Source: Alphaproteobacteria bacterium (GTDB taxonomy: Bacteria; Pseudomonadota; Alphaproteobacteria; SP197). Taken from it: a stretch of DNA of 64,000 nucleotides. Each line of letters opens with the position of its first letter. The first letter of the stretch is position 1. Below, piece by piece: positions 1 to 64,000 of this stretch. Location of the stretch: the NCBI GenBank assembly GCA_965228895.1, contig OZ245842.1:4160001-4224000 (forward strand), read 5' to 3'. The notes under the pieces were generated by a model. The model was not told the origin of the DNA, ran no database searches, and was given only the letters and a program-made list of their open reading frames with translations. The translations under genes and the position numbers were made by a program.

Positions 1-116
1 CTTTCGTCGATCTCGGCGGCGCGCGGCGCAAGCTTGTCCTGGGCCCAGCGATGGACGACATCGCGCAGGGCCTCGACCTCCTCACCCAACGCGAAACCCA
101 TGGAGGCGCGGAACAT
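1..116 (-). CDS. ivd: Isovaleryl-CoA dehydrogenase, 5' end only (runs off the left edge)
   Basis: Not in the ORF track. Manual translation from ATG 116 gives MFRASMGFALGEEVEALRDVVHRWAQDKLAPRAAEIDE, a typical alphaproteobacterial IVD N-terminus. GGGGAGG RBS upstream. Lies directly downstream of an acyl-CoA synthetase. Confidence 0.8.
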   Translation of the reverse strand, partial: MFRASMGFALGEEVEALRDVVHRWAQDKLAPRAAEIDE

Positions 117-184
117 GTCAGTCCTCCCCACCGGTCAGGCTGACATCGTCTCTACGGTGCATTGTCTCAGTCAGCGTCGCGGTC

Positions 185-1882
185 CTAAGCGGTCTTTTCT
201 TCAACGAGACCGAGCTCCTCGATCATCTTCTCGCGCATGATGAACTTTTGCGGCTTGCCGGTCACGGTCATCGGCAGGGCATCAACGAAGCGAATGATCC
301 TGGGGACCTTGAAGTGGGCGATCTGATCTCGACAAAACGCACGGATGTCGTCTTCCGTCGCGGTTTCGTCGGGCATCAGGATGATCCAGGCGCAGACTTC
401 CTCGCCGAGTTTGTGGTCGGGCACGCCGAAGACCTGAACCTGCTGGACCTTGGGGTGGCGATAGAGGAACTCCTCGATTTCACGCGGGTAGATGTTCTCG
501 CCACCGCGAATGATCATGTCCTTCACACGCCCGACGATGTTGCAATAACCCTCATCGTCGACCGTCGCCAAGTCGCCCGTGCGCATCCAGCCGTCTTCGA
601 CGATGGCTTCGCGTGTGCGCTCTTCGTCGTCCCAATAGCCTTTCATGACCGAATAGCCGTGCACCCAGAGCTCCCCGGGCTGGTTGAGCGGCAATGTTTT
701 GCCGGCCTCGTCGACGACCTTGACCTCGACATGGGGATGGGCCCGTCCCACCGTCGACACACGTTTCTCGATCGGGTCGTCGGTTGCGCTCTGCAGCGAA
801 ACCGGGCTGGTCTCCGTCATGCCATAGGCGATCGTCACCTCGCTCATGTGCATATCGGAGACGACCTTTTTCATGACCTCGATCGGGCATGGCGAGCCCG
901 CCATGATACCGGTTCTGAGCGACGACAGATCGAGATCGGGGAAACCCGGCGACTCGAGCATGGCGACGAACATGGTGGGCACGCCGTAAAGCCCGGTGCA
1001 TCGCTCTTCGGCAACCGCGGTCAGGGTCGATACGGGTTCGAAGGCCTCACCCGGGAACACCATGCACGCACCTTTGGTAACGCACCCCAGCGTGCCCATG
1101 ACCATGCCGAAGCAGTGATAGAGCGGCACCGGAATGCACAAGCGATCGGCCTCGGTGAACCGGATTGCCCGCGTCGTGAAGTGGGCGTTGTTCAAGATGT
1201 TGAAGTGGGTCAGCGTGGCGCCCTTGGGCGTGCCTGTCGTGCCGCTGGTGAACTGAATGTTGATGGGGTCGTCCGGCTTCAAGGACGCAGAGATCGCATC
1301 GAGCTCGCTTTTGTCCGCGGCTTGGCCCTGCGCCACCACATCATCGAAGTTCAGCATCCCGCGCGATGTCTCGTCGCCCATGCGCATGACGATCTTGAGC
1401 GCCGGCAGCTTTGCCGCGTTCAGCGCGCCGGGCTTGGCGTCGGCAAGTTCCGGCGCCAGCGTGTTCAGCATGCCCAGATAATCGGACGACTTGAACAGGG
1501 CGGCCGTCACCAGCGCCTTGCATCCGACCTTGTTGAGCGCGAACTCCAGCTCCGAAAGCCGGTAGGCTGGGTTGATGTTGACCAGGACCAGACCGATGCG
1601 CGCCGTCGCGAACTGGGTCAGCAGCCATTCGTAGCGGTTGGGTGACCAAACACCGATCCGGTCGCCCTTCTTAAGACCAAGGGCAAGAAGACCGGCGGCC
1701 AAATTGTCGATCTCTTCGGACAATTGGTTGTAGGTCAGCCGCCTGTCTTGTTCGCAGAAGACGGCTGCTTCGCGCTCGCCAAACCGGGCAACGGTGTCGG
1801 CGAACGCTTCAGGGATCGTCGCCTCGCGAAGCGGTTCGCTCGTATCGCCGGCAACACATGACATTCCGTCAAGCGGCATCAT
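185..1882 (-). CDS. AMP-binding acyl-CoA synthetase (FadD/ACSF2-like)
   Basis: 565 aa with [39 protein letters not shown] and TGKPQK motifs. Confidence 0.93.
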
Positions 1883-2006
1883 GCCTCAATCGACCTCCCC
1901 GCGCTCTTTCACCACGTCGCCCCGATCCGGCCAAGTATATAGGGCCGCCTAGCCATAAACCATCGCCCCGCCGGGTTCACAATCCCGTGGCAGACGAGGG
2001 CCGCGC

Positions 2007-2486
2007 TTAGGCCTCGCGGTAGTGTTTGGGCCGCCGCTTGACCGGGTCCAGCAATGACCAGTCCCCTTGCGGGACGTCGTAGCCTTGCGGGAAAGGTGGC
2101 CGTTCTTCGATGCCAAGCGCGGCCATCACGCGTTCGTCGCTGTAGTAGCACTGGACCGTGACGGCGGTGATAGCTTCGACGTGCTGCGACCCCGCTGCCG
2201 CAAAGCCGGCGGCGACATCGGCCCTCTGTTTGTCGTCGAGCGTCACAAAACTGGCGCCGTGGCTGTCCTGCGCCATCCTGTCGAGAACGGCCAGCGCGCC
2301 TGTTACGTGATCCTTGTCGGCCACCGCTGCCTCGGTGATTCGATCGAAAATGGCGGGATCGTCCGCACCGGGAACACCGTACCGATCGCTCGCCGGAATC
2401 ATCAGGCCGACGAGCGTAAGCAGCGACGCCTTTTGATCGTCCGACAGACTGTCACTGCTTTGATTCACGCTGCCACCGCCCGTCAT
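2007..2486 (-). CDS. Gluconate 2-dehydrogenase subunit 3-like protein (small partner subunit of a GMC oxidoreductase)
   Basis: 159 aa with MIPAS..YGVPGADD, FVTLDDKQR and YYSDERV..ALG pattern. A GMC gene lies upstream on the same strand. Confidence 0.65.
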   Translation of the reverse strand: MTGGGSVNQSSDSLSDDQKASLLTLVGLMIPASDRYGVPGADDPAIFDRITEAAVADKDHVTGALAVLDRMAQDSHGASFVTLDDKQRADVAAGFAAAGSQHVEAITAVTVQCYYSDERVMAALGIEERPPFPQGYDVPQGDWSLLDPVKRRPKHYREA

Positions 2487-2649
2487 GTTCCTGCACCACC
2501 GCGTTGCCGTTCTGCATCAACTCTAGCAGCTTCCCAGGCAGGTGAAACGAGAATGGCCAGGGCTTCGCCAACCCTGGCCATTCTTGCTCAACAGGTCCAA
2601 AGTCGCTGTGCCGGACCGGCAGCAACCGGCCCGATACAGCAAGACATCA

Positions 2650-4287
2650 TCAGCGTTTCAAGAACTCCAACTCGCGCTTGTCCTCCACATCAGGCGATGG
2701 GAAGTCATGCTGTAGCGTCTTGAAGACACCGAACGACATCATCAGCAAGATCACCGCAATCGGCAAACCAGCGACGATGGATGCCGTCTGTAGTGCGCTC
2801 AGACCGCCGGCCAGCAACAGCACACCGGCAACGACACCGGAGGTGATGCCCCAGAACAGCCGGAACTTGATCGGCGGATGTTCATCGCCCATGGACAGCA
2901 TGGTGCACATGACAAGCGTGCCGGAATCCGACGACGTCACGAACCACGATATCAACAGGATCGTCGTCAGAATGGTGATCGGCGTGACCAAGCTTGAAAC
3001 GCCAAACCCTTCGATGGTCTTGAACACACCGCTTGCGTAGTCCGCGTTGACCGCATCGACGACACCGGCGTTGTTGAACAGATCCACGCCAACGGCCGCG
3101 CCGCCGAACACGCCCATCCACAGAACGACGACCGAGGTCGGTATCAGCAGCACGCAGAAGCAGAACTGCCGGATCGTGCGTCCCTTGGAGATACGCGCGA
3201 TGAACAGACCGACAAACGGACACCAGGCGATCCACCAACCCCAATAGAAGATGGTCCACCAGCTCTGCCATTGACGGTCCTGTTCGTTGTCGATCCAGAA
3301 ACCCATCGGGATGACGTTCCAGATGTAGTCGCCGGCACCGGAGATCACCATGCCCAGAATAAAGGCGGTTGGTCCGAGGATCAGGAACAACAACAACAGC
3401 ACCAGGCTGGCCCAGACGTTGACCTCACTGAGGATGCGAACGCCCTTGCCGACTCCGGAGACAGCCGAGGCCGTGCCCAGGATGGTGATACCGCCGATCA
3501 GGACGAGGTGGTTGGCCGTGGTGTTCGACATCCAACCGAGATCGGCCAGACCGGCCGCGATCGGCGCCACACCCAGACCCAGCGATGTCGCCAGACCGAA
3601 AATGGTGCCGAACACGCCTATCAGGTCGACCACATGACCCCACGGACCGTAGATCCGGTGTTTGAGAACCGGGTACAAGGCCGAGCGCAGCGATAACGGC
3701 AGACCCTTACGGTAGGAGAAATAGGCCAAGCACAAACCGACGAGCACGTAGAGCGCCCAACCGTGCAAACCCCAGTGGAAATTGGTGATGCGGATGGCAA
3801 CGCCAGCCGCTTCCACGCCGCCCGGCTCGATTCCTTCGCGTGTCAGAAAGGGGTTGCCCTGGATGTGGTACATCGGTTCAGCGACACCCCAGTAGATCAG
3901 GCCGGAACCCAGGCCCGCGCTGAACAGCATGCAGATCCACGAGAATGTCGAGAAGTCCGGTTCATCGTCGTCCTTGCCCAGTTTGACGGAGCCGAACCGG
4001 CTCATGAGCAAGTACAAGATGAACAGAAGCGTCACCGTCACGACCAGCACGTAGAACCAGCCGAGCGTGCCGATGATGAAGTCTTTGCCTTCGGCGAAGA
4101 TGGCACCGGAATAGTCGACGTCCCAGATGGTGAACACCACGAACGCGATGATCATCACCATCGATGCGACCGCCATGATGGCGTTCGATCCGGCAAAGAA
4201 ACCGGACTTCGCGACCAAGCCTTCCGGCGGCAGATGAACGTCGTCGTCCATCGGCGCTTGCGGCGGTGCGCCAGTTCCATCACTCAT
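2650..4287 (-). CDS. BCCT family (betaine/carnitine/choline) transporter
   Basis: 545 aa, multi-TM, with WICMLFSAGLG, FHWGLHGWALY, WTIFYWGWWIAWCPFVGLFIARISKGRTIRQF and FVTSSDSG motifs. Confidence 0.95.
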   Translation of the reverse strand: MSDGTGAPPQAPMDDDVHLPPEGLVAKSGFFAGSNAIMAVASMVMIIAFVVFTIWDVDYSGAIFAEGKDFIIGTLGWFYVLVVTVTLLFILYLLMSRFGSVKLGKDDDEPDFSTFSWICMLFSAGLGSGLIYWGVAEPMYHIQGNPFLTREGIEPGGVEAAGVAIRITNFHWGLHGWALYVLVGLCLAYFSYRKGLPLSLRSALYPVLKHRIYGPWGHVVDLIGVFGTIFGLATSLGLGVAPIAAGLADLGWMSNTTANHLVLIGGITILGTASAVSGVGKGVRILSEVNVWASLVLLLLFLILGPTAFILGMVISGAGDYIWNVIPMGFWIDNEQDRQWQSWWTIFYWGWWIAWCPFVGLFIARISKGRTIRQFCFCVLLIPTSVVVLWMGVFGGAAVGVDLFNNAGVVDAVNADYASGVFKTIEGFGVSSLVTPITILTTILLISWFVTSSDSGTLVMCTMLSMGDEHPPIKFRLFWGITSGVVAGVLLLAGGLSALQTASIVAGLPIAVILLMMSFGVFKTLQHDFPSPDVEDKRELEFLKR

Positions 4288-4320
4288 TGTTCTTACTCCC
4301 CCTAGAAATCCCCATGTTGC

Positions 4321-5517
4321 TCATCGCACCGTTCCCGAAGCGCCTTCCCTGACCGAACCGGCGATCCAGGCGTCGAACGCGTCTTCCAGGACCTGCTCGT
4401 GTTCGGCCCACCACTCGGCGTCCGACATGATCGAGACCTTCTCCTCATAGGCAGGTCCGTTTGGCAGCTGTGCGAGAATGTCCTCTGACAGCAGACCCAG
4501 CGACGACTTGCGCGTCGGTCCGTTGGGCAGATAGCTCACCATGTCGGCCAGCGATTGTGAGCTGCTGGCAAAACGAATGAAGTCGATGGCTTCTTCCTTG
4601 TACCGGCTGCCCTTGGGGATACCGAACAGGTCGAGCTCGATGACCCGTCCGTCCCACTCGACGGTGAACTTGGCGCCTTCCTTACGTGATGCGGTAGCGC
4701 CCGTCGTCGCCCAGACCGACGACATGACGACCTCGCCGGCGTTCAGCAGACGCACCGGCTCCAAGCCGTCTTCCCACAGCATCAGGCCCGGCTTGATTGC
4801 GTCCATCTTGGCCAGTGCGCGCTCGATGCCTTCCGGTGTTGCCAGAACGCTATAGACGTCCGCCTCGGCGACACCGTCGGCAATCAATGCCCATTCCATA
4901 ACCACCGTCGGATCGTTGCGGATCGCACGGGGGCCGGGATAGGTGTCGACGTCGAAGAAATCCTGGACCGAGCTTGGCGGATTATCACCAAAGGCATCGT
5001 TGCTGTAGGCGTATACCGTCGCCCAGATGATGACGCCGATGCCGCAACGGTTGAGCGCGCCGTCGACGAAATCATCGCGGAAGTTCGTGCCGTCAATGCC
5101 ATCGGGAAGATCGACATCGGAGAGGTCCTCCAGCAGACCTTCCTCGCAAGCGCGCAGCGAGTCAGCTTGGGTCAAATCAACAACGTCCCAGATGACATTC
5201 GCCGATTCCACCTGATCACGAATTTCTTCGAGATCACCGGCATAGTGCTCAACATTGACTCGCCCGCCGATCATTTCTTCATAGGGCCGAACAAAGCCGA
5301 GCATCTGGCTGCGCATGTAAGGGCCGGTCCACGTCGTGAAGGTGATTTCGTTCCGTGGATTGGCCGGCGAGGCCGTCGCTTGCTGGAGTTGCGTCGAAAA
5401 CTCGGCATCAGGATTTTCGTCATCCTGCGCGAGCGCGCCGGTGTAGATCAGCACCGAACCCAGGAAAACGGCTGCGGCGAACCTGCCGCACACGTTTCTT
5501 AGTCGGTTTTTGTTCAT
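4321..5517 (-). CDS. Extracellular solute-binding protein, polyamine/PotD-PotF-like
   Basis: Start moved to ATG 5517 (AGGGGAG RBS, signal peptide ending ALA-Q). Contains QVESANVIWDVV, CEEGLLE and DFFDVDTYPGPR motifs. Confidence 0.85.
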   Translation of the reverse strand: MNKNRLRNVCGRFAAAVFLGSVLIYTGALAQDDENPDAEFSTQLQQATASPANPRNEITFTTWTGPYMRSQMLGFVRPYEEMIGGRVNVEHYAGDLEEIRDQVESANVIWDVVDLTQADSLRACEEGLLEDLSDVDLPDGIDGTNFRDDFVDGALNRCGIGVIIWATVYAYSNDAFGDNPPSSVQDFFDVDTYPGPRAIRNDPTVVMEWALIADGVAEADVYSVLATPEGIERALAKMDAIKPGLMLWEDGLEPVRLLNAGEVVMSSVWATTGATASRKEGAKFTVEWDGRVIELDLFGIPKGSRYKEEAIDFIRFASSSQSLADMVSYLPNGPTRKSSLGLLSEDILAQLPNGPAYEEKVSIMSDAEWWAEHEQVLEDAFDAWIAGSVREGASGTVR

Positions 5518-5924
5518 CTTGTGCTCCCCTGTCACTTCCCAAACGGCGAAGCCTAGCCAACACCCACCAAATGGATGCGCAAACACCAAACCTATGCGCT
5601 CTCTACGATAAGAATCCGCGGAAACTGCGGATTTGAGAGCTATCTATGGCGATGTTTCGGTGCCCGCGCCCTTGGTGAGCGTTCGATTGGCCGCCTTCCC
5701 CACAATCAGCACGTACAACAATGCACCCCCTCGAACTTCTTTGAAACACCCGGATTCCGTTCAAGAAAACGACATGCAATTCGTGCCCTCGTCATCGATA
5801 GACGCGTGAGAATACGGTGAATTCCTAGGGAAACTGCGCTTAAGAGACGACAGATACAGCCCTGGCGGGACCTCGCGTGCCTCGATTGCGCGCAAACGTC
5901 ATTGGGCGCGGTGATGAAGCCGCA

Positions 5925-7526
5925 TCAATCGAACAGAGTCGCCAATCGCTGCTTCACGGAATCGGCGATATAGAGCGCCAGAGCCTGGATCGTTCGCGTC
6001 GGGTTAACACCGGCAGAGGTAACGAAGATGCTGCCGTCGATGATGAAGAGGTTTTTGACGTCGTGGCAGCGGCCCCATTCGTTGACCACCGAGGTCGCGG
6101 GGTCAGCACCCATGCGCGCCGTCCCCATCAGATGCCAACCGGCATAGGAGATCGGTGATTCGTAGATGATGTCCTTGGCACCGGCGGCGCGCAGCGCTTC
6201 GCTGGCGCGCGCCATCGCAAAGTCCAGCATCGTCGTGCTGTTGTCGCTGAGCGTGTAGCTGATCTTGGGCGCGGGAACGCCGTTCGAGTCTGTCATTACC
6301 GGATCAAGCGTGACGGCGTTGTGCTCTTCCGGCAGGTCCTCGCAAATGGCGAAGATCGGCACGATGCGGTTGAAGAGTTCCCTATAAGCGCGGTGATGGC
6401 CCTCACCCCAGGGAATCCGCCCGGCCTGCATGCCAGTCAGCGCTGTACTGATGGGGGTTACGCCGCGGCAGCATTCGAACGTGAAACCGCGGACAAAGCC
6501 TCGGTCACTATCGGTTTCGTAGAACTCCTGGCTTAAGACACAATTATGTGGACCTTTGTAACCGTCGAACGGCTGATCGAAGACGCCCTGGATCAAGGCG
6601 TAGGGGTGAAACATGAAGTTCTTGCCGACCAGGCCGCTGCTGTTGGCTAGGCCATCGGGGAACTGGGCGGATGTCGAGTTTAACAGGATGCGGGGCGTGC
6701 CCACGCCGTTGCAGGCCATCACCACGACCTCCGCCTTCTGTTCGTGCTCAACGCCGTCGGCGTCATAGTAGATGACGCCGGTCGCCATGCCTTCGTCGTT
6801 CACCGTGACCTCGCGCACGCGCGCGCGCGTTCTGACCTCGACCTTGCCGCGCACCGCATCGGGCCAATAGGTGATGTCCGTGCTCGCCTTCGCGCCCTGG
6901 GCGCAGCCGCTGCCGCACGCACCCAGGTTCACGCATTTGTCGCGCCCGTTGTAGGGCTGGCTGGCGACGGCGCTGTCGGACGGCCACCAGTGCCAGTCCA
7001 TGGCGTTGAAAGCCCGCGCCAGCACCTCACCGGACTTACCCAGTGGCAGCGGCGGCATGACTGGGAACTTATCGGGATTGGCGGGGTCACCGGCCAGACC
7101 GGAGACGCCCGTCATGCGCTCGTCGACCTGATAAAACGGCTCAAGCGTTGCATAATCGATCGGCCAATCGTCGGCCACGCCATCAAGCGATTTGACCCGG
7201 AAGTCGGAGGGGTGGAAGCGCGGATAATGGCCGGAATAAAGGATCGTCCCGCCGCCGACGCCGTTAAAGTTGGCGACGGCTATGGGCGAGTCGTCATCAT
7301 TGATCGGATAGTCAGTGTCGCGCTTGCGCACGTTGGGATCGATGCTGAAATCGCCGTGGGTGCGGGCCTCCCAGTCACGGCCCGTGCTGGGGTAGGCGCC
7401 CGAGTTCATCCAGTCGCCCTGCTCCAGGCAGACGATGCGCATGCGCGTTTCGACGAGGCTCCAGGCAAACGCCGCGGCCGACGCGCCCGCGCCAACGATC
7501 AACACATCAACCGTCTCGTCTGTCAT
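5925..7526 (-). CDS. GMC family FAD-dependent oxidoreductase, large subunit
   Basis: DVLIVGAGASA FAD motif, GVGGGT, Cys cluster CVNLGACGSGC, and C-terminal HLMGTARMG...NPTRTIQALA. Confidence 0.92.
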   Translation of the reverse strand: MTDETVDVLIVGAGASAAAFAWSLVETRMRIVCLEQGDWMNSGAYPSTGRDWEARTHGDFSIDPNVRKRDTDYPINDDDSPIAVANFNGVGGGTILYSGHYPRFHPSDFRVKSLDGVADDWPIDYATLEPFYQVDERMTGVSGLAGDPANPDKFPVMPPLPLGKSGEVLARAFNAMDWHWWPSDSAVASQPYNGRDKCVNLGACGSGCAQGAKASTDITYWPDAVRGKVEVRTRARVREVTVNDEGMATGVIYYDADGVEHEQKAEVVVMACNGVGTPRILLNSTSAQFPDGLANSSGLVGKNFMFHPYALIQGVFDQPFDGYKGPHNCVLSQEFYETDSDRGFVRGFTFECCRGVTPISTALTGMQAGRIPWGEGHHRAYRELFNRIVPIFAICEDLPEEHNAVTLDPVMTDSNGVPAPKISYTLSDNSTTMLDFAMARASEALRAAGAKDIIYESPISYAGWHLMGTARMGADPATSVVNEWGRCHDVKNLFIIDGSIFVTSAGVNPTRTIQALALYIADSVKQRLATLFD

Positions 7527-7663
7527 CGAGATTCCCGCGCCGCCCTTGGACCCACACGCAGTCTATCCGACCGCCATCTAATCGCCATCCTGCAGGGCTA
7601 GTTACTACACGAGCTGCATCTCAGGGAACCAGGTCCCATTGCGTTGGCCACCATCGCTAACGC

Positions 7664-8407
7664 ATGGGCCGCTGTTCTGCGTGGGGTGAGTGCGTGGGTG
7701 TCCGAAGCAAGTGGCGTAACGGAAGAGGTGGGAGAGACCGGCGTCCCAGTTCGTGGCAAAATCGTCCACTGGTACTGACCTGGGCCCTTTTGGCCGTCCT
7801 GATCGCCTCCTGTTCGGACCTGCGCGAAACCGAGCCAGGCCGCACGGCGAGCGAGCAATTGCTGTTCTCAACCGCCATCGAGCGCGTCTTCGACAACCTG
7901 GCGATCCAGATCCCATCGGACAGCAAGGTGTTCGTCGATGCCCGATATGTCCAAGGCACCGACAGCCTGTATCTGGTAGCGACCCTGCGTGATCGTATCC
8001 TGCGGCAAGGCGGCAATCTCGTGACGATCCGAAGCGAGGCCGATCTCGTCTTCGAGCCGCGCGTCGGCGCGCTTTCCATCGATCGCCGGACGACCCTCGT
8101 CGGCATTCCCAGTTTCCCGATTCCGATCCCATTGACCGGCGAGTTCGAGTTTCCCGAACTCGCGCTCTTCAAGGAAGACCGACAGCAGGGCGTCGTAAAA
8201 CTGGCGCTGACCAGCTACGACGCACAAACCGGCGAACTGCGCAGCTCGCTCGCCCCGGCCTATGGGTTCTCGCAAAGCACCGACTGGGTCGTGCTGCTGC
8301 TGTTCGACTGGCACGACAACGACCTCATGCCGTCGCCGCAGAACGACGAGTGGGTCGGCGAAAGTTCCTTCGAGGAAACGATCGCCGACTTTGACGTTAG
8401 TCCTTAG
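7664..8407 (+). CDS. Conserved hypothetical lipoprotein (DUF6655-like); start uncertain
   Basis: Lipobox LIASC followed by ETEPGRTASEQLLFSTAIE. Stop codon overlaps the convergent narI stop. Confidence 0.6.
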   Translation: MGRCSAWGECVGVRSKWRNGRGGRDRRPSSWQNRPLVLTWALLAVLIASCSDLRETEPGRTASEQLLFSTAIERVFDNLAIQIPSDSKVFVDARYVQGTDSLYLVATLRDRILRQGGNLVTIRSEADLVFEPRVGALSIDRRTTLVGIPSFPIPIPLTGEFEFPELALFKEDRQQGVVKLALTSYDAQTGELRSSLAPAYGFSQSTDWVVLLLFDWHDNDLMPSPQNDEWVGESSFEETIADFDVSP

Positions 8408-9096
8408 GCCGGGCGCCGGCTGCGCACGATTTGATAGCCGGGCCGCCAGATATAGCGCAGCGGCGCGCTCAACATGTGCACCAGGCGGGTGAACGGGAAG
8501 ACCAGCAGGATTGTCATGCCGACAAACAGGTGCAGCTTGAAGACCCAATGGACGTTCGCCACATAGCTGGCTGCGTCCGCCTGGAACGTGAAGATGCCCT
8601 GGGCCCAGGTCATGAACTTGACCATCTCGTCGCCGTCCAGATGCTGCAGCGACACGAAGATTGTGGCGAGCCCGATCAGAAGCTGCAGGTAGAGCAGCAA
8701 CAGGATTGCGATGTCGCTGAAGCTCGACGTGCGCCGGATGCGCGGATCGAACAAGCGCCGATGGATCAGCATGGCACCGCCGACCAGCATCACCAGGCCG
8801 GCCAGGCCGCCGACGACAATCGCCATCATCTGCTTGAAGCCGTGGCCGATGCCGAGCGCATCGAAGATCTCGATCGGCACCAGGAGGCCGAACAGGTGGC
8901 CGAAAAAGATGACGAGGATGCCAATGTGGAACAGCACGGAGCCCCACATCAACTGGCGCCGCCGCAGCAATTGGCTGGATCCCGACCGCCACGTATAGGG
9001 CTCGCGGTCGTAACGCACGATGGACCCGATGATCAGCACGGTCAGCGCGATATAGGGATAGATCCCGAAGACAAGGGTGTTGAGGGTATCGGTCAT
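8404..9096 (-). CDS. narI: Respiratory nitrate reductase gamma subunit (cytochrome b)
   Basis: FGIYPYIAL, RYDREPYTWRSGSSQLL, heme-ligand His motifs FHIGIL/FFGH/HLFVG/LVH. Last gene of the nar operon. Confidence 0.97.
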   Translation of the reverse strand: MTDTLNTLVFGIYPYIALTVLIIGSIVRYDREPYTWRSGSSQLLRRRQLMWGSVLFHIGILVIFFGHLFGLLVPIEIFDALGIGHGFKQMMAIVVGGLAGLVMLVGGAMLIHRRLFDPRIRRTSSFSDIAILLLLYLQLLIGLATIFVSLQHLDGDEMVKFMTWAQGIFTFQADAASYVANVHWVFKLHLFVGMTILLVFPFTRLVHMLSAPLRYIWRPGYQIVRSRRPA

Positions 9097-9100
9097 CGCC

Positions 9101-9805
9101 TTACGCTCCTTCCGCCGGATCGGGTGCCGGTCGATTGGCCGCCCTGATGCGTGTTCTCAGCCGGTCGGGGCCGCAACCACCTTCGTCGCCGCCGCCGAAG
9201 GTCACGGCCTCCTCCTCCCAGATACGATCGAGATCCTCGAAGTCGTTGGGATCGTGTTCCGGCTGGGCCATCAGCGCGGCGACCTCGTCGGCCGCGGGTT
9301 TGTGCTTGGCAATGGACTCCAGGGCGCGAAACACACCGGCATAGGCGCACTTGCGTTTGGCCAACCGTTCACCCACCGCGACGATGATGTGGAGCGGCTG
9401 GCGCAGAACCTCCCTGGCGTCGTCGAGCGGCAGCGTGCTCAAGAACTCCAGGAACAGCGGCAGGAAGTCCGGCAGTTCACGCGCGTCGATCGTCAGACCG
9501 CGTTCCTCGTACATCGCCATCAAGTCGACCATGGCCTGGCCGCGGTCGCGGCTCTCGCCATGGACATGCTCGAAGAGATGCAACGAGAGGGTCCGCGTAC
9601 GATCGAACAGCAGGACGTAGCGTTCCTGCATGTCGAGTAGATCGCCACCGGCAAGCTCGTCGATCAGGTCGTTGACCGCGCGGATTTCCCGTCGACCCAA
9701 CAACGCCTCGTCGGCCAGGACCGCTTTCATGTCATCAGCGGCCTCGCAGATCTCGCGCGTCGGATAGGTCAACAGAAGCGACAGCACCTTGAAGGTCTGG
9801 CTCAT
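9101..9805 (-). CDS. narJ: Nitrate reductase Mo-cofactor assembly chaperone
   Basis: SLHLFEHVHGESRDRGQAM and ELPDFLPLFLEF motifs. ATG 9805 overlaps the narH stop (ATGA). Confidence 0.95.
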   Translation of the reverse strand: MSQTFKVLSLLLTYPTREICEAADDMKAVLADEALLGRREIRAVNDLIDELAGGDLLDMQERYVLLFDRTRTLSLHLFEHVHGESRDRGQAMVDLMAMYEERGLTIDARELPDFLPLFLEFLSTLPLDDAREVLRQPLHIIVAVGERLAKRKCAYAGVFRALESIAKHKPAADEVAALMAQPEHDPNDFEDLDRIWEEEAVTFGGGDEGGCGPDRLRTRIRAANRPAPDPAEGA

Positions 9806-11346
9806 GACCGGCCTCCCCCGGCAAAGACATCGCTTGGCGTTGTCACGGTCTTCTTCCGTTTGGTGCCGAACAGATCGAAATCCGTCGCGCCGCCGGAACA
9901 ACCGTTGCCGAACGAGAAACCGCAGGAGCCGCGCTCGTCATAGGCGTCTTCGCTGATCTCACGGTGGCTTGACGGGATGACAAAGCGGTCCTCGTAGTTG
10001 GCGATCGCCATGACGTGATACATCTCGTCGATCTGCTGGCCGGTCAGCCCGACCTGCCCGGCAATCGCATTGTCGGTGACGCCGTCGATGGTCTTCGAAC
10101 GCATGTAGCCGCGCATGGCGAGCATACGCTCCAGCGCTTGGATCACCGGCGCTTCCTTGCCGGCGGTCAGCAGATTGGCCAGGTATTTCACCGGGATACG
10201 CAGCGAGCGGACGTCGGGCATCGCGCCGTCGACACCGATCATGCCGGATTCCGCCGCCGACTGAATCGGCGAAAGCGGCGGCACGTACCAGACCATGGGA
10301 AGCGTGCGGTACTCGGGATGCAGCGGAAGGGCGACCTTCCAATCCATCGCCATTTTCCAGACCGGCGAGTGTTTCGCCGCTTCGAGCCAGGCATCCGGCA
10401 CGCCGTCCTTCTTCGCCTGCGCGATGACCTCGGGGTCGTTGGGGTCCAGGAAGACCGAGAGCTGGGCTTCGTAGAGATCTTCCTCGTCGGCGGTCGACGC
10501 CGCTTCTTCGATGCGGTCGGCGTCATAGAGCACGACGCCCAGATAACGGATGCGCCCGACACAGGTCTCCGAACACACCGTCGGCTGGCCCGCTTCGATA
10601 CGCGGGTAACAGAAGATGCATTTCTCCGATTTGCCGGTCGACCAGTTGTAATAGATCTTCTTATAGGGACAGCCGGAGACGCACATGCGCCAGCCCCGGC
10701 ACTTCTCCTGATCGATCAGGACAATGCCGTCCTCCTCGCGCTTGTAGATCGCACCGGACGGACAGGCCGCCACACAGGTCGGGTTCAGGCAGTGCTCGCA
10801 GAGCCTGGGCAGGTACATCATGAAGGTGTTTTCGAACTCGCCGTAGATCTCCTTTTCGACGTCTTCGAAGTTGTAGTCCTTCGACCGCTTCTCGAACTCG
10901 CCGCCCAGGATCTCCTCCCAGTTCGGCCCGCCTTCGATCTTTTCCATCTGCAGGCCGGTGATCAGCGAACGCGGCCTTGCCGTCGGCGAAGCCTCCAGCT
11001 CCGGCGCCGTCTGCAGGTGCTCGTAATCGAAGGTGAAGGGTTCGTAGTAGTCGTCGATTTCCGGCAGGTCCGGGTTGGCGAAGATCTTGGCCAGGATGAA
11101 GGGTTTGGACCCCATCTTCGGCTCGACCTTGCCGTTGCGCTTGCGCTTCCAGCCGCCGTTCCACCGGTCCTGGTTCTCCCATTCGTTGGGATAGCCGGTG
11201 CCGGGTTTGGTCTCGACGTTGTTGAACCACGCGTATTCCATGCCCTCGCGGTTGGTCCACACGTTCTTGCAGGTGACCGAACAGGTGTGACAGCCGATGC
11301 ATTTGTCGAGGTTCAGCACCTTGCCGATTTGTGCGCGGATTTTCAT
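9802..11346 (-). CDS. narH: Respiratory nitrate reductase beta subunit
   Basis: MKIRAQIGKVLNLDKCIGCHTCSVTCKNVW and four Fe-S Cys clusters. Confidence 0.98.
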   Translation of the reverse strand: MKIRAQIGKVLNLDKCIGCHTCSVTCKNVWTNREGMEYAWFNNVETKPGTGYPNEWENQDRWNGGWKRKRNGKVEPKMGSKPFILAKIFANPDLPEIDDYYEPFTFDYEHLQTAPELEASPTARPRSLITGLQMEKIEGGPNWEEILGGEFEKRSKDYNFEDVEKEIYGEFENTFMMYLPRLCEHCLNPTCVAACPSGAIYKREEDGIVLIDQEKCRGWRMCVSGCPYKKIYYNWSTGKSEKCIFCYPRIEAGQPTVCSETCVGRIRYLGVVLYDADRIEEAASTADEEDLYEAQLSVFLDPNDPEVIAQAKKDGVPDAWLEAAKHSPVWKMAMDWKVALPLHPEYRTLPMVWYVPPLSPIQSAAESGMIGVDGAMPDVRSLRIPVKYLANLLTAGKEAPVIQALERMLAMRGYMRSKTIDGVTDNAIAGQVGLTGQQIDEMYHVMAIANYEDRFVIPSSHREISEDAYDERGSCGFSFGNGCSGGATDFDLFGTKRKKTVTTPSDVFAGGGRS

Positions 11347-14300
11347 TCGGCTGCCTCCGTCGTCATAAGGGGTTGCGCGTCGCGGGCCGGTTTGTCGAGC
11401 CAGTCGACCTTTTGCATCTTGCGCACGATGACAAACTCGTCGCGGTTCGAACCCACGGTGCCGTAATAGTTGAAGCCATACGCCTGTTGCGCGTAGCCGC
11501 CGATCATGTGAGTCGGCTTGACGATGGCGCGGGTGACGGAGTTATGGATACCGCCCCGTTGACCGGTGGTCTCCGCGCCCGGCACGTTCACGATCTTCTC
11601 TTGCGCGTGATACATGTAGATCGTGCCTTCTTTGATGCGCTGCGACACGACCGCGCGGGCCACCAGCGCACCGTTGGCGTTGTAGGCTTCGACCCAGTCG
11701 TTATCGACGATGCCGGCCTTTTCGGCGTCGACCTCCGAGATCCAGACGATCGGCCCGCCGCGCGACAGCGTCAGCATCAGAAGGTTGTCGGTATAGGTCG
11801 AGTGAATGCCCCACTTCTGGTGCGGCGTGATGAAGTTCAGGATGACCTGCTTGCCGCCGTTCGATTTGGACTCAATCACCGGGCCGATCGACTTGGTGTC
11901 GATGGGCGGGCGGTAGAGACAAAGCGCCTCGCCGAACGCGCGCATCCACAGATGATCCTGGTAGAGTTGCTGACGTCCCGTCAGCGTGCGCCAGGGGATC
12001 AACTCGTGGACGTTCGTGTAGCCCGCGTTGTAGCAGACCTTCTCGGATTCCAGGCCCGACCAGGTCGGCGACGAAATGATCTTGCGCGGCTGCGCCACGA
12101 CATCGTGGAAGCGGATCTTTTCGTCTTCTTTGTGCACCGCCAGGTGCCGGTGCTCGCGCCCGGTGTTCTTCGACAGCGAGTCCCAGGCCTTGACCGCGAC
12201 CTCACCGTTGGTCTCCGGCGCCAGCATCAAGATGACCTCCGACGCATCGATGTCGGTCTCGATACGGGCCATGCCTCTGGTCGGCCCGTCCTCGGTCACC
12301 TCACCGTTCAACTTCTTGAGGTTCTCGACCTCATGGTCGGTGTTCCAGGTGATGCCCTTGCCGCCATTGCCCGCTTTTTCCATCAGTGGACCGAGCGCGG
12401 TGAAGCGTTTGTAGAGGTTGGGATAGTCACGCTCGACGACAGCGATCTGCGGCATGGTCTTGCCGGGAATGGCGTCCGTCTCGCCCTTCTTCCAATCCTT
12501 GACGTCGAGTGCCTGAGCAATCTCGGCCGGCGTATCGTGCAGGATCGGCACGAGAACGACGTCTTTCTCGACACCCAGCACCTCGGGCGCGACATCGGAG
12601 AAGGACTTGGCGATACCCTTGTAAATCTCCCAATCCGAACGCGCTTCCCAGGCCGGATCCGCTGCGCTGGTCAGCGGATGGATGAAGGGATGCATGTCCG
12701 ACGTGTTGAGATCGTTCTTTTCGTACCAGGTCGCGGTCGGCAACACGATGTCGGAATAGAGACAGGTCGTCGACATACGGAAGTCGAGCGTGACCAAGAG
12801 ATCGAGCTTGCCTTCGGGCGCGTCATCGTGCCACGCGACCTCCCCCGGTTTCTGACCGCCGTCCTCGCCCAGATCCTTGCCTTGCACACCGTGGCTGGTG
12901 CCAAGCAGGTGTTTGAGGAAGTACTCGTGTCCCTTGCCCGACGAACCCAACAGGTTCGAACGCCAGACAAACAGATTGCGCGGCCAGTTGGCCGGGTCAT
13001 CCGGGTCCTCGCATGACATCTTGAGGCCACCGGTCTTCAGGCCTTCGGTCACGTATTCCTTGGCCTCGACACCGGCCTCGGTGAAGGCACGCCCGACCTC
13101 CAGCGGGTTGGTCTGGAGCTGCGGTGCGGATGGCAGCCAGCCCATGCGTTCGGCGCGCACGTTATAGTCGATCAGCGAACCGTCCCACGGTCCCGCGGGC
13201 GCGGTCGGCGAGATGATCTCATCGATCGACAACGTCTCGTAACGCCACTGATCGGTATGGGCATACCAGAACGAGGTCGAGTTCATGTGGCGCGGCGGCC
13301 GTCCCCAATCCAGGGCAAACGCCAGGGGCAGCCAGCCAGTCTGGGGTCTAAGCTTTTCCTGCCCAACATAATGCGACCAGCCGCCGCCCGACTGCCCGAC
13401 GCAGCCGCACATGACCAGGAGATTGATGATCCCCCGGTAATTCATGTCCATGTGGTACCAGTGGTTCAGACCGGCGCCCAAGATCACCATCGACTTGCCG
13501 CGCGTCTTCTCCGCGTTGGCGGCGAACTCGCGCGCGACGGTGATGATGTGGCTGGCCGGCACGCCGGTGATGGTCTCGGCCCAGGCCGGCGTATAGGGCA
13601 CGTTCTCGTCGAAGCTTGATGCCACATGGTCGCCGCCCAGACCGCGGTCGAGACCGTAGTTGGCGACGAACAGGTCGAAGACGGTCGCGACAAGCGCCTC
13701 GCCATCGGCCAGCTTGACGGTCTTCGCCGGCACGCGACGCACCAGGATGTCGGGATGGTCGGTGCCTTCGAAGTGATCGTGCTGACGGTTGCCGAAATAG
13801 GGGAACGCGACCTCGGCGATTTCGTCGTGCACGTCGTCCAGGATGAAGCTCATCTCGAGTTCGACATCGCGGCCCCGGCCGTCCTTGGCCTCCAGGTTCC
13901 ACTTGCCTTCGTCGCCCCACCGGTGGCCGACGGAGCCGAGCGGCGCCACGACCTCGCCCGACAGGCGGTCGACGGCGACGGTCTTCCATTCGGGGTTGTT
14001 GCTCTCGCCCAGGCCGTCGGCAAAGTCGGAGGCGCGGACCAGACGCTCGGGCACCAGGTGCCCATCCTTTTCGACCAGACGCACCAGCATCGGCATGTCG
14101 GTATAGCGACGGCCGTAGTCCTCGAAGTACTCGGCTTGGCGATCCAGATGGAACTCGCGCAGGATGACGTGGCCCATGGCCATGGCGAGCGCGGAGTCCG
14201 TGCCCTGCTTGGGATGCAGCCAGAGGTCGGAGAACTTGGCGGCTTCGCTGTAGTCGGGCGAAACGACGACCGACTTGGCGCCCTTGTAGCGAACTTCCGT

Positions 14301-15104
14301 GTAGAAATGGGCATCGGGCGTGCGCGTCTGCGGCACGTTCGAACCCCACAGGATCAGGAAACCGGAGTTGTACCAGTCGGCGGATTCCGGCACGTCCGTC
14401 TGCTCGCCCCAGGTTTGCGGCGAGGCCGGCGGCAGGTCGCAGTACCAGTCGTAGAACGACATGCAGACGCCGCCCAGAAGCGACAGGTAACGCGAGCCCG
14501 CCGCATAGGAAACCATGGACATGGCGGGGATCGGCGAAAAGCCGATGACCCGGTCGGGACCATAGGTCTTCGCCGTATAGGCATTGGCCGAGGCGATGAT
14601 CTCGTTGATCTCGTCCCAGCCGGCACGGACAAAACCGCCCAGGCCGCGCTTTTTGACGTACGACGCGCGCGTCTCCGGCGTCTCGACGACCGACGCCCAA
14701 GCGGCGACCGGTGTCATGGTTGCGCGTGCCGCCCGCCACGCCTTTAGGAGCCGCGAGCGGATCAACGGATGCTTCAGCCGATTGCCGGAGTACATGTACC
14801 AGCTGTAGCTGGCGCCGCGCGAACAGCCACGCGGTTCGTGGTTCGGCAGATCAGGCCGGGTACGCGGATAGTCGGTGTGCTGGGTCTCCCAGGTGACGAT
14901 CCCGCCCTTGACATAGATCTTCCAGGAACACGAACCCGTGCAGTTGGCGCCGTGGGTCGACCGCACGACCTTGTCGTGCTGCCACCGCTTGCGGTAGCCG
15001 TCTTCCCACCCCCGATCTTCCGATGTCACGACACCATGGCCGCCGGCGAATTCGCCGATGTTCTTGGTCCGGAAGAAGTTGAGCCGATCAAGCAGCTGGC
15101 TCAT
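11343..15104 (-). CDS. narG: Respiratory nitrate reductase alpha subunit
   Basis: True start MSQLLDRL at 15104, overlapping the narK stop. HGANCTGSCSW, HEPRGCSRGAS and YDWYCDLPP motifs. Confidence 0.98.
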   Translation of the reverse strand: MSQLLDRLNFFRTKNIGEFAGGHGVVTSEDRGWEDGYRKRWQHDKVVRSTHGANCTGSCSWKIYVKGGIVTWETQHTDYPRTRPDLPNHEPRGCSRGASYSWYMYSGNRLKHPLIRSRLLKAWRAARATMTPVAAWASVVETPETRASYVKKRGLGGFVRAGWDEINEIIASANAYTAKTYGPDRVIGFSPIPAMSMVSYAAGSRYLSLLGGVCMSFYDWYCDLPPASPQTWGEQTDVPESADWYNSGFLILWGSNVPQTRTPDAHFYTEVRYKGAKSVVVSPDYSEAAKFSDLWLHPKQGTDSALAMAMGHVILREFHLDRQAEYFEDYGRRYTDMPMLVRLVEKDGHLVPERLVRASDFADGLGESNNPEWKTVAVDRLSGEVVAPLGSVGHRWGDEGKWNLEAKDGRGRDVELEMSFILDDVHDEIAEVAFPYFGNRQHDHFEGTDHPDILVRRVPAKTVKLADGEALVATVFDLFVANYGLDRGLGGDHVASSFDENVPYTPAWAETITGVPASHIITVAREFAANAEKTRGKSMVILGAGLNHWYHMDMNYRGIINLLVMCGCVGQSGGGWSHYVGQEKLRPQTGWLPLAFALDWGRPPRHMNSTSFWYAHTDQWRYETLSIDEIISPTAPAGPWDGSLIDYNVRAERMGWLPSAPQLQTNPLEVGRAFTEAGVEAKEYVTEGLKTGGLKMSCEDPDDPANWPRNLFVWRSNLLGSSGKGHEYFLKHLLGTSHGVQGKDLGEDGGQKPGEVAWHDDAPEGKLDLLVTLDFRMSTTCLYSDIVLPTATWYEKNDLNTSDMHPFIHPLTSAADPAWEARSDWEIYKGIAKSFSDVAPEVLGVEKDVVLVPILHDTPAEIAQALDVKDWKKGETDAIPGKTMPQIAVVERDYPNLYKRFTALGPLMEKAGNGGKGITWNTDHEVENLKKLNGEVTEDGPTRGMARIETDIDASEVILMLAPETNGEVAVKAWDSLSKNTGREHRHLAVHKEDEKIRFHDVVAQPRKIISSPTWSGLESEKVCYNAGYTNVHELIPWRTLTGRQQLYQDHLWMRAFGEALCLYRPPIDTKSIGPVIESKSNGGKQVILNFITPHQKWGIHSTYTDNLLMLTLSRGGPIVWISEVDAEKAGIVDNDWVEAYNANGALVARAVVSQRIKEGTIYMYHAQEKIVNVPGAETTGQRGGIHNSVTRAIVKPTHMIGGYAQQAYGFNYYGTVGSNRDEFVIVRKMQKVDWLDKPARDAQPLMTTEAAE

Positions 15105-17863
15105 GCCGCGCCTCCTTTCTGCGCGGCCGCCGTACCGGCCGCATCCGCCGTTGTCCGTCCGCGTTCGATGTCGTGGAGCACACCGCCACGGCGGGTGTAG
15201 ACCCACCAGGTCGTCAACGCGCAGGTGACGTAGAAGATCATGAAACCCCACAGCGCCGCTGACGGACCGCCGGTCAGCACGATCGACGTGCCGTAGGATT
15301 TCGGGATCGCGAAGGCGCCATAGGCGGCAATAGCAGACGTGAAGCCGATGATGGCCGCCGACTCCTTGCCGCTCTGCAAAACTTGCTCATTCGGCGTGAG
15401 TCCCGGCATCAAGCGACCGATTTCGCTTCGCATGATCACCGGGATCATCTGGAAGGTCGACGCGTTGCCGATACCCGTCGCAAAGAACAGGATCATGAAC
15501 ATCGCGAAGAAGCCCCAGAACGCGCCCGGCTGGTCCTTGATCGACAGGAAGTAGAGCACGCCGCCGACGGCCGCGATCATCAAGACGAAGGTCCAGAAGG
15601 TCACGCGTCCACCGCCGAAGCGATCGGAGACCCAACCGGTCGCGGCCCGTGACAACGCGCCGATCAGGGGGCCTAAAAACACATACTGCAACGAGTTGAC
15701 GTCCGGGAACTGGGTCTTGGCCAGAAGCGGGAAACCCGCCGAGAAGCCGATAAACGAACCGAAGGTTCCGGTATAGAGCCAGCACATGATCCAGTTGTGC
15801 TTGCGGCTGAAGATGATCGACTGCTCCTTAAACGACGCTTTCGCAGACGAGAGGTCGTTCATGCCGAACCATGCGGCAGCCGTGGAGATAATCAGGAACG
15901 GCACCCAGATGAAGCCGGCGTTCTGCATCCAAAGCTTCGTGCCTTCACTGGTTTCCTGAGGTTCGCCACCCATGAAGCCGAACACGCCGGCGGTGATGAC
16001 AAGCGGTGTCACGAACTGCATGACACTGACGCCTGCGTTGCCCAGGCCGGCATTGACCGCCAGTGCTTGGCCCTTCTCCTTCTTCGGGAAGAAGAAGCTG
16101 ATATTGGCCATGGACGAGGCGAAGTTGCCGCCGCCCAGACCGCTCAGCAGCGCCAGAACCAGGAAGATCAGATAGGGCGTGTCGGGATTCTGCACCGCAT
16201 AGCCGATGCCGAAGGCGGGCAGCAGCAACGATGCCGTGGTCATGGTTGTCCATAACCTGCCGCCGAAGATCGGCACCATGAACGAATAGAAGATACGCAG
16301 CGTGGCGCCGGACAAGCCCGGCAGGGCCGCCAGCCAGAAAAGCTCATCGGTCGTGTAGTCGAACCCGATCGATGGCAGCTTCGCGACGACGACACTCCAG
16401 ACCAGCCAGACCGAGAACGCCAGCAACAGACAGGGCACCGAAATCCAAAGGTTCCGGCTGGCGATCTTGCGCCCCTTCTCTTCCCAGAACTGCTCGTCGT
16501 CGGGACGCCAATCGTCGATCGAATGGCTCTTCTTGATGACCTCGGCCTGTTCCTTGCCATGGATCGGCTGCATCTCCGGCAGCTCGGGCAGCGCGCCGAG
16601 CTCTTCCTTGAGCGCGGCCTGCTCCATGCGCCTGACGGCGAAGTGCATCCACACCAACGCAACGGCGACGATGCCGAAGAGCAGCATGAAGCTGCTTGTC
16701 CAGACACCCGTCAGGTCATTCATGACGCCGAAGGAGATCGGCAGCACGAAACCGCCCAAACCGCCGATCATGCCGACCAGACCGCCGACCGCGCCGACAT
16801 GGGTCGGGTAATAGACGGGGATGTGTTTGTAGACCGCGGCCTTGCCGAGCGACATGAAGAAACCAAGGATGAAGATCAGCACAACAAAGGGGACCAAGCC
16901 CATGCTGGTGGTGAAAATGATCGGACCTTCAATGCCCTGAATGATGTACTGGGTGTTGGGATAGGACAGCATGAACGTGCATATCGCCGACACGCCGAAG
17001 GTCCAGTACATGACCTTGCGCGCGCCATAACGGTCGGAGAGGTAACCGCCATAGGCGCGGAACAGGCTGGCCGGCACCGCATAGAACGCGGCCAGGATAC
17101 CGGCCGTCTCGATGCTGAGCCCGTAGACGCCAATCAGATAGCGCGGCAGCCACAGGGCCAGCGCGACGAATGCGCCGAAGACAAAGAAATAGTAGAGCGA
17201 GAAACGCCACACCTGAATGTTGCGCAGCGGCGCGAGCTCCATCAGCGTGCTGCGCGCCTTTTCGCCGCGGGCACGGCGTGCGACCGTGGCCGGATCGTCT
17301 TTGGTCAGCAGATAGAAACCGATGGCGACGATCAGCAGAACGACCGCATAGATCTGCGCCGTCTGTGCCCAGCCGAACGCCACCAGCAGGAACGGCGCGC
17401 CGAAGTTGGTCACGGCAGCACCGACGTTACCGACACCGAAGATGCCGAGCGCGGTGCCCTGCTTCTCACGCGGATACCAGCGCGAGATGTAGGCGATACC
17501 GACGGCAAACGAACCGCCGGCCAAGCCGACGCCCAATGCGGCGACCAGGAACATGACATAGGTCTCGACGGTCGAAAGCAGATAGGTCGCGATCGCCGCG
17601 AAGATCATGACCAGCGTGTAGACCAGGCGACCGCCATACTGGTCGGTCCAGATGCCCAGGAAGATTCGGCTGACGGAGCCGGTAAGGATCGGTGTGGCCA
17701 CCAGCAAGCCAAATTCCGTATCGCTGAGGCCAAGATCGGCTTTGATCTTGACGCCGATGATCGAAAAAATCGTCCACGCTGCGAAACATACGGCGAAAGC
17801 GAATGTGCTTAAGCCGAGGACGTTGGTTTGCTGGCTCTTCGTAACACCGTCCAGATGGTCCAT
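15101..17863 (-). CDS. narK: Fused NarK1-NarK2 nitrate/nitrite transporter (two MFS domains)
   Basis: About 920 aa with two NNP-family MFS halves (GLAGGSF...GVGNVG and GGGNFASSM...GLGNAG). Start placed at ATG 17863 behind a GGGGGAG RBS. Confidence 0.92.
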   Translation of the reverse strand: MDHLDGVTKSQQTNVLGLSTFAFAVCFAAWTIFSIIGVKIKADLGLSDTEFGLLVATPILTGSVSRIFLGIWTDQYGGRLVYTLVMIFAAIATYLLSTVETYVMFLVAALGVGLAGGSFAVGIAYISRWYPREKQGTALGIFGVGNVGAAVTNFGAPFLLVAFGWAQTAQIYAVVLLIVAIGFYLLTKDDPATVARRARGEKARSTLMELAPLRNIQVWRFSLYYFFVFGAFVALALWLPRYLIGVYGLSIETAGILAAFYAVPASLFRAYGGYLSDRYGARKVMYWTFGVSAICTFMLSYPNTQYIIQGIEGPIIFTTSMGLVPFVVLIFILGFFMSLGKAAVYKHIPVYYPTHVGAVGGLVGMIGGLGGFVLPISFGVMNDLTGVWTSSFMLLFGIVAVALVWMHFAVRRMEQAALKEELGALPELPEMQPIHGKEQAEVIKKSHSIDDWRPDDEQFWEEKGRKIASRNLWISVPCLLLAFSVWLVWSVVVAKLPSIGFDYTTDELFWLAALPGLSGATLRIFYSFMVPIFGGRLWTTMTTASLLLPAFGIGYAVQNPDTPYLIFLVLALLSGLGGGNFASSMANISFFFPKKEKGQALAVNAGLGNAGVSVMQFVTPLVITAGVFGFMGGEPQETSEGTKLWMQNAGFIWVPFLIISTAAAWFGMNDLSSAKASFKEQSIIFSRKHNWIMCWLYTGTFGSFIGFSAGFPLLAKTQFPDVNSLQYVFLGPLIGALSRAATGWVSDRFGGGRVTFWTFVLMIAAVGGVLYFLSIKDQPGAFWGFFAMFMILFFATGIGNASTFQMIPVIMRSEIGRLMPGLTPNEQVLQSGKESAAIIGFTSAIAAYGAFAIPKSYGTSIVLTGGPSAALWGFMIFYVTCALTTWWVYTRRGGVLHDIERGRTTADAAGTAAAQKGGAA

Positions 17864-17951
17864 GACCGATCTCCCCCTACTCACATGCGTGACGTCGACG
17901 ACTCAGGCTGACGTCACAGGAGAACCATCGGCGCGTGCGGGACACCCCCAC

Positions 17952-17965
17952 TTGACCCAGATCAA
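17952..17965. promoter_or_regulatory. FNR-type box upstream of narK
   Basis: TTGAC-CCAG-ATCAA, one mismatch to TTGAT-N4-ATCAA, about 90 bp upstream of the narK start. Confidence 0.8.
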
Positions 17966-18067
17966 TGGTGCGGGAACGGGATGCTGAAATAAGGCTGGGC
18001 GGCACGAACTTCGTTCCAGCACTTGATCGACACAGGGGCGCCACGGTCGGATGGCCGGTCAAGCATC

Positions 18068-18081
18068 TTGATTGTGATCAA
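18068..18081. promoter_or_regulatory. FNR-type box (perfect)
   Basis: TTGAT-TGTG-ATCAA. Confidence 0.85.
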
Positions 18082-18089
18082 CGGTTGGC

Positions 18090-18103
18090 TTGATAATCAT
18101 CAA
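18090..18103. promoter_or_regulatory. FNR-type box (perfect), just upstream of the narR RBS
   Basis: TTGAT-AATC-ATCAA, ending 21 nt before ATG 18125. Confidence 0.85.
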
Positions 18104-18124
18104 GAGGCATTTGGGGGAGGCACG

Positions 18125-18835
18125 ATGCGCTCTGAGGACCTGCCGGTCATCGGTCAGTTGCCGTTGTTCGCCGACATGGCGGAAGCCCATTTCGCCGAAC
18201 TCATGCGCGCGGCCTATCTGCAGACGTTTCCACCACAGGTCGATCTGATCAGCGAAGGCGACCGTGCGGACTTTCTCTATGTCGTCGTCGAAGGTTGCGT
18301 TGAACTCTACGCCCGGTCGAACGGGCGCGAGGCGACCATGTCGCTGGTCCGTCCCGTCTCCACCTTCATTCTGGCGGCCGTTCTGAAGGACGTCCGGTAT
18401 CTGATGTCGGCGCGCACGACGGAGAAATCGCGTATCCTCTTGATCCCCTCCGAAGACATCCGGCAGGCGTTTCGCCAGGACGATGCCTTTGCCCGCGCCA
18501 TCGTCGTCGAGCTGGCATCGCGTTATCGCGCCGTCGTGCGCGACCACAAGAACCAGAAGCTGCGCACCGGTGTTGAGCGCCTGGCAAACCGCTTGCTGGT
18601 GTTTGAACGGGAACAGGGCGGCAAGGGCCGCCTTACCCTGCCCTATGACAAACGAACCTTGGCGTCGCTGCTGGGCATGACGCCGGAAAATCTGTCGCGC
18701 GCCTTCAATACGTTGAAACCTTATGGCGTCGAGGTCAGCGGGTCAGAGATTACGCTGGCCAATGCCGGCGATCTGAAGGGCCTCGCCAAACCCAACGAAC
18801 TCATCGATGGCGACGCGGACGGGCCAATCGGCTGA
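18125..18835 (+). CDS. narR: Crp/Fnr family regulator, NarR-like
   Basis: Start at ATG 18125 behind GGGGGAGG. cNMP-like domain plus HTH LASLLGMTPENLSRAF. No FNR Cys cluster. Divergent from narK, as in Paracoccus. Confidence 0.8.
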   Translation: MRSEDLPVIGQLPLFADMAEAHFAELMRAAYLQTFPPQVDLISEGDRADFLYVVVEGCVELYARSNGREATMSLVRPVSTFILAAVLKDVRYLMSARTTEKSRILLIPSEDIRQAFRQDDAFARAIVVELASRYRAVVRDHKNQKLRTGVERLANRLLVFEREQGGKGRLTLPYDKRTLASLLGMTPENLSRAFNTLKPYGVEVSGSEITLANAGDLKGLAKPNELIDGDADGPIG

Positions 18836-18862
18836 AGCCCGCGTCAATCACGCAACCTAACC

Positions 18863-19885
18863 TCAGAAACCGGGGTCCAGGGGCACACCGACAACCAACA
18901 GGTAGTCGCCATGGGTGGTCAGGCCGGTCGTGCGCCGGGCGATGACCACGCCACCATCCCCGATGCTGTGCTCGATCGGCATTCTGTCGGGACGATGGAT
19001 CGCATGCATTTGTCCGATGACCTGACCGGACGCGACCTCATCGTCCAGATCGACAAAGGGCTCGAAGATCCCGTGATCCTCGGCCAGCACAAAACCGCCG
19101 GCCGGCACACCCAGAATTTTGGTCGCGGTATCGCCGGTCTCGACCTCTCCTTCGGCGAGGCCGTAGTGAATCAGAATGTTTCGGACACCACGCGCGGTGA
19201 TCGCCACCGACTGGGGCGTCACGGCGCCGGAGCCTCCCAGCTCGACCGCGATGAACGGTTTGTCGAGATCCTCGACTGCCGTATCGAGCATGCCGTCGCG
19301 GTCCGGCTCCGTGTCGAATACGACACCATAGGGCACCGCGAACGCCTTCATGAGATCCAACGTCGCAGACGATGTCGCCACGTTGGGATAGCGGTGCATC
19401 ATGGCGTAGGGCACGCACGAGAGGTTCCGGCCGCCGGCATGCAGGTCGACGACGGCATCGGCGCGATGCACCAGTTCGTCATAGACGTAGGACGCGATCT
19501 TCTCGGTCACCGTGCCGCGCCGGCCGCCGGGAAAGATCCGGTTCATGTTCTTGTCATCAATTGGCGAACAGCGGCTGTTGTTGAGCACCGCCGGCAAGTT
19601 CAGCGCCGGCACGATGATGATGTGGCCGGCGATCCGGTTGGGCTCCAACTCGTGGGCCATGTTGCGCAATGCTATCTGGCCTTCGAACTCGTCACCGTGA
19701 TTGCCGGCAGTGAACAGCAGACATGGCCCCTCACCGTTCTTGATCGAGATGACGGGCACCAACAGATCACCCAAGCCGGCCTCGTCACGCGAATGGGGAA
19801 TCCGAATGTGGCCGAACTGTTTGCCGTCGGCATCCAGGTCGATGGTCGCGGCGAACAGTGACGGATTGGGCACCGGATTGGTCAT
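18863..19885 (-). CDS. eutE: Succinylglutamate desuccinylase/aspartoacylase family; EutE/DoeB-like N-acetyl-diaminobutyrate deacetylase
   Basis: GNHGDEFEG, NMNRIFPG, DLHAGG and VELGG motifs. Downstream of the eutD-like gene. GGAGG RBS before ATG 19885. Confidence 0.7.
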   Translation of the reverse strand: MTNPVPNPSLFAATIDLDADGKQFGHIRIPHSRDEAGLGDLLVPVISIKNGEGPCLLFTAGNHGDEFEGQIALRNMAHELEPNRIAGHIIIVPALNLPAVLNNSRCSPIDDKNMNRIFPGGRRGTVTEKIASYVYDELVHRADAVVDLHAGGRNLSCVPYAMMHRYPNVATSSATLDLMKAFAVPYGVVFDTEPDRDGMLDTAVEDLDKPFIAVELGGSGAVTPQSVAITARGVRNILIHYGLAEGEVETGDTATKILGVPAGGFVLAEDHGIFEPFVDLDDEVASGQVIGQMHAIHRPDRMPIEHSIGDGGVVIARRTTGLTTHGDYLLVVGVPLDPGF

Positions 19886-19923
19886 GGCTATCGAGCCTCC
19901 CTTTTCGATCGCGCTGGATCGCC

Positions 19924-21093
19924 CTAGGTCTTCACCAACAGGTCGCGCGGCACGTTGGCAAAACACACACCGCCGGATTGGGTCACGTGAAGCGGTTCGC
20001 TGATGTTCAGTCCCCAATCCTCGTTCCAGATGCCGCAAACCATGTGAAAGGCCATGTTTTCCTCGATCAGCGTCTTGTCGCCTTCTCTGAGCGACGCCGT
20101 GTGTTCACCCCAGTCGGGCGGATAGCCGATGCCGATCGCATAGCCGATGCGCGACTTCTTGGTGATGCCGTGGCGGGCAATCGATTGGCGCCAGGCGGCT
20201 TCGACATCCTCACAACGCTGGCCCGGTCGCGCGGCCTCCAACGCCGCGTCAATGCCCTCGACAACGGCTTTGCACGTGTCGAGTAACCGTTGCGGCGGCG
20301 CGCCAAGGTGAAGCGTGCGCACCATTGGAATGTGATAGCGATGCCGGACGCCCGCGGTCTCGAGAAACGCCGCCTCGCCGGTCACGAACTGCCGGTCGCT
20401 CCAAGTCAGGTGGGCCGCCGACGTGCCGGTGCCCGTCGGCATCATCGGCGCGACACAACAATAGTCGCCGCCGTGCCGGGGCGTACCGCTGGCCTGGGCG
20501 CCATAGACCTTGGCGATCACGTCGCATTCTCTGACACCCGGCTCGACCGCCTCGAAATAGGCCGCCATGATCGCTTCGGTCACCCGTGCGGCCTGGCTCA
20601 TCACCTCGAGCTCGGCGTCGGACTTGACCAGCCGCACCCAATTGACCAGCCGCTCGGTGTCGACGAACGACGCGTTCGGCAGGGCCGCCGCAAGCGCATC
20701 GCGGCAACGCGGCGTGAAGTAATAACAATCTCTCTCGACGCCGATCACCGCGCGGTCATGGCCGCGGTCGGCGAGTGTCGCGCCGATAAAATCCATCGGG
20801 TGTTCGACGGCGTTGTCGACCAGATGGTCCGGCCACTCGATGATCCGGTCGTCCGACAAATAAGTGGTGAGTCGCGCACCGCCGATATCGACACCACGGC
20901 CGATCCATAGCGGCTCGTCGTCATCCAGGGTGACGATGACGGCCTGCGGCACATAGAAACTCCAGCCGTCATAGCCGGTCAGATAGTTCATGTTGGCGGG
21001 ATCGGAGTCGACGAGGACATCGATGCCGCGCTGCGCCATGACATCCCGGCACTTGGCGAGCCGCGCGGCGTACTCACGCTTTTCAAAGACCAT
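19924..21093 (-). CDS. eutD: M24 peptidase family; ectoine hydrolase EutD/DoeA-like
   Basis: EYAARL...DPANMNYLTGYDGWSFY and GYAIGIGYPPDWGE motifs. GAGGAGG RBS before ATG 21093. Confidence 0.8.
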   Translation of the reverse strand: MVFEKREYAARLAKCRDVMAQRGIDVLVDSDPANMNYLTGYDGWSFYVPQAVIVTLDDDEPLWIGRGVDIGGARLTTYLSDDRIIEWPDHLVDNAVEHPMDFIGATLADRGHDRAVIGVERDCYYFTPRCRDALAAALPNASFVDTERLVNWVRLVKSDAELEVMSQAARVTEAIMAAYFEAVEPGVRECDVIAKVYGAQASGTPRHGGDYCCVAPMMPTGTGTSAAHLTWSDRQFVTGEAAFLETAGVRHRYHIPMVRTLHLGAPPQRLLDTCKAVVEGIDAALEAARPGQRCEDVEAAWRQSIARHGITKKSRIGYAIGIGYPPDWGEHTASLREGDKTLIEENMAFHMVCGIWNEDWGLNISEPLHVTQSGGVCFANVPRDLLVKT

Positions 21094-21136
21094 CGACCGT
21101 CCTCCTCGCGTCATCAACCAAGTGTTCAATCACCCT

Positions 21137-21186
21137 AATGTCGACAATTGTATTGGCTCAAGGCTAATATTAGATCATGACAATGT
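21137..21186. promoter_or_regulatory. Candidate MocR/EnuR operator in the divergent promoter
   Basis: AT-rich spacer with ACAAT/ATTGT half-sites (21144-21151 ACAATTGT palindrome, 21180-21184) and a CTAATATTAG palindrome. Confidence 0.35.
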
Positions 21187-22571
21187 GGGTTCCGGACATC
21201 ACCCAAACTCAGGGACCGCGCTACAAAGCGATCGTTGAGGCCCTCGAGACCGCCATCACGTCGCGGGACCTGCAGGCGGGCCAGCAGTTGCCGACCCAGC
21301 GCGCTCTCGCCGACAGTCTCGGCGTCAGCGTGCAAACCGTGTCGCGCGCCTACGCCGAGGCCGAGCGCCGGGGGCTGACGTCGGGAGAAGTCGGCCGCGG
21401 CACCTTCATCCAGTATGTGAAGCCTGAGGACGGCGATGACTTCATTGCCGACAGCCATCGCGCCAGCCAGCTCGACTTCTCGAACATGATGCCCATCGTG
21501 TCCGACATCCATGTCGACGCGCTGAAGCAGGCCATGATCGCGTGCACGAAGGATGCCGCGATTGCGCGGATGCTCGAGTATCGGCCGACCGAGGGAACGC
21601 CATCCCATCGACAGGCCGGTGCCGCATGGCTGGAACGCGGCGGAGTCAGCGTCGACCCAGCCCGCGTGGTGGTCACCAACGGTGCTGCCCACGGCATTTG
21701 GTCGGCCATGGCGACACTCGCCGAACCGGGTGACGTCGTGTGCTGCGAGGCGCTGGTCGACACCTCCATCATCACCAACGCCTCGATCCTGAAGACGCGG
21801 CTGCGCGGCCTGGCGCTCGACGACGAGGGCATCCTTCCCGACGCCTTTGCAGAGGCCTGTGAACGCGAGCCGGTCAAGCTGCTTTGCGTGACCCCCTGCT
21901 TCAACGACCCGACCGTTGCTTTGATGGGCGAACCCCGACGCGAGGCGATTGCCGAGGTAGCGCGCCGCCACGACGTCGCGATCATCGAAGACGACGTCTT
22001 CGGCCCCCTGATCGCCAACCGTCCGAAGCCGCTCTGGTGCTACGCGCCCGAGCGCACGTTCTACGTCACCAGTTTTTCCAAGGCGATCACCGCATCGTTG
22101 CGGACCGGCTATCTGACCGGTCCGGCGGCCATGCTGCCGCGGCTGATCTCGCGGCTGCGCACGACAGGCTGGATGGCGAATACGTGGTCTGCGGAGGTTG
22201 CGGCGAGATGGTCGGGCGACGGTACCGCTGATCGACTGATCGCCTGGCAACGCAGGACGCTTGCCGAGCGCCACGCCACACTCCGCCGGATCCTGGACGG
22301 TCATGACATTGCGTCGCACGCCAACGCCTTGCACGCTTGGCTCAGCCTGCCCGAACCATGGCGCGCGCGGCATTTTGTCGAACAGGCGCGATCCCGTGGC
22401 GTGCTCGTGACCCCACCCGATCCTTTCATCGTAGGGCGAACGGCGGAACCGCACGCGGTGCGGCTGGCGCTGGGCGACACGAACCGCGACGACATCGCTT
22501 TCGCCCGCGGCCTGAAACGCCTCGCCGCCCTGCTCCGGGAAGAGCCGATGCCATTGGATGGTCCCTTCTGA
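21177..22571 (+). CDS. enuR: MocR/GabR family regulator (GntR HTH + PLP domain), EnuR-like
   Basis: LPTQRALADSLGVSVQTVSRAY...GEVGRGTF HTH. PLP lysine motif SFSKAITASLRTGY. Divergent from eutD/eutE-like genes. Confidence 0.75.
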   Translation: MTMWVPDITQTQGPRYKAIVEALETAITSRDLQAGQQLPTQRALADSLGVSVQTVSRAYAEAERRGLTSGEVGRGTFIQYVKPEDGDDFIADSHRASQLDFSNMMPIVSDIHVDALKQAMIACTKDAAIARMLEYRPTEGTPSHRQAGAAWLERGGVSVDPARVVVTNGAAHGIWSAMATLAEPGDVVCCEALVDTSIITNASILKTRLRGLALDDEGILPDAFAEACEREPVKLLCVTPCFNDPTVALMGEPRREAIAEVARRHDVAIIEDDVFGPLIANRPKPLWCYAPERTFYVTSFSKAITASLRTGYLTGPAAMLPRLISRLRTTGWMANTWSAEVAARWSGDGTADRLIAWQRRTLAERHATLRRILDGHDIASHANALHAWLSLPEPWRARHFVEQARSRGVLVTPPDPFIVGRTAEPHAVRLALGDTNRDDIAFARGLKRLAALLREEPMPLDGPF

Positions 22572-22724
22572 ACGACCGGTCTCTCGACCAGCGCACCAGC
22601 GGCAGCCGCGGCATGCCGTGACCTCAAGCCAAAAGCTTGGCATCATCGAATATGGTGTAAGGCACTGCCGTCGCGATAAAGCACAGGTCTATGTTCAACA
22701 GCGCGGCCGGATCTGCAGGTTGAT

Positions 22725-23453
22725 ATGACGCTAGAGACCTTGGGCGAACGCGATATCCATATTTGGCTTGCCGAACCCGACAAGACCTTGGGCACGACCG
22801 GTTCCGTTGACGCCCATGTGGCCCTGCTCGACCCCGACGAGACACAGCGCTATCAAAATTTCAGATTCGACCGCGACCGCCACAGTTTCTTGGCTGCGCA
22901 CGTCTTGCTGCGTAGAACGTTGTCGCGTTACGCGCCGATCGGGCCGGCGGACTGGACGTTCACGAAGAATGCCTATGGGCGGCCGGAGATAGCCGGTCCT
23001 TCGCGCGCCCTTCCCCTTCGATTCAACCTGTCGCATACGGATGGTCTGGTCGCATGTGCGATCACAAAGGGGGCCGATGTCGGTGTCGATGTGGAGGCAT
23101 TGTCACGCCCGACGCCTGGCCTCGACATCGCCGAACGATTCTTCTCGCCGGAAGAGTACGACCTGCTTCGTCAGGCGCCAGCCGCCCAGCAGCACGAACT
23201 CTTCTTTGCCATTTGGACGCTCAAGGAGGCCTATATCAAGGCGCGTGGCATGGGTCTTTCGCTGCCCTTGGACCAATTCGCCTTCGATCTCGACCACTTG
23301 GCGTTACGCAGTGTCCATTTCCGCGACGAACTCAACGACGCCCCAGAAAATTGGCAGTTTGACGTTCGAAGCACCGGCCCCTGTCATACCTTGGCCTTTG
23401 CGGTGCGTCGCGATGGCACCGGCGATATGCGCCCGGAGATCCGAGGAGCCTGA
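22725..23453 (+). CDS. 4'-phosphopantetheinyl transferase (Sfp type)
   Basis: YGRP, FNLSHT, VGVDVE and WTLKEAYIKARGMGL motifs. Adjacent to the NRPS genes. Confidence 0.95.
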   Translation: MTLETLGERDIHIWLAEPDKTLGTTGSVDAHVALLDPDETQRYQNFRFDRDRHSFLAAHVLLRRTLSRYAPIGPADWTFTKNAYGRPEIAGPSRALPLRFNLSHTDGLVACAITKGADVGVDVEALSRPTPGLDIAERFFSPEEYDLLRQAPAAQQHELFFAIWTLKEAYIKARGMGLSLPLDQFAFDLDHLALRSVHFRDELNDAPENWQFDVRSTGPCHTLAFAVRRDGTGDMRPEIRGA

Positions 23454-23771
23454 TAGGGCTCACCGCCGAGGTGAATCACAGGACAGCTTGCGAAACGGCG
23501 TCAAAGCAATCGACCGTCCTCAACCATTAGTAGAACGGTCAGACTTGCGAATACGGCATGATGGATGCGAAGATCTGGCGCGCTTGGCATGGATTACTCC
23601 ACAGCACAGAGCGCATTAGCGCCTCTGAACCCATTTGCAATGGTCATGGCGCAGTAGTGACGGCAGTCACACAAGCACTATCCAAAGCACGTTGACGATG
23701 CATCCACTGGTGGACTAATACTTTGGGGTGATGAATCTTCAGTTAACGTAGCAATAGAGGGGTAGTTCTCC

Positions 23772-24098
23772 ATGGCCGGTATGTTTATGACCATCTCACG
23801 GTGCCATGTTAAGGCGGGCAACGAAAACGAAGCCCGGGCGCTTCTTGAAAAAGAGATGCTTCCCGGTGACGGCAAGAAACCTGGCGATATCGTCGACGGC
23901 TTGGTCGGATTTGGCTTGATGAAGGCCAAGGCCGATGAGTCCATGTATGGCGTCGTCACGGTTTGGCAAAGCGAAGCAGACTTCGACAAGATGGCCAGCA
24001 ACCCGGCAGCCAAGGATGGCGGCGGGATGGTCGCGAAGCTTCAGAAGCTCTGCGACGGCGACGTCAAGGGCGAAGGCTTCTACATCGAAAGCCTCTGA
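23772..24098 (+). CDS. Small dimeric alpha/beta-barrel (ABM-like) protein
   Basis: 108 aa with VKAG.E.EA and YGVVTVWQSEADF patterns typical of ABM/Dabb folds. GAGGGG RBS. Confidence 0.6.
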   Translation: MAGMFMTISRCHVKAGNENEARALLEKEMLPGDGKKPGDIVDGLVGFGLMKAKADESMYGVVTVWQSEADFDKMASNPAAKDGGGMVAKLQKLCDGDVKGEGFYIESL

Positions 24099-24169
24099 TC
24101 GCTCGTCAGAGATCTAAACGTCGTTCACTTGGCCGCCGCATTTCGGCGTGGCGGACATAGAGTGTCGGG

Positions 24170-24197
24170 ATCGGAGCCGCCACCAGGCGGCTCCGAT
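24170..24197 (+). terminator. Strong hairpin after the ABM-like gene
   Basis: ATCGGAGCCGCC-ACCA-GGCGGCTCCGAT: perfect 12-bp stem with 4-nt loop. U-tract is weak. Confidence 0.55.
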
Positions 24198-24517
24198 TAA
24201 CCCGGCAACTCAAAAAGGCGGGCGTGCTCTCGCCGTTTGCACCACTCAGGACCGTATGCCTCCTAGTCTAGACCGGCACTGTTGCTAACGTGTCGCGATA
24301 GGCGGACTTATCGTCTTGGCGTATAGGTGCCGATGTGTCTTGAGTGCGCCTTTCGACATCGGTTTTTGCATATCCGCGAACGCAATGCGCCACACTTCTA
24401 GACATCAGCATCCAGCAAATGGCTTTGGTCGGCTTGTGTTCGGCCGGACCCGACGGCTGGTGGTGATCGCCAATTCTTTGTCGCGCCGCTTGTCCGGGTG
24501 CACCTTGGTCGACCGTC

Positions 24518-27500
24518 ATGCCTGATCGGCAGCCTTCCGCGACGGGTGCGCCAGCAAAAGGTCCTATCGAGGATGTCTATCCTCTGACGGACATGCAGCA
24601 CGGCATTCTCGTCAGATGCGTCAGCTACCCCGACCAGCCCGTCTACATGGGCCAGTGGTGGGCTGAGGTTGACGGAGAGCTTGATGAGCAGACATTCGCC
24701 GATGCCTGGAATGTCGTTGTCCAGCGCCATTCGGCACTTCGGTCGGCGTTTCACTGGGAGCTGAAGGATCAGCCGTTCCAGGTTGTGCATCGCCAAGCAA
24801 CCCTCCCTGTCGAGCCGCTCGACTGGACCGCCAGCGTCGACTGGCGGCAACAACTTCAGGCGTTTCTAAAGGAAGACAGGGAAAAGCCGTTCGATCTGAA
24901 ACGCCCGCCGCTCATGCGGGTCAGGCTCGCGCGTCTGGCCAATGACCGGCACGTCATCATATGGACACGCCATCATCTGGTGGTCGATGGCTGGTCACTC
25001 GGCGCCATTCTTGACGAGGTGTTCACGGCCTACCGGGCGATAAAAGACCGTCAATCACCGCCGCTCGGCGCCGCGTTGCCATTCCGGTCATACATCGACT
25101 GGGATCGCGGACGTGACTCCGCGACTGCGCTGGCACACTGGAGACGTGTTCTGGACGGCTTCAGCCAGCCCACCGTGGCGGGCGGCCAGCTTGCCTCGGC
25201 AGCAGACGTTACAGAATTGGTTGAGACGGTCGATGAACAGACAACGGCGCAACTTCTGGACTACGCGCGTGATGCGCGCCTAACACCGAACACGCTTGTC
25301 CAAGGTGCGTGGGCGCTTGTCCTGTCGCGCATGACCGGACGCGATGATGTGCTGTTCGGCTCGGTGGAAACCCAACGCCCGGCCCATTTGCTTGACGATG
25401 AGGCGGCGACCTTGGTTGGCCCGCAGGTCGTCGTTCTGCCGGTTCGCGCCAAGATTGACGATACCCCGATTGGCGACTGGCTGAGCCAGCTCCAGGCGAA
25501 CATGGTGGCGGGACGCGAGGCCGGCGGGGTCAGCCTTGATGCGGTTCGCGACCTCATCGATCAACCCCGCGATGCCTTGCCGTTCGACAGCTTGGTCGGG
25601 TTTCAGAACTATCCGCTCGATGAGTCCAAGCCGCTGAAAGACGCCGGATTGACGGTGGTCGACAGCGCCGACGTCTCCCTGCCGGACATGCCGCTCAATC
25701 TGATGGTCGAGACCGGCGACACCATGACACTGCGCTTGATTGTCGACCGCCGCCGCCACACAGAAGCCCAGGCAAGCGGCGTCCTGGCGATGTTGGCCAC
25801 GGCATTGCGCGCCGTCGCCGAACGGTTCGCGAGCCCGGCGAGCGACATCGATGTTCTGCCTGAGGACGTGACCCGGCTTCTCCGGGACGAGTATGCCGGC
25901 AACGTCGAGCTGGAGGTGGCCGAGCCGATCGCGCCGGACCTGATTTTGCGCCACGCCCAGGTGACGCCAACGGCAATTGCCATGCGATATGGCCAACAGG
26001 AGATCGCCTACCGGCACTTCGCGACGGCGGCATGTGACATTGCCGAAAGGATCGGCTGGACCGATGTGCCGGCGAACAGGCGTATCGGCGTCATGCTGGA
26101 CCGCTCACCGGCCGCCATCGCTGGACTACTAGGCGTCATGCTCGCTGGTGGCGCTTACGTGCCGCTCGATCCCGAGGGTTCGAGCAGCCGCCGCGATCTG
26201 ATTCTCAGTGCTGCCGGCATCGACACGGTGGTGACGTCGTCGGACTATGCCGACCAATTCCCCCAATGCCGGGTCGTTGTCGTCGATGGATTGGCGGAAG
26301 AAACCACGCGCGACATGGCCCACAAGCTGCCGTCGGCAGACGACGAGGCGTACGTCATCTTCACATCCGGTTCGACCGGGCAGCCCAAAGGCGTCATCGT
26401 CGGCCAAGACAACCTTCGTTATCATATCGCGGCACGCGCGGCGGCCTATCCCGACCGGCCGATCGGCGCCTTTCTCCTGACCTTTCCGATCTTTTTCGAT
26501 GGCTCGGTCACCGTCATCTTCTCGACACTGGCGACGGGTGGGACGCTGGTCTTGCCCGAACCGGTCGAAGCGACGGATCCCGATCGCCTGGTGGCCCTCA
26601 TCAAGTCCGCCGGCGTCACCCACACCGACATGATACCGTCCATGTGGAGCCTTGTTGTGGCTGCGGCTGGCCCCGCCGACTTGGCATCGATGCGCCAGGC
26701 CCTGGTCGCGGCCGAACCGTGTCCAAAGGATCTGGTCGCCGCCCATGATGCAAAGCTGCCCGGGGTTCCGCTCTATAACGAGTATGGCCCGACGGAGACG
26801 ACCGTCTGGGCGACGGCGCACCGTTGCGAAACGACCGATCGCGAAGCGACGGTGCCGATTGGGCGGCCCATTCCGGGGACACGCGTCTACGTTCTGGATT
26901 CACGTGGCAGATTGTGTCCGCCGGGCAGCGTTGGAGAACTGACCGTGTCGGGCCCGGCCGTCGCGCGCGGCTATATTGGGGCCGACGAAAGTGCTGTCCA
27001 AAAGTTTACGCACAATGCCTTCGCCACCGATCCGATCTTTGCGCCGGCCTACCGGACCGGTGATCTCGCCGCCTTCGGCGTCGATGGCCAGTTGCGGTTC
27101 CATGGCCGGTCCGACCATCAGGTCAAGGTCAATGGCCACCGCATCGAACTGGGCGAGATCGAGTCCTGTTTGGCGGACCACCCCGACATCAAGGAGGCCG
27201 TGGTCGTTGTCCAGCAAGATGGTGATCGACCGGCCCATTTGGTCGCCCATATCGCCGGCCCGGATCTACCGGAACCCGAACTCGTCCGCCAGCACGCCGG
27301 CCGTCATCTGCCCGCTTACATGGTGCCCCATGTCGTCATGCGCCATGAGAGCCTGCCGCGCACGGTCGCCGGCAAGCTCGATCGATCACAGCTTCCTGCA
27401 CCGCCGGACGAGGCGTCGGCGGCACCGCCGCAGGGCGAGCGTGAATGCGCCCTTGCCGCGATTTGGCAGGATGTCCTCGGACGGCCTGAGATCAGTCGTC

Positions 27501-27754
27501 ATGACGATTTTTTCGCGCTCGGCGGCACCTCATTGATTGCCATGCAGGTTATCTCGCGCATCAGGCGCGATCTGCACGTGAACGCCGAGTTGCTCGACCT
27601 GTTCGAAGAGCCAGCGATCGCGTTGCTGGCCGAGCGCCTGGCAGCGCGTGAACCGGTTAAAGCCGGTTCCGGCGCCAAGCTGACACAGCGCCGTCGAACA
27701 CAAGTCGACCTGTCGGCGGTGGCAGGTCAGGGGAGCGAGCCCCGGGCACAATGA
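24518..27754 (+). CDS. NRPS, C-A-T (1078 aa)
   Basis: IEDVYPLTDMQHGIL (DCL-like start), HHLVVDG, YVIFTSGSTGQPKG, NEYGPTE, YRTGD, and T-domain FFALGGTSL. Confidence 0.95.
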   Translation: MPDRQPSATGAPAKGPIEDVYPLTDMQHGILVRCVSYPDQPVYMGQWWAEVDGELDEQTFADAWNVVVQRHSALRSAFHWELKDQPFQVVHRQATLPVEPLDWTASVDWRQQLQAFLKEDREKPFDLKRPPLMRVRLARLANDRHVIIWTRHHLVVDGWSLGAILDEVFTAYRAIKDRQSPPLGAALPFRSYIDWDRGRDSATALAHWRRVLDGFSQPTVAGGQLASAADVTELVETVDEQTTAQLLDYARDARLTPNTLVQGAWALVLSRMTGRDDVLFGSVETQRPAHLLDDEAATLVGPQVVVLPVRAKIDDTPIGDWLSQLQANMVAGREAGGVSLDAVRDLIDQPRDALPFDSLVGFQNYPLDESKPLKDAGLTVVDSADVSLPDMPLNLMVETGDTMTLRLIVDRRRHTEAQASGVLAMLATALRAVAERFASPASDIDVLPEDVTRLLRDEYAGNVELEVAEPIAPDLILRHAQVTPTAIAMRYGQQEIAYRHFATAACDIAERIGWTDVPANRRIGVMLDRSPAAIAGLLGVMLAGGAYVPLDPEGSSSRRDLILSAAGIDTVVTSSDYADQFPQCRVVVVDGLAEETTRDMAHKLPSADDEAYVIFTSGSTGQPKGVIVGQDNLRYHIAARAAAYPDRPIGAFLLTFPIFFDGSVTVIFSTLATGGTLVLPEPVEATDPDRLVALIKSAGVTHTDMIPSMWSLVVAAAGPADLASMRQALVAAEPCPKDLVAAHDAKLPGVPLYNEYGPTETTVWATAHRCETTDREATVPIGRPIPGTRVYVLDSRGRLCPPGSVGELTVSGPAVARGYIGADESAVQKFTHNAFATDPIFAPAYRTGDLAAFGVDGQLRFHGRSDHQVKVNGHRIELGEIESCLADHPDIKEAVVVVQQDGDRPAHLVAHIAGPDLPEPELVRQHAGRHLPAYMVPHVVMRHESLPRTVAGKLDRSQLPAPPDEASAAPPQGERECALAAIWQDVLGRPEISRHDDFFALGGTSLIAMQVISRIRRDLHVNAELLDLFEEPAIALLAERLAAREPVKAGSGAKLTQRRRTQVDLSAVAGQGSEPRAQ

Positions 27755-30700
27755 ACAGCGGCTACTTGGCCAGTGTTTCGTTTGGACAGCGCCAGATCAG
27801 GTTCCTTGAACTGCTGCGTCCCGGTCAGTCGAGCTTCGCCATGCCGCTCATCGTCGACGTCACGGGTCCGGCCGACCCGGTCGCGCTGTGCGCCGCGCTA
27901 CAATCGGTTGTCGATCGTCACGACGTCCTGCGCGCATCCTTTCCACTCGTCGACGGTTCACCGGTACAGGCGGTCCGCGATGTCATGCCGCTTGATGTTG
28001 CGTCGACGAACGTCGACGGGACCGAGCCGGAGACGTGGCGCAGTCACCTTTTAAAAGCAGCCGATGATCTGGCGGCCCTTCCCTTCGACCTTGCGGCAGG
28101 GCCGTTGATCCGCGCACGCCTGTTGCGCGAGTCCGAACGGCGCCACGGCATTGTTGTCGTCTTGCATCACATCCTCGCCGATGGCGCCTCGCTCGATATT
28201 CTGGCGCGCGATCTTGTCGCCGCCTACGACGCGGCGCATGGCGGGGCGGCCCCTGATCAAGACGCGCTGCCCCTGCAGTTCACTGATTTCGCCGACTGGG
28301 AGCAGGAGAGTTTCGGTCAGGCCGACACGCCTGAGCTTCAGGCAGCGGCAACCTATTGGCGGGCGCGGTTGCGTAACGCGCCTTCGGTGCTTGACCTGCC
28401 GTTCGACCGCAGGCGCCGCACGGACGGGGAAACCGCCAGCGCACATCACAGCCTGACGGTCGATGGCCCTATCGCCGAGCGGCTCAACGCCGTCGCACGG
28501 CAATCGGGCGCGACGCCGCTCATGGCCTTTCTTGCGGTATGGATAGCGGTACTGCGCCGTTGGAGCGGCCTTGACGATCTCGTCGTCACCATCCCGATAT
28601 CGAAGCGGACGCGGCCGGAACTGGCCGATCTTATCGGCCTCTTCGTCGACACCCTGCCCATCCGCACAGCGGTCGACGGCGACACGACATTCCAAGATCT
28701 CTTAGGCCAGGTGCGCCAGGCTCTCCTTGAAGGCATGGAGCATCGCGAGCTGCCGTTCGAGCGGATTGTTCAAGCGATCGGCATCGAGCGGCGCAGCGAC
28801 ATCATTCCGCTGATGCAGGTCTTGTTCGGTGCTCATCAGGATCAAGACGAGCTGCCGGAAACGGCCGGTGGCTGCCACTTTGACCTGCTTAGCGACAGCG
28901 TCGAACAGGCGGCGAAGACCGACCTCTCCATGGTCTACCGACCCGGCCCCGACTCGCTCGATCTGTGGTGCCGGTATGACGCCATGCTGTTCGACGCGTC
29001 GACGGTCGAGGCGCTGCTGCAGTGGTACGGCAAGGTGGCGATGGCCGTCGCCGACCAACCGGACACAATCATCGATACCATCCCTCTCGTCGACGAGGCA
29101 GGCGGCAAGGACCTGGTCGCGCGGTTCAACGCGACACACCGCGCCTATCCGCGCGAACGCTCGGCCATCGACCTGTTCTTCGAGATCGCGACGTCATCGC
29201 CATCGGCCATTGCCATCGAAGAGGACGGTAACAAGCAGAGCTATGACGAGGTCGCGTCACGCGTGCACAGGTTGGCTGCCGTCCTGGCCGCTGAGGGTGT
29301 CGGCAAGGGCGATACCGTCATTCTCGCCATGACGTTATCGGCCACGTGTATCGAGTTGATGCTCGCAGTCCTGACGCTTGGTGCCGTGTTCGCGCCAATC
29401 GACCCGAACTATCCGAAAACCCGCCGTGACGAGCTCGCCCAGAGTATCAAGGCACGCTTCGGCATCGCCCACGATGATGGGCTTGAGCTTACGGTGGAAA
29501 CCGTGTTGCTCGCCGGCGACCTGCAGTCGCGGTCGATGGCGGCGGAACCGCACCCCGGCACGCCGGTCGATGCCTCGGATACCGCCTACGTTATGTTCAC
29601 TTCGGGCTCGACAGGTGTGCCAAAGGGCGTCGCCGTGCCGCATCGCGCGATCGTCCGGTTGGTCAGCAACACCGATTTCTGCCGTTTCGGACCACAAACA
29701 AGATGTGTGGCCTATTCGAACCCGGCCTTCGATGCGTCGACGCTGGAGGTCTGGGCGCCGCTCTTGAACGGCGGCACCGTGGTACCGGTTGACCGCACGG
29801 TTATCATGGACGCCCGGTCGCTGCGTGAGTTCTTGTCGGCCAACAACATCAATCTGATGTGGATGACGGCGGGGCTATTTCAGCAGATCGTCACGGTCGA
29901 TGCCACGGTCTTTGCCGGCGACCGCACGCTCATTGCCGGCGGCGACGTCGTCAACCCGGCTTCGGCGCGCGCGGTGCTCGCCGCCGGCGAAGGCACGGGT
30001 TTCAGGTTGCTGAACGGATACGGCCCAACGGAAAACACGGTGTTCAGCACCGTCTACGACATCGGCGACCTTGAAGAGACGGCGACCACGATCCCGATCG
30101 GCAGACCGATCGCCAACAGCACGGCCTACGTGCTGGATCCGAACGGTCATCCGGCGCCGGTCGGCGTCGTCGGTGAGATCTACGTCGGCGGTGACGGTGT
30201 GGCGCTCGGCTATGTCGGCGACGCCGAACGCACGGCATCGAGCTTTCCGATCGATCCCTTTTCCGCACAACCGGGCGCGCGCATGTACCGCACGGGCGAT
30301 CTTGGCCGCTGGCGCAGCGACGGCGTCATCCAGTTCGTCGGTCGCGCCGACAACCAGGTGAAGGTGCGCGGCTTCCGTATCGAGCTGAACGAGATCTCCG
30401 CTGCCCTGGCGCGCCACCCCAACGTCGGCGCGGTTGCCGTCACCGCGCCACGGCAGGAATCCGGGACACGGCAACTGGTCGCCTACGTGGTTGGCAAAGA
30501 TGGCCGTTCACCGGATCAAGGTGCCTTGCGCAGCCATCTGCAGGCGCAGTTACCACCCCACATGCTGCCGCATGCCTATGTCGCGATGGATGAACTGCCG
30601 CTTACCATCAACGGCAAGGTCGATACCAAGGCGCTCCCGCCCGTCGAGGCGCAAAACTACGACCGCGCCGATATCACCCTTGCGCCACGCACCAGCGAAG

Positions 30701-33700
30701 AGCGGCAGCTCAGCACTATCTGGCAAGATCTGTTGGGACAGGCCGATATCGGTGTTCTCGACAACTTCTTCCGCGTCGGTGGCGACTCGATCCTCGCCAT
30801 ACGTATGGTCGCCCGGGCCTTTGACGCCGGCCTGTCCATCAGTCTGAAAGACGTGTTTGAGCATCAGACCATTGAAGGTCTGGCCGCCGTCGCCGTCTCG
30901 CAAAGGCAGCAGCAGGGGCTGGGTACGGGCGATCAATTCTTTGCCATGGAGCTGTTGCCGCAGGCCGGTGACGAAACAACACCGGTTGCCCTGGCCAGTG
31001 TCGCCATGGATCGTTCGATAGGCTCCGTCGAATTGGGTTTCGCCATCCAGCGATTGGCCGAGCGTCACGACGGGCTGCGCCTTAGGGTCGTTGCCGACGG
31101 TGTGACGCGGCGGCTGACGCTCGACGATTTCTTACCCGTGGTACCGGTGCGCACGGTTGACGTGCCCGGCCTCGAAGACGACCAGATCGACGCATGGATC
31201 GATGCGCACCGCGATCGCTTGTGCCGTGGTCTGGATCTCACGACCGGCGTCACGATTGCCGCCACGTTGGTCAACCGGCCGCCCAATCTTGGTCCGGTCC
31301 TTGTGATCGCTCTGCACCGCGCTGTTGCCGATGACCGCTCGCTCGTGCTGCTGGCCGCCGAGCTGGAAATGGAAGTCAGAAGCGGCCTTGAGACCCGCCC
31401 GGCGCCAGTGTCGGGCCCGACATTCAGGGACTGGCTCAACTGGCTCCGGGACTATGCGTCCGGCAAGACGGTTCGCGACTGCGCCACGGCGCTGGAACCT
31501 CATGCGAACCATGTGGGCACACCGGCCTTCTTGGACGACCGTGGTCTGTCTGACGTCCGGGCCGAATTGTGGCTGGAGTCGGCACTGACGCGTGCGCTGA
31601 CCGCCGAGATTCCATCGAAACTGGATGTGTCGCCTGTTGACCCCATTCTCGCTGCTTTGCGCCGGGCCATCGCGCCCAACGACTCGAGCAACGATCTGGT
31701 GATCGAGACGCTAGACGGGCTCCGCGCGTTGCCGCCGAGCGCACCGGACACCGACGGAATCGTGGGCAATCTGGAGTCCGTTCTGCCGATCCAGATCCGA
31801 TCATCGGTTCGCAATCAGGCTGAACGCCTGACATCGGCCAAGGCAGCCCGCCAGTCGGTCGAGCCGATCGGACCGGTCTGCCGGGTCGTACAGACAACTT
31901 TTGACCTGCCCACCGCCCAAGTCGGTCTTGTCTTGCGTTCGCCGATGCGTCCGGATGGGCCGTTGCGCTTGCATCAACTGCCAAGTTTCTCCGCCACCGT
32001 ACGCGCCGCGCTGGTTGCCGAGATCGTCGATGGCCGTTTGCGGTTGCGTTGGGTCGGCGCACAGGCGACAGCTGACGCGGCCATGGTCTTGCGCCACATT
32101 GCCGACGATCTGGCGGCGTTCGCGGCTTGGGCGACGGAGCAGCGCGCGCCGCTCCGTACGCCCTTGGACTTCCCGTTGGCCAGCTTGACGGCGGATGAGC
32201 TTAAGGCAATCTCAGGCGACGAGTCCGATATCCAGGACATCTATCCGCTGTCGCCGATGCAGGAAGCGATGCTGGTTCATTCGCTGTCGGCAACCGGGTC
32301 GGAAGTGAACTTCGAGCAAAGCTGCACGCGTTTTACCGGTCCTCTCGATGTTGCGGCCTTTCAACGCGCCTGGACTTATGTCTTCGACCGCCATCCGGTT
32401 CTGCGCACGACGTTTCGCTGGCGCGGACTCGAACGGCCGCTTCAGATCGTTCACCGTCACGTGCCGGCACCGTTGGCTGTCGAGACATGGTCCGCGTTCG
32501 ACCAAACAAAGCTGGACGACACGCTGGCCGATGATCGCGCCTTGGGTTTCGATCTGGAAACCGGTCCGCTCGTGCGCATGCGGTTGATCAAGACAGCAAC
32601 CGACGTAGCCTACCTGATCGCGAGCTTTCATCACCTGCTGGTCGACGGCTGGTGCCTTTCCCGATTGGATTGGGAAGTGCGCGCGGCCTATGAGGCCTTT
32701 CATCGTGGTACGCCACCAATGCTTGAAACCGTTGCACCCTATCGCGACTACATCGCTTGGCTCGCCGAGGTCGATCGCGGCGCGATGCGGCGGTACTTCG
32801 CGGCAGGCCTGGCGAACCCGCCGGACCAACTGCCGATCCGCACGGTCGAGCCGCAGCGGGGTTTTGCGACGGCGCGTGTCGTCCTTGATCCAGCGACAAG
32901 CCGCGGGCTGAATGGATTGGCACGCCGGCGCGGCGTGACGATCGGCGCGCTGGCCCATCTGGCGTGGGGATTGTGGTCGGCGGCCAGTCGCGGCCGGGCG
33001 GACACGGTCTTCTGCACCACGGTCTCCGGGCGTCCGCCGAACATTCCGGGTGTCGAGCAGATGGTCGGTCTGTTCATCAACAACCTGCCGCTCAGGCTGC
33101 AGTTCGACGACCGGACGCCGGTCGGCGACCTCGCCGCCGGTGTGCAAACGCAACTCGGCGAGCTGCAAAGTCACGCCTACATCTCGCCCCTTGAAGTGTT
33201 GGACGCGGCCGATGCGGCCGATCGCGCGGCGGGCCTGTTCGATACGCTGGTGGTGGTCGAGAACGTGCCGTCGGGCACCAGCGCATGGGCCGGCTCCACT
33301 GACCTGTCGGTCGAGTCCGTCCACGGCACACTCAAGACAGCCTATGGCCTGACCTTTGTTGTCATCCCCGGCGAGGAGATCGTGCTCTCCCTGGTGCTGC
33401 CGGATGCCGATGGCGGCGCCGGCGAGGAGGGCGAGGCTATCCTCGCCGAGATCAGCGCCATCCTGACCGCCCTGCCGTCAACGATCGACGGGATGGTGGC
33501 AGACCTGCCTCTACCGGCCGCGCGGGATCCGGAGCGCCCGTCGCCCTCCCGGGCCGCCCGGACACCTGGCTCCCTGACCGAGAGGCCGCGCAGCACCCTG
33601 GAGGCGATCGTCGCCGATACCGTCGCCGCCTTGGTCGATGGTGATATCGGTCTTGATGATGACTTCGCGGCGCTGGGCCTGACCTCACTCAGCATTGCCA

Positions 33701-34683
33701 ATCTCGCGGCGCGTCTTGCCGCGCAGCTGGATCGGCCGGTGCCGGTGACACTGATGCTGGAGCATCGCAGCGTGGCCGCCTTGGCGGCGGCGCTCGGCAA
33801 GGGCCAAGCCTGGGACGCCGTCGTTCCGATGTCGGGCGGAACGGGCGAACCGTTCGTCTGTGTTCATCCGATTGCCGGCGATGTCAGCGCTTTTTTGGAT
33901 CTGGCGCAGGCCATGCCGGACGACATTCCTTTGTGGGCGCTTCAGGCACCAGGCTTGGAACCGGGGCAAGCGCCCATCGACAGCGTCGAATGTTTGGCCG
34001 CGGCAAATCTGGCGGCCCTATCCCAGCGCGGTCTTTCAGACCCGAAATGGCTGGGCGGCTATTCGTTCGGCGGCATCGTGGCCTTCGAGATGGCGCGCCA
34101 ACTGGCGGCAAATGACATGGTCACCGAACGCGTCGTCATCATCGATACGCCAGCGCCCCTCGGCCATGTTTCGGTTCTCAGCAGCGACCCCGATGACGCC
34201 CATGCCGAATGGCTGCTGCGCATGGCCGATGTCAGGGCGCGCTATCACAGATCGACGACGCCGTTCGATCTCAACGACCTGCTGCAACGTGACCGCACCG
34301 AACGGATCCGGTTCGCGACACAGCGTCTGCATGACAGCGGGATGCTGCCGCAGGACGCCGATGCCGCCTGGCTGGAGCGGGCCCACCACACGGGCATGAC
34401 GCTTTACGAAGCGTTCCTGAACTATGCACCGGACCCGGCCGCGGCACGTGACCTGCCCCTTGGCTTAATTCGCGCTTCAAACCAGGCGTCCGGCGACCTC
34501 GAAGAGGTGGAAGAACGTTGGCGCGACGATCCGACCATGGGTTGGTCTCAGTTCATCGATGGGCCGATTGATATCGTGACCGTCGAAGGCGACCACGTCT
34601 CGATCCTGGCCGGGAAACAAGCCGATGCGGTGGCGCGGGCGATCAAGGCGATGCTTGAACGTGTGCCCGCCGCGGCGCAGTGA
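27751..34683 (+). CDS. NRPS, C-A-T-E(degenerate)-C-T-TE (2310 aa)
   Basis: HHILADG; A domain with YVMFTSGSTG and NGYGPTE; GGDSI; E-like region with HRAVADD; HHLLVDG; LGLTSL; thioesterase GYSFG...GDH. Confidence 0.93.
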   Translation: MNSGYLASVSFGQRQIRFLELLRPGQSSFAMPLIVDVTGPADPVALCAALQSVVDRHDVLRASFPLVDGSPVQAVRDVMPLDVASTNVDGTEPETWRSHLLKAADDLAALPFDLAAGPLIRARLLRESERRHGIVVVLHHILADGASLDILARDLVAAYDAAHGGAAPDQDALPLQFTDFADWEQESFGQADTPELQAAATYWRARLRNAPSVLDLPFDRRRRTDGETASAHHSLTVDGPIAERLNAVARQSGATPLMAFLAVWIAVLRRWSGLDDLVVTIPISKRTRPELADLIGLFVDTLPIRTAVDGDTTFQDLLGQVRQALLEGMEHRELPFERIVQAIGIERRSDIIPLMQVLFGAHQDQDELPETAGGCHFDLLSDSVEQAAKTDLSMVYRPGPDSLDLWCRYDAMLFDASTVEALLQWYGKVAMAVADQPDTIIDTIPLVDEAGGKDLVARFNATHRAYPRERSAIDLFFEIATSSPSAIAIEEDGNKQSYDEVASRVHRLAAVLAAEGVGKGDTVILAMTLSATCIELMLAVLTLGAVFAPIDPNYPKTRRDELAQSIKARFGIAHDDGLELTVETVLLAGDLQSRSMAAEPHPGTPVDASDTAYVMFTSGSTGVPKGVAVPHRAIVRLVSNTDFCRFGPQTRCVAYSNPAFDASTLEVWAPLLNGGTVVPVDRTVIMDARSLREFLSANNINLMWMTAGLFQQIVTVDATVFAGDRTLIAGGDVVNPASARAVLAAGEGTGFRLLNGYGPTENTVFSTVYDIGDLEETATTIPIGRPIANSTAYVLDPNGHPAPVGVVGEIYVGGDGVALGYVGDAERTASSFPIDPFSAQPGARMYRTGDLGRWRSDGVIQFVGRADNQVKVRGFRIELNEISAALARHPNVGAVAVTAPRQESGTRQLVAYVVGKDGRSPDQGALRSHLQAQLPPHMLPHAYVAMDELPLTINGKVDTKALPPVEAQNYDRADITLAPRTSEERQLSTIWQDLLGQADIGVLDNFFRVGGDSILAIRMVARAFDAGLSISLKDVFEHQTIEGLAAVAVSQRQQQGLGTGDQFFAMELLPQAGDETTPVALASVAMDRSIGSVELGFAIQRLAERHDGLRLRVVADGVTRRLTLDDFLPVVPVRTVDVPGLEDDQIDAWIDAHRDRLCRGLDLTTGVTIAATLVNRPPNLGPVLVIALHRAVADDRSLVLLAAELEMEVRSGLETRPAPVSGPTFRDWLNWLRDYASGKTVRDCATALEPHANHVGTPAFLDDRGLSDVRAELWLESALTRALTAEIPSKLDVSPVDPILAALRRAIAPNDSSNDLVIETLDGLRALPPSAPDTDGIVGNLESVLPIQIRSSVRNQAERLTSAKAARQSVEPIGPVCRVVQTTFDLPTAQVGLVLRSPMRPDGPLRLHQLPSFSATVRAALVAEIVDGRLRLRWVGAQATADAAMVLRHIADDLAAFAAWATEQRAPLRTPLDFPLASLTADELKAISGDESDIQDIYPLSPMQEAMLVHSLSATGSEVNFEQSCTRFTGPLDVAAFQRAWTYVFDRHPVLRTTFRWRGLERPLQIVHRHVPAPLAVETWSAFDQTKLDDTLADDRALGFDLETGPLVRMRLIKTATDVAYLIASFHHLLVDGWCLSRLDWEVRAAYEAFHRGTPPMLETVAPYRDYIAWLAEVDRGAMRRYFAAGLANPPDQLPIRTVEPQRGFATARVVLDPATSRGLNGLARRRGVTIGALAHLAWGLWSAASRGRADTVFCTTVSGRPPNIPGVEQMVGLFINNLPLRLQFDDRTPVGDLAAGVQTQLGELQSHAYISPLEVLDAADAADRAAGLFDTLVVVENVPSGTSAWAGSTDLSVESVHGTLKTAYGLTFVVIPGEEIVLSLVLPDADGGAGEEGEAILAEISAILTALPSTIDGMVADLPLPAARDPERPSPSRAARTPGSLTERPRSTLEAIVADTVAALVDGDIGLDDDFAALGLTSLSIANLAARLAAQLDRPVPVTLMLEHRSVAALAAALGKGQAWDAVVPMSGGTGEPFVCVHPIAGDVSAFLDLAQAMPDDIPLWALQAPGLEPGQAPIDSVECLAAANLAALSQRGLSDPKWLGGYSFGGIVAFEMARQLAANDMVTERVVIIDTPAPLGHVSVLSSDPDDAHAEWLLRMADVRARYHRSTTPFDLNDLLQRDRTERIRFATQRLHDSGMLPQDADAAWLERAHHTGMTLYEAFLNYAPDPAAARDLPLGLIRASNQASGDLEEVEERWRDDPTMGWSQFIDGPIDIVTVEGDHVSILAGKQADAVARAIKAMLERVPAAAQ

Positions 34684-34692
34684 CGGCCCGTT

Positions 34693-35559
34693 CTAGACGC
34701 GAACTTCCGGGAACATATCGCCGGTAATCGGTTTGCCGACATCAAGGTCCACATCAAAGCCGGCTTCGATCAATTGCTTGACGACGGGCTGGCCATGCGG
34801 CGCCAAGACGGCGGTTTCGTCGACCCATCGGGTGACCATGCGTCGGGTGTCGTAGTCCAGCGTGTTGCCGGGTGCGCCGTGCAACGCGCGGGCGTGAAAC
34901 ACAATGCAGTCGCCGGGTTCCATGTCCCAGGCGAGAATGTCGTACGCGTCGCGATCGGCCTCAATATCCGGCACCGGTGAAAAGACATCGCCGTCGGCGC
35001 GCAATCCCATCTTGCCGTGGTAGGCGACATAGAACTGTTCAGCACCGGCGACGTTGTCGTCGGTCTGTTGCTCAAAGAAACTCTTGGGCATAAGAAGCTG
35101 ATCCCACTTGTGCGAACCCCGCACAAACTCCAGCGCCGCCTCGCGTGGTATCGGATCGAGCGCAACCCAGACCGAGCAGAACGGCCCAAGGACGACGTTG
35201 TCGTGGTGCCACGGCGTACGCTCAAACGTGCCGGGGCTCTTGACGAACCACGTATCCTGCAGAAGCCGTACGCGATCTGTCCGAAGACACTGCGCGGCGA
35301 TCGAAGCGGAAGGCGAATGAAGCGCGAAGTCCTCGAACTCCTCAACATAGCGACGCGCCCACATATCAGACAGAAAGGCGCCGCCATCATCGCTGGACAT
35401 GCTCTGAAACAAGGCACTTGGGTGCTCAATGTTCTTGCGGATTCCGTCACCCGCCAGATCGACCCAGTGCTCTGAGAACGCGCCTCGAAGACAGATCGCA
35501 CCATTGACATCAAGCTCGGCTATTGCGGCGTTATCGAGCACGGCAGCTTCAGGACTCAT
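34693..35559 (-). CDS. Phytanoyl-CoA dioxygenase (PhyH) family Fe/2OG oxygenase
   Basis: K.PG...TPWHHD, SVWVALD, FVRGSH and MEPGDCIVFHARALHGA motifs. Start placed at ATG 35559. Confidence 0.88.
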   Translation of the reverse strand: MSPEAAVLDNAAIAELDVNGAICLRGAFSEHWVDLAGDGIRKNIEHPSALFQSMSSDDGGAFLSDMWARRYVEEFEDFALHSPSASIAAQCLRTDRVRLLQDTWFVKSPGTFERTPWHHDNVVLGPFCSVWVALDPIPREAALEFVRGSHKWDQLLMPKSFFEQQTDDNVAGAEQFYVAYHGKMGLRADGDVFSPVPDIEADRDAYDILAWDMEPGDCIVFHARALHGAPGNTLDYDTRRMVTRWVDETAVLAPHGQPVVKQLIEAGFDVDLDVGKPITGDMFPEVRV

Positions 35560-35766
35560 GTCGAACCTCGGGGCTGGTAGGTCGTGTGGTCGTCGCAATC
35601 AATTCGATATGACCACTGACTTGAGAGGCACGCCATTCTATCATCAACTTTGGTTGCACCTCTACGGAGCTTTTCAAAACCCACATGAACCAACGCATTT
35701 CGATTCCAAATCTGTGTGTTGCACAGTGAGACTGGATGCGTATTCCTGGAACGTGCTGGTCGCGCC

Positions 35767-36555
35767 GTGAGTGAACGGTCATCGATACACAGCGGATCCT
35801 GGATGCGGATCTTGCGCCCGTCGTCGTCCAACGTGACGATCGTCTGTTTTCCGCACGCCGGCGCGGGCATCCTGTCGGTCGCTAAGCTGGCACGGTCAAT
35901 CCCCGATCGATTCGGTCTCGTCGCGGTCACCCTGCCCGGCAGGGAACCCGGCGACAACGTGGCGCCGCCGCGCCGGGCCGCAGCGGCGGGCAGCAAACTC
36001 GCTGGCGATCTAGCCACGCACATCAAGTACGACGACGGGTCGGCTCGTCTCGTGTTGCTCGGCAACAGTTACGGCGCACTCCTCGCCTTCGAGACGGCCC
36101 GATCACTTCAAGCCTTGCCCGACGTTCATCTTGATCCAGACACGGTGCAACTCGTTGTTTCGGGATTCCGTTCGCCGTCATTGCCACCAAGTGAGGCCCC
36201 GCTCTTTCGCCTGCCAACACCGGATCTTTTTGCCGAACTTGCCGACCGGTTCGGTGTTCCCGTTGACGAACTGGAAGCAGCCGGCCTCTACGGCTTGGAG
36301 GACGCTCTGCGTGCGGACCTGGAGGCTTGTGACACGTACCGTGTCGGCGACGGCCCGATGCTCGACAATCGCATTGATATCCTGCGGATGACGCAAGATC
36401 CTTCGGTCTCTCGACCCGAGCTGAGGGCCTGGCAAGATGTGACGACGGGTCCGGTGGTCACGACCGACGTTGAGGCCGGTCATTTTCCGTGGACCTCCCA
36501 ACCCGACGCGGTGGCAGCGGTCATCGTCTCGCTAACGGCCGGCTTCGACGTCTGA
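35767..36555 (+). CDS. Type II (editing) thioesterase
   Basis: CFPHAGAG, LPGRE, nucleophile motif GNSYG, LRADL and GHF. Start (GTG 35767) uncertain. Confidence 0.88.
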   Translation: MSERSSIHSGSWMRILRPSSSNVTIVCFPHAGAGILSVAKLARSIPDRFGLVAVTLPGREPGDNVAPPRRAAAAGSKLAGDLATHIKYDDGSARLVLLGNSYGALLAFETARSLQALPDVHLDPDTVQLVVSGFRSPSLPPSEAPLFRLPTPDLFAELADRFGVPVDELEAAGLYGLEDALRADLEACDTYRVGDGPMLDNRIDILRMTQDPSVSRPELRAWQDVTTGPVVTTDVEAGHFPWTSQPDAVAAVIVSLTAGFDV

Positions 36556-36909
36556 GAACGACGTCGTTTGGCGTCCCGCCGCACACCGGTCGAATGGCGT
36601 TGTCGATGCGTTGGCGGCCGGTTGTTCATGGCCGTCCCAGCGCATAACTCGATTGCGTGTCACATTGTCATCACAGCAACAGAAGACTAAGTGGAAATGT
36701 GCGGATCTATTTGATTTTGCAGTATATTTTTTACTAGAAACTGGATTATGTTGTTGCACGAAAAAGCAATGAACCATAGCCTTACTGCGTCGGCGCAGTC
36801 AGATGAGATCCTTTAGGCAATGCGTGTCTTGAAGGCGGTTTCGCGGTTGCTTGGATACCGGATCTACGACGGCTTCAAGTAGCTTTTCTGGACGAAGACC
36901 GGTGGTGAT

Positions 36910-39690
36910 TTGAGTCGATTTGCAATAGGTCATTCCAAGAGCCGTACCAAAGAGAAGCTGGAGCAGATCTACGCGACAGCTTGTCAATGGCTGGAGGTGG
37001 AGCCCGATGACGGTTTCGTCGACGCGGTGCTGCACGAAGGGCTGGAAAGCCCAAACGGCGATCTCGGCAGCCTACTGATATCCAAGCTCCTGACCGAAAA
37101 GTTCGCCATGCCGTCGGGCGCACTTGGTCTGATCGGGATCGGTCTGCTCCACGCCATTGTGGATGCGAATGATACGAGCGACGTCGACGCTTCCGGGAAG
37201 TATGGCAACATTGTCGTGTCGACCGACGAGGTCTCTGACCTCGAAGGTCTCGCCTCGCGTTTGCTGCTTCCGCAAGTCGATCCGACCGATGTCAGACGCG
37301 CCGCGGCGTTTGTCGCGTTCTTGTTGTCGACTCACGGTCCCAAGGTTCTCATCGCGTTTGGGCGCGCCATGGGTCCCGGCGACTCGGTCGATAAGGCAAG
37401 CATGGCGGCCACCGGCAAGTCGGCTGCTGTCCTTGAACTCGAATGGCAAAGCACAGCCAGCGACCAGAACCTCACAATGGGGCCTTGGCATGTTCTGACG
37501 TGGACGGCCAAGGCCGCGCGACATTTTCCGAAACTGCTGCTCTTCTTCCTTGTCGCGAATGCCGTCCAGATCGCCTACAGCGTCGTTGTGCCCGTTTGGA
37601 TTCAGCAGTTGTTCGACGAAGGCATACAGAAAGACCACATCGGCGTTATTGAGCTCATGCTCACGTTTCTTGTTGTCGGGTTTCTTCTGACGTCAGCCGC
37701 CGGCGTCCTGCTGGATTATTGCGTTGCCGCCTTAGGCCCAAAGATGCTCGAACGCATGCGCTTTCGCATGTTCACCAAACTGCAGCAGATGTCCGCGCGA
37801 TCGCTGTCGCGATACGGAACCGACGAGATTGTCTCCAACTTCTCCAACGATCTGACGGTGCTGGAAAAAGCAGTCATTTGGTCGGTTCCCGGACTGTTCG
37901 CCAAGAGCCTGATACTCGTAGGGTCGGTGGGTATCGCGTTTCACCTCGATTGGCAGTTGGCCGTGCCCATGCTGACGGCAATGACTTTAGCGTTCTGGTT
38001 ACCGCGCCTGATCGGCAAGTGGGCGCTGAGGAAGACCCACGAACGCGGGATCGAGGATGCGAAACTCATTCGCGTGGTGAAAGAGAATGCCCTGTTGCAG
38101 CGCGTCATTCACGCATTCGGCTTGAGACCGACCCTTGTCGATCGGTTCAAGGAACAGCTCGACGGTCTCTACCGCTCAAGCTTGGGGCAGTACTTCTCTT
38201 CGGGATTGGTCGGCCGGGCCACCAACTTCGGCATTAGCGGCAGCCAACTGATCGTCATCGGTCTGGGCGCCGTTCTCTCGGTCGAGGGCGATGTATCGCC
38301 CGGCACGATTGTGGCGTTCATCACGCTGCTGCTCAGTATCGGTGGCGCGGCCGGTTTTATCGGCGCGCAGTTACCGGTCCTGATTCAGGCCGTCGGCAGC
38401 CTGCAGCGCATCGAGACCTTTCTGGCCCAACCGGTCGAGATCAAACAACCAGATACGGTTGAGTCGATGGCGTTGCCCTTGAAGGCCGTGACCTTCGACA
38501 GTGTTTCGTTCAGCTATCAAGGCGACAAGCTAAACCTGAGCAACGTATCGATGCAGATCGACACGCCACAGCGCGTCGCCATCGTGGGTCCTTCTGGGTC
38601 GGGCAAGAGCACGCTGCTTAGCCTGATCGAACATCAGTTCGATCCGACCAACGGGCGAATTTTTTTGAACGGCATTGATCTGCGGATGATCGGCGAAGAG
38701 CAGCATAACGCGCTGATCAATGTCGTGCCGCAGGAGCCACTTCTGTTCCAGACGTCCGTGCGCGAGAACATTCGCATGGGTAAACTTGATGCCACGGACG
38801 AGGAGATCGAGGAAGCGGCGAAGAAGGCGGAAATCCACGACTTCATCGCAAGTTTGCCCGACGGATACAACACAGACACGGGCGAAGCCGGCCGGAAGTT
38901 TTCCGGTGGTCAGCGCCAACGTATCGCAATTGCCCGCGCTATCATCAACAACCCGGAGATCCTGTTGCTCGATGAGGCGACATCGGCCTTGGACGAAGCC
39001 AGCGCCGCTGCGATCAATGAGACGCTGGAGCGGGTGACCCGCGGGCGCACCGTCTTTGCTGTTACCCACCATCTCAACGACTGCGAGGCGATGGATCTGG
39101 TTCTCGTGTTGAAGGACGGCGAGATTGTCGAAAGCGGGACTCACCAGGACCTGGTGGGGCGCGAAGGCGCCTATGCGGACCTGTGGAGCGCCCACACAAT
39201 CGCCAATGCAACCGATGATCTGTCGACGGACGACATCATCAGAATGCTGAGGCGTTTCGCCTTGTTCGAGGATCTTCCGACGGAAACGATCGAGAGCGTG
39301 TTCAAGGGGATGCGGCTCGAGACCGTGCAGACCGGCACCAATTTGCTGGAGGAGGGACAACCAGTTGAGCGTTTCATCCTCATTGTCAAAGGAACGGTCG
39401 AGAGAACCGTGCGTATGCCTAGTGGCCAAATTCATGAGCTGGAGTTGCTTGATGCCGGCGATGCGTTGGGTGAGTACACAATCCTCGACGATGCACGAAA
39501 CCCGGCTACCGCCACAACGACAACGGTCTGCTCACTCCTGTCGATCAACAAAGCAAAGCTCCTCAATCTGTTGGGTAGCGATGCGAGAATGCTGACGCAC
39601 ATCAAAACGATGCTTCGCGCACGCGAAGACGAGATAAGGGAGCACATCACGTGGAGGAAACTGCACGAGCTGGCCATCCCCCGAACTTAG
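36910..39690 (+). CDS. ABC exporter: N-terminal extension + TMD + NBD + C-terminal cNMP-binding domain
   Basis: Walker A GPSGSGKST, FSGGQRQR, LLLDEATSALD. Six-TM region. C-terminal FILIVKGTVE...GDALGE...ATATT cNMP fold. Confidence 0.9.
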   Translation: MSRFAIGHSKSRTKEKLEQIYATACQWLEVEPDDGFVDAVLHEGLESPNGDLGSLLISKLLTEKFAMPSGALGLIGIGLLHAIVDANDTSDVDASGKYGNIVVSTDEVSDLEGLASRLLLPQVDPTDVRRAAAFVAFLLSTHGPKVLIAFGRAMGPGDSVDKASMAATGKSAAVLELEWQSTASDQNLTMGPWHVLTWTAKAARHFPKLLLFFLVANAVQIAYSVVVPVWIQQLFDEGIQKDHIGVIELMLTFLVVGFLLTSAAGVLLDYCVAALGPKMLERMRFRMFTKLQQMSARSLSRYGTDEIVSNFSNDLTVLEKAVIWSVPGLFAKSLILVGSVGIAFHLDWQLAVPMLTAMTLAFWLPRLIGKWALRKTHERGIEDAKLIRVVKENALLQRVIHAFGLRPTLVDRFKEQLDGLYRSSLGQYFSSGLVGRATNFGISGSQLIVIGLGAVLSVEGDVSPGTIVAFITLLLSIGGAAGFIGAQLPVLIQAVGSLQRIETFLAQPVEIKQPDTVESMALPLKAVTFDSVSFSYQGDKLNLSNVSMQIDTPQRVAIVGPSGSGKSTLLSLIEHQFDPTNGRIFLNGIDLRMIGEEQHNALINVVPQEPLLFQTSVRENIRMGKLDATDEEIEEAAKKAEIHDFIASLPDGYNTDTGEAGRKFSGGQRQRIAIARAIINNPEILLLDEATSALDEASAAAINETLERVTRGRTVFAVTHHLNDCEAMDLVLVLKDGEIVESGTHQDLVGREGAYADLWSAHTIANATDDLSTDDIIRMLRRFALFEDLPTETIESVFKGMRLETVQTGTNLLEEGQPVERFILIVKGTVERTVRMPSGQIHELELLDAGDALGEYTILDDARNPATATTTTVCSLLSINKAKLLNLLGSDARMLTHIKTMLRAREDEIREHITWRKLHELAIPRT

Positions 39691-41813
39691 ACGCCGAGCA
39701 GCCGGACCTAACCAACGCGACAACGCTGGCCCAGGTCCTTGCTCGCCGCGCCTCGGGGACCGACCCCAACTGGTCGATCACGTTTCTCGACAGCACCGGA
39801 AACGAGGCCGATCGCTGGAGTCTGGGTGATCTGGAGACCCGAACCCGTACGATTGCCGCACGGCTGGGCGCCGCCACCGCGCCTGGCGATCCCGTCCTGC
39901 TGGTGTTTCAACCGGGCTTGGAGTTTTTCGCCGGCTTCCTGGCATGCCAATGGTCCGGCCGGCTTGCGGTGCCGATCAATCCGCCGCGACGCAACCGTCT
40001 GCTTGGCCGGCTGGAGTCCGTGGTCCGCGACTGTGGTGCGAAGGTCGGGTTAAACGGTCCCGGCCTCCTGGACTCTGTCAGCCAATGGCAGTCGACCAGC
40101 CCGGTCCTCGCCGATATCGAGTGGCACGATGTCGACCGTTTGGACGAGGTACTTGCCGGCCAACCTCATGACGCCCAACCCGACGACGTTGCGTTCATCC
40201 AATACACCTCCGGCTCCACGTCCCAGCCCAAGGGCGTCAAAGTCTCGAACCGCAACCTGATGGACGACATGGCGCGTATGGCCGATGTCTGGGCGATCAC
40301 GCCCGACAGCGTCATGGTGACCTGGTTGCCGGCATTTCACGATCTCGGCCTCATCTTCGGCCTGCTACAGCCGCTCTTTTCCGGTTGTCCCGTGGTTCAG
40401 CTCGCGCCCAATTCATTTCTGCAACGTCCAGGCCTCTGGCTCGAGGCGATCACGCGCTATCGCGGCACGCACTCCGCGGCACCGAGCTTTGCCTACGACC
40501 TCTGCTGCCGGCGTATTCCTGAAGACCAGAGAGCCGCCCTGGACCTTTCAAGCCTGGTCATGACGATGAACGCGGCCGAACCCATCAACCCTGAGGTTTT
40601 TGAGCGTTTCGCCACGACGTTCGCTGCCGTCGGCTTTCAGCGCGATGCGTTCGCGCCTGCCTACGGGCTGGCGGAATCGACGCTGGCGGTAACCGCCAAC
40701 CCGACCGGTCATAAACCGGTCATGGTTCGCCTGGACACCGCCGCGCTGGAAAACCACACCATCAAACTGGCACCGGACGGCGACCCGTCGGGCAGGGTCC
40801 TGGCCGGTTGCGGTGCGCCGCTGCCGGATGTGCCGATCGCCATCGTCGACCCCGACACACAACGACGGTTGACGCCGGATCAGGTCGGCGAGATCTGGGT
40901 TGGCGGCCCGACGATTGCGCAGGGTTATTGGAAGCGCGACGACGAAACCGCCGCCACGTTCGGTGTCACGATTGATGGCGACACCGACACAGCGGGCTAC
41001 CTGCGTACAGGCGACCTGGGCGCCATGATCGATGGCGAGCTCGTCGTCACCGGACGTTTCAAGGACCTGATCATCATCAACGGCACCAACCACTATCCTC
41101 AGGATATCGAACGTACGGCTCAGTCAGCCCATCCGGCGCTTCGGATCGACAACGGCGCGGCTTTTTCGATTGAAGATGATCACGGCGTCGAACGGGTTAC
41201 CTTGGTGCAGGAGGTGGAGCGAACACAACGCAAGGCCGATCCCGCACCCGTCTTCGAAGCGGTCTCGGACGCGGTGTGGCGCACACTTGAGATTCCGATC
41301 GCCCGCACGGTCCTCGTCGACCCGGGCGCGGTCCTGCGGACATCCAGCGGCAAAATCCAACGCCTGGCGAACAAGCAAGCATACTTGGACGGCAAGCTGC
41401 CGATCATCGCCGAATGGCGCGCGACCACTGAGGCCGCCGCTGACGGGCCCGCTGCCGACCGCGACGCGCATGGTAAGGCCGATGGTCATGCCGACCTGAC
41501 GTCGTGGATCGTGACCTGGCTGGCCAAGCGGCTCGACGTGCCGGTTGGACAAATCGCCGTTGACCGCGGGTTCGCGGAGCTGGGGCTGGCCTCCATCGAT
41601 GCCGCAGAGTTTGCCTTCGATCTGGGCGACCACGTCGGACGCGAACTGCCCGAGACGCTCGCCTTCGACTACCCGACGGTGGCACGTGTTGTCGGACGCT
41701 TGTCAGGCGACACGGCGGACGGAAGATCGGAAACACCATCGCGGCGGGCCCCCGTCCAGCAAGGTTCCGACCTGGAGGATCTGTTGTCGGCCATTGAGCA
41801 GGAGAGCCCGTGA
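39651..41813 (+). CDS. Fatty acyl-AMP ligase (FAAL) + ACP loading protein
   Basis: AFIQYTSGSTSQPKGV, WLPAFHDLGLI, YGLAESTL, NHYPQDIE and RTSSGKIQR motifs. C-terminal ACP ELGLASI...FDYPT. Start overlaps the ABC gene end. Confidence 0.93.
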   Translation: MEETARAGHPPNLDAEQPDLTNATTLAQVLARRASGTDPNWSITFLDSTGNEADRWSLGDLETRTRTIAARLGAATAPGDPVLLVFQPGLEFFAGFLACQWSGRLAVPINPPRRNRLLGRLESVVRDCGAKVGLNGPGLLDSVSQWQSTSPVLADIEWHDVDRLDEVLAGQPHDAQPDDVAFIQYTSGSTSQPKGVKVSNRNLMDDMARMADVWAITPDSVMVTWLPAFHDLGLIFGLLQPLFSGCPVVQLAPNSFLQRPGLWLEAITRYRGTHSAAPSFAYDLCCRRIPEDQRAALDLSSLVMTMNAAEPINPEVFERFATTFAAVGFQRDAFAPAYGLAESTLAVTANPTGHKPVMVRLDTAALENHTIKLAPDGDPSGRVLAGCGAPLPDVPIAIVDPDTQRRLTPDQVGEIWVGGPTIAQGYWKRDDETAATFGVTIDGDTDTAGYLRTGDLGAMIDGELVVTGRFKDLIIINGTNHYPQDIERTAQSAHPALRIDNGAAFSIEDDHGVERVTLVQEVERTQRKADPAPVFEAVSDAVWRTLEIPIARTVLVDPGAVLRTSSGKIQRLANKQAYLDGKLPIIAEWRATTEAAADGPAADRDAHGKADGHADLTSWIVTWLAKRLDVPVGQIAVDRGFAELGLASIDAAEFAFDLGDHVGRELPETLAFDYPTVARVVGRLSGDTADGRSETPSRRAPVQQGSDLEDLLSAIEQESP

Positions 41814-44800
41814 CCGCCGATCCCGCAGCCAAGGACGTGCTGCGCGAACGTCTGGCGCGCCTGAAAGCAGACCAGATCGCCGAGCTGGTTCTGGACCTTC
41901 AGTCACGCATCGACGGGCTGCGCGCCGAGCTGACGGCCGGCCATGAACCGATCGCGATTGTCGGTCAGGCTTGCCGTTTGCCCCATGCCGGTGGTGTCGA
42001 GGACTTCAAGCGCTTGCTGTTCGCCGGCGAGAACGCCGTCGGCGCGCCGCCCACCGATCGTCCCGAGGCCGACGGCCTGCCGCCGGCAGGTTACATCGCC
42101 GATATCGATCGTTTCGATGCGGGCTTCTTTGGCTTCCGCGCCGGCGAAGCCGCCGCCATGGATCCGCAGCACCGTCTGCTGATGGAACTTGCGTGGCACG
42201 CTCTGGAGGACGCCGGCTATGCCGACCGCCATCGCCGGCCGTCCAACACCGGCATCTTTGTCGGTGTCAGCACCAGCGACTATGAAGAGCGGTTTCGCGG
42301 CGTCGCACACCGGGGCTTCACGCCCCAGGCGATAACCGGCAACGCGCGCAGCATCGCCGCCGGACGCCTGGCCCATTGGCTCGACACGACCGGACCGGCA
42401 TTGGCCTTGGACACCGCCTGCTCATCATCACTGGTCGCTGTCCACATCGCTTGCTTGTCGCTTCGGTCGGGTTCCTGCGACATGGCCGTCGCTGCCGGCG
42501 TCAATGCGTTGCTGGAAGGCGATCTGAGCGACGGTTTTGAAGCCGCCGGGATGCTGAGCACAGACCACGCCTGCAAGACATTTGATGCTGACGCCAACGG
42601 TTATGTCCGCGGCGAAGGCGGCGGGGTCATCGTGCTGAAACGCCTGTCCGATGCCGAACGTGACGGCGATGTCATCCGCGCTGTCGTAAGGGGCGGCGCG
42701 ATCAACCACGACGGCCGCGCAAGCGCGCTGACGGCACCCAACGGGTCCGCGCAAATTTCGGTCATTCGCGCAGCCCTGGAAAACGCCGGGTTGGCGCCAG
42801 CGGACGTGCAGGTCGTTGAGTGTCACGGGACCGGCACGCCCCTCGGCGATCCGATCGAGGTCCAAGCGCTCGGCGAGGCCTATGGCCCGACCCGAGAAAG
42901 CGACCTGATGCTGGGCGCCGTCAAAACTAACATTGGTCACCTTGAAGCCGCCGCAGGCATCGCCGGCCTGATCAAGATGGTGCTCGCTTTGGAGGCCGGC
43001 CAACTGCCGCCGACCCTCCACCAGACCAGCCTCAATCCCCGGATTGCATGGAACACGCTGCCTGTCCGCGTCATCGACAAGCCGACGGATTGGCCATCGT
43101 GCCCGACACGGCGGGGCGGCGTCAGCAGCTTCGGCTTCAGCGGCACCAACGCGCACATCATTCTGGAGGCCGCACCCGAGGTTGAGCCCAAGGCACCGAC
43201 CGAACAGGCGCTGACAGTCCTGCCGCTGAGCGCCCCCGATCAAGAGGGCGTCTCACGGCTCGCAGCCGCCCTAGCTCACGAGATCGACGTACGACCCGAC
43301 CTAGACCCGGCCGCCGTGACGGCTGCGTCGGCGTTCGGGCGCGAGACGTTCGCCGAGCGCGCCGCGGCGGCAGGCGCAACCCGCGACGATCTGATCGACG
43401 CGTTGAAAGCCATCGCCGACGGTGGAGGCGCCAGGGGCGCCGCCACGTCGGGACCCGTCAGAATTGCCTTCCTGTTTACCGGCCAGGGCAGCCAGTGGTC
43501 GGGCATGGGCCGGGACCTCTATGACGGCGACGCCGACTTCAAGGCGATCATCGACGCATGTGCCGGGGTGCTCGAACCGCACCTGCCCTACCCGCTTGCC
43601 GGCCTCATGTTCGACGACCGCCACGAGGACCTTCTGCTCGATACGGCGATCGCCCAGCCGACCTTGTTTGTTCTGGAGTATGCGCTGGCCAAGCGGCTCG
43701 AAGCCTGGGGCATCGTGCCCGACATTATGATCGGCCACAGTCTGGGCGAGTTGGTTGCCGCATGTCTGGCGGGCGTGATGCCGCTCGACGACGCGTTGAA
43801 GCTGACGGCCGAGCGCGGTCGCTTGATGGGTTCTCTGCCGCGCGATGGCGCCATGGCCGCCGTGTTCGCCCCGATCGCCGTCGTCGAACCGTTCTTGGCC
43901 GAGCATGCGGGCCACGTCGATATCGCCGCGATCAATGGCCCGGAAGACTGTGTGATATCCGGCGAGGCCAAGTCCGTCGACGCGATCTGCGATGCCTTGG
44001 AAGCTCAGGACATAGGCTGCCAGCGGCTGCGCGTCAGCCACGCATTCCATTCGGCTCTGATGGAACCGGTGCTCAAGACGTTTCAACAGGCCGTTGCCGG
44101 CGTGTCGTTGTCGCCACCGCGCATCCCGGTGGTCTCGAACGTCACGGCGACGATCGATGCGCCCCTTACCGATCCCGCCTATTGGGCGCGCCATGTTCGC
44201 GAACCCGTGCGCTTCGCCGACGGCATGGCCACTGTGATCGAACACGGCGCGACGGTTCTGGTGGAGGTCGGCGCGACAAGCGCGTTGATCGGCATGGCCC
44301 AACGGTCGCTCGCCGATGCCGGCAATCCGATCACGTTCATCCCGACCCTTCGCCGCAACAGGCCGGCGGCACAGGGCCTCGGCGCGGCGCTCGCCCAGCT
44401 GTTCGTCGCCGGTGCGCCGATCGAGTGGTCCGCGTTTGTCGCGGACACACCACGCGCCGTGCTGCCGGGTTATCCGTTCGCCGACGAACGCCATTGGACG
44501 CCACGGCCGTCACGGCAGGCCGGTGCGTTGCGGCAGCCGATCGCTGCCGGTTCATCCACACAGAGCAGCGAAGCGCCTTCGGCCGTCAGCACGCCCGCTT
44601 CGCCTCAAGAGATTCGCGAAACCGTGCGCGCCCTGCTTGCGCGCTCCATGCAGTTGGAGCCGGCCGCGTTGGATGCCGATATCGGGTTGTTCGAGCTTGG
44701 TGTCGACTCCCTCGCGTTGACCGAGGCTATCGCGGCGGTCGAACGGCGTTGGCGGATGACGCTCGCGCGCCAAGCCGTGTTCGCGGAATACAACAGCGCG

Positions 44801-47800
44801 CGCCGGCTGGTTGCGCATGTGGTCGACGCCATTTCGAACCAGGCCGGCAGCGCGGTGGGCGATGTCGCCCCTCAGCCCGTCGCCGACCAGTATGCCCCGC
44901 CGCCGCCCCGGCCATCGTCGGAAGCGCCGGCGGCAACGCAGCAAGCCGGCCTCAGTGAAAAGGCCCGGGCCTATCTGGACGGTTTCGCACGCGACTATGT
45001 CGAGCGAAGTGGCGCGTCGCGCCGGCAACGCGAGACCTACGGTAAGGTCCTTGCCGACAGCCGCGCCGTTGCCGGGTATCGCGCTGAAACCAAGGCAATG
45101 CTCTACCCCATCATCGGCGCCAAAGGATCCGGCAGTCACATCGTTGACCTGGACGGCAACGACTACGTTTCCTTGACGATGGGTTTCGGCGTCCAGCTAT
45201 TCGGCCATAACCCGGCGTTTGTGGTCGACGCCATGCAGCGTCACCTGGCCGAACAAGGTTTGTTTATGGGCCCGCAGGCATCGCTCGCCGGCGAGGTCGC
45301 CGCGCGGATTGCCCGGCTGACCGGTAACGAACGGGTTCTCTTCTGCAATACCGGCACCGAGGCCGTGATGACCGCGCTCAGGATCGCGCGGCACACGACC
45401 GGACGGTCCCTGGTCGCGATGTTCGCCGGCTCCTACCACGGGCATTTCGACGGCACGCTTGCCCGTTCCGGGCCTGACGGTCAAAGCGCGGCGCTGGCCG
45501 GCGGTACGCCCGACGGCATGGTCAGGGATGTGCTCGTTCTGGACTATGACGACCCCGATGGTTCCCTTGAGACGCTTCAGCAATTTGCCGGTCAATTGGC
45601 GGCGGTCATCGTCGAACCGGTTCAAAGCCGCCGGCCGAGCCTACAGCCACGCCAATTCCTGCAACAGCTCCGCGCCTTCACCGAAGAAGCCGGCGCGGCC
45701 CTCGTGTTCGACGATGTGTTGTTGGGTTTCCGCGTCGCCCAAGGCGGGTCACAGGCCTGGGCCGATGTGCGCGCCGATCTCGTCACCTACGGCAAGATCG
45801 TCGGCGGCGGCCTGCCAATCGGCGTCGTCGCCGGGCGGCACGCGTACTTGGACGCCATCGACGGCGGAACCTGGACGTTCGACGGCGATGACGTACCGCA
45901 GGAATCCCGCACCTTCTTCGCCGGTACGTTCAATAAGAACCCGATGACCATGGCGGCCTCGAACGCCGTTCTGACCCATCTGGAGGAAGCCGGGCCGCAG
46001 CTTCAGGAAACGCTGAACGCGCGCACGGCAGATTTCTGCGATCGTCTGAATGCCGTACTCGCGGAAGAACAGACGCCACTTCGCGTTGATCACTTTGCGT
46101 CGGTGTTCCGGTTCAGCGGCGCCAACGACCTCTTCTTCAACCACCTCATCGCCAACGGCGTTTACGTGTGGGAAGGACGCACGTGCTTCCTGTCGACGGC
46201 GCACACGGATGCGGATCTGGATCGTGTTGAAGACGCCGTGCGCAAAAGTGTCCGCGCCATGCTGCCCGCAGGCCTCATCGCGACGCGCACGTCATCCCGG
46301 GAACCCCGGACGGTTCTGACAACACCCGGGCAACAGGCGCTATGGGTCCTGGCAGCATTCAGCCCCGAGACATCATCGGCCTACAACCAATCGCTCGTGC
46401 TCGACCTCGGCGGCGATCTCGACCAGGCGGCGCTCACGCACGCGCTTCAAACCTTGGTCGAGCGGCATGATTCGTTGCGCTCCCGTTTTTCCGATGATGG
46501 CGAATACCAGACAATCCTTGACCCGGCCCCCGTCGACTTGGAACAGGTCGACCTAGCCGACACGGAAGACTCGACCGGCGACGCCTGGATCGAAACAGAG
46601 GCGTCGCAGGCGTTCGATCTGGAAGCCGGCCCGGTGCTGCGGGCCACCTTGCTGCGGCTGTCGCCCGATCGCCACAGGCTGGTTTTGATCCAACCCCATA
46701 TCGTGACCGACGGCTGGTCGATGCAGGTTTTGGCGGTCGAGTTGGGCGCACTCTATTCCGCTTTCCGTAGCGGGAAGAAACCCACGCTATCGTCGGCGCC
46801 GCCTTATCGTGTCTACGCCGACCGCGCGCGGGAGATGGCTGCGGCGCCGGAGGCCGCGGCCCATTGGCGCGGGCTCTACGCAACCGTGCCGCCAACCCTC
46901 GATCTGCCGACCGACCGGCCGCGACCCAAACTTCAAGCCTTTGACGGCGACTGCATCTACCACGGGCTATCCGCTGCTCTATCCGAGCGGCTGGAACAGC
47001 GTGCGCGCGCACTCGGTTGTTCGCTCTTCACCCTGTGCCTGGCCGGCTACGCACGGCTGCTCAGCCAATTGAGCGGACAAGGTGACCTGGCCATTGCGAT
47101 CTTCGCGGCAGGACAGCCGCTGGTCGGCGAACGGTCGCTGACCGGATACTGCGTCGCCACCTTGCCGGTCCGGCTCAACGGCGCGGACACATCCTCAAGC
47201 CGCGATCTTGTGACCGGGACACATCAGGCGATGTCGGACGCGTTGGCTTACCCCGGCTATCCCTTCTCGTCGCTGATCAAGGCACTTGGCATGAAGCGCG
47301 ACCCGTCGCGCCCGCCCTTGACCGGCGTTTCCTTCAATCTCGACCGGTTGGATGCCGAACCGCAATTCGACGGTCTGACGACAACGCTGGGGGCCAACGC
47401 CCATGGCAGCGTGCGGTGGGATCTCAACTGGAACATGCTGGCCAGTGCGGACGGCTTGCAGATCGAAGCCAACTTCAACAGCGGCCTGTTCGACCGGCAG
47501 CGTGTCGAAGACTGGGTTTCGACCTATGTTGCCATTCTCGACGACCTCTGCGACGAGACGGATAAGGCACCGCAGCCGGCAACGCCGGACACCCCATCCG
47601 ACGTGCAGACTCTCGCGCACCGGGTCGCCACGTGGGCAGCAACAACACCGGATGCCGTTGCGGTGCTGGATCGCGACGGTGCGACCGACTACGCGGCGCT
47701 TGACCGGTCGGCCGCCGGCCTTGCCGGGCGTCTGACGGCGGCCGGTATCGGTCGCGGTGACCGGGTCGCGTTCAAACTTGATCGAGGTGCCGGGCCGGTC

Positions 47801-50731
47801 GTCGCGATGCTTGCCGCCGCGCGCATCGGCGCGGCGTTCGTGCCCCTCGATCCCGATCATCCCGCCGATCACCATGCCTTTATCCTGCGCGATAGCGGCG
47901 CACGGCTGTTGATCACCGAACCGTCGGGCGACCACGCGGCGTTGGATCTACCGGTCATCGCCTGGCGATCGGATGACGATGAGCCGTCGAGCATGCCGGC
48001 GCCATGCGGTGTTGCGCCCGACGATCTCGCCTACGTGCTCTATACCTCCGGCTCGACCGGCAGGCCCAAGGGCGTCATGGTGCCGTGGCGGGCGGTCGAG
48101 ACCTATAGCGCCGCTCTGCTGGCGCGGCTCGGTGTCGACACGCCGACCTCGTTCGCCATCGTGACCTCGTTTGCCGCCGACCTCGGCTACACATCGGTGT
48201 TCGGCGCCCTGCGCTCGGGCGGCGCGCTGCACGCGATCGATGCCGAAGCCGCGCGTGATCCCAACCAGTTGATCGCGTGGTTCCAAGACCACCCGGTCGA
48301 CATGATGAAGATCGTGCCGACCCACATGGCCGCCCTGATGACGGCGCCCGACGCGCGTACCCTGCTACCGCGCAACGCCCTGATCTTCGGCGGCGACGTC
48401 TTGACCTATGACCTCGTCGACCGGTTCCGCGCGCTGGGCGGCGATTGCCGGATCTTCAACCACTATGGCCCGACGGAAACCACGGTCGGCGCCACCATGA
48501 TCGAGGTCACAGACGGTCTTCGGCAGCCCGATGACGTGGCGGTTCCGATAGGCCGGCCGCTTGACGGTTACACCATCGAGGTTATCGGAGAAGATGGTGG
48601 CCTGCTGGACGCCGGCATAACCGGCGAGCTGCGGATCGCGGGTCCGGCGGTCGCAGCCGGCTACGTGACGCCTCATGGACAAGAGCGCGCCAGGTTCAGC
48701 CGCGGCGTAGACGGCCTTGCCCGCTATGCCACGGGCGATCTCGGCCGCCGGCGTGACGACGGCATCATCGAGTTCGCCGGACGCAAGGACGATGTGGTGA
48801 AGATCCGCGGGCATCAGGTCGACCCCGCGGGGATCGCGACACTGATGCGCAGCCACCCGGCTGTCCGCGACGCCGCCGTCTTGATCGACCGGCAGGCGGG
48901 CCGCGCACCCCGTTTGGTGGCTGTTGTTGTTACCGACGACCCGGTGGACACGATTGCAGCCTGGCTGTCGGAGAAGGTGCCGGCCGCGCTGTGTCCCTCA
49001 CAGATGACAGCGCTTGACGCCATACCGCTGAATGCCAACGGCAAGGTGGATCGTACCGCCCTGCTCGCATCGCTCGAACGCCCCCATCACGATGCCGCGC
49101 ACGCCGCAGCGTCAGAAGGCGGCCGCGTCGAGATCATGTGTTCGATTTGGCGCGAGGTGCTGGAAGTCGAACTGGTTGGGCCAAATGACGACTTCTTTGC
49201 CCTGGGCGGCGACTCGATCGTGGCGATCCGCGTCGCCGGCAAGGCCCGATCGGCCGGTCTGACGATCAGCCCGTCTCAGATCTTCGAACACGCCACGCCA
49301 GCCACTTTGGCGGCCGTCGCGACATCCGTCGATGACGAGGCGCCGAAGAGCCGCGACCTGGTGGCCGGGATCACGCCGCTAACGCCCATCCAGCGCTGGT
49401 TCATGGCGATCGACATGGCAAAGCGGAACCAATGGGCGCTGACCGCGGTCTTCGACCTACCGGCGGCCACGACGCCCGACCGACTCACACAGGCGTTGTC
49501 GGTGCTGATCAAACGGCATGACGCCCTACGCACCGCGCTGCGGCACGATAACGGCGTTGCCGGTCAACAGGTCGTGGACGACGGGCACGCGCCCACGGTG
49601 ATTACGTGCGAGATGAGCGAAGAGAACACCGCCGACCGGACAAAAGCCGAAGATGAACTCGCAAACAGGCTGGTCGCAAGCCTGGACCTGGACCGGGGCC
49701 AGGTGATGGCCGCCGGCCTGATCACATCCCCGTCGGGTAACGTCAAACGCCTGGTTGTCGCCGCCCATCACGTCGCTTTCGACATGGTGTCCTGGGGTAT
49801 CGTCGCGGAAGATATCGAGATCGCCCTGACCAGAGGAGCCGACGCCATCCCACCAGTGGCAACGCCATGGTCGTGGTGGTGCAGCCAATTGGCCGGGTAC
49901 GCGGAGGCCGCGCGTCCGCAGCTGGACTATTGGCAGTCGGTGGAAAAAGAGGGTTCGACGGCTATCCCGTTCGATCACGTGGACGGTGCCAACGCCGAAG
50001 GCGACGCAAGGGAGATAGAACGGGAGATCAATGCTGAAGTCACGGAGACTCTGCTGACATCGTCCGCCGAGACCTACGGCATGCAGGCCCACGAAATCGT
50101 GCTGGCTGCACTTGGCCGCGCCCTGGTGGGTTGGTCAGAGGCGCCGACCATCGTGGAACTGGAAGGCCATGGACGCGAGCCGTTGGATCCCACGGTCGAT
50201 CTGTCACGCACCGTCGGCTGGTTCACGACACGTTACCCGCTTGCCCTGCCAATTGCGCCGGCGGGCGATCCGCGCGATTGGCTTGTCGCCGTCAAGGAAG
50301 CCGTTCGCGAGATACCGCAGCGCGGCATGGGCTATGGCCTGCTGCGATACCTCGACGGCGCCGATCTGACCGCCGGACCGACGGTCTCCTACAACTTCGT
50401 CGGCGAGATAACGCGGTATGGCGGTGATCTGGGCCTGGTTCGGCTGGGCGCAGGCCAGGAGCGCGATCCCGCGGCACAGCGCCCGCACCTGTTGGTCTTC
50501 ACCGCCTGGCTCGACAACGGCGCGCTTTGCCTGCGGTGCCAGCATGCCGGCAAGCACGCAACGGCCACCGTAAGCGCCCTGCTTGATAACATCGTCCTTG
50601 AGATCACGAACCTTGCCGAGCATTGCGCGACCGCATCGGGGCGCGTCTACACGCCTGGCGACTTTACCGATGTTGATTTCAGTCAGGATGAGTTGGATCA
50701 GCTCACCGCTGACATTCTGGGGTCAGACTGA
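41810..50731 (+). CDS. Hybrid PKS-NRPS: KS-AT-ACP-aminotransferase-C-A-T-E (2973 aa)
   Basis: KS DTACSSS/HGTGT/NIGH; AT GHSLG and HAFHS (malonyl type); ACP GVDSL; class-III aminotransferase GTEA...TYGKIVGGG; C PHIVTDG; A YTSGSTG; T GGDSI; E HHVAFD, EGHGRE, RTVGWFT. Confidence 0.95.
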   Translation: MTADPAAKDVLRERLARLKADQIAELVLDLQSRIDGLRAELTAGHEPIAIVGQACRLPHAGGVEDFKRLLFAGENAVGAPPTDRPEADGLPPAGYIADIDRFDAGFFGFRAGEAAAMDPQHRLLMELAWHALEDAGYADRHRRPSNTGIFVGVSTSDYEERFRGVAHRGFTPQAITGNARSIAAGRLAHWLDTTGPALALDTACSSSLVAVHIACLSLRSGSCDMAVAAGVNALLEGDLSDGFEAAGMLSTDHACKTFDADANGYVRGEGGGVIVLKRLSDAERDGDVIRAVVRGGAINHDGRASALTAPNGSAQISVIRAALENAGLAPADVQVVECHGTGTPLGDPIEVQALGEAYGPTRESDLMLGAVKTNIGHLEAAAGIAGLIKMVLALEAGQLPPTLHQTSLNPRIAWNTLPVRVIDKPTDWPSCPTRRGGVSSFGFSGTNAHIILEAAPEVEPKAPTEQALTVLPLSAPDQEGVSRLAAALAHEIDVRPDLDPAAVTAASAFGRETFAERAAAAGATRDDLIDALKAIADGGGARGAATSGPVRIAFLFTGQGSQWSGMGRDLYDGDADFKAIIDACAGVLEPHLPYPLAGLMFDDRHEDLLLDTAIAQPTLFVLEYALAKRLEAWGIVPDIMIGHSLGELVAACLAGVMPLDDALKLTAERGRLMGSLPRDGAMAAVFAPIAVVEPFLAEHAGHVDIAAINGPEDCVISGEAKSVDAICDALEAQDIGCQRLRVSHAFHSALMEPVLKTFQQAVAGVSLSPPRIPVVSNVTATIDAPLTDPAYWARHVREPVRFADGMATVIEHGATVLVEVGATSALIGMAQRSLADAGNPITFIPTLRRNRPAAQGLGAALAQLFVAGAPIEWSAFVADTPRAVLPGYPFADERHWTPRPSRQAGALRQPIAAGSSTQSSEAPSAVSTPASPQEIRETVRALLARSMQLEPAALDADIGLFELGVDSLALTEAIAAVERRWRMTLARQAVFAEYNSARRLVAHVVDAISNQAGSAVGDVAPQPVADQYAPPPPRPSSEAPAATQQAGLSEKARAYLDGFARDYVERSGASRRQRETYGKVLADSRAVAGYRAETKAMLYPIIGAKGSGSHIVDLDGNDYVSLTMGFGVQLFGHNPAFVVDAMQRHLAEQGLFMGPQASLAGEVAARIARLTGNERVLFCNTGTEAVMTALRIARHTTGRSLVAMFAGSYHGHFDGTLARSGPDGQSAALAGGTPDGMVRDVLVLDYDDPDGSLETLQQFAGQLAAVIVEPVQSRRPSLQPRQFLQQLRAFTEEAGAALVFDDVLLGFRVAQGGSQAWADVRADLVTYGKIVGGGLPIGVVAGRHAYLDAIDGGTWTFDGDDVPQESRTFFAGTFNKNPMTMAASNAVLTHLEEAGPQLQETLNARTADFCDRLNAVLAEEQTPLRVDHFASVFRFSGANDLFFNHLIANGVYVWEGRTCFLSTAHTDADLDRVEDAVRKSVRAMLPAGLIATRTSSREPRTVLTTPGQQALWVLAAFSPETSSAYNQSLVLDLGGDLDQAALTHALQTLVERHDSLRSRFSDDGEYQTILDPAPVDLEQVDLADTEDSTGDAWIETEASQAFDLEAGPVLRATLLRLSPDRHRLVLIQPHIVTDGWSMQVLAVELGALYSAFRSGKKPTLSSAPPYRVYADRAREMAAAPEAAAHWRGLYATVPPTLDLPTDRPRPKLQAFDGDCIYHGLSAALSERLEQRARALGCSLFTLCLAGYARLLSQLSGQGDLAIAIFAAGQPLVGERSLTGYCVATLPVRLNGADTSSSRDLVTGTHQAMSDALAYPGYPFSSLIKALGMKRDPSRPPLTGVSFNLDRLDAEPQFDGLTTTLGANAHGSVRWDLNWNMLASADGLQIEANFNSGLFDRQRVEDWVSTYVAILDDLCDETDKAPQPATPDTPSDVQTLAHRVATWAATTPDAVAVLDRDGATDYAALDRSAAGLAGRLTAAGIGRGDRVAFKLDRGAGPVVAMLAAARIGAAFVPLDPDHPADHHAFILRDSGARLLITEPSGDHAALDLPVIAWRSDDDEPSSMPAPCGVAPDDLAYVLYTSGSTGRPKGVMVPWRAVETYSAALLARLGVDTPTSFAIVTSFAADLGYTSVFGALRSGGALHAIDAEAARDPNQLIAWFQDHPVDMMKIVPTHMAALMTAPDARTLLPRNALIFGGDVLTYDLVDRFRALGGDCRIFNHYGPTETTVGATMIEVTDGLRQPDDVAVPIGRPLDGYTIEVIGEDGGLLDAGITGELRIAGPAVAAGYVTPHGQERARFSRGVDGLARYATGDLGRRRDDGIIEFAGRKDDVVKIRGHQVDPAGIATLMRSHPAVRDAAVLIDRQAGRAPRLVAVVVTDDPVDTIAAWLSEKVPAALCPSQMTALDAIPLNANGKVDRTALLASLERPHHDAAHAAASEGGRVEIMCSIWREVLEVELVGPNDDFFALGGDSIVAIRVAGKARSAGLTISPSQIFEHATPATLAAVATSVDDEAPKSRDLVAGITPLTPIQRWFMAIDMAKRNQWALTAVFDLPAATTPDRLTQALSVLIKRHDALRTALRHDNGVAGQQVVDDGHAPTVITCEMSEENTADRTKAEDELANRLVASLDLDRGQVMAAGLITSPSGNVKRLVVAAHHVAFDMVSWGIVAEDIEIALTRGADAIPPVATPWSWWCSQLAGYAEAARPQLDYWQSVEKEGSTAIPFDHVDGANAEGDAREIEREINAEVTETLLTSSAETYGMQAHEIVLAALGRALVGWSEAPTIVELEGHGREPLDPTVDLSRTVGWFTTRYPLALPIAPAGDPRDWLVAVKEAVREIPQRGMGYGLLRYLDGADLTAGPTVSYNFVGEITRYGGDLGLVRLGAGQERDPAAQRPHLLVFTAWLDNGALCLRCQHAGKHATATVSALLDNIVLEITNLAEHCATASGRVYTPGDFTDVDFSQDELDQLTADILGSD

Positions 50732-50753
50732 TCTTACCAGGCTTTTGGTGCGC

Positions 50754-51659
50754 TTAAACGGTTTGCCATCGCGGTACGCCGCTCTCACCGCCGACATAAT
50801 CGATGTCGCTTGGCACTGATGGATAGGCGGGCGGATTGCCAGTGTCGACGAACTTGTTGAGTGGGCCGACGGTCATGGGCGCCACGTTCTGAAAAAAGGC
50901 CAGGCTGGTACGCGTCTGCGTGGTTTCCATGACGCGATGGCGGACCGCAGGGATGTGGCCGTTGGAGAACAACTCCATCCAATCACCGGGGATCACCAAC
51001 AAACTTGCCGCCGGATCGGCCGGCACGGTGAACCATCGACCGTCACGGTGCTTGATCTGCAGTGACTCCGTGCTTTGCGTGAGCATGGTGAACACCACGG
51101 CGTCAGAATGCTCCTGAAGTCCGGCGTCTTGCCCATCGCCACGCTGCTGACCCGGGTAGTGTTTCAGGGCCAAATAACCGGGCTCATAGCGCAGAAAGCC
51201 GGGCTCCTCTCCGAGCACCGTCTCAAACCCACGCAGCAATGCGCAAGCAACCGTCTCAAGAAGCGCTGCCGTTTCCGTCACGTTCGCCGCAAATCCAGGC
51301 GACACCTCGTCATCGGGCCACAGGGTGCGCGCCGTCTGGACGCTGAACCCATACTCCTGCTTGGGATCACGGCTCTGCATCTCGGACTCGCTCATATGGC
51401 TTGTATAGACCGGATGTTCACGCATCAAAGACCAGCCGCCGGTGGTTTCGCCAACCCGTACCGAATGGTGATACCGACGGCGGACGTCGATGGGCAGGGC
51501 CGTGAAATCGCTCCAGCTCGACAGGGCAGCGTGAACACACTGCAAGCGGCTTCCGGTCAACATGAGATAACCGCTGTCCATTAAGGCCGACTCGATGCCG
51601 CGCGCGACTGACGCGCCATCCTCGCCCGAGATAAGGTCTTCAATCTCCATCTGGGTCAC
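50754..51659 (-). CDS. Isopenicillin N synthase-like 2OG-Fe(II) oxygenase
   Basis: HYP, HSD (HxD), LQI...W, GD.ME..SNG...A..HRV and RTS (RxS) motifs. Confidence 0.85.
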   Translation of the reverse strand: MTQMEIEDLISGEDGASVARGIESALMDSGYLMLTGSRLQCVHAALSSWSDFTALPIDVRRRYHHSVRVGETTGGWSLMREHPVYTSHMSESEMQSRDPKQEYGFSVQTARTLWPDDEVSPGFAANVTETAALLETVACALLRGFETVLGEEPGFLRYEPGYLALKHYPGQQRGDGQDAGLQEHSDAVVFTMLTQSTESLQIKHRDGRWFTVPADPAASLLVIPGDWMELFSNGHIPAVRHRVMETTQTRTSLAFFQNVAPMTVGPLNKFVDTGNPPAYPSVPSDIDYVGGESGVPRWQTV

Positions 51660-51757
51660 CGCACCAACATATGTCCTGATCGTGAATCACTGTGCCACAA
51701 GAGCTGCGGGATTGCAGCCGGGTGACCGTCAAAAGCCTCTTGCGCGCGGACGGATAT

Positions 51758-52228
51758 CTAATCCTCCGGGCTGTGCCGATAGGGTTCGTCGCCGCTGTCG
51801 TGCCATACACGATAGCGCGGCAAGGTATCGTGGATTTCGAGCCAGGGAAGGCGCTCCTGATGATGGATGTGGCATGCCGGTGCAAACTCCTCCGGATTAT
51901 CCAGGGTGTTGATCAGGAACTCGACCAGGGGTCCATGTTCGCCGCCGTCGCCTTCCCAGGTCAAAGGCGTACCGCAATCGCCACAAAAGGCGCGTCCCAC
52001 CCCCGGCGATGATTCAAAGACCTTCGGTTTTCCCTTGGTGTACGTCACCTGATCGAGCCTGTAGCCCGCCAGCGCGACGACAGGCGCGCCGGTGTGTTTC
52101 CGGCAAGACTTGCAGTGGCAGAAGATTGTCGATAGCGGTGCGCCGTCAACGCGGTAGCGGACAGCGCCACACAGACACCCCCCGGTCGCCTGGTCTGGGC
52201 AAGTGGTCATAGCGGCTCCATTCGTCAT
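51758..52228 (-). CDS. GFA (CENP-V) family Zn protein
   Basis: GGCLCGAVRY, CHCKSCRK and RAFCGDCGT motifs. Confidence 0.92.
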   Translation of the reverse strand: MTNGAAMTTCPDQATGGCLCGAVRYRVDGAPLSTIFCHCKSCRKHTGAPVVALAGYRLDQVTYTKGKPKVFESSPGVGRAFCGDCGTPLTWEGDGGEHGPLVEFLINTLDNPEEFAPACHIHHQERLPWLEIHDTLPRYRVWHDSGDEPYRHSPED

Positions 52229-52349
52229 GCCGGTTAGGGAGGCGACATGCTACACAAACGGTATCGGCAGGCGAATGGGCGGCTGTATCCAATGACCGCT
52301 AACGCAACGCTTGCACAATAAAGTTGAACAGGAACTCGGCGGGATTGCG

Positions 52350-53120
52350 ATGACGGACAAGACGGGAATCATTCGGCTGGAACGTGACGGCCCTGGCGGT
52401 GTGGGACTAGAGAGAATGGCGCTCGATCCGAAGGATTTTCAATCCGACCTGCCGGATCAGCACATCCATGTCTACTACGAAGACCCTGCGCTCGGCATGA
52501 CTGTCGGCGTGTGGACGACGACCGACATGCAGGAGGCGTTCGGTCCCTACCCGGACGACGAGTTCATGGTTGTGCTCGAGGGACGCGTCGTCATGATCGA
52601 CGGGAAAGGCCATGAAACGCCGGTCGAGCAAGGCGAGTCCTTCTTCCTGCGCAAGGCCATTCCGATCAGCTGGAAGCAGGAGGGTTTCCTGCGGAAATTC
52701 TTCATCACTTACTCCGATCCGAACGCCCCCGTCCCCCGGATCGACTCGGCCGAGGGCGGCGTCATCGTGTTCAACCCCCAGGCGCTTGAGGCAGGCCTTG
52801 TGCCCCAGGCCGAGCCCATCGGCGGCGGCACCCAACGCGACAACCTCGTCTTCACCAACGATAGGGGGAACATGACCGTCGGCATGTGGGAGACGTCAGC
52901 CTTCGAAAGTCAGATGCAGCCCTTCTCTGTCCATGAGTTTGCACAAATCGTCGCGGGCGACGTTACGATCACCGACGCTGACGGTACGCAACACACCTTC
53001 GCGGCCGGCGACGTCGTCTTTGTCCCCGAGGGCACGGTATGCAGCTGGAGAAGCGACGGTGGCCTGAAGAAGTTCTATGCCATCGTCGACCCCAACGCCG
53101 GTCGAGAGGTCGCGCGATGA
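52350..53120 (+). CDS. Tandem cupin (DUF861/EutQ-like) protein
   Basis: Two repeats: TVGVW...DEFMVVLEGRV...W....LRKFF and TVGMW...HEFAQIVAGDV...W....LKKFY. Confidence 0.85.
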   Translation: MTDKTGIIRLERDGPGGVGLERMALDPKDFQSDLPDQHIHVYYEDPALGMTVGVWTTTDMQEAFGPYPDDEFMVVLEGRVVMIDGKGHETPVEQGESFFLRKAIPISWKQEGFLRKFFITYSDPNAPVPRIDSAEGGVIVFNPQALEAGLVPQAEPIGGGTQRDNLVFTNDRGNMTVGMWETSAFESQMQPFSVHEFAQIVAGDVTITDADGTQHTFAAGDVVFVPEGTVCSWRSDGGLKKFYAIVDPNAGREVAR

Positions 53121-53252
53121 CCTTCACGTCACGAATGCGCAGCTCGCGATACGAGCGAAGCGTTTGACGTCACAAAGATTGGGTTTCCTGGCTTAAACGG
53201 TTTAAGACAAGCGGCTGCAGCCCTTCTGGTAAGTGAGCGAGGTTAATCAGCC

Positions 53253-53399
53253 ATGAAACGCAACCTTCTTTATCTTCTCATCGGTGCGCTTGTCGTCGTC
53301 GTGGCGGTGTTGGGGTACGTCGTCTACGAAGATCAGCAGCGCTCCTCCAGCATCGACATCAGTGTCGGCGACGACGGGGTTTCCATCGAAACGGACTGA
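53253..53399 (+). CDS. Small single-TM protein (48 aa)
   Basis: Below the ORF-track cutoff. MKRNLLYLLIGALVVVVAVLGYVVYEDQQRSSSIDISVGDDGVSIETD, with a GAGG RBS. Confidence 0.75.
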   Translation: MKRNLLYLLIGALVVVVAVLGYVVYEDQQRSSSIDISVGDDGVSIETD

Positions 53400-53764
53400 C
53401 GCGGCGGCAGAAGCCGGTGTCACCCCAAGGCGCTATTGCGACTCGCTGAGAACGTCGATGGTTTGAACCAGCCCGATGCGGCTGCATGTCACCGTGAGAA
53501 CGTAGCCGGGGATGCGCCGTCGACATCGCTCCGAGCAGCCGCTCTCGCTAGGTAGCCCTAGAGGACATTGCCCAATTCGCTTTGCCGAGAACGGTGGCGA
53601 GCGATCGTGGAGCAAATAGTCTGCTGCGAACCTGACGGTGGCGAAACTTCCCTGTTCACAGGTAGATTCTGCATTCATTGCCAGCTTCTGAGATTATCCT
53701 GGCAACGCATGCAGTGTTTTAATCTGCTTAGAGAAATGTTCCCTGTGACACAGAACAGAGAACT

Positions 53765-54370
53765 ATGGGCACCAAGCAGGCTATTCTCTTACCGGGTAAG
53801 GGAAGCGCGGTGAGTGATTCGGCGCGCCTTCGCATGGATGCTCGGGCCAACTGGATACGTGGCGCAGTCTATTTCCTGGCGCCACTCATCATGGCGTTCG
53901 GACCGAATTGGGCTCCTCTGATTCTGGTTTCCGGTGCCATCTATGAAGGCATAGTGCTTGTCAAAAGGCGGACCTCTGTTCCGCAGCGGATTCTGATCCC
54001 GGCCATCATTTTTGCTGCTTTCGTCTTTTGGGCTGCACTATCGGCGTTCTGGTCGCTCACCCCCGCCGAATCAGTTGAAAAAGCGGCGGCGATCCTGGGT
54101 TTAGGCGCTTGCGGATTTCTGCTTTTGGTCGGCGCCGCCAACTGCACCGAAACGCACAAGCGGACCATCGCGCTTTCCATGGCCTTCGGCACCGCGCTGC
54201 TTGCCTTGCAGATTGCCTTCGAAGTTGTAAGCGGTGGCGCCATCGCGCGGTTGCTGCACCCGCCGGATACCGAATTCGGATTGAGTGTGCTGATTCGCCT
54301 GAAGCCGGGAACCAGTGTGCTCGCCATCTTTGTCTGGCCGGCCTTGTCGCGCCTGGTGGCGTCATGGTGA
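53765..54370 (+). pseudogene. O-antigen ligase-like membrane protein, 3'-truncated
   Basis: Multi-TM N-terminus with WAALSAFWS..P..S and LAIFVWP patterns. Ends at about 200 aa, before the catalytic loop region. Confidence 0.6.
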
Positions 54371-55098
54371 TCACCGCCGTACCGCTGGCGGGTTTCATGC
54401 CCAACATCCTGCGCAAACTGCTGGCGCTGCGCCTGATACGCCCGGACGAGGACTTCGACGCCACGACCGAGCGGTTGCTGGCCGCGTTTTCGCCGCATCT
54501 TGCGACCATCAACGGCATGACCCGCAGCCATCGGGACTGGGTCCACGACTGCATGATGAACCCGCACTATCTCCATGTCGCCCTGCCGTTCGACACCCTG
54601 CTGGATGCCATGGGCGACGGCATGGAGGTGCTGGCGACATCGCCCCGCTTTGCGCCGGACTGGCGCTGGTTCAAATCCATGACCGGCGCCGGACGTTCGT
54701 TCAACGATCACCTCCTGGCCGGCGAGCTGGCAGATCTGCACAACTTCATGGACTGTCGCAAGGTCTTGCCCAGACGCCAGCCCGACGACAACACGGCCCT
54801 GGCGCTTGCCCTTCGCGACGGCTACCGGGCCGCCCTTACCTGGCAGGACGCCCATGGTGGCGATGATGCCGACGCCCTTGCCGCAGCCGGCGCCTCAGTC
54901 TCCGGCTGCCTCCAGGCGCTCACCGAAGCGTTCGCGACGATCGATCCAGCCACCGCCGCGGCCTTTAAGGAACTGCAGGAGTTATGGGAAAGCCCGGACG
55001 TCACGGCGCAGGACGTCGCGTCCCTCGACCTGTTCGCTCAGTTGTTCGGCCGCGAGACCGTCTACGTGTCGCTGACCCGCACCGCCGACCATGGCTGA
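54334..55098 (+). pseudogene. Class I SAM methyltransferase-like protein, 5'-truncated
   Basis: Coding-like frame begins at LAGLVAPGGVMVIT (post-motif PGG strand). No SAM-binding GxGxG upstream. Stop overlaps the GT2 start. Confidence 0.55.
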
Positions 55099-56032
55099 CC
55101 GCGGCCACGTGACGACGCGCTTGAGTGTCGTCACGTCGGTTCTTAACGGCGAACCCTTTATTGCCGACATGCTGGCATCGGTGCCGCCTCATGATGCCGT
55201 CGAGCATATCGCCATTGACGCCGGTTCGACCGACGGCACGGTCGAGCGGCTGCGGCGGACGCCATCGGTCAGGCTGCTCGAACGTCCCGGCGCCAGCCTC
55301 TACCAGGCGTGGAACGAAGCCATCGATCTGGCCAGCGGCGATAGCCTGCTGTTTCTCAACGCCGATGACCGGCTGCAGCCCGCCGGCATCGACGCGGTGC
55401 TGGACGCGCTGGCCGCCGATCCTCAGGCCGACATTGTGCAAGCCGGCGCAGAGGCTTTTGCCGCCGACCCCAACGAGGCCGGTAACGAGCGTCTGGTCAT
55501 GCGCTATCCCGAACCGCAGGCGGGATTCGATCTGATCGACCTGTCGTTCGGCGCGCCGACGATCAATGCCAAGGTTTTCAGGCGCCGGGTTTTCGAGCGC
55601 TACGGAAGATTCGACGACCGCTATCGGCTGGCGGCCGACCGGGCATTTCTGCTGCGCATGGCGTTGTCCGCTTCGCCACCGCGCTGCGCCGCGATCGCAA
55701 CCGTGCTCTACAACTACCGTATTCATCCCGGCTCGATGACCCTGGACTTTTCCTGGCGCCGCCGGGCGAGCATGGCGCGTGAGCACAGGCAGATTGCCGA
55801 CGCCCTCATCGCGCGCGATATGGTGGCGCCCGACATCGCCGCCACCTTATCGGCGTGGCGCGCACGCGAAGCCATCGCAGAGGTCGCAAGTGAGCTGGCC
55901 CAGGCTCACGTTACAGCCGTCTTCGAACCACTTGGCGCCTTGGCGCGCAGCTTTCCGGCCGCGCTTGTCGCGCTCGGCAGGGCGCGACGTTTGCGCCGGT
56001 GCTGGCTGAACCGCGTGGAGCAGCTTGCGTGA
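55091..56032 (+). CDS. Glycosyltransferase family 2
   Basis: SVVTSVLN, IDAGSTDGT, LYQAWN, FLNADD and FDDRYRLAAD motifs. Confidence 0.92.
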   Translation: MADRGHVTTRLSVVTSVLNGEPFIADMLASVPPHDAVEHIAIDAGSTDGTVERLRRTPSVRLLERPGASLYQAWNEAIDLASGDSLLFLNADDRLQPAGIDAVLDALAADPQADIVQAGAEAFAADPNEAGNERLVMRYPEPQAGFDLIDLSFGAPTINAKVFRRRVFERYGRFDDRYRLAADRAFLLRMALSASPPRCAAIATVLYNYRIHPGSMTLDFSWRRRASMAREHRQIADALIARDMVAPDIAATLSAWRAREAIAEVASELAQAHVTAVFEPLGALARSFPAALVALGRARRLRRCWLNRVEQLA

Positions 56033-56062
56033 TTGGCCAAAACGGGAGGCAAAGCAGCGACC

Positions 56063-56704
56063 GTGCATATCGGGCTTGACCTCGACAACACGATCATCGA
56101 CTACAACCGCGCATTTCCGGCGGTCGCCGAATCATTGGGCCTGCTTCAGGCGGATCACGGCCTGATCGACAAGGCGGCGGTGAAAGCAAACCTGATGGCA
56201 TCCGAAGGCGGCATGGAACGATGGATGCGCCTTCAAGGCCAGGTCTATGGACCCTGCCTTAGCCAGGCACGGTCCTTTGACGGTCTTGACGATTTCCTCG
56301 CCCATGCGTCGTCACACGGCTACCGCGTCAGCGTCGTCAGCCACAAGACCGAAGCCGGCCATTTTGATGAGACACGCACGCATCTATGGGACGCTGCGCG
56401 TGACTGGCTCAGGACAGCAGGTTTGCTCGGCGGTTCGGGCCACCCCATTCGCGAAGACGACGTCTTTTTCGAAACCACACGTGCTGCGAAAATCCGGCGC
56501 ATCGGCACCATCGGTTGCGATGTCTTCGTCGATGACCTGGTTGAGGTTCTCGCTGATGCCGCCTTCCCGAGGCATGTCGCACGGGTTTGGTTCACCGGTG
56601 CATCCAACAGTATGTCCACACCTCATGCGATCGCTGGCTTGACGAGGGTCGACCATTGGTGCGACATGGCTATGGTGGTTGATAGCATGCAGAAAGCGAC
56701 CTAA
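56063..56704 (+). CDS. HAD-superfamily hydrolase
   Basis: IGLDLDNTI (motif I), VVSHKT (motif II) and FVDDL (motif IV). Confidence 0.85.
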   Translation: MHIGLDLDNTIIDYNRAFPAVAESLGLLQADHGLIDKAAVKANLMASEGGMERWMRLQGQVYGPCLSQARSFDGLDDFLAHASSHGYRVSVVSHKTEAGHFDETRTHLWDAARDWLRTAGLLGGSGHPIREDDVFFETTRAAKIRRIGTIGCDVFVDDLVEVLADAAFPRHVARVWFTGASNSMSTPHAIAGLTRVDHWCDMAMVVDSMQKAT

Positions 56705-56810
56705 AGTTGCCGTCACGTCGATATGTTGTTTCATAGCGTGTATTTTCGATCCGTCTGCCTTACGGCAGCCACGGCGCAAGACCACACGGCTTGGTTTGGC
56801 GGTTTGAACG

Positions 56811-57674
56811 ATGGGTCGTCGGCGCGTGGACCAGGCCTTGTCTGATCTCGCCATCAACGACCTGCCCTTGGACGAGAGATCGCTCCAACTCCGCAGGCTG
56901 GTCGTGCGCGGCCTCAAGGGCGGCAATCGCGGCCATGTCGGTTCGTCGATGTCCCTGATCGAGTTGCTGCGTGTGCTCTATGACGACATCTTGCGTTACG
57001 ACACCGCTAAGCCGACATGGCCTGATCGCGACCGCTGCATACTCAGCAAAGGGCACGGCTGTCTGGCGCTCTATGCGCTGCTTGTCGACAAGGGCTTTGT
57101 TAACGCCGACGAACTCGATCGCTTCTGCCGGCCCGGTGGTACCATGGGCGGCCACCCCGAACGCGACAAGGTGCCTGGTGTCGAGGCGTCGACCGGCGCG
57201 CTTGGCCACGGCCTGTCGATCGGTATCGGCATGGCCCTTGCCGCGCGTGCCCAACGGCGTGACAGCCGGATATTCGTCGTGATGGGCGATGGCGAGATCA
57301 ACGAGGGCTCGGTCTGGGAAGCAGCCCTGTGCGCGGGCAAACACGGTCTGCACAGTCTCACGGCAATCGTCGACTACAACAAAATTCAATCCGCCGGCTT
57401 CACCCGTGACATCCAGGATCTTGAGCCGCTTGTCGACAAGTGGCGCAGCTTTGGGTTTGCGACGACGGAGGTCGATGGCCATGACGTCAACGCTCTACGT
57501 GCGGTGTTTCAGGACCTGCCGCTCGATGGCGCACGGCCCACCACCGTGATCTGCCACACGGTCAAGGGCAAAGGCCTGCCATTCGCCGAAAATGAACCCA
57601 AATGGCACCATCATTCGAATTTCAAGCCGGATGTTCTGGAGGCGATGGACGCAGCGCTCGGAGGGTCGGCGTGA
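56811..57674 (+). CDS. Transketolase-like ThDP enzyme, N-terminal subunit
   Basis: GHVGSSMS, DRCILSKGH, STGALGHGL, GDGEINEG...DYN and HTVKGKG motifs. Confidence 0.93.
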   Translation: MGRRRVDQALSDLAINDLPLDERSLQLRRLVVRGLKGGNRGHVGSSMSLIELLRVLYDDILRYDTAKPTWPDRDRCILSKGHGCLALYALLVDKGFVNADELDRFCRPGGTMGGHPERDKVPGVEASTGALGHGLSIGIGMALAARAQRRDSRIFVVMGDGEINEGSVWEAALCAGKHGLHSLTAIVDYNKIQSAGFTRDIQDLEPLVDKWRSFGFATTEVDGHDVNALRAVFQDLPLDGARPTTVICHTVKGKGLPFAENEPKWHHHSNFKPDVLEAMDAALGGSA

Positions 57675-58618
57675 GAAAGACTTGCATCAACATGGTCTAC
57701 AATCTGGCCAAACGCGATGAACGCGTGACGTTCATCGGTTCGGACTTGAGCCCCGGCCTGCTTGACGACATGAAACAGGAGATGCCCGAACGGCATTTCA
57801 TGGAGGGCGTGACCGAGGCCAATGTCATTGGCATGGCGGCCGGCATGGCGATGGACGGGTTTGTTCCCTACGTCAACACGATCGCAACGTTCATCACGCG
57901 GCGCTGCTACGAACAGGTGGCGCTTGACTTGTGTCTGCACGACCTGCCGGTTCGGCTGATCGGCAACGGCGGCGGCCTGGTCTACGCACCACTGGGCCCG
58001 AGCCATCTGGCCGTCGAAGACATCGCGATCATGCGCGCCCTGCCCAACATGACGGTTACCGCCGTCGCCGATGCCGACGAGATGGTGCGGCTGATGGAGG
58101 CATCGCTCGACTGGCCGCACCCCATCTATATTCGTCTCGGTAAAGGTGGCGACCCAATCGTCAGTGATCCCGCGGGCGGATTCGAAATCGGCAAAGGGAT
58201 CGTCATGCGCGGCGCAGAGACCGCGGACTATGCGTTGATGATTTCGACCGGCATCATGACCAGCCGCGCCCTCGAAGCCGCCAAGCAACTCGCCAAAGAA
58301 GGTGTGGATGTCGAAGTCATCCACCTTCACACGCTCAAACCGTTGGACACGCAACTTGTTGTCGAACGCGCCCGCCACGCGCAGTGCATCTGCACGATCG
58401 AGGAGCACACGATCATCGGTGGCCTGGGCAGTGCCGTCCTCGATACGCTCGTCGAAGCGGGGCTGGATCGATTGCCGCCGATACGCCGCTTCGGCATTCC
58501 CGACCGCTTCGTCGACAGCTACGGTGTCCAAGATGACCTGCTTGAGCGCTTTGGCCTGCAAGCGCCCCAGATCGCAGCGTCCTTGCGCGCTCTGATGCGT
58601 CTGGAGGACGTTGCCTGA
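57671..58618 (+). CDS. Transketolase-like ThDP enzyme, C-terminal subunit
   Basis: GTG overlaps the previous stop. EGVTEAN..GMAAG, GPSHLAVED, YIRLG and EEH...GGLG motifs. Confidence 0.92.
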   Translation: MRKTCINMVYNLAKRDERVTFIGSDLSPGLLDDMKQEMPERHFMEGVTEANVIGMAAGMAMDGFVPYVNTIATFITRRCYEQVALDLCLHDLPVRLIGNGGGLVYAPLGPSHLAVEDIAIMRALPNMTVTAVADADEMVRLMEASLDWPHPIYIRLGKGGDPIVSDPAGGFEIGKGIVMRGAETADYALMISTGIMTSRALEAAKQLAKEGVDVEVIHLHTLKPLDTQLVVERARHAQCICTIEEHTIIGGLGSAVLDTLVEAGLDRLPPIRRFGIPDRFVDSYGVQDDLLERFGLQAPQIAASLRALMRLEDVA

Positions 58619-59433
58619 TGGCTGTTGTGGAACACTTCGAGTCATCTGGCGACAACACGGCAAGCGCAGCCTTCCTGCGTGACGGCTATGTCGTTGTCGA
58701 GGCCGAAAACCGGTCCGGGCTCGATCAGATCAGATCCTTGGCCGCGAGCAGCGCGCGCGATCATTTGGGCCTGCCATCGTCAGATGATGATGGACGATTG
58801 CTGAACGAGATCCATGCCCACGTCGACGCCGATACCCTCAACGCGCTACGCCTGGCAGCGATCAACCGCCTGCGGACAGCTGCGTGGTTCCGCCCGACCT
58901 ATTATTCGCTGGCACGCACGGCGCTTCAGCAGATCGTCGGCAACGAGCTGGCCATGCAGCGCGGTATCGGCCTCAGCATTCAACTGCCGGACGATGAGAG
59001 CTCTCTCCTGCCGATTCACGCCGATGTTTGGGACGGCGATTCACCCTTTGAGGTCGTCGCTTGGGTGCCGCTGGTCGACTGCTATCAAACCAAGAGCATG
59101 TACATCCTGCCGCTTGAAAGGGATCGGGCGCGTCAGGCAGATGTCTCGGCCAATCAGCACGGCGGCGCAGAGGCGCTCTTCACCGCGGTGTCGGATGACG
59201 TAACGTTTCTCGACATCCAATATGGCTCGGTGCTCGTCTTCAGCCAAACGTTGATGCACGGCAATCGGGTGAACCGCGAAACGGAGACGCGGTGGAGCAT
59301 GAACTGCCGTTTCAAGAGCGCCATGTCGCCCTATGCCGGCAAGAAGCTTGGTGAATTCTTTGAGCCGATCACGTTGCGGCCAGCATCGAAGCTTGGTCTC
59401 GCCTACAAGCTTCCGGACGGGTTCCATGAATGA
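58618..59433 (+). CDS. Sporadic carbohydrate cluster 2OG-Fe(II) oxygenase-like protein
   Basis: VGNELAMQ...LSIQLP.D.SSLLPIHADVW.G.SPFEVV.W.PLVD...TKSM, HGN.VN.E..TRWSMNCRFK. Family call from memory. Confidence 0.75.
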   Translation: MAVVEHFESSGDNTASAAFLRDGYVVVEAENRSGLDQIRSLAASSARDHLGLPSSDDDGRLLNEIHAHVDADTLNALRLAAINRLRTAAWFRPTYYSLARTALQQIVGNELAMQRGIGLSIQLPDDESSLLPIHADVWDGDSPFEVVAWVPLVDCYQTKSMYILPLERDRARQADVSANQHGGAEALFTAVSDDVTFLDIQYGSVLVFSQTLMHGNRVNRETETRWSMNCRFKSAMSPYAGKKLGEFFEPITLRPASKLGLAYKLPDGFHE

Positions 59434-59836
59434 GCGTAGAGGCCATCGTGGCTATATTGGCTCACGCAGCTACTTTGGCGCCAACCCGCCACAACATGTC
59501 CAGAACCTGGTGATCCGCGATTTCTGTACGCGCAATGACTTTCGGTTCCTCCTCTCTGCGACGGAATACGCGATGCCCAGCTGCTACATGATCCTGGAAG
59601 ACGTCATCCAAGAGGCGCCAAGACTTGATGGTATCGTCTTCTACTCGATCTTCATGCTGCCCATGCGCCAAGATCGCCGCGTGAGCTCTGTGCGACGCGT
59701 TCTTGAGTCCGGAGCGACGTTACATGGCGCGGTTGAGAGCATGCATGTCCGAAACGACGATGAACTTGCCAGCATGGAACTGCTTTGGGCCATGCGCGAG
59801 ATGCAGAACGCCTCGACCTGCCAATCACCACGTTAA
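59426..59836 (+). CDS. Sporadic carbohydrate cluster partner protein (LIC12192-like)
   Basis: G.RGYI.SR...PQHVQNLVIRDFC...LSATEY.M...Y..L, GIVFYSIFMLP. Overlaps the oxygenase stop. Confidence 0.7.
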   Translation: MNERRGHRGYIGSRSYFGANPPQHVQNLVIRDFCTRNDFRFLLSATEYAMPSCYMILEDVIQEAPRLDGIVFYSIFMLPMRQDRRVSSVRRVLESGATLHGAVESMHVRNDDELASMELLWAMREMQNASTCQSPR

Positions 59837-60149
59837 CATGCGGGAATTTTGCATGGTTCGAACGCGTCGATCGCTCCCAGCATCACGCACCAACCGATCG
59901 CAGGACAGGTCCTGGGCCATCGCAGCCGACGGCAGCGTCCGAATAGTACTGAGCCGGACGCCCCTGTCACGGCGTGTCGTGCACGAGTGAAAGCCTGGAT
60001 CGCGAAACCCCATGACGACAGCATTCGCCATCGGCGACGTACGCCTTCTCGTTGAATACCGACATCGATCCGCTAACCTCAACAAGCATTGTCGTTAAGG
60101 CCGTGGCCGTGGCCGACGCCGGCCGCTCCCCGACTGTCGTCGCAATGCG

Positions 60150-61760
60150 TCAGGCAGACCCGTCGTCGAGCCAGACATCTTCCCAGTACATCCATCCGGC
60201 AAACCCATGCGGGTGACCCTTAAGGTTCTTGACCTTGTCGCTATAGGCGTCCAGCCAATTGGTGAAGACCGGTGTCAGGGTTGAGCCTTCGTCACGCATG
60301 ATGATCTGAATGTCGCGGTAGATCTCTTTGCGGACGGCAACGTCCGTCTCCTTGCGTCCCTGAAAAACCAGTTTGTCGAACTCTTCGTTCGACCAGTAGC
60401 TCTCGTTCCAAGCAGCGCCAGACAGATACGCAACAGAGAGCATCAGGTCAGCGGTCGGACGACCATACCAACTTGACGCACACCAAGGCACAACCATCCA
60501 GACCGCACTCCAATACCCGTCTGACGGTGCCTTCTGGACGCTGACGTTCAAGCCGGACTCGTTCATCAGTTCCGCCATGACGACGCTGGCATTGGTTCCG
60601 CCGAACGTCTGGTCCGAGGCGCTCAGCTCGAACGTCGCGTTTTCCATCCCCGCCTCCCTCAGGTAAAAGGCGACCTTGTCGGGATCGTGCGGCAAGGCGT
60701 CGACATCGGCCGCAAAAAACGGATCGAACCGCGGGATCGGGTGGTCGCGACCCACACTGCCGAATCCATCCCATGCAAGCTCCAGCATGCGGCCACGATC
60801 GATCGCATGCTTGATCGCCAGCCTGACATTGTTGTCACTGTAGGGTGCCGTATCAAACCGCATCGGGTATGTGGCATGGGCGCCGCCTGGTTGGTTCAAC
60901 ACATGTGCATCACCAGCGGCTTCGACGCTGCCGATAAGCTGGGCGTCCAGGTCAACCATGATGTCGGCTTCGCCAGCCAGCAACGCATTCACACGCGAGG
61001 CGTTGTCAGGAATACCGAACGTCTCGATCTCGTCGACATAGGGCAATCCCGTGCGGTGATAGTTGGGGAATCGCTCGAACACAGCGACAATGCCGGGGTC
61101 GAACTCCTGCACCTTCCAAGGGCCAGTGCCGACCGCCTCGCCGGCGGCATAGGCTTCGGTATCCTGGCCCTCCGGCTGAACCGTGAAGCGATACTCCGTT
61201 AGCAGGTAGGGAATATCGGCATTGGGCTGTTTCATGTTGAAGACAATGTAGTTTTCACCGTCAGCGACGATGGTGTCGACATCACCCAGATAAGCGTTGG
61301 CCGGCGAACCGACCTCCGGATCGAGGTGACGGTTGAACGAATAAGCGACATCCGCCGCCGTCATCGTTTTGCCGTTGTGGAACTCGACGCCATCCAGCAG
61401 TTCGAACGTCCACTGTGTCGCGTCGCCATTAGGCTCCCAGCTCGTTGCCAGATTGCCGACAAGACCCCGCTCGGGCAGGAAGTCAATCAGCCGGTTATAG
61501 AGCAAGCCGGAACGCATGATATCCGTGCCGCTGGTAATTTTCGCCGGATCAAGCGTGTCGCCGGCATGGCTGCTGTCGGAGGCGACGCGCATATAGCCGC
61601 CCTGCTTCGGCCCGTCCGCGCTTGCTTCCTTGATGGCTTGGCTGACAAACACGCCGGCCGCCGCGGCGGTCAATCCCATGTTCGCCAAACCGGTGTTGAA
61701 GTCCCGTCGCGAAACCTTGCCCTTGAGGAACTCGCGCTTCAGAAGTTCTTTTTTGTCCAA
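60150..61760 (-). CDS. ABC peptide/nickel-type substrate-binding protein (family 5), Tat signal
   Basis: TTG start behind AAGGAGG. SRRDF twin-arginine signal, LATSWE, VEFHNGK..TAADV..S and GTGPW motifs. Confidence 0.9.
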   Translation of the reverse strand: MDKKELLKREFLKGKVSRRDFNTGLANMGLTAAAAGVFVSQAIKEASADGPKQGGYMRVASDSSHAGDTLDPAKITSGTDIMRSGLLYNRLIDFLPERGLVGNLATSWEPNGDATQWTFELLDGVEFHNGKTMTAADVAYSFNRHLDPEVGSPANAYLGDVDTIVADGENYIVFNMKQPNADIPYLLTEYRFTVQPEGQDTEAYAAGEAVGTGPWKVQEFDPGIVAVFERFPNYHRTGLPYVDEIETFGIPDNASRVNALLAGEADIMVDLDAQLIGSVEAAGDAHVLNQPGGAHATYPMRFDTAPYSDNNVRLAIKHAIDRGRMLELAWDGFGSVGRDHPIPRFDPFFAADVDALPHDPDKVAFYLREAGMENATFELSASDQTFGGTNASVVMAELMNESGLNVSVQKAPSDGYWSAVWMVVPWCASSWYGRPTADLMLSVAYLSGAAWNESYWSNEEFDKLVFQGRKETDVAVRKEIYRDIQIIMRDEGSTLTPVFTNWLDAYSDKVKNLKGHPHGFAGWMYWEDVWLDDGSA

Positions 61761-61959
61761 TGTCGCCTCCTTGTCTTGCGGGTTGCTGGATCGACTCAAG
61801 CTGATTGGTCTTAAGGCCACCTCTGGCGCATAGACTTCAGCTCGTGCGAACTCTTGATGCCCGCCGACTTTGCAGGTGATGACGTTAGCGCCGCGCGATT
61901 CACGGCGACATCGAACCGGGTTATTTGAAACGGGGAAGCGTTATGGATATCGAACGACG

Positions 61960-62745
61960 TCAGCTCTGTGCTCTTCGATCGAACACACGTGGCGGGATCG
62001 ACCACGTCGCATCGACGTCATGGTCTGGCCAGATCCGGCTGAGATGCCTTGGCATGCCCCCTGGCGTGTAGAACGACAGGCCGGGACTTGCGATAAGGAG
62101 CGGAACGGCGATGCCATCGAAGTTCAGTTCGAAGTGGTAGCCGGACTTCACCACGATGAAGTCCAGGCCTTCTATGGCGACGCCCTGACTCTCGAAAGCA
62201 TTGGGATCGTGACTGAAGGCAGGGTTTGACGAGATGACAATGGACAAACGATCGTCGATGGTCACCACGGCCGATGGCCCCATGGACGTCGGTTCGCCTT
62301 CCTGATAGGGCCCGCGCATCTGAAAGCGGCCATCGGTCAGGTTGGCGACGGTTCCCGTGATCGCCAGGGGCTCAAATCCGGGCGTCATGGCACCGCCCAA
62401 GGACAGTGAAACGGTGGACTCGAGGCCGGCCGCCTGCGCGGCCTGGACGGCGGCAGCATCGGTGACCGGGAAAGCCGCCTTGAACGGGTATGGGTGATCA
62501 AGCGTTGCCGCAAGGATGCTCGTGCTGTCGCCCGGCGCGCCCGCGAGAACGCGGTCGCCCATGTCGCCGATTACAAACGGTAGGGCGTCATCGGATCTTT
62601 CGGTGCTGATCTTGTTGAGGGCATCGTCGATCGATACGAGGTCGTCGACAAACTCTAAGCGTCTTTCCCAAAATGTAGCCGCCAACTCCGACGCGATCGC
62701 GTTCGCGCTCGGCTGCGTCTCATGGGTCAAGACAACCACGGCCAA
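61960..62745 (-). pseudogene. MlrC/M81 metallopeptidase, C-terminal half only
   Basis: D.GD...AGAPGDST, MGPSAV and DFIVVKSGYHF motifs. Frame is closed by a stop at 62763-62761, so the N-terminal metal-binding half is absent. Confidence 0.7.
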
Positions 62746-64000
62746 ACGACCGCGCGCGACCTACTCGAAGGATGCCTTGAGGCGATAAGCCGACACAATG
62801 ACCGCATCAATGCCGTGGTCTATCAAGTTGCGGAAGAGGCCCGCAAGACAGCTGACGCATGCGATGCCGCCACAAAACAGGGTCGTTCTGTCGGTCCGCT
62901 GCATGGTCTTCCCGTAACAATCAAGGAGTGTTTTGACGTCAAGGGTATGCCGACAACCTGGGGCGATCCCGCCTTGTCGTCTTCTTACGCAGGGCAAGAC
63001 TCGGGCATTGCGAAACGCCTCAAAGCCTCGGGCGCGGTTCTGATAGGAAAGACCAACATTCCGGCCAACTTGGGAGACTGGGAAACCGATAACCCCCTGT
63101 ATGGCGGCACACGGAACCCTTTTGACCAAGCCATGAGCGCTGGCGGGTCTTCCGGTGGCTCGGCCGCCGCTGTTGCGTGCGGCTTTTCATATGGCGATGT
63201 CGGCAGCGATCAGGGCGGATCCGTGAGACTGCCGGCACATTACTGCGGCGTGAACGGTCTCAAGCCGACGTGGAACATTCTTCCGATGAGCGGCCACAGC
63301 ATGACGGGAGAGCTCCGCGTCCCCGACATTGGCGTCTCAGGCCCAATTGCCCGACAAGCCAATGATATCTCGCTGATGCTTAACGCTTTAGCGGGCGCAG
63401 AGGAAAACAATAGCGCGTGGCAGCTCAGACTTCCAAAGTCGAAAACAACAACGCTCCGCAACGTTCGATTCGCGGCTATGCTTGATCATCCTGAATGCCC
63501 GGTGGATGTATCCTATCGAGACGCACTGGAGCATTTGTTGGAGACGCTGGAACGTTCTGGCGCCAGGGTTGACCGCGGCGCTCGCCCCGGGATTGATTTT
63601 GATCGCGCCAATGACTTGATGAACCTCCTCGTGCGCGCCGAAACATCGACCCGTCTCAATGATCAAACGTTGAAGGAAAAGCGTCGTATCCTGAAAGCGG
63701 ACGCTTCACACGCCTCTCGATTTGACATCCTGAATGCCAGAGGCGAGACGATGTCACATCGCGACTGGTTGCTGCTGCATGAAGAGAGGCTGAGATTGTA
63801 CCGGGCTTGGGACGCGTTCTTTGGCGAGTTCGACTTTTTCCTGTGCCCGGTTTCCGCGAGCGCCGCCGCGCCATTTAGGAAAGCCGTTGCCAATCGCACC
63901 CGAACGATCCCTGTTAACGGCACAGAGCTCCCCGTCCTCGCCCAACACTTTTGGTTTTCATTCGCTAGTCTTGCTTACATGCCGGCAAATGCGGCACCGT
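62722..64000 (+). CDS. Amidase-signature family protein, probably 5'-truncated, runs off the right edge
   Basis: Not in the ORF track. Open frame with INAVV, GPLHGLPVTIKE, GKTN, GGSSGGSAAAV and GSDQGGSVRLPA. Only available ATG (62722) lies in antisense MlrC sequence with no RBS. Confidence 0.85.
   Translation, partial: MGQDNHGQTTARDLLEGCLEAISRHNDRINAVVYQVAEEARKTADACDAATKQGRSVGPLHGLPVTIKECFDVKGMPTTWGDPALSSSYAGQDSGIAKRLKASGAVLIGKTNIPANLGDWETDNPLYGGTRNPFDQAMSAGGSSGGSAAAVACGFSYGDVGSDQGGSVRLPAHYCGVNGLKPTWNILPMSGHSMTGELRVPDIGVSGPIARQANDISLMLNALAGAEENNSAWQLRLPKSKTTTLRNVRFAAMLDHPECPVDVSYRDALEHLLETLERSGARVDRGARPGIDFDRANDLMNLLVRAETSTRLNDQTLKEKRRILKADASHASRFDILNARGETMSHRDWLLLHEERLRLYRAWDAFFGEFDFFLCPVSASAAAPFRKAVANRTRTIPVNGTELPVLAQHFWFSFASLAYMPANAAP

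Follow-up and report, generated by a model that had tools for sequence, protein, structure and literature searches.

Organization of the lipopeptide cluster

The window analysed here (a stretch of 64,000 nucleotides) carries what reads as an intact orphan lipopeptide cluster of ~28 kb with nine core genes, whose predicted product is a peptide of very few residues with a fatty-acid tail. The genes and domains listed in a first-pass annotation of this DNA were all recovered in place. They comprise FAAL-ACP; KS-AT-ACP-aminotransferase-C-A(Asp)-T-E; C-A-T; and C-A(Val)-T-E*-C-T-TE, with catalytic motifs intact save in the dead E*. The literature searched contains no characterised cluster with the full domain string and no product for the family, in line with the first-pass annotation, which did not recognise the gene set as a characterised one. 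Features lie on the forward strand unless given as reverse.

The leftmost gene encodes an Sfp/HetI-type phosphopantetheinyl transferase (PPTase; 22725–23453; PF01648, PF22624); most related loci also have a PPTase gene next to the cluster. Downstream is a likely sigma70-type promoter of the ABM–NRPS operon (23692–23721) marked by a conserved TTGAC, which in 11 of 12 loci is found 78–166 nt ahead of the first ABM codon; a strict sigma70 consensus scan makes no call at these positions. A weak GTGA-N6-TCAC palindrome resembling a CRP/FNR-family box (23657–23670) retains its half-sites in three congeners with differing spacers, and since the window has two matches where 1.1 are expected, it is not significant alone.

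The operon begins with a 108-aa protein (23772–24098) of predicted ABM (dimeric ferredoxin-like) fold that appears dedicated to the cluster family. Its PF03992 match is marginal, and the structure model (pLDDT 71.5) aligns with ABM-family folds at Foldseek TM 0.7–0.78. It is 58–92% identical between loci, only four of 1.84 billion representatives match it at E≤1e-10, and its gene is immediately upstream of the C-A-T gene in all 12 loci that reach that far. A heme oxygenase role was rejected on the absence of the MhuD heme-ligand His. The gene is followed by a strong RNA hairpin (24165–24205), a candidate terminator or stabiliser with a folding z-score of −5.7 against dinucleotide shuffles, and of −1.2 to −6.2 over 12 loci with a mononucleotide control.

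Two further accessory genes encode a type II thioesterase (35716–36555; PF00975), found in related loci, and a conserved ABC exporter with a C-terminal cNMP-binding domain (36910–39690; PF00664, PF00005, PF00027), whose residues 1–230 give no Pfam match and include an unassigned N-terminus of 200 aa.

Starter unit and first two residues

The FAAL-ACP protein (39651–41813) is identified by PF00550 and by NCBIfam FAAL models, with scores under their cut-offs, and is joined to the PKS in one protein in several homologues of 3.6–3.7 kaa. The following gene (41810–50731), assigned from domains, motifs and homologues, encodes KS-AT-ACP-aminotransferase-C1-A1(Asp)-T1-E1. The KS has the motif DTACSSS, the AT has GHSLGE/HAFH, of the malonyl type, and the aminotransferase has GKIVGGG, its closest solved relative being the mycosubtilin MycA aminotransferase (6kfu/6kfm; E 4e-135). 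The Pfam scan finds neither KR nor DH in the PKS, as first annotated, and the luciferase-like monooxygenase PF00296 is absent from it and from 42 family homologues, while found in other matches of the same search. FAAL and ACP, KS-AT, and a class III aminotransferase ahead of the first C domain thus make up a MycA/PuwE type starter, and the proposal that it makes a 3-amino fatty acid, by the FAAL–aminotransferase route described for mycosubtilin and puwainaphycin in PMC4219810, is supported.

To read the A-domain codes, the sequences were anchored on motifs and numbered as in GrsA. That of A1 (DLTKIGHVG) corresponds to Asp; C1 reads QPHIVTDG with the second His present, and E1 has intact motifs (HHVAFDMVSW, EGHGRE). 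The earlier call of D-Asp as first residue is supported, because the Asp code and the E1 HH are each kept in 42/42 homologues and the next C domain groups with the DCL type.

That domain belongs to module 2 (C2-A2-T2; 24518–27754), delimited by domains, motifs and the tree, in which C2 (HHLVVDG) is placed. The A2 code DGTDLAEVW is His-like without a clear substrate assignment, having 6 of 10 letters in common with the His code DSALIAEVWK quoted in PMC12283262, and it differs at positions 278/299 among 40 homologues, which have nine codes. Residue X varies across the family and is only weakly His-like.

The terminal NRPS and its A-less module

The terminal protein, C3-A3(Val)-T3-E*-C4-T4-TE (27751–34683), is defined by domains, motifs and a 48-protein family. 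C3 reads HHILADG, and the A3 code DALWIGGVF, by the same motif anchoring, is the Val code; it is found in 48/48 proteins, which upholds the earlier assignment of Val. E* (30973–32160) reads HRAVADD, so that the second His is lost, and the EGHGRE motif is gone; across the family this His is replaced in 48/48 (E 21, R 20, P 6, D 1). Model and tree nevertheless agree on a folded, epimerase-derived domain: the T3-E* model has a pLDDT of 84 with T-E didomains as best matches, and the tree places E* among the E domains, away from the C domains (99/99). Judged from these residues, E* is unable to epimerise Val. In glycopeptide NRPSs the X domain, a dead C domain that recruits oxygenases, has a conserved HRxxxDD motif. 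E* was rejected as such a domain as it is E-derived and has Arg in only 20/48, X being of LCL origin (PMC8949500). A dead E is also retained behind achiral Gly in LgrA (PMC11824870).

The A-less C4(DCL)-T4-TE module (32218–34650) has C4 with HHLLVDG (HHxxxDG in 47/48), grouping as DCL-type in the tree, T4 with LGLTSL (carrier Ser 48/48), and a TE with GYSFGG, IIDTP and GDHV, its triad intact and its Ser kept in 48/48. The module is evidently under strong selection, since C4 has the same mean pairwise identity as A3 (0.61) and the T4 Ser is invariant. The first-pass conversion of three A domains into acyl-Asp-X-Val overlooks it.

Oxygenases

Two Fe/2OG oxygenases were originally counted in the cluster, and only one keeps that place. 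The PhyH-family Fe(II)/2OG hydroxylase (34693–35598, reverse; PF05721) is a core gene, found beside the cluster in 11 of 16 loci. Among the remaining five, three do not extend far enough and one is interrupted by a contig break at that position. Its HxD...H and Arg are invariant, and a halogenase role was rejected with the HxD kept. Its closest solved relative is MysH (E 5e-28 with a single sequence, 1e-42 with a profile), an enzyme proposed in PMC10666671 to alpha-hydroxylate N-linked glycine, releasing glyoxylate. The likeness is at family level: with the same profile, MysH scores 149 bits and ordinary PhyH paralogues of non-cluster genomes 105–197. Among 33 family genomes, matches to PhyH above 440 bits occur only in the three that bear the cluster. 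A divergent variant (L041/L042; 36% identity) keeps the dead E* and has no PhyH between the PPTase gene and the first 1200 PKS residues.

The IPNS/DOXC-like oxygenase (50754–51659, reverse) probably lies outside the cluster as a flanking gene. Orthologues with 62–67% identity occur in six family genomes without the PKS-aminotransferase gene, on which ground it was rejected as a cluster gene; it is 7.5 kb off in G002, and in G727 it does not follow the PKS.

Distribution and genomic context

The 48 terminal-NRPS proteins (46–100% identity) come from hosts including Xanthobacter, Ancylobacter, Rhodopseudomonas, Pusillimonas and Candidimonas, and the labels of family matches are all generic. The family is common to dozens of unrelated proteobacteria, so the cluster is no local oddity. 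When genomes from other lineages were sampled, complete clusters turned up in 0/400 class genomes and, in further sets, in 0/11, 0/11, 0/237 and 1/138. The plasmid collection searched has no family member, its best C-T-TE matches being the occidiofungin locus L116 and L117, a Streptomyces NRPS with no relation to the family. Locus L022 runs into a contig end at its ABC gene, its host genome G061 showing no PKS-aminotransferase orthologue, and five metagenome contigs were not extendable.

The nar genes adjoin the cluster in genomes G000 and G001 and are absent beside it in G002 and 10 metagenome family loci. A link to nitrate respiration was rejected on this lack of conservation, and the setting first flagged as unexpected is incidental. 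The complete host genome has no NRPS A domain outside the cluster, no free-standing A-T, no MbtH match and, in a search run without a positive control, no FkbH match.

Relationship to known systems

The closest parallel, by published description, is megapolipeptin (mgp) of Paraburkholderia megapolitana, which shares a KS-AT-T-transaminase-C-A-T starter leading to a 3-amino fatty acid, a terminal C-A(Val)-T-E-C-T-TE protein (MgpD), a stand-alone hydroxylase, a type II TE and a PPTase. PMC11411415 gives this MgpD string, an NMR structure with no Val residue, a terminal primary amide and a ketoisovaleryl on the 3-amine, a proposed oxidative cleavage at Val, and keto-acid capping assigned to a starter C together with one additional A domain. 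The present cluster has FAAL-ACP where mgp has a PUFA synthase, a D-Asp-X rather than a Thr-Thr-ketide-extended Ser core, and a PhyH protein where MgpG is described as cupin-family; the extra A and starter C are missing. It thus falls outside the megapolipeptin family as defined by PUFA synthase genes and a Thr-Thr-Ser-KS core, whereas its terminal module, a single C-A(Val)-T-E-C(DCL)-T-TE protein with a trans hydroxylase, is of the same type. Close orthology to MgpD is improbable, because no Paraburkholderia label appears among the 120 best matches to the terminal NRPS.

Occidiofungin (ocf) of Burkholderia likewise combines a beta-amino fatty acid starter, a terminal A-T-E-C-T-TE, a second thioesterase, a hydroxylase and a glycosyltransferase, but is a cyclic octapeptide from a six-A-domain line with a live terminal E, Ser/Asn codes and about 30% identity (OcfD against the terminal NRPS: C 35%, T-TE 28%, no match to E*). 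Two proteobacterial lines for beta-amino lipopeptides were found to end in E-C-T-TE, and in both the product, as described in the sources cited here, departs from the plain read-out: megapolipeptin has no Val, and occidiofungin apparently gains a residue.

The cystomanamides of Cystobacter fuscus, as described in PMC9581180, resemble the predicted product as short linear 3-amino-fatty-acyl peptides with Asx first, and show beta-hydroxylation and sugar variants, whereas their line has five modules including an FkbH-loaded glycerate module. Glycerate loading was rejected, with no FkbH match in the genome (search without positive control). The iturin/mycosubtilin and puwainaphycin/microginin lines share the FAAL, ACP, KS and aminotransferase route to a beta-amino acid, but make 7–9 residue rings, have the in-line PuwE monooxygenase and lack an A-less terminal module; microginin is linear. 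Three A domains, in a complete genome without a further NRPS, fall short of the seven amino-acid modules of the iturin heptapeptide ring, and no PF00296 domain follows the aminotransferase as in puwainaphycin and microginin. The MtaG/MelG amidation module of myxothiazol and melithiazol, as outlined in PMC11411415, hydroxylates the C-alpha of a sacrificial last amino acid to leave a terminal amide, features that the cluster would share if the reading preferred below holds; MtaG/MelG sacrifices Gly by means of a flavin monooxygenase embedded in cis in its A domain, where the cluster would use Val and a trans Fe/2OG enzyme.

A proposed sacrificial valine

We give a probability of about 0.4 to oxidative cleavage of Val, yielding 3-(acylamino or amino)acyl-D-Asp-X-NH2; the last residue would likely do no more than donate its nitrogen and be discarded, cleaved off by the iron-dependent oxygenase. 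The FAAL would load a fatty acid, KS-AT add malonate and the aminotransferase convert the 3-oxo group to an amine (chemistry established for MycA, with the domains seen here). Asp would be added and then epimerised, module 2 would add X, possibly basic or His-like, and L-Val would follow, with E* perhaps acting as a spacer or PhyH docking site. By analogy with megapolipeptin and MysH, PhyH would hydroxylate the Val C-alpha and the carbinolamide collapse, leaving 3-aminoacyl-D-Asp-X-NH2 with its C-terminal amide and freeing alpha-ketoisovalerate, which may finish up on the beta-amine; C4-T4-TE would handle this keto-acyl piece, by transfer to the beta-amine or hydrolysis, and the ABC-cNMP exporter would secrete the product. 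Equivalently, we infer, a 13-membered lactam closed on the beta-amine could be opened oxidatively at Val to the same capped amide.

The MgpD parallel, in which the same string with a similar starter and a hydroxylase gives a product without Val, argues for this reading, as do the invariance of the Val code where residue 2 varies and the retention with the cluster of PhyH, the relative of MysH. An achiral keto-acyl donor would also mean that a DCL-type C4 after a dead E is no paradox, and the genome has no other NRPS A domain, FkbH match or MbtH match to load T4. Against it, the megapolipeptin mechanism is itself a proposal involving a cupin-family MgpG and places capping on domains that the cluster is without, the MysH likeness is of family level, L041/L042 combine a dead E* with no PhyH in the stretch covered, and C4 and T4 resemble a normal extending module such as the one that apparently adds a residue in OcfD.

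In a doubtful though not far-fetched alternative, the A-less module adds a fourth amino acid, T4 being loaded by A3 (Val) in cis or from T1/T2 via the type II thioesterase. Release by the TE would then be hydrolytic or would form a 16-membered lactam through the beta-amine, and the role of PhyH would be beta-hydroxylation of a residue, Asp being the likeliest. Both C4 and T4 are intact, C4 being conserved as strongly as A3, and PMC8949500 offers precedents in mannopeptimycin, where an A domain serves twice in cis, and in SyrE, whose C-T-TE receives its residue in trans. The 3164-aa ORF of L116 corresponds to ocfD (9495 bp according to PMC9494966) and reads A(Asn)-T-C-A(Ser)-T-E-C-T-TE, and the residue order Asn7-Ser8-Asn1/beta-OH-Asn1 given in PMC10897925 suggests to us that the terminal C-T of OcfD adds Asn1, which the papers credit to OcfJ. 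However, OcfD has a live E ahead of its DCL domain and low identity to the terminal NRPS, whereas here a DCL-type C4 would have to accept an L-Val donor; the genome lacks a free-standing A-T, and megapolipeptin, with the same string, has no extra residue.

It is unlikely that C4-T4 simply passes the chain on to give 3-aminoacyl-D-Asp-X-L-Val, linear or as a 13-membered lactam, with PhyH hydroxylating the acyl C2 (a microginin/bestatin-type 3-amino-2-hydroxy acid), the Asp C-beta or X. Such a lactam would be of the size of rhodopeptin and azumamide, small rings that are 13-membered cyclic tetrapeptides, and could also be a true intermediate of the sacrificial-Val route. The three A domains and the TE triad are intact, and in puwainaphycin the 2-hydroxy group needs an oxygenase beside the aminotransferase (PMC4219810), which this PKS lacks in cis; but retention of a catalytic C4 and a Ser-bearing T4 in 47–48 of 48 homologues down to 46% identity goes unexplained, as does the megapolipeptin parallel.

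An amphiphilic metallophore using beta-hydroxy-Asp and His is very improbable: the partial His code of A2 and the resemblance of an Asp-T-E module with a stand-alone Fe/2OG hydroxylase to beta-hydroxy-Asp siderophore lines favour it, but siderophore beta-hydroxylases are mostly of TauD/AspH type, scans of the window and related loci recognised no TonB-dependent receptor, the region ahead of the ABM gene has no Fur/Irr/Zur-like box in 11 loci, and chelating groups are too few.

The sacrificial-Val reading has a bolder form, rather speculative and a little less probable than the unmodified tripeptide: a horizontally spread, previously undescribed proteobacterial family of minimal lipo-dipeptide alpha-ketoamides with the product N-ketoisovaleryl-3-aminoacyl-D-Asp-X-amide, made through a 13-membered lactam, or from a chain on T3 beside a dead E docking PhyH, followed by a PhyH cut of the Val N–C-alpha bond. 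If so, C-A(Val)-T-E*-C-T-TE with a trans hydroxylase would represent a widely usable 'amidate and cap' cassette. The dead E would join X and interface domains as a third type that docks oxygenases, and the ABM-fold protein dedicated to the family would count as a new accessory factor, product-binding or catalytic. Should Val be sacrificial, product prediction for such clusters must leave out the last residue, and the resulting alpha-ketoamide could plausibly act as a protease-inhibiting group. Natural variation in residue 2 and tailoring genes predicts a congener series. The cluster is the smallest setting found for the role of an A-less C-T-TE behind a dead epimerase, a question also posed by megapolipeptin, and has cultured, tractable and non-pathogenic carriers such as Rhodopseudomonas palustris, Xanthobacter agilis, Ancylobacter and Pusillimonas. 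GT-like genes are present in two congeners or relatives.

Cluster organization and genomic context

The genes and domain strings listed in the first-pass annotation are all found within window positions 22725–51659: a FAAL-ACP, a KS-AT-ACP-aminotransferase-C1-A1-T1-E1 protein, a C2-A2-T2 protein, and a terminal NRPS (C3-A3-T3-E*-C4-T4-TE) that contains a second, epimerase-like domain (E*) and ends in a module lacking an A domain. Catalytic motifs are intact in the KS, AT, aminotransferase, C1–C4, E1, every carrier and the TE; by motif inspection of the cluster's domains, E* alone is without the catalytic His and the EGHGRE motif, both of them lost. The host genome is a single contig (98.7% complete) with a GC content of 0.62, which the cluster genes bracket (0.57–0.66). 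The cluster is its sole NRPS, the next adenylating enzymes share <29% identity with A3, and nothing from outside the cluster is predicted to load T4. Host-genome searches returned no match for MbtH and none for FkbH, the latter search matching no control genome either.

Upstream of the cluster are a narKGHJI operon, doeA/doeB-like genes for ectoine catabolism, and a MocR regulator gene (8404–22571). This block is absent from the same place in the cluster-bearing congener G002, and nar genes lie beside the cluster only in G000 and G001. A separate carbohydrate-type set at 54109–59433 contains unassigned ORFs, a GT2 gene, a split transketolase and a TIGR04324 2OG-Fe(II) oxygenase.

In six metagenome loci the genes run in the order TEII (reversed), phyH, ABM, C-A-T, C-A-T-E*-C-T-TE, with a PPTase next in five; in genome G727 the other arm reads TEII-ABC-FAAL-PKS and the contig breaks at the expected phyH position. 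The two Fe/2OG oxygenases originally assigned to the cluster fare differently. The PhyH hydroxylase (34693–35598, minus strand) adjoins it in 11/16 loci or genomes; of the other five, L030, L032 and L036 end short of this point, G727 has its contig break here, and none is present in the available part of the divergent L041/L042. Across 33 genomes the PhyH profile exceeds 440 bits only in the three cluster-bearing genomes (≤197 in the others), a partly circular result since the genes of those three are among those building the profile. The IPNS-like oxygenase (50754–51659, minus strand), present in 10 of 33 family genomes, is probably a neighbour gene, because six of these carry orthologues (62–67%) without the cluster. 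An additional second PhyH gene accompanies methyltransferase-like and GT9-like genes in G001 (L015:8573–12796) and at L022:1588–5840, and G002 has an extra gene without a Pfam match (L011:17092–17943) that is glycosyltransferase-like by eye.

Predicted building blocks

The residues of each A-domain code were picked out by anchoring on motifs and are given in GrsA numbering. The A1 code is DLTK[IVL]GH[IV]G in all 42 homologues and is followed by a live E domain, which supports D-Asp as the first residue; an Asp-type comparison code is DLTKVGHVGK (PMC12283262). The assignment of Val to module 3 is likewise supported, the A3 code being Val-type in 48/48 (DALWIGGTFK is the Val code in the same listing). 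For A2 the code is DGT-x-x-[AG]E[VI]W in 40/40 homologues; the x-x pair is D/L in the window, I/V in the majority of betaproteobacterial copies and C/K in those of the Ancylobacter type. The nearest documented code found is that for His (DSALIAEVWK; PMC12283262), matching at 6/10 letters; given this distance and the code variation, residue 2 is probably variable.

The terminal NRPS and its product

All 48 copies of E* retain the first His and the Asp, which are structural, and none retains the catalytic His. Its predicted fold is confident (pLDDT 84), its best matches are T-E didomains, and it is placed with E and apart from C domains in a 20-row tree whose references are cluster and occidiofungin domains only. 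With a mean identity of 0.46 it is less conserved than any other domain, yet no copy has lost it. The A-less terminal module is predicted to be functional, because C4, a DCL-type domain, is as conserved as A3 (mean identities 0.61 and 0.62) and has HHxxxDG in 47/48, and the T4 and TE serines are both present in 48/48.

The favoured reading, to which we give a probability of about 40%, is that Val is sacrificial and oxidatively cleaved. The terminal NRPS has the same string as MgpD of the megapolipeptin cluster, C-A(Val)-T-E-C-T-TE preceded by a transaminase starter, as MgpD is described in PMC11411415. According to that paper, megapolipeptin lacks Val and has a terminal amide and alpha-ketoisovalerate on the 3-amine, and a hydroxylase acting in trans is proposed to hydroxylate C-alpha. 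Exactly this structure would also arise if a lactam closed on the beta-amine and was then opened oxidatively at Val. The closest solved structure to PhyH is MysH, for which alpha-hydroxylation and C-N cleavage of the same type have been proposed (PMC10666671), although the likeness is no stronger than for ordinary PhyH paralogues.

Addition of a fourth residue by the A-less module is a rather unlikely alternative. A Burkholderia arboris replicon carries an occidiofungin cluster that is not annotated as such (L116:13023–22517); its 3164-aa OcfD ends A(Ser)-T-E-C-T-TE, and on our reading the product bears one Asn beyond what the upstream modules would give. Two papers credit OcfJ with Asn1; the domain order suggests that the A-less terminal C-T may add it instead. 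Mannopeptimycin and SyrE are like cases (PMC8949500). Less likely again is an intact tripeptide retaining Val, and a metallophore is improbable.

The literature searched on architecture, hosts and chemistry, which covered few subscription journals, yielded no description of the cluster or of a product from its carrier hosts. The 3-amino fatty acid starter chemistry is well known (PMC4219810) and each proposed ending has precedent, so the cluster is new only as a variant: an orphan family whose core is unusually short, and which combines an epimerase that died long ago with a putatively working A-less end and two predicted dedicated accessory proteins.

The ABM-fold protein and putative regulation

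The ABM gene (23772–24098, plus strand) is directly 5′ of the C-A-T gene in all 12 loci extending that far, with 58–92% protein identity. Among 1.84 billion representatives searched, its relatives comprise eight matches at E≤0.001, four of them at 1e-10. The predicted model resembles ABM-family folds, and possible roles include product binding, isomerization or cofactor-free oxygenation. TTGAC precedes the gene in 11/12 loci and a hairpin follows it, which suggests production in excess of the NRPS. The palindrome GTGA-N6-TCAC lies upstream of the ABM gene, 21 or 1 nt ahead of TTGAC, at window positions 23657–23670 and in L011 and L020, and is kept in the three congeners. The exporter has a cNMP domain and a Crp-family gene adjoins the copy in G001; taken with these, the palindrome hints that cyclic nucleotides or a Crp/Fnr protein control the cluster.

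Distribution of the cluster family

Both other genomes of the genus carry an orthologue of the PKS-aminotransferase gene (81–82%), and 0/30 other family genomes do. Among 120 matches listed, the terminal NRPS family comprises 48 full-length proteins (46–100% identity), below which there are only partial or 27–41% matches, a sharp boundary. Source labels include Xanthobacter agilis, Rhodopseudomonas palustris, several Ancylobacter, Paralcaligenes, Candidimonas, Pusillimonas and Parapusillimonas; a PKS search (42 family members) adds Rhodoplanes roseus and Segnochrobactrum. The family is rare, with none in 400 sampled genomes of the class and one in 397 across four further family- or order-level searches; 10 of 80 metagenome loci are members (52–60%) and two more carry a 36% variant. 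That it is scattered across Alpha- and Betaproteobacteria, in flanking contexts that differ, suggests horizontal transfer.

The divergent variant (L041/L042 and proteins P0053, P0055 and P0056; 36–41% identity) has a dead E* (HRLVADE) and the order PPTase-ABM-CAT-TE-ABC-FAAL-PKS, and its available part contains no PhyH. The PKS homologue P0282, labelled Ancylobacter, is possibly a decaying copy: its C1 motif reads QPDVVTDG and its AT motif is altered. A compact cluster in G060 (L016:11096–19949) encodes a FAAL, an ACP, a KS-AT-ACP-aminotransferase-GNAT (PF13444 acyltransferase) and a PPTase; it has no NRPS, and its predicted product is a lipid, an N-acylated 3-amino fatty acid. A large PKS/NRPS cluster at L017–L019 (G041:C7:72000–110000) contains another aminotransferase-bearing hybrid gene.
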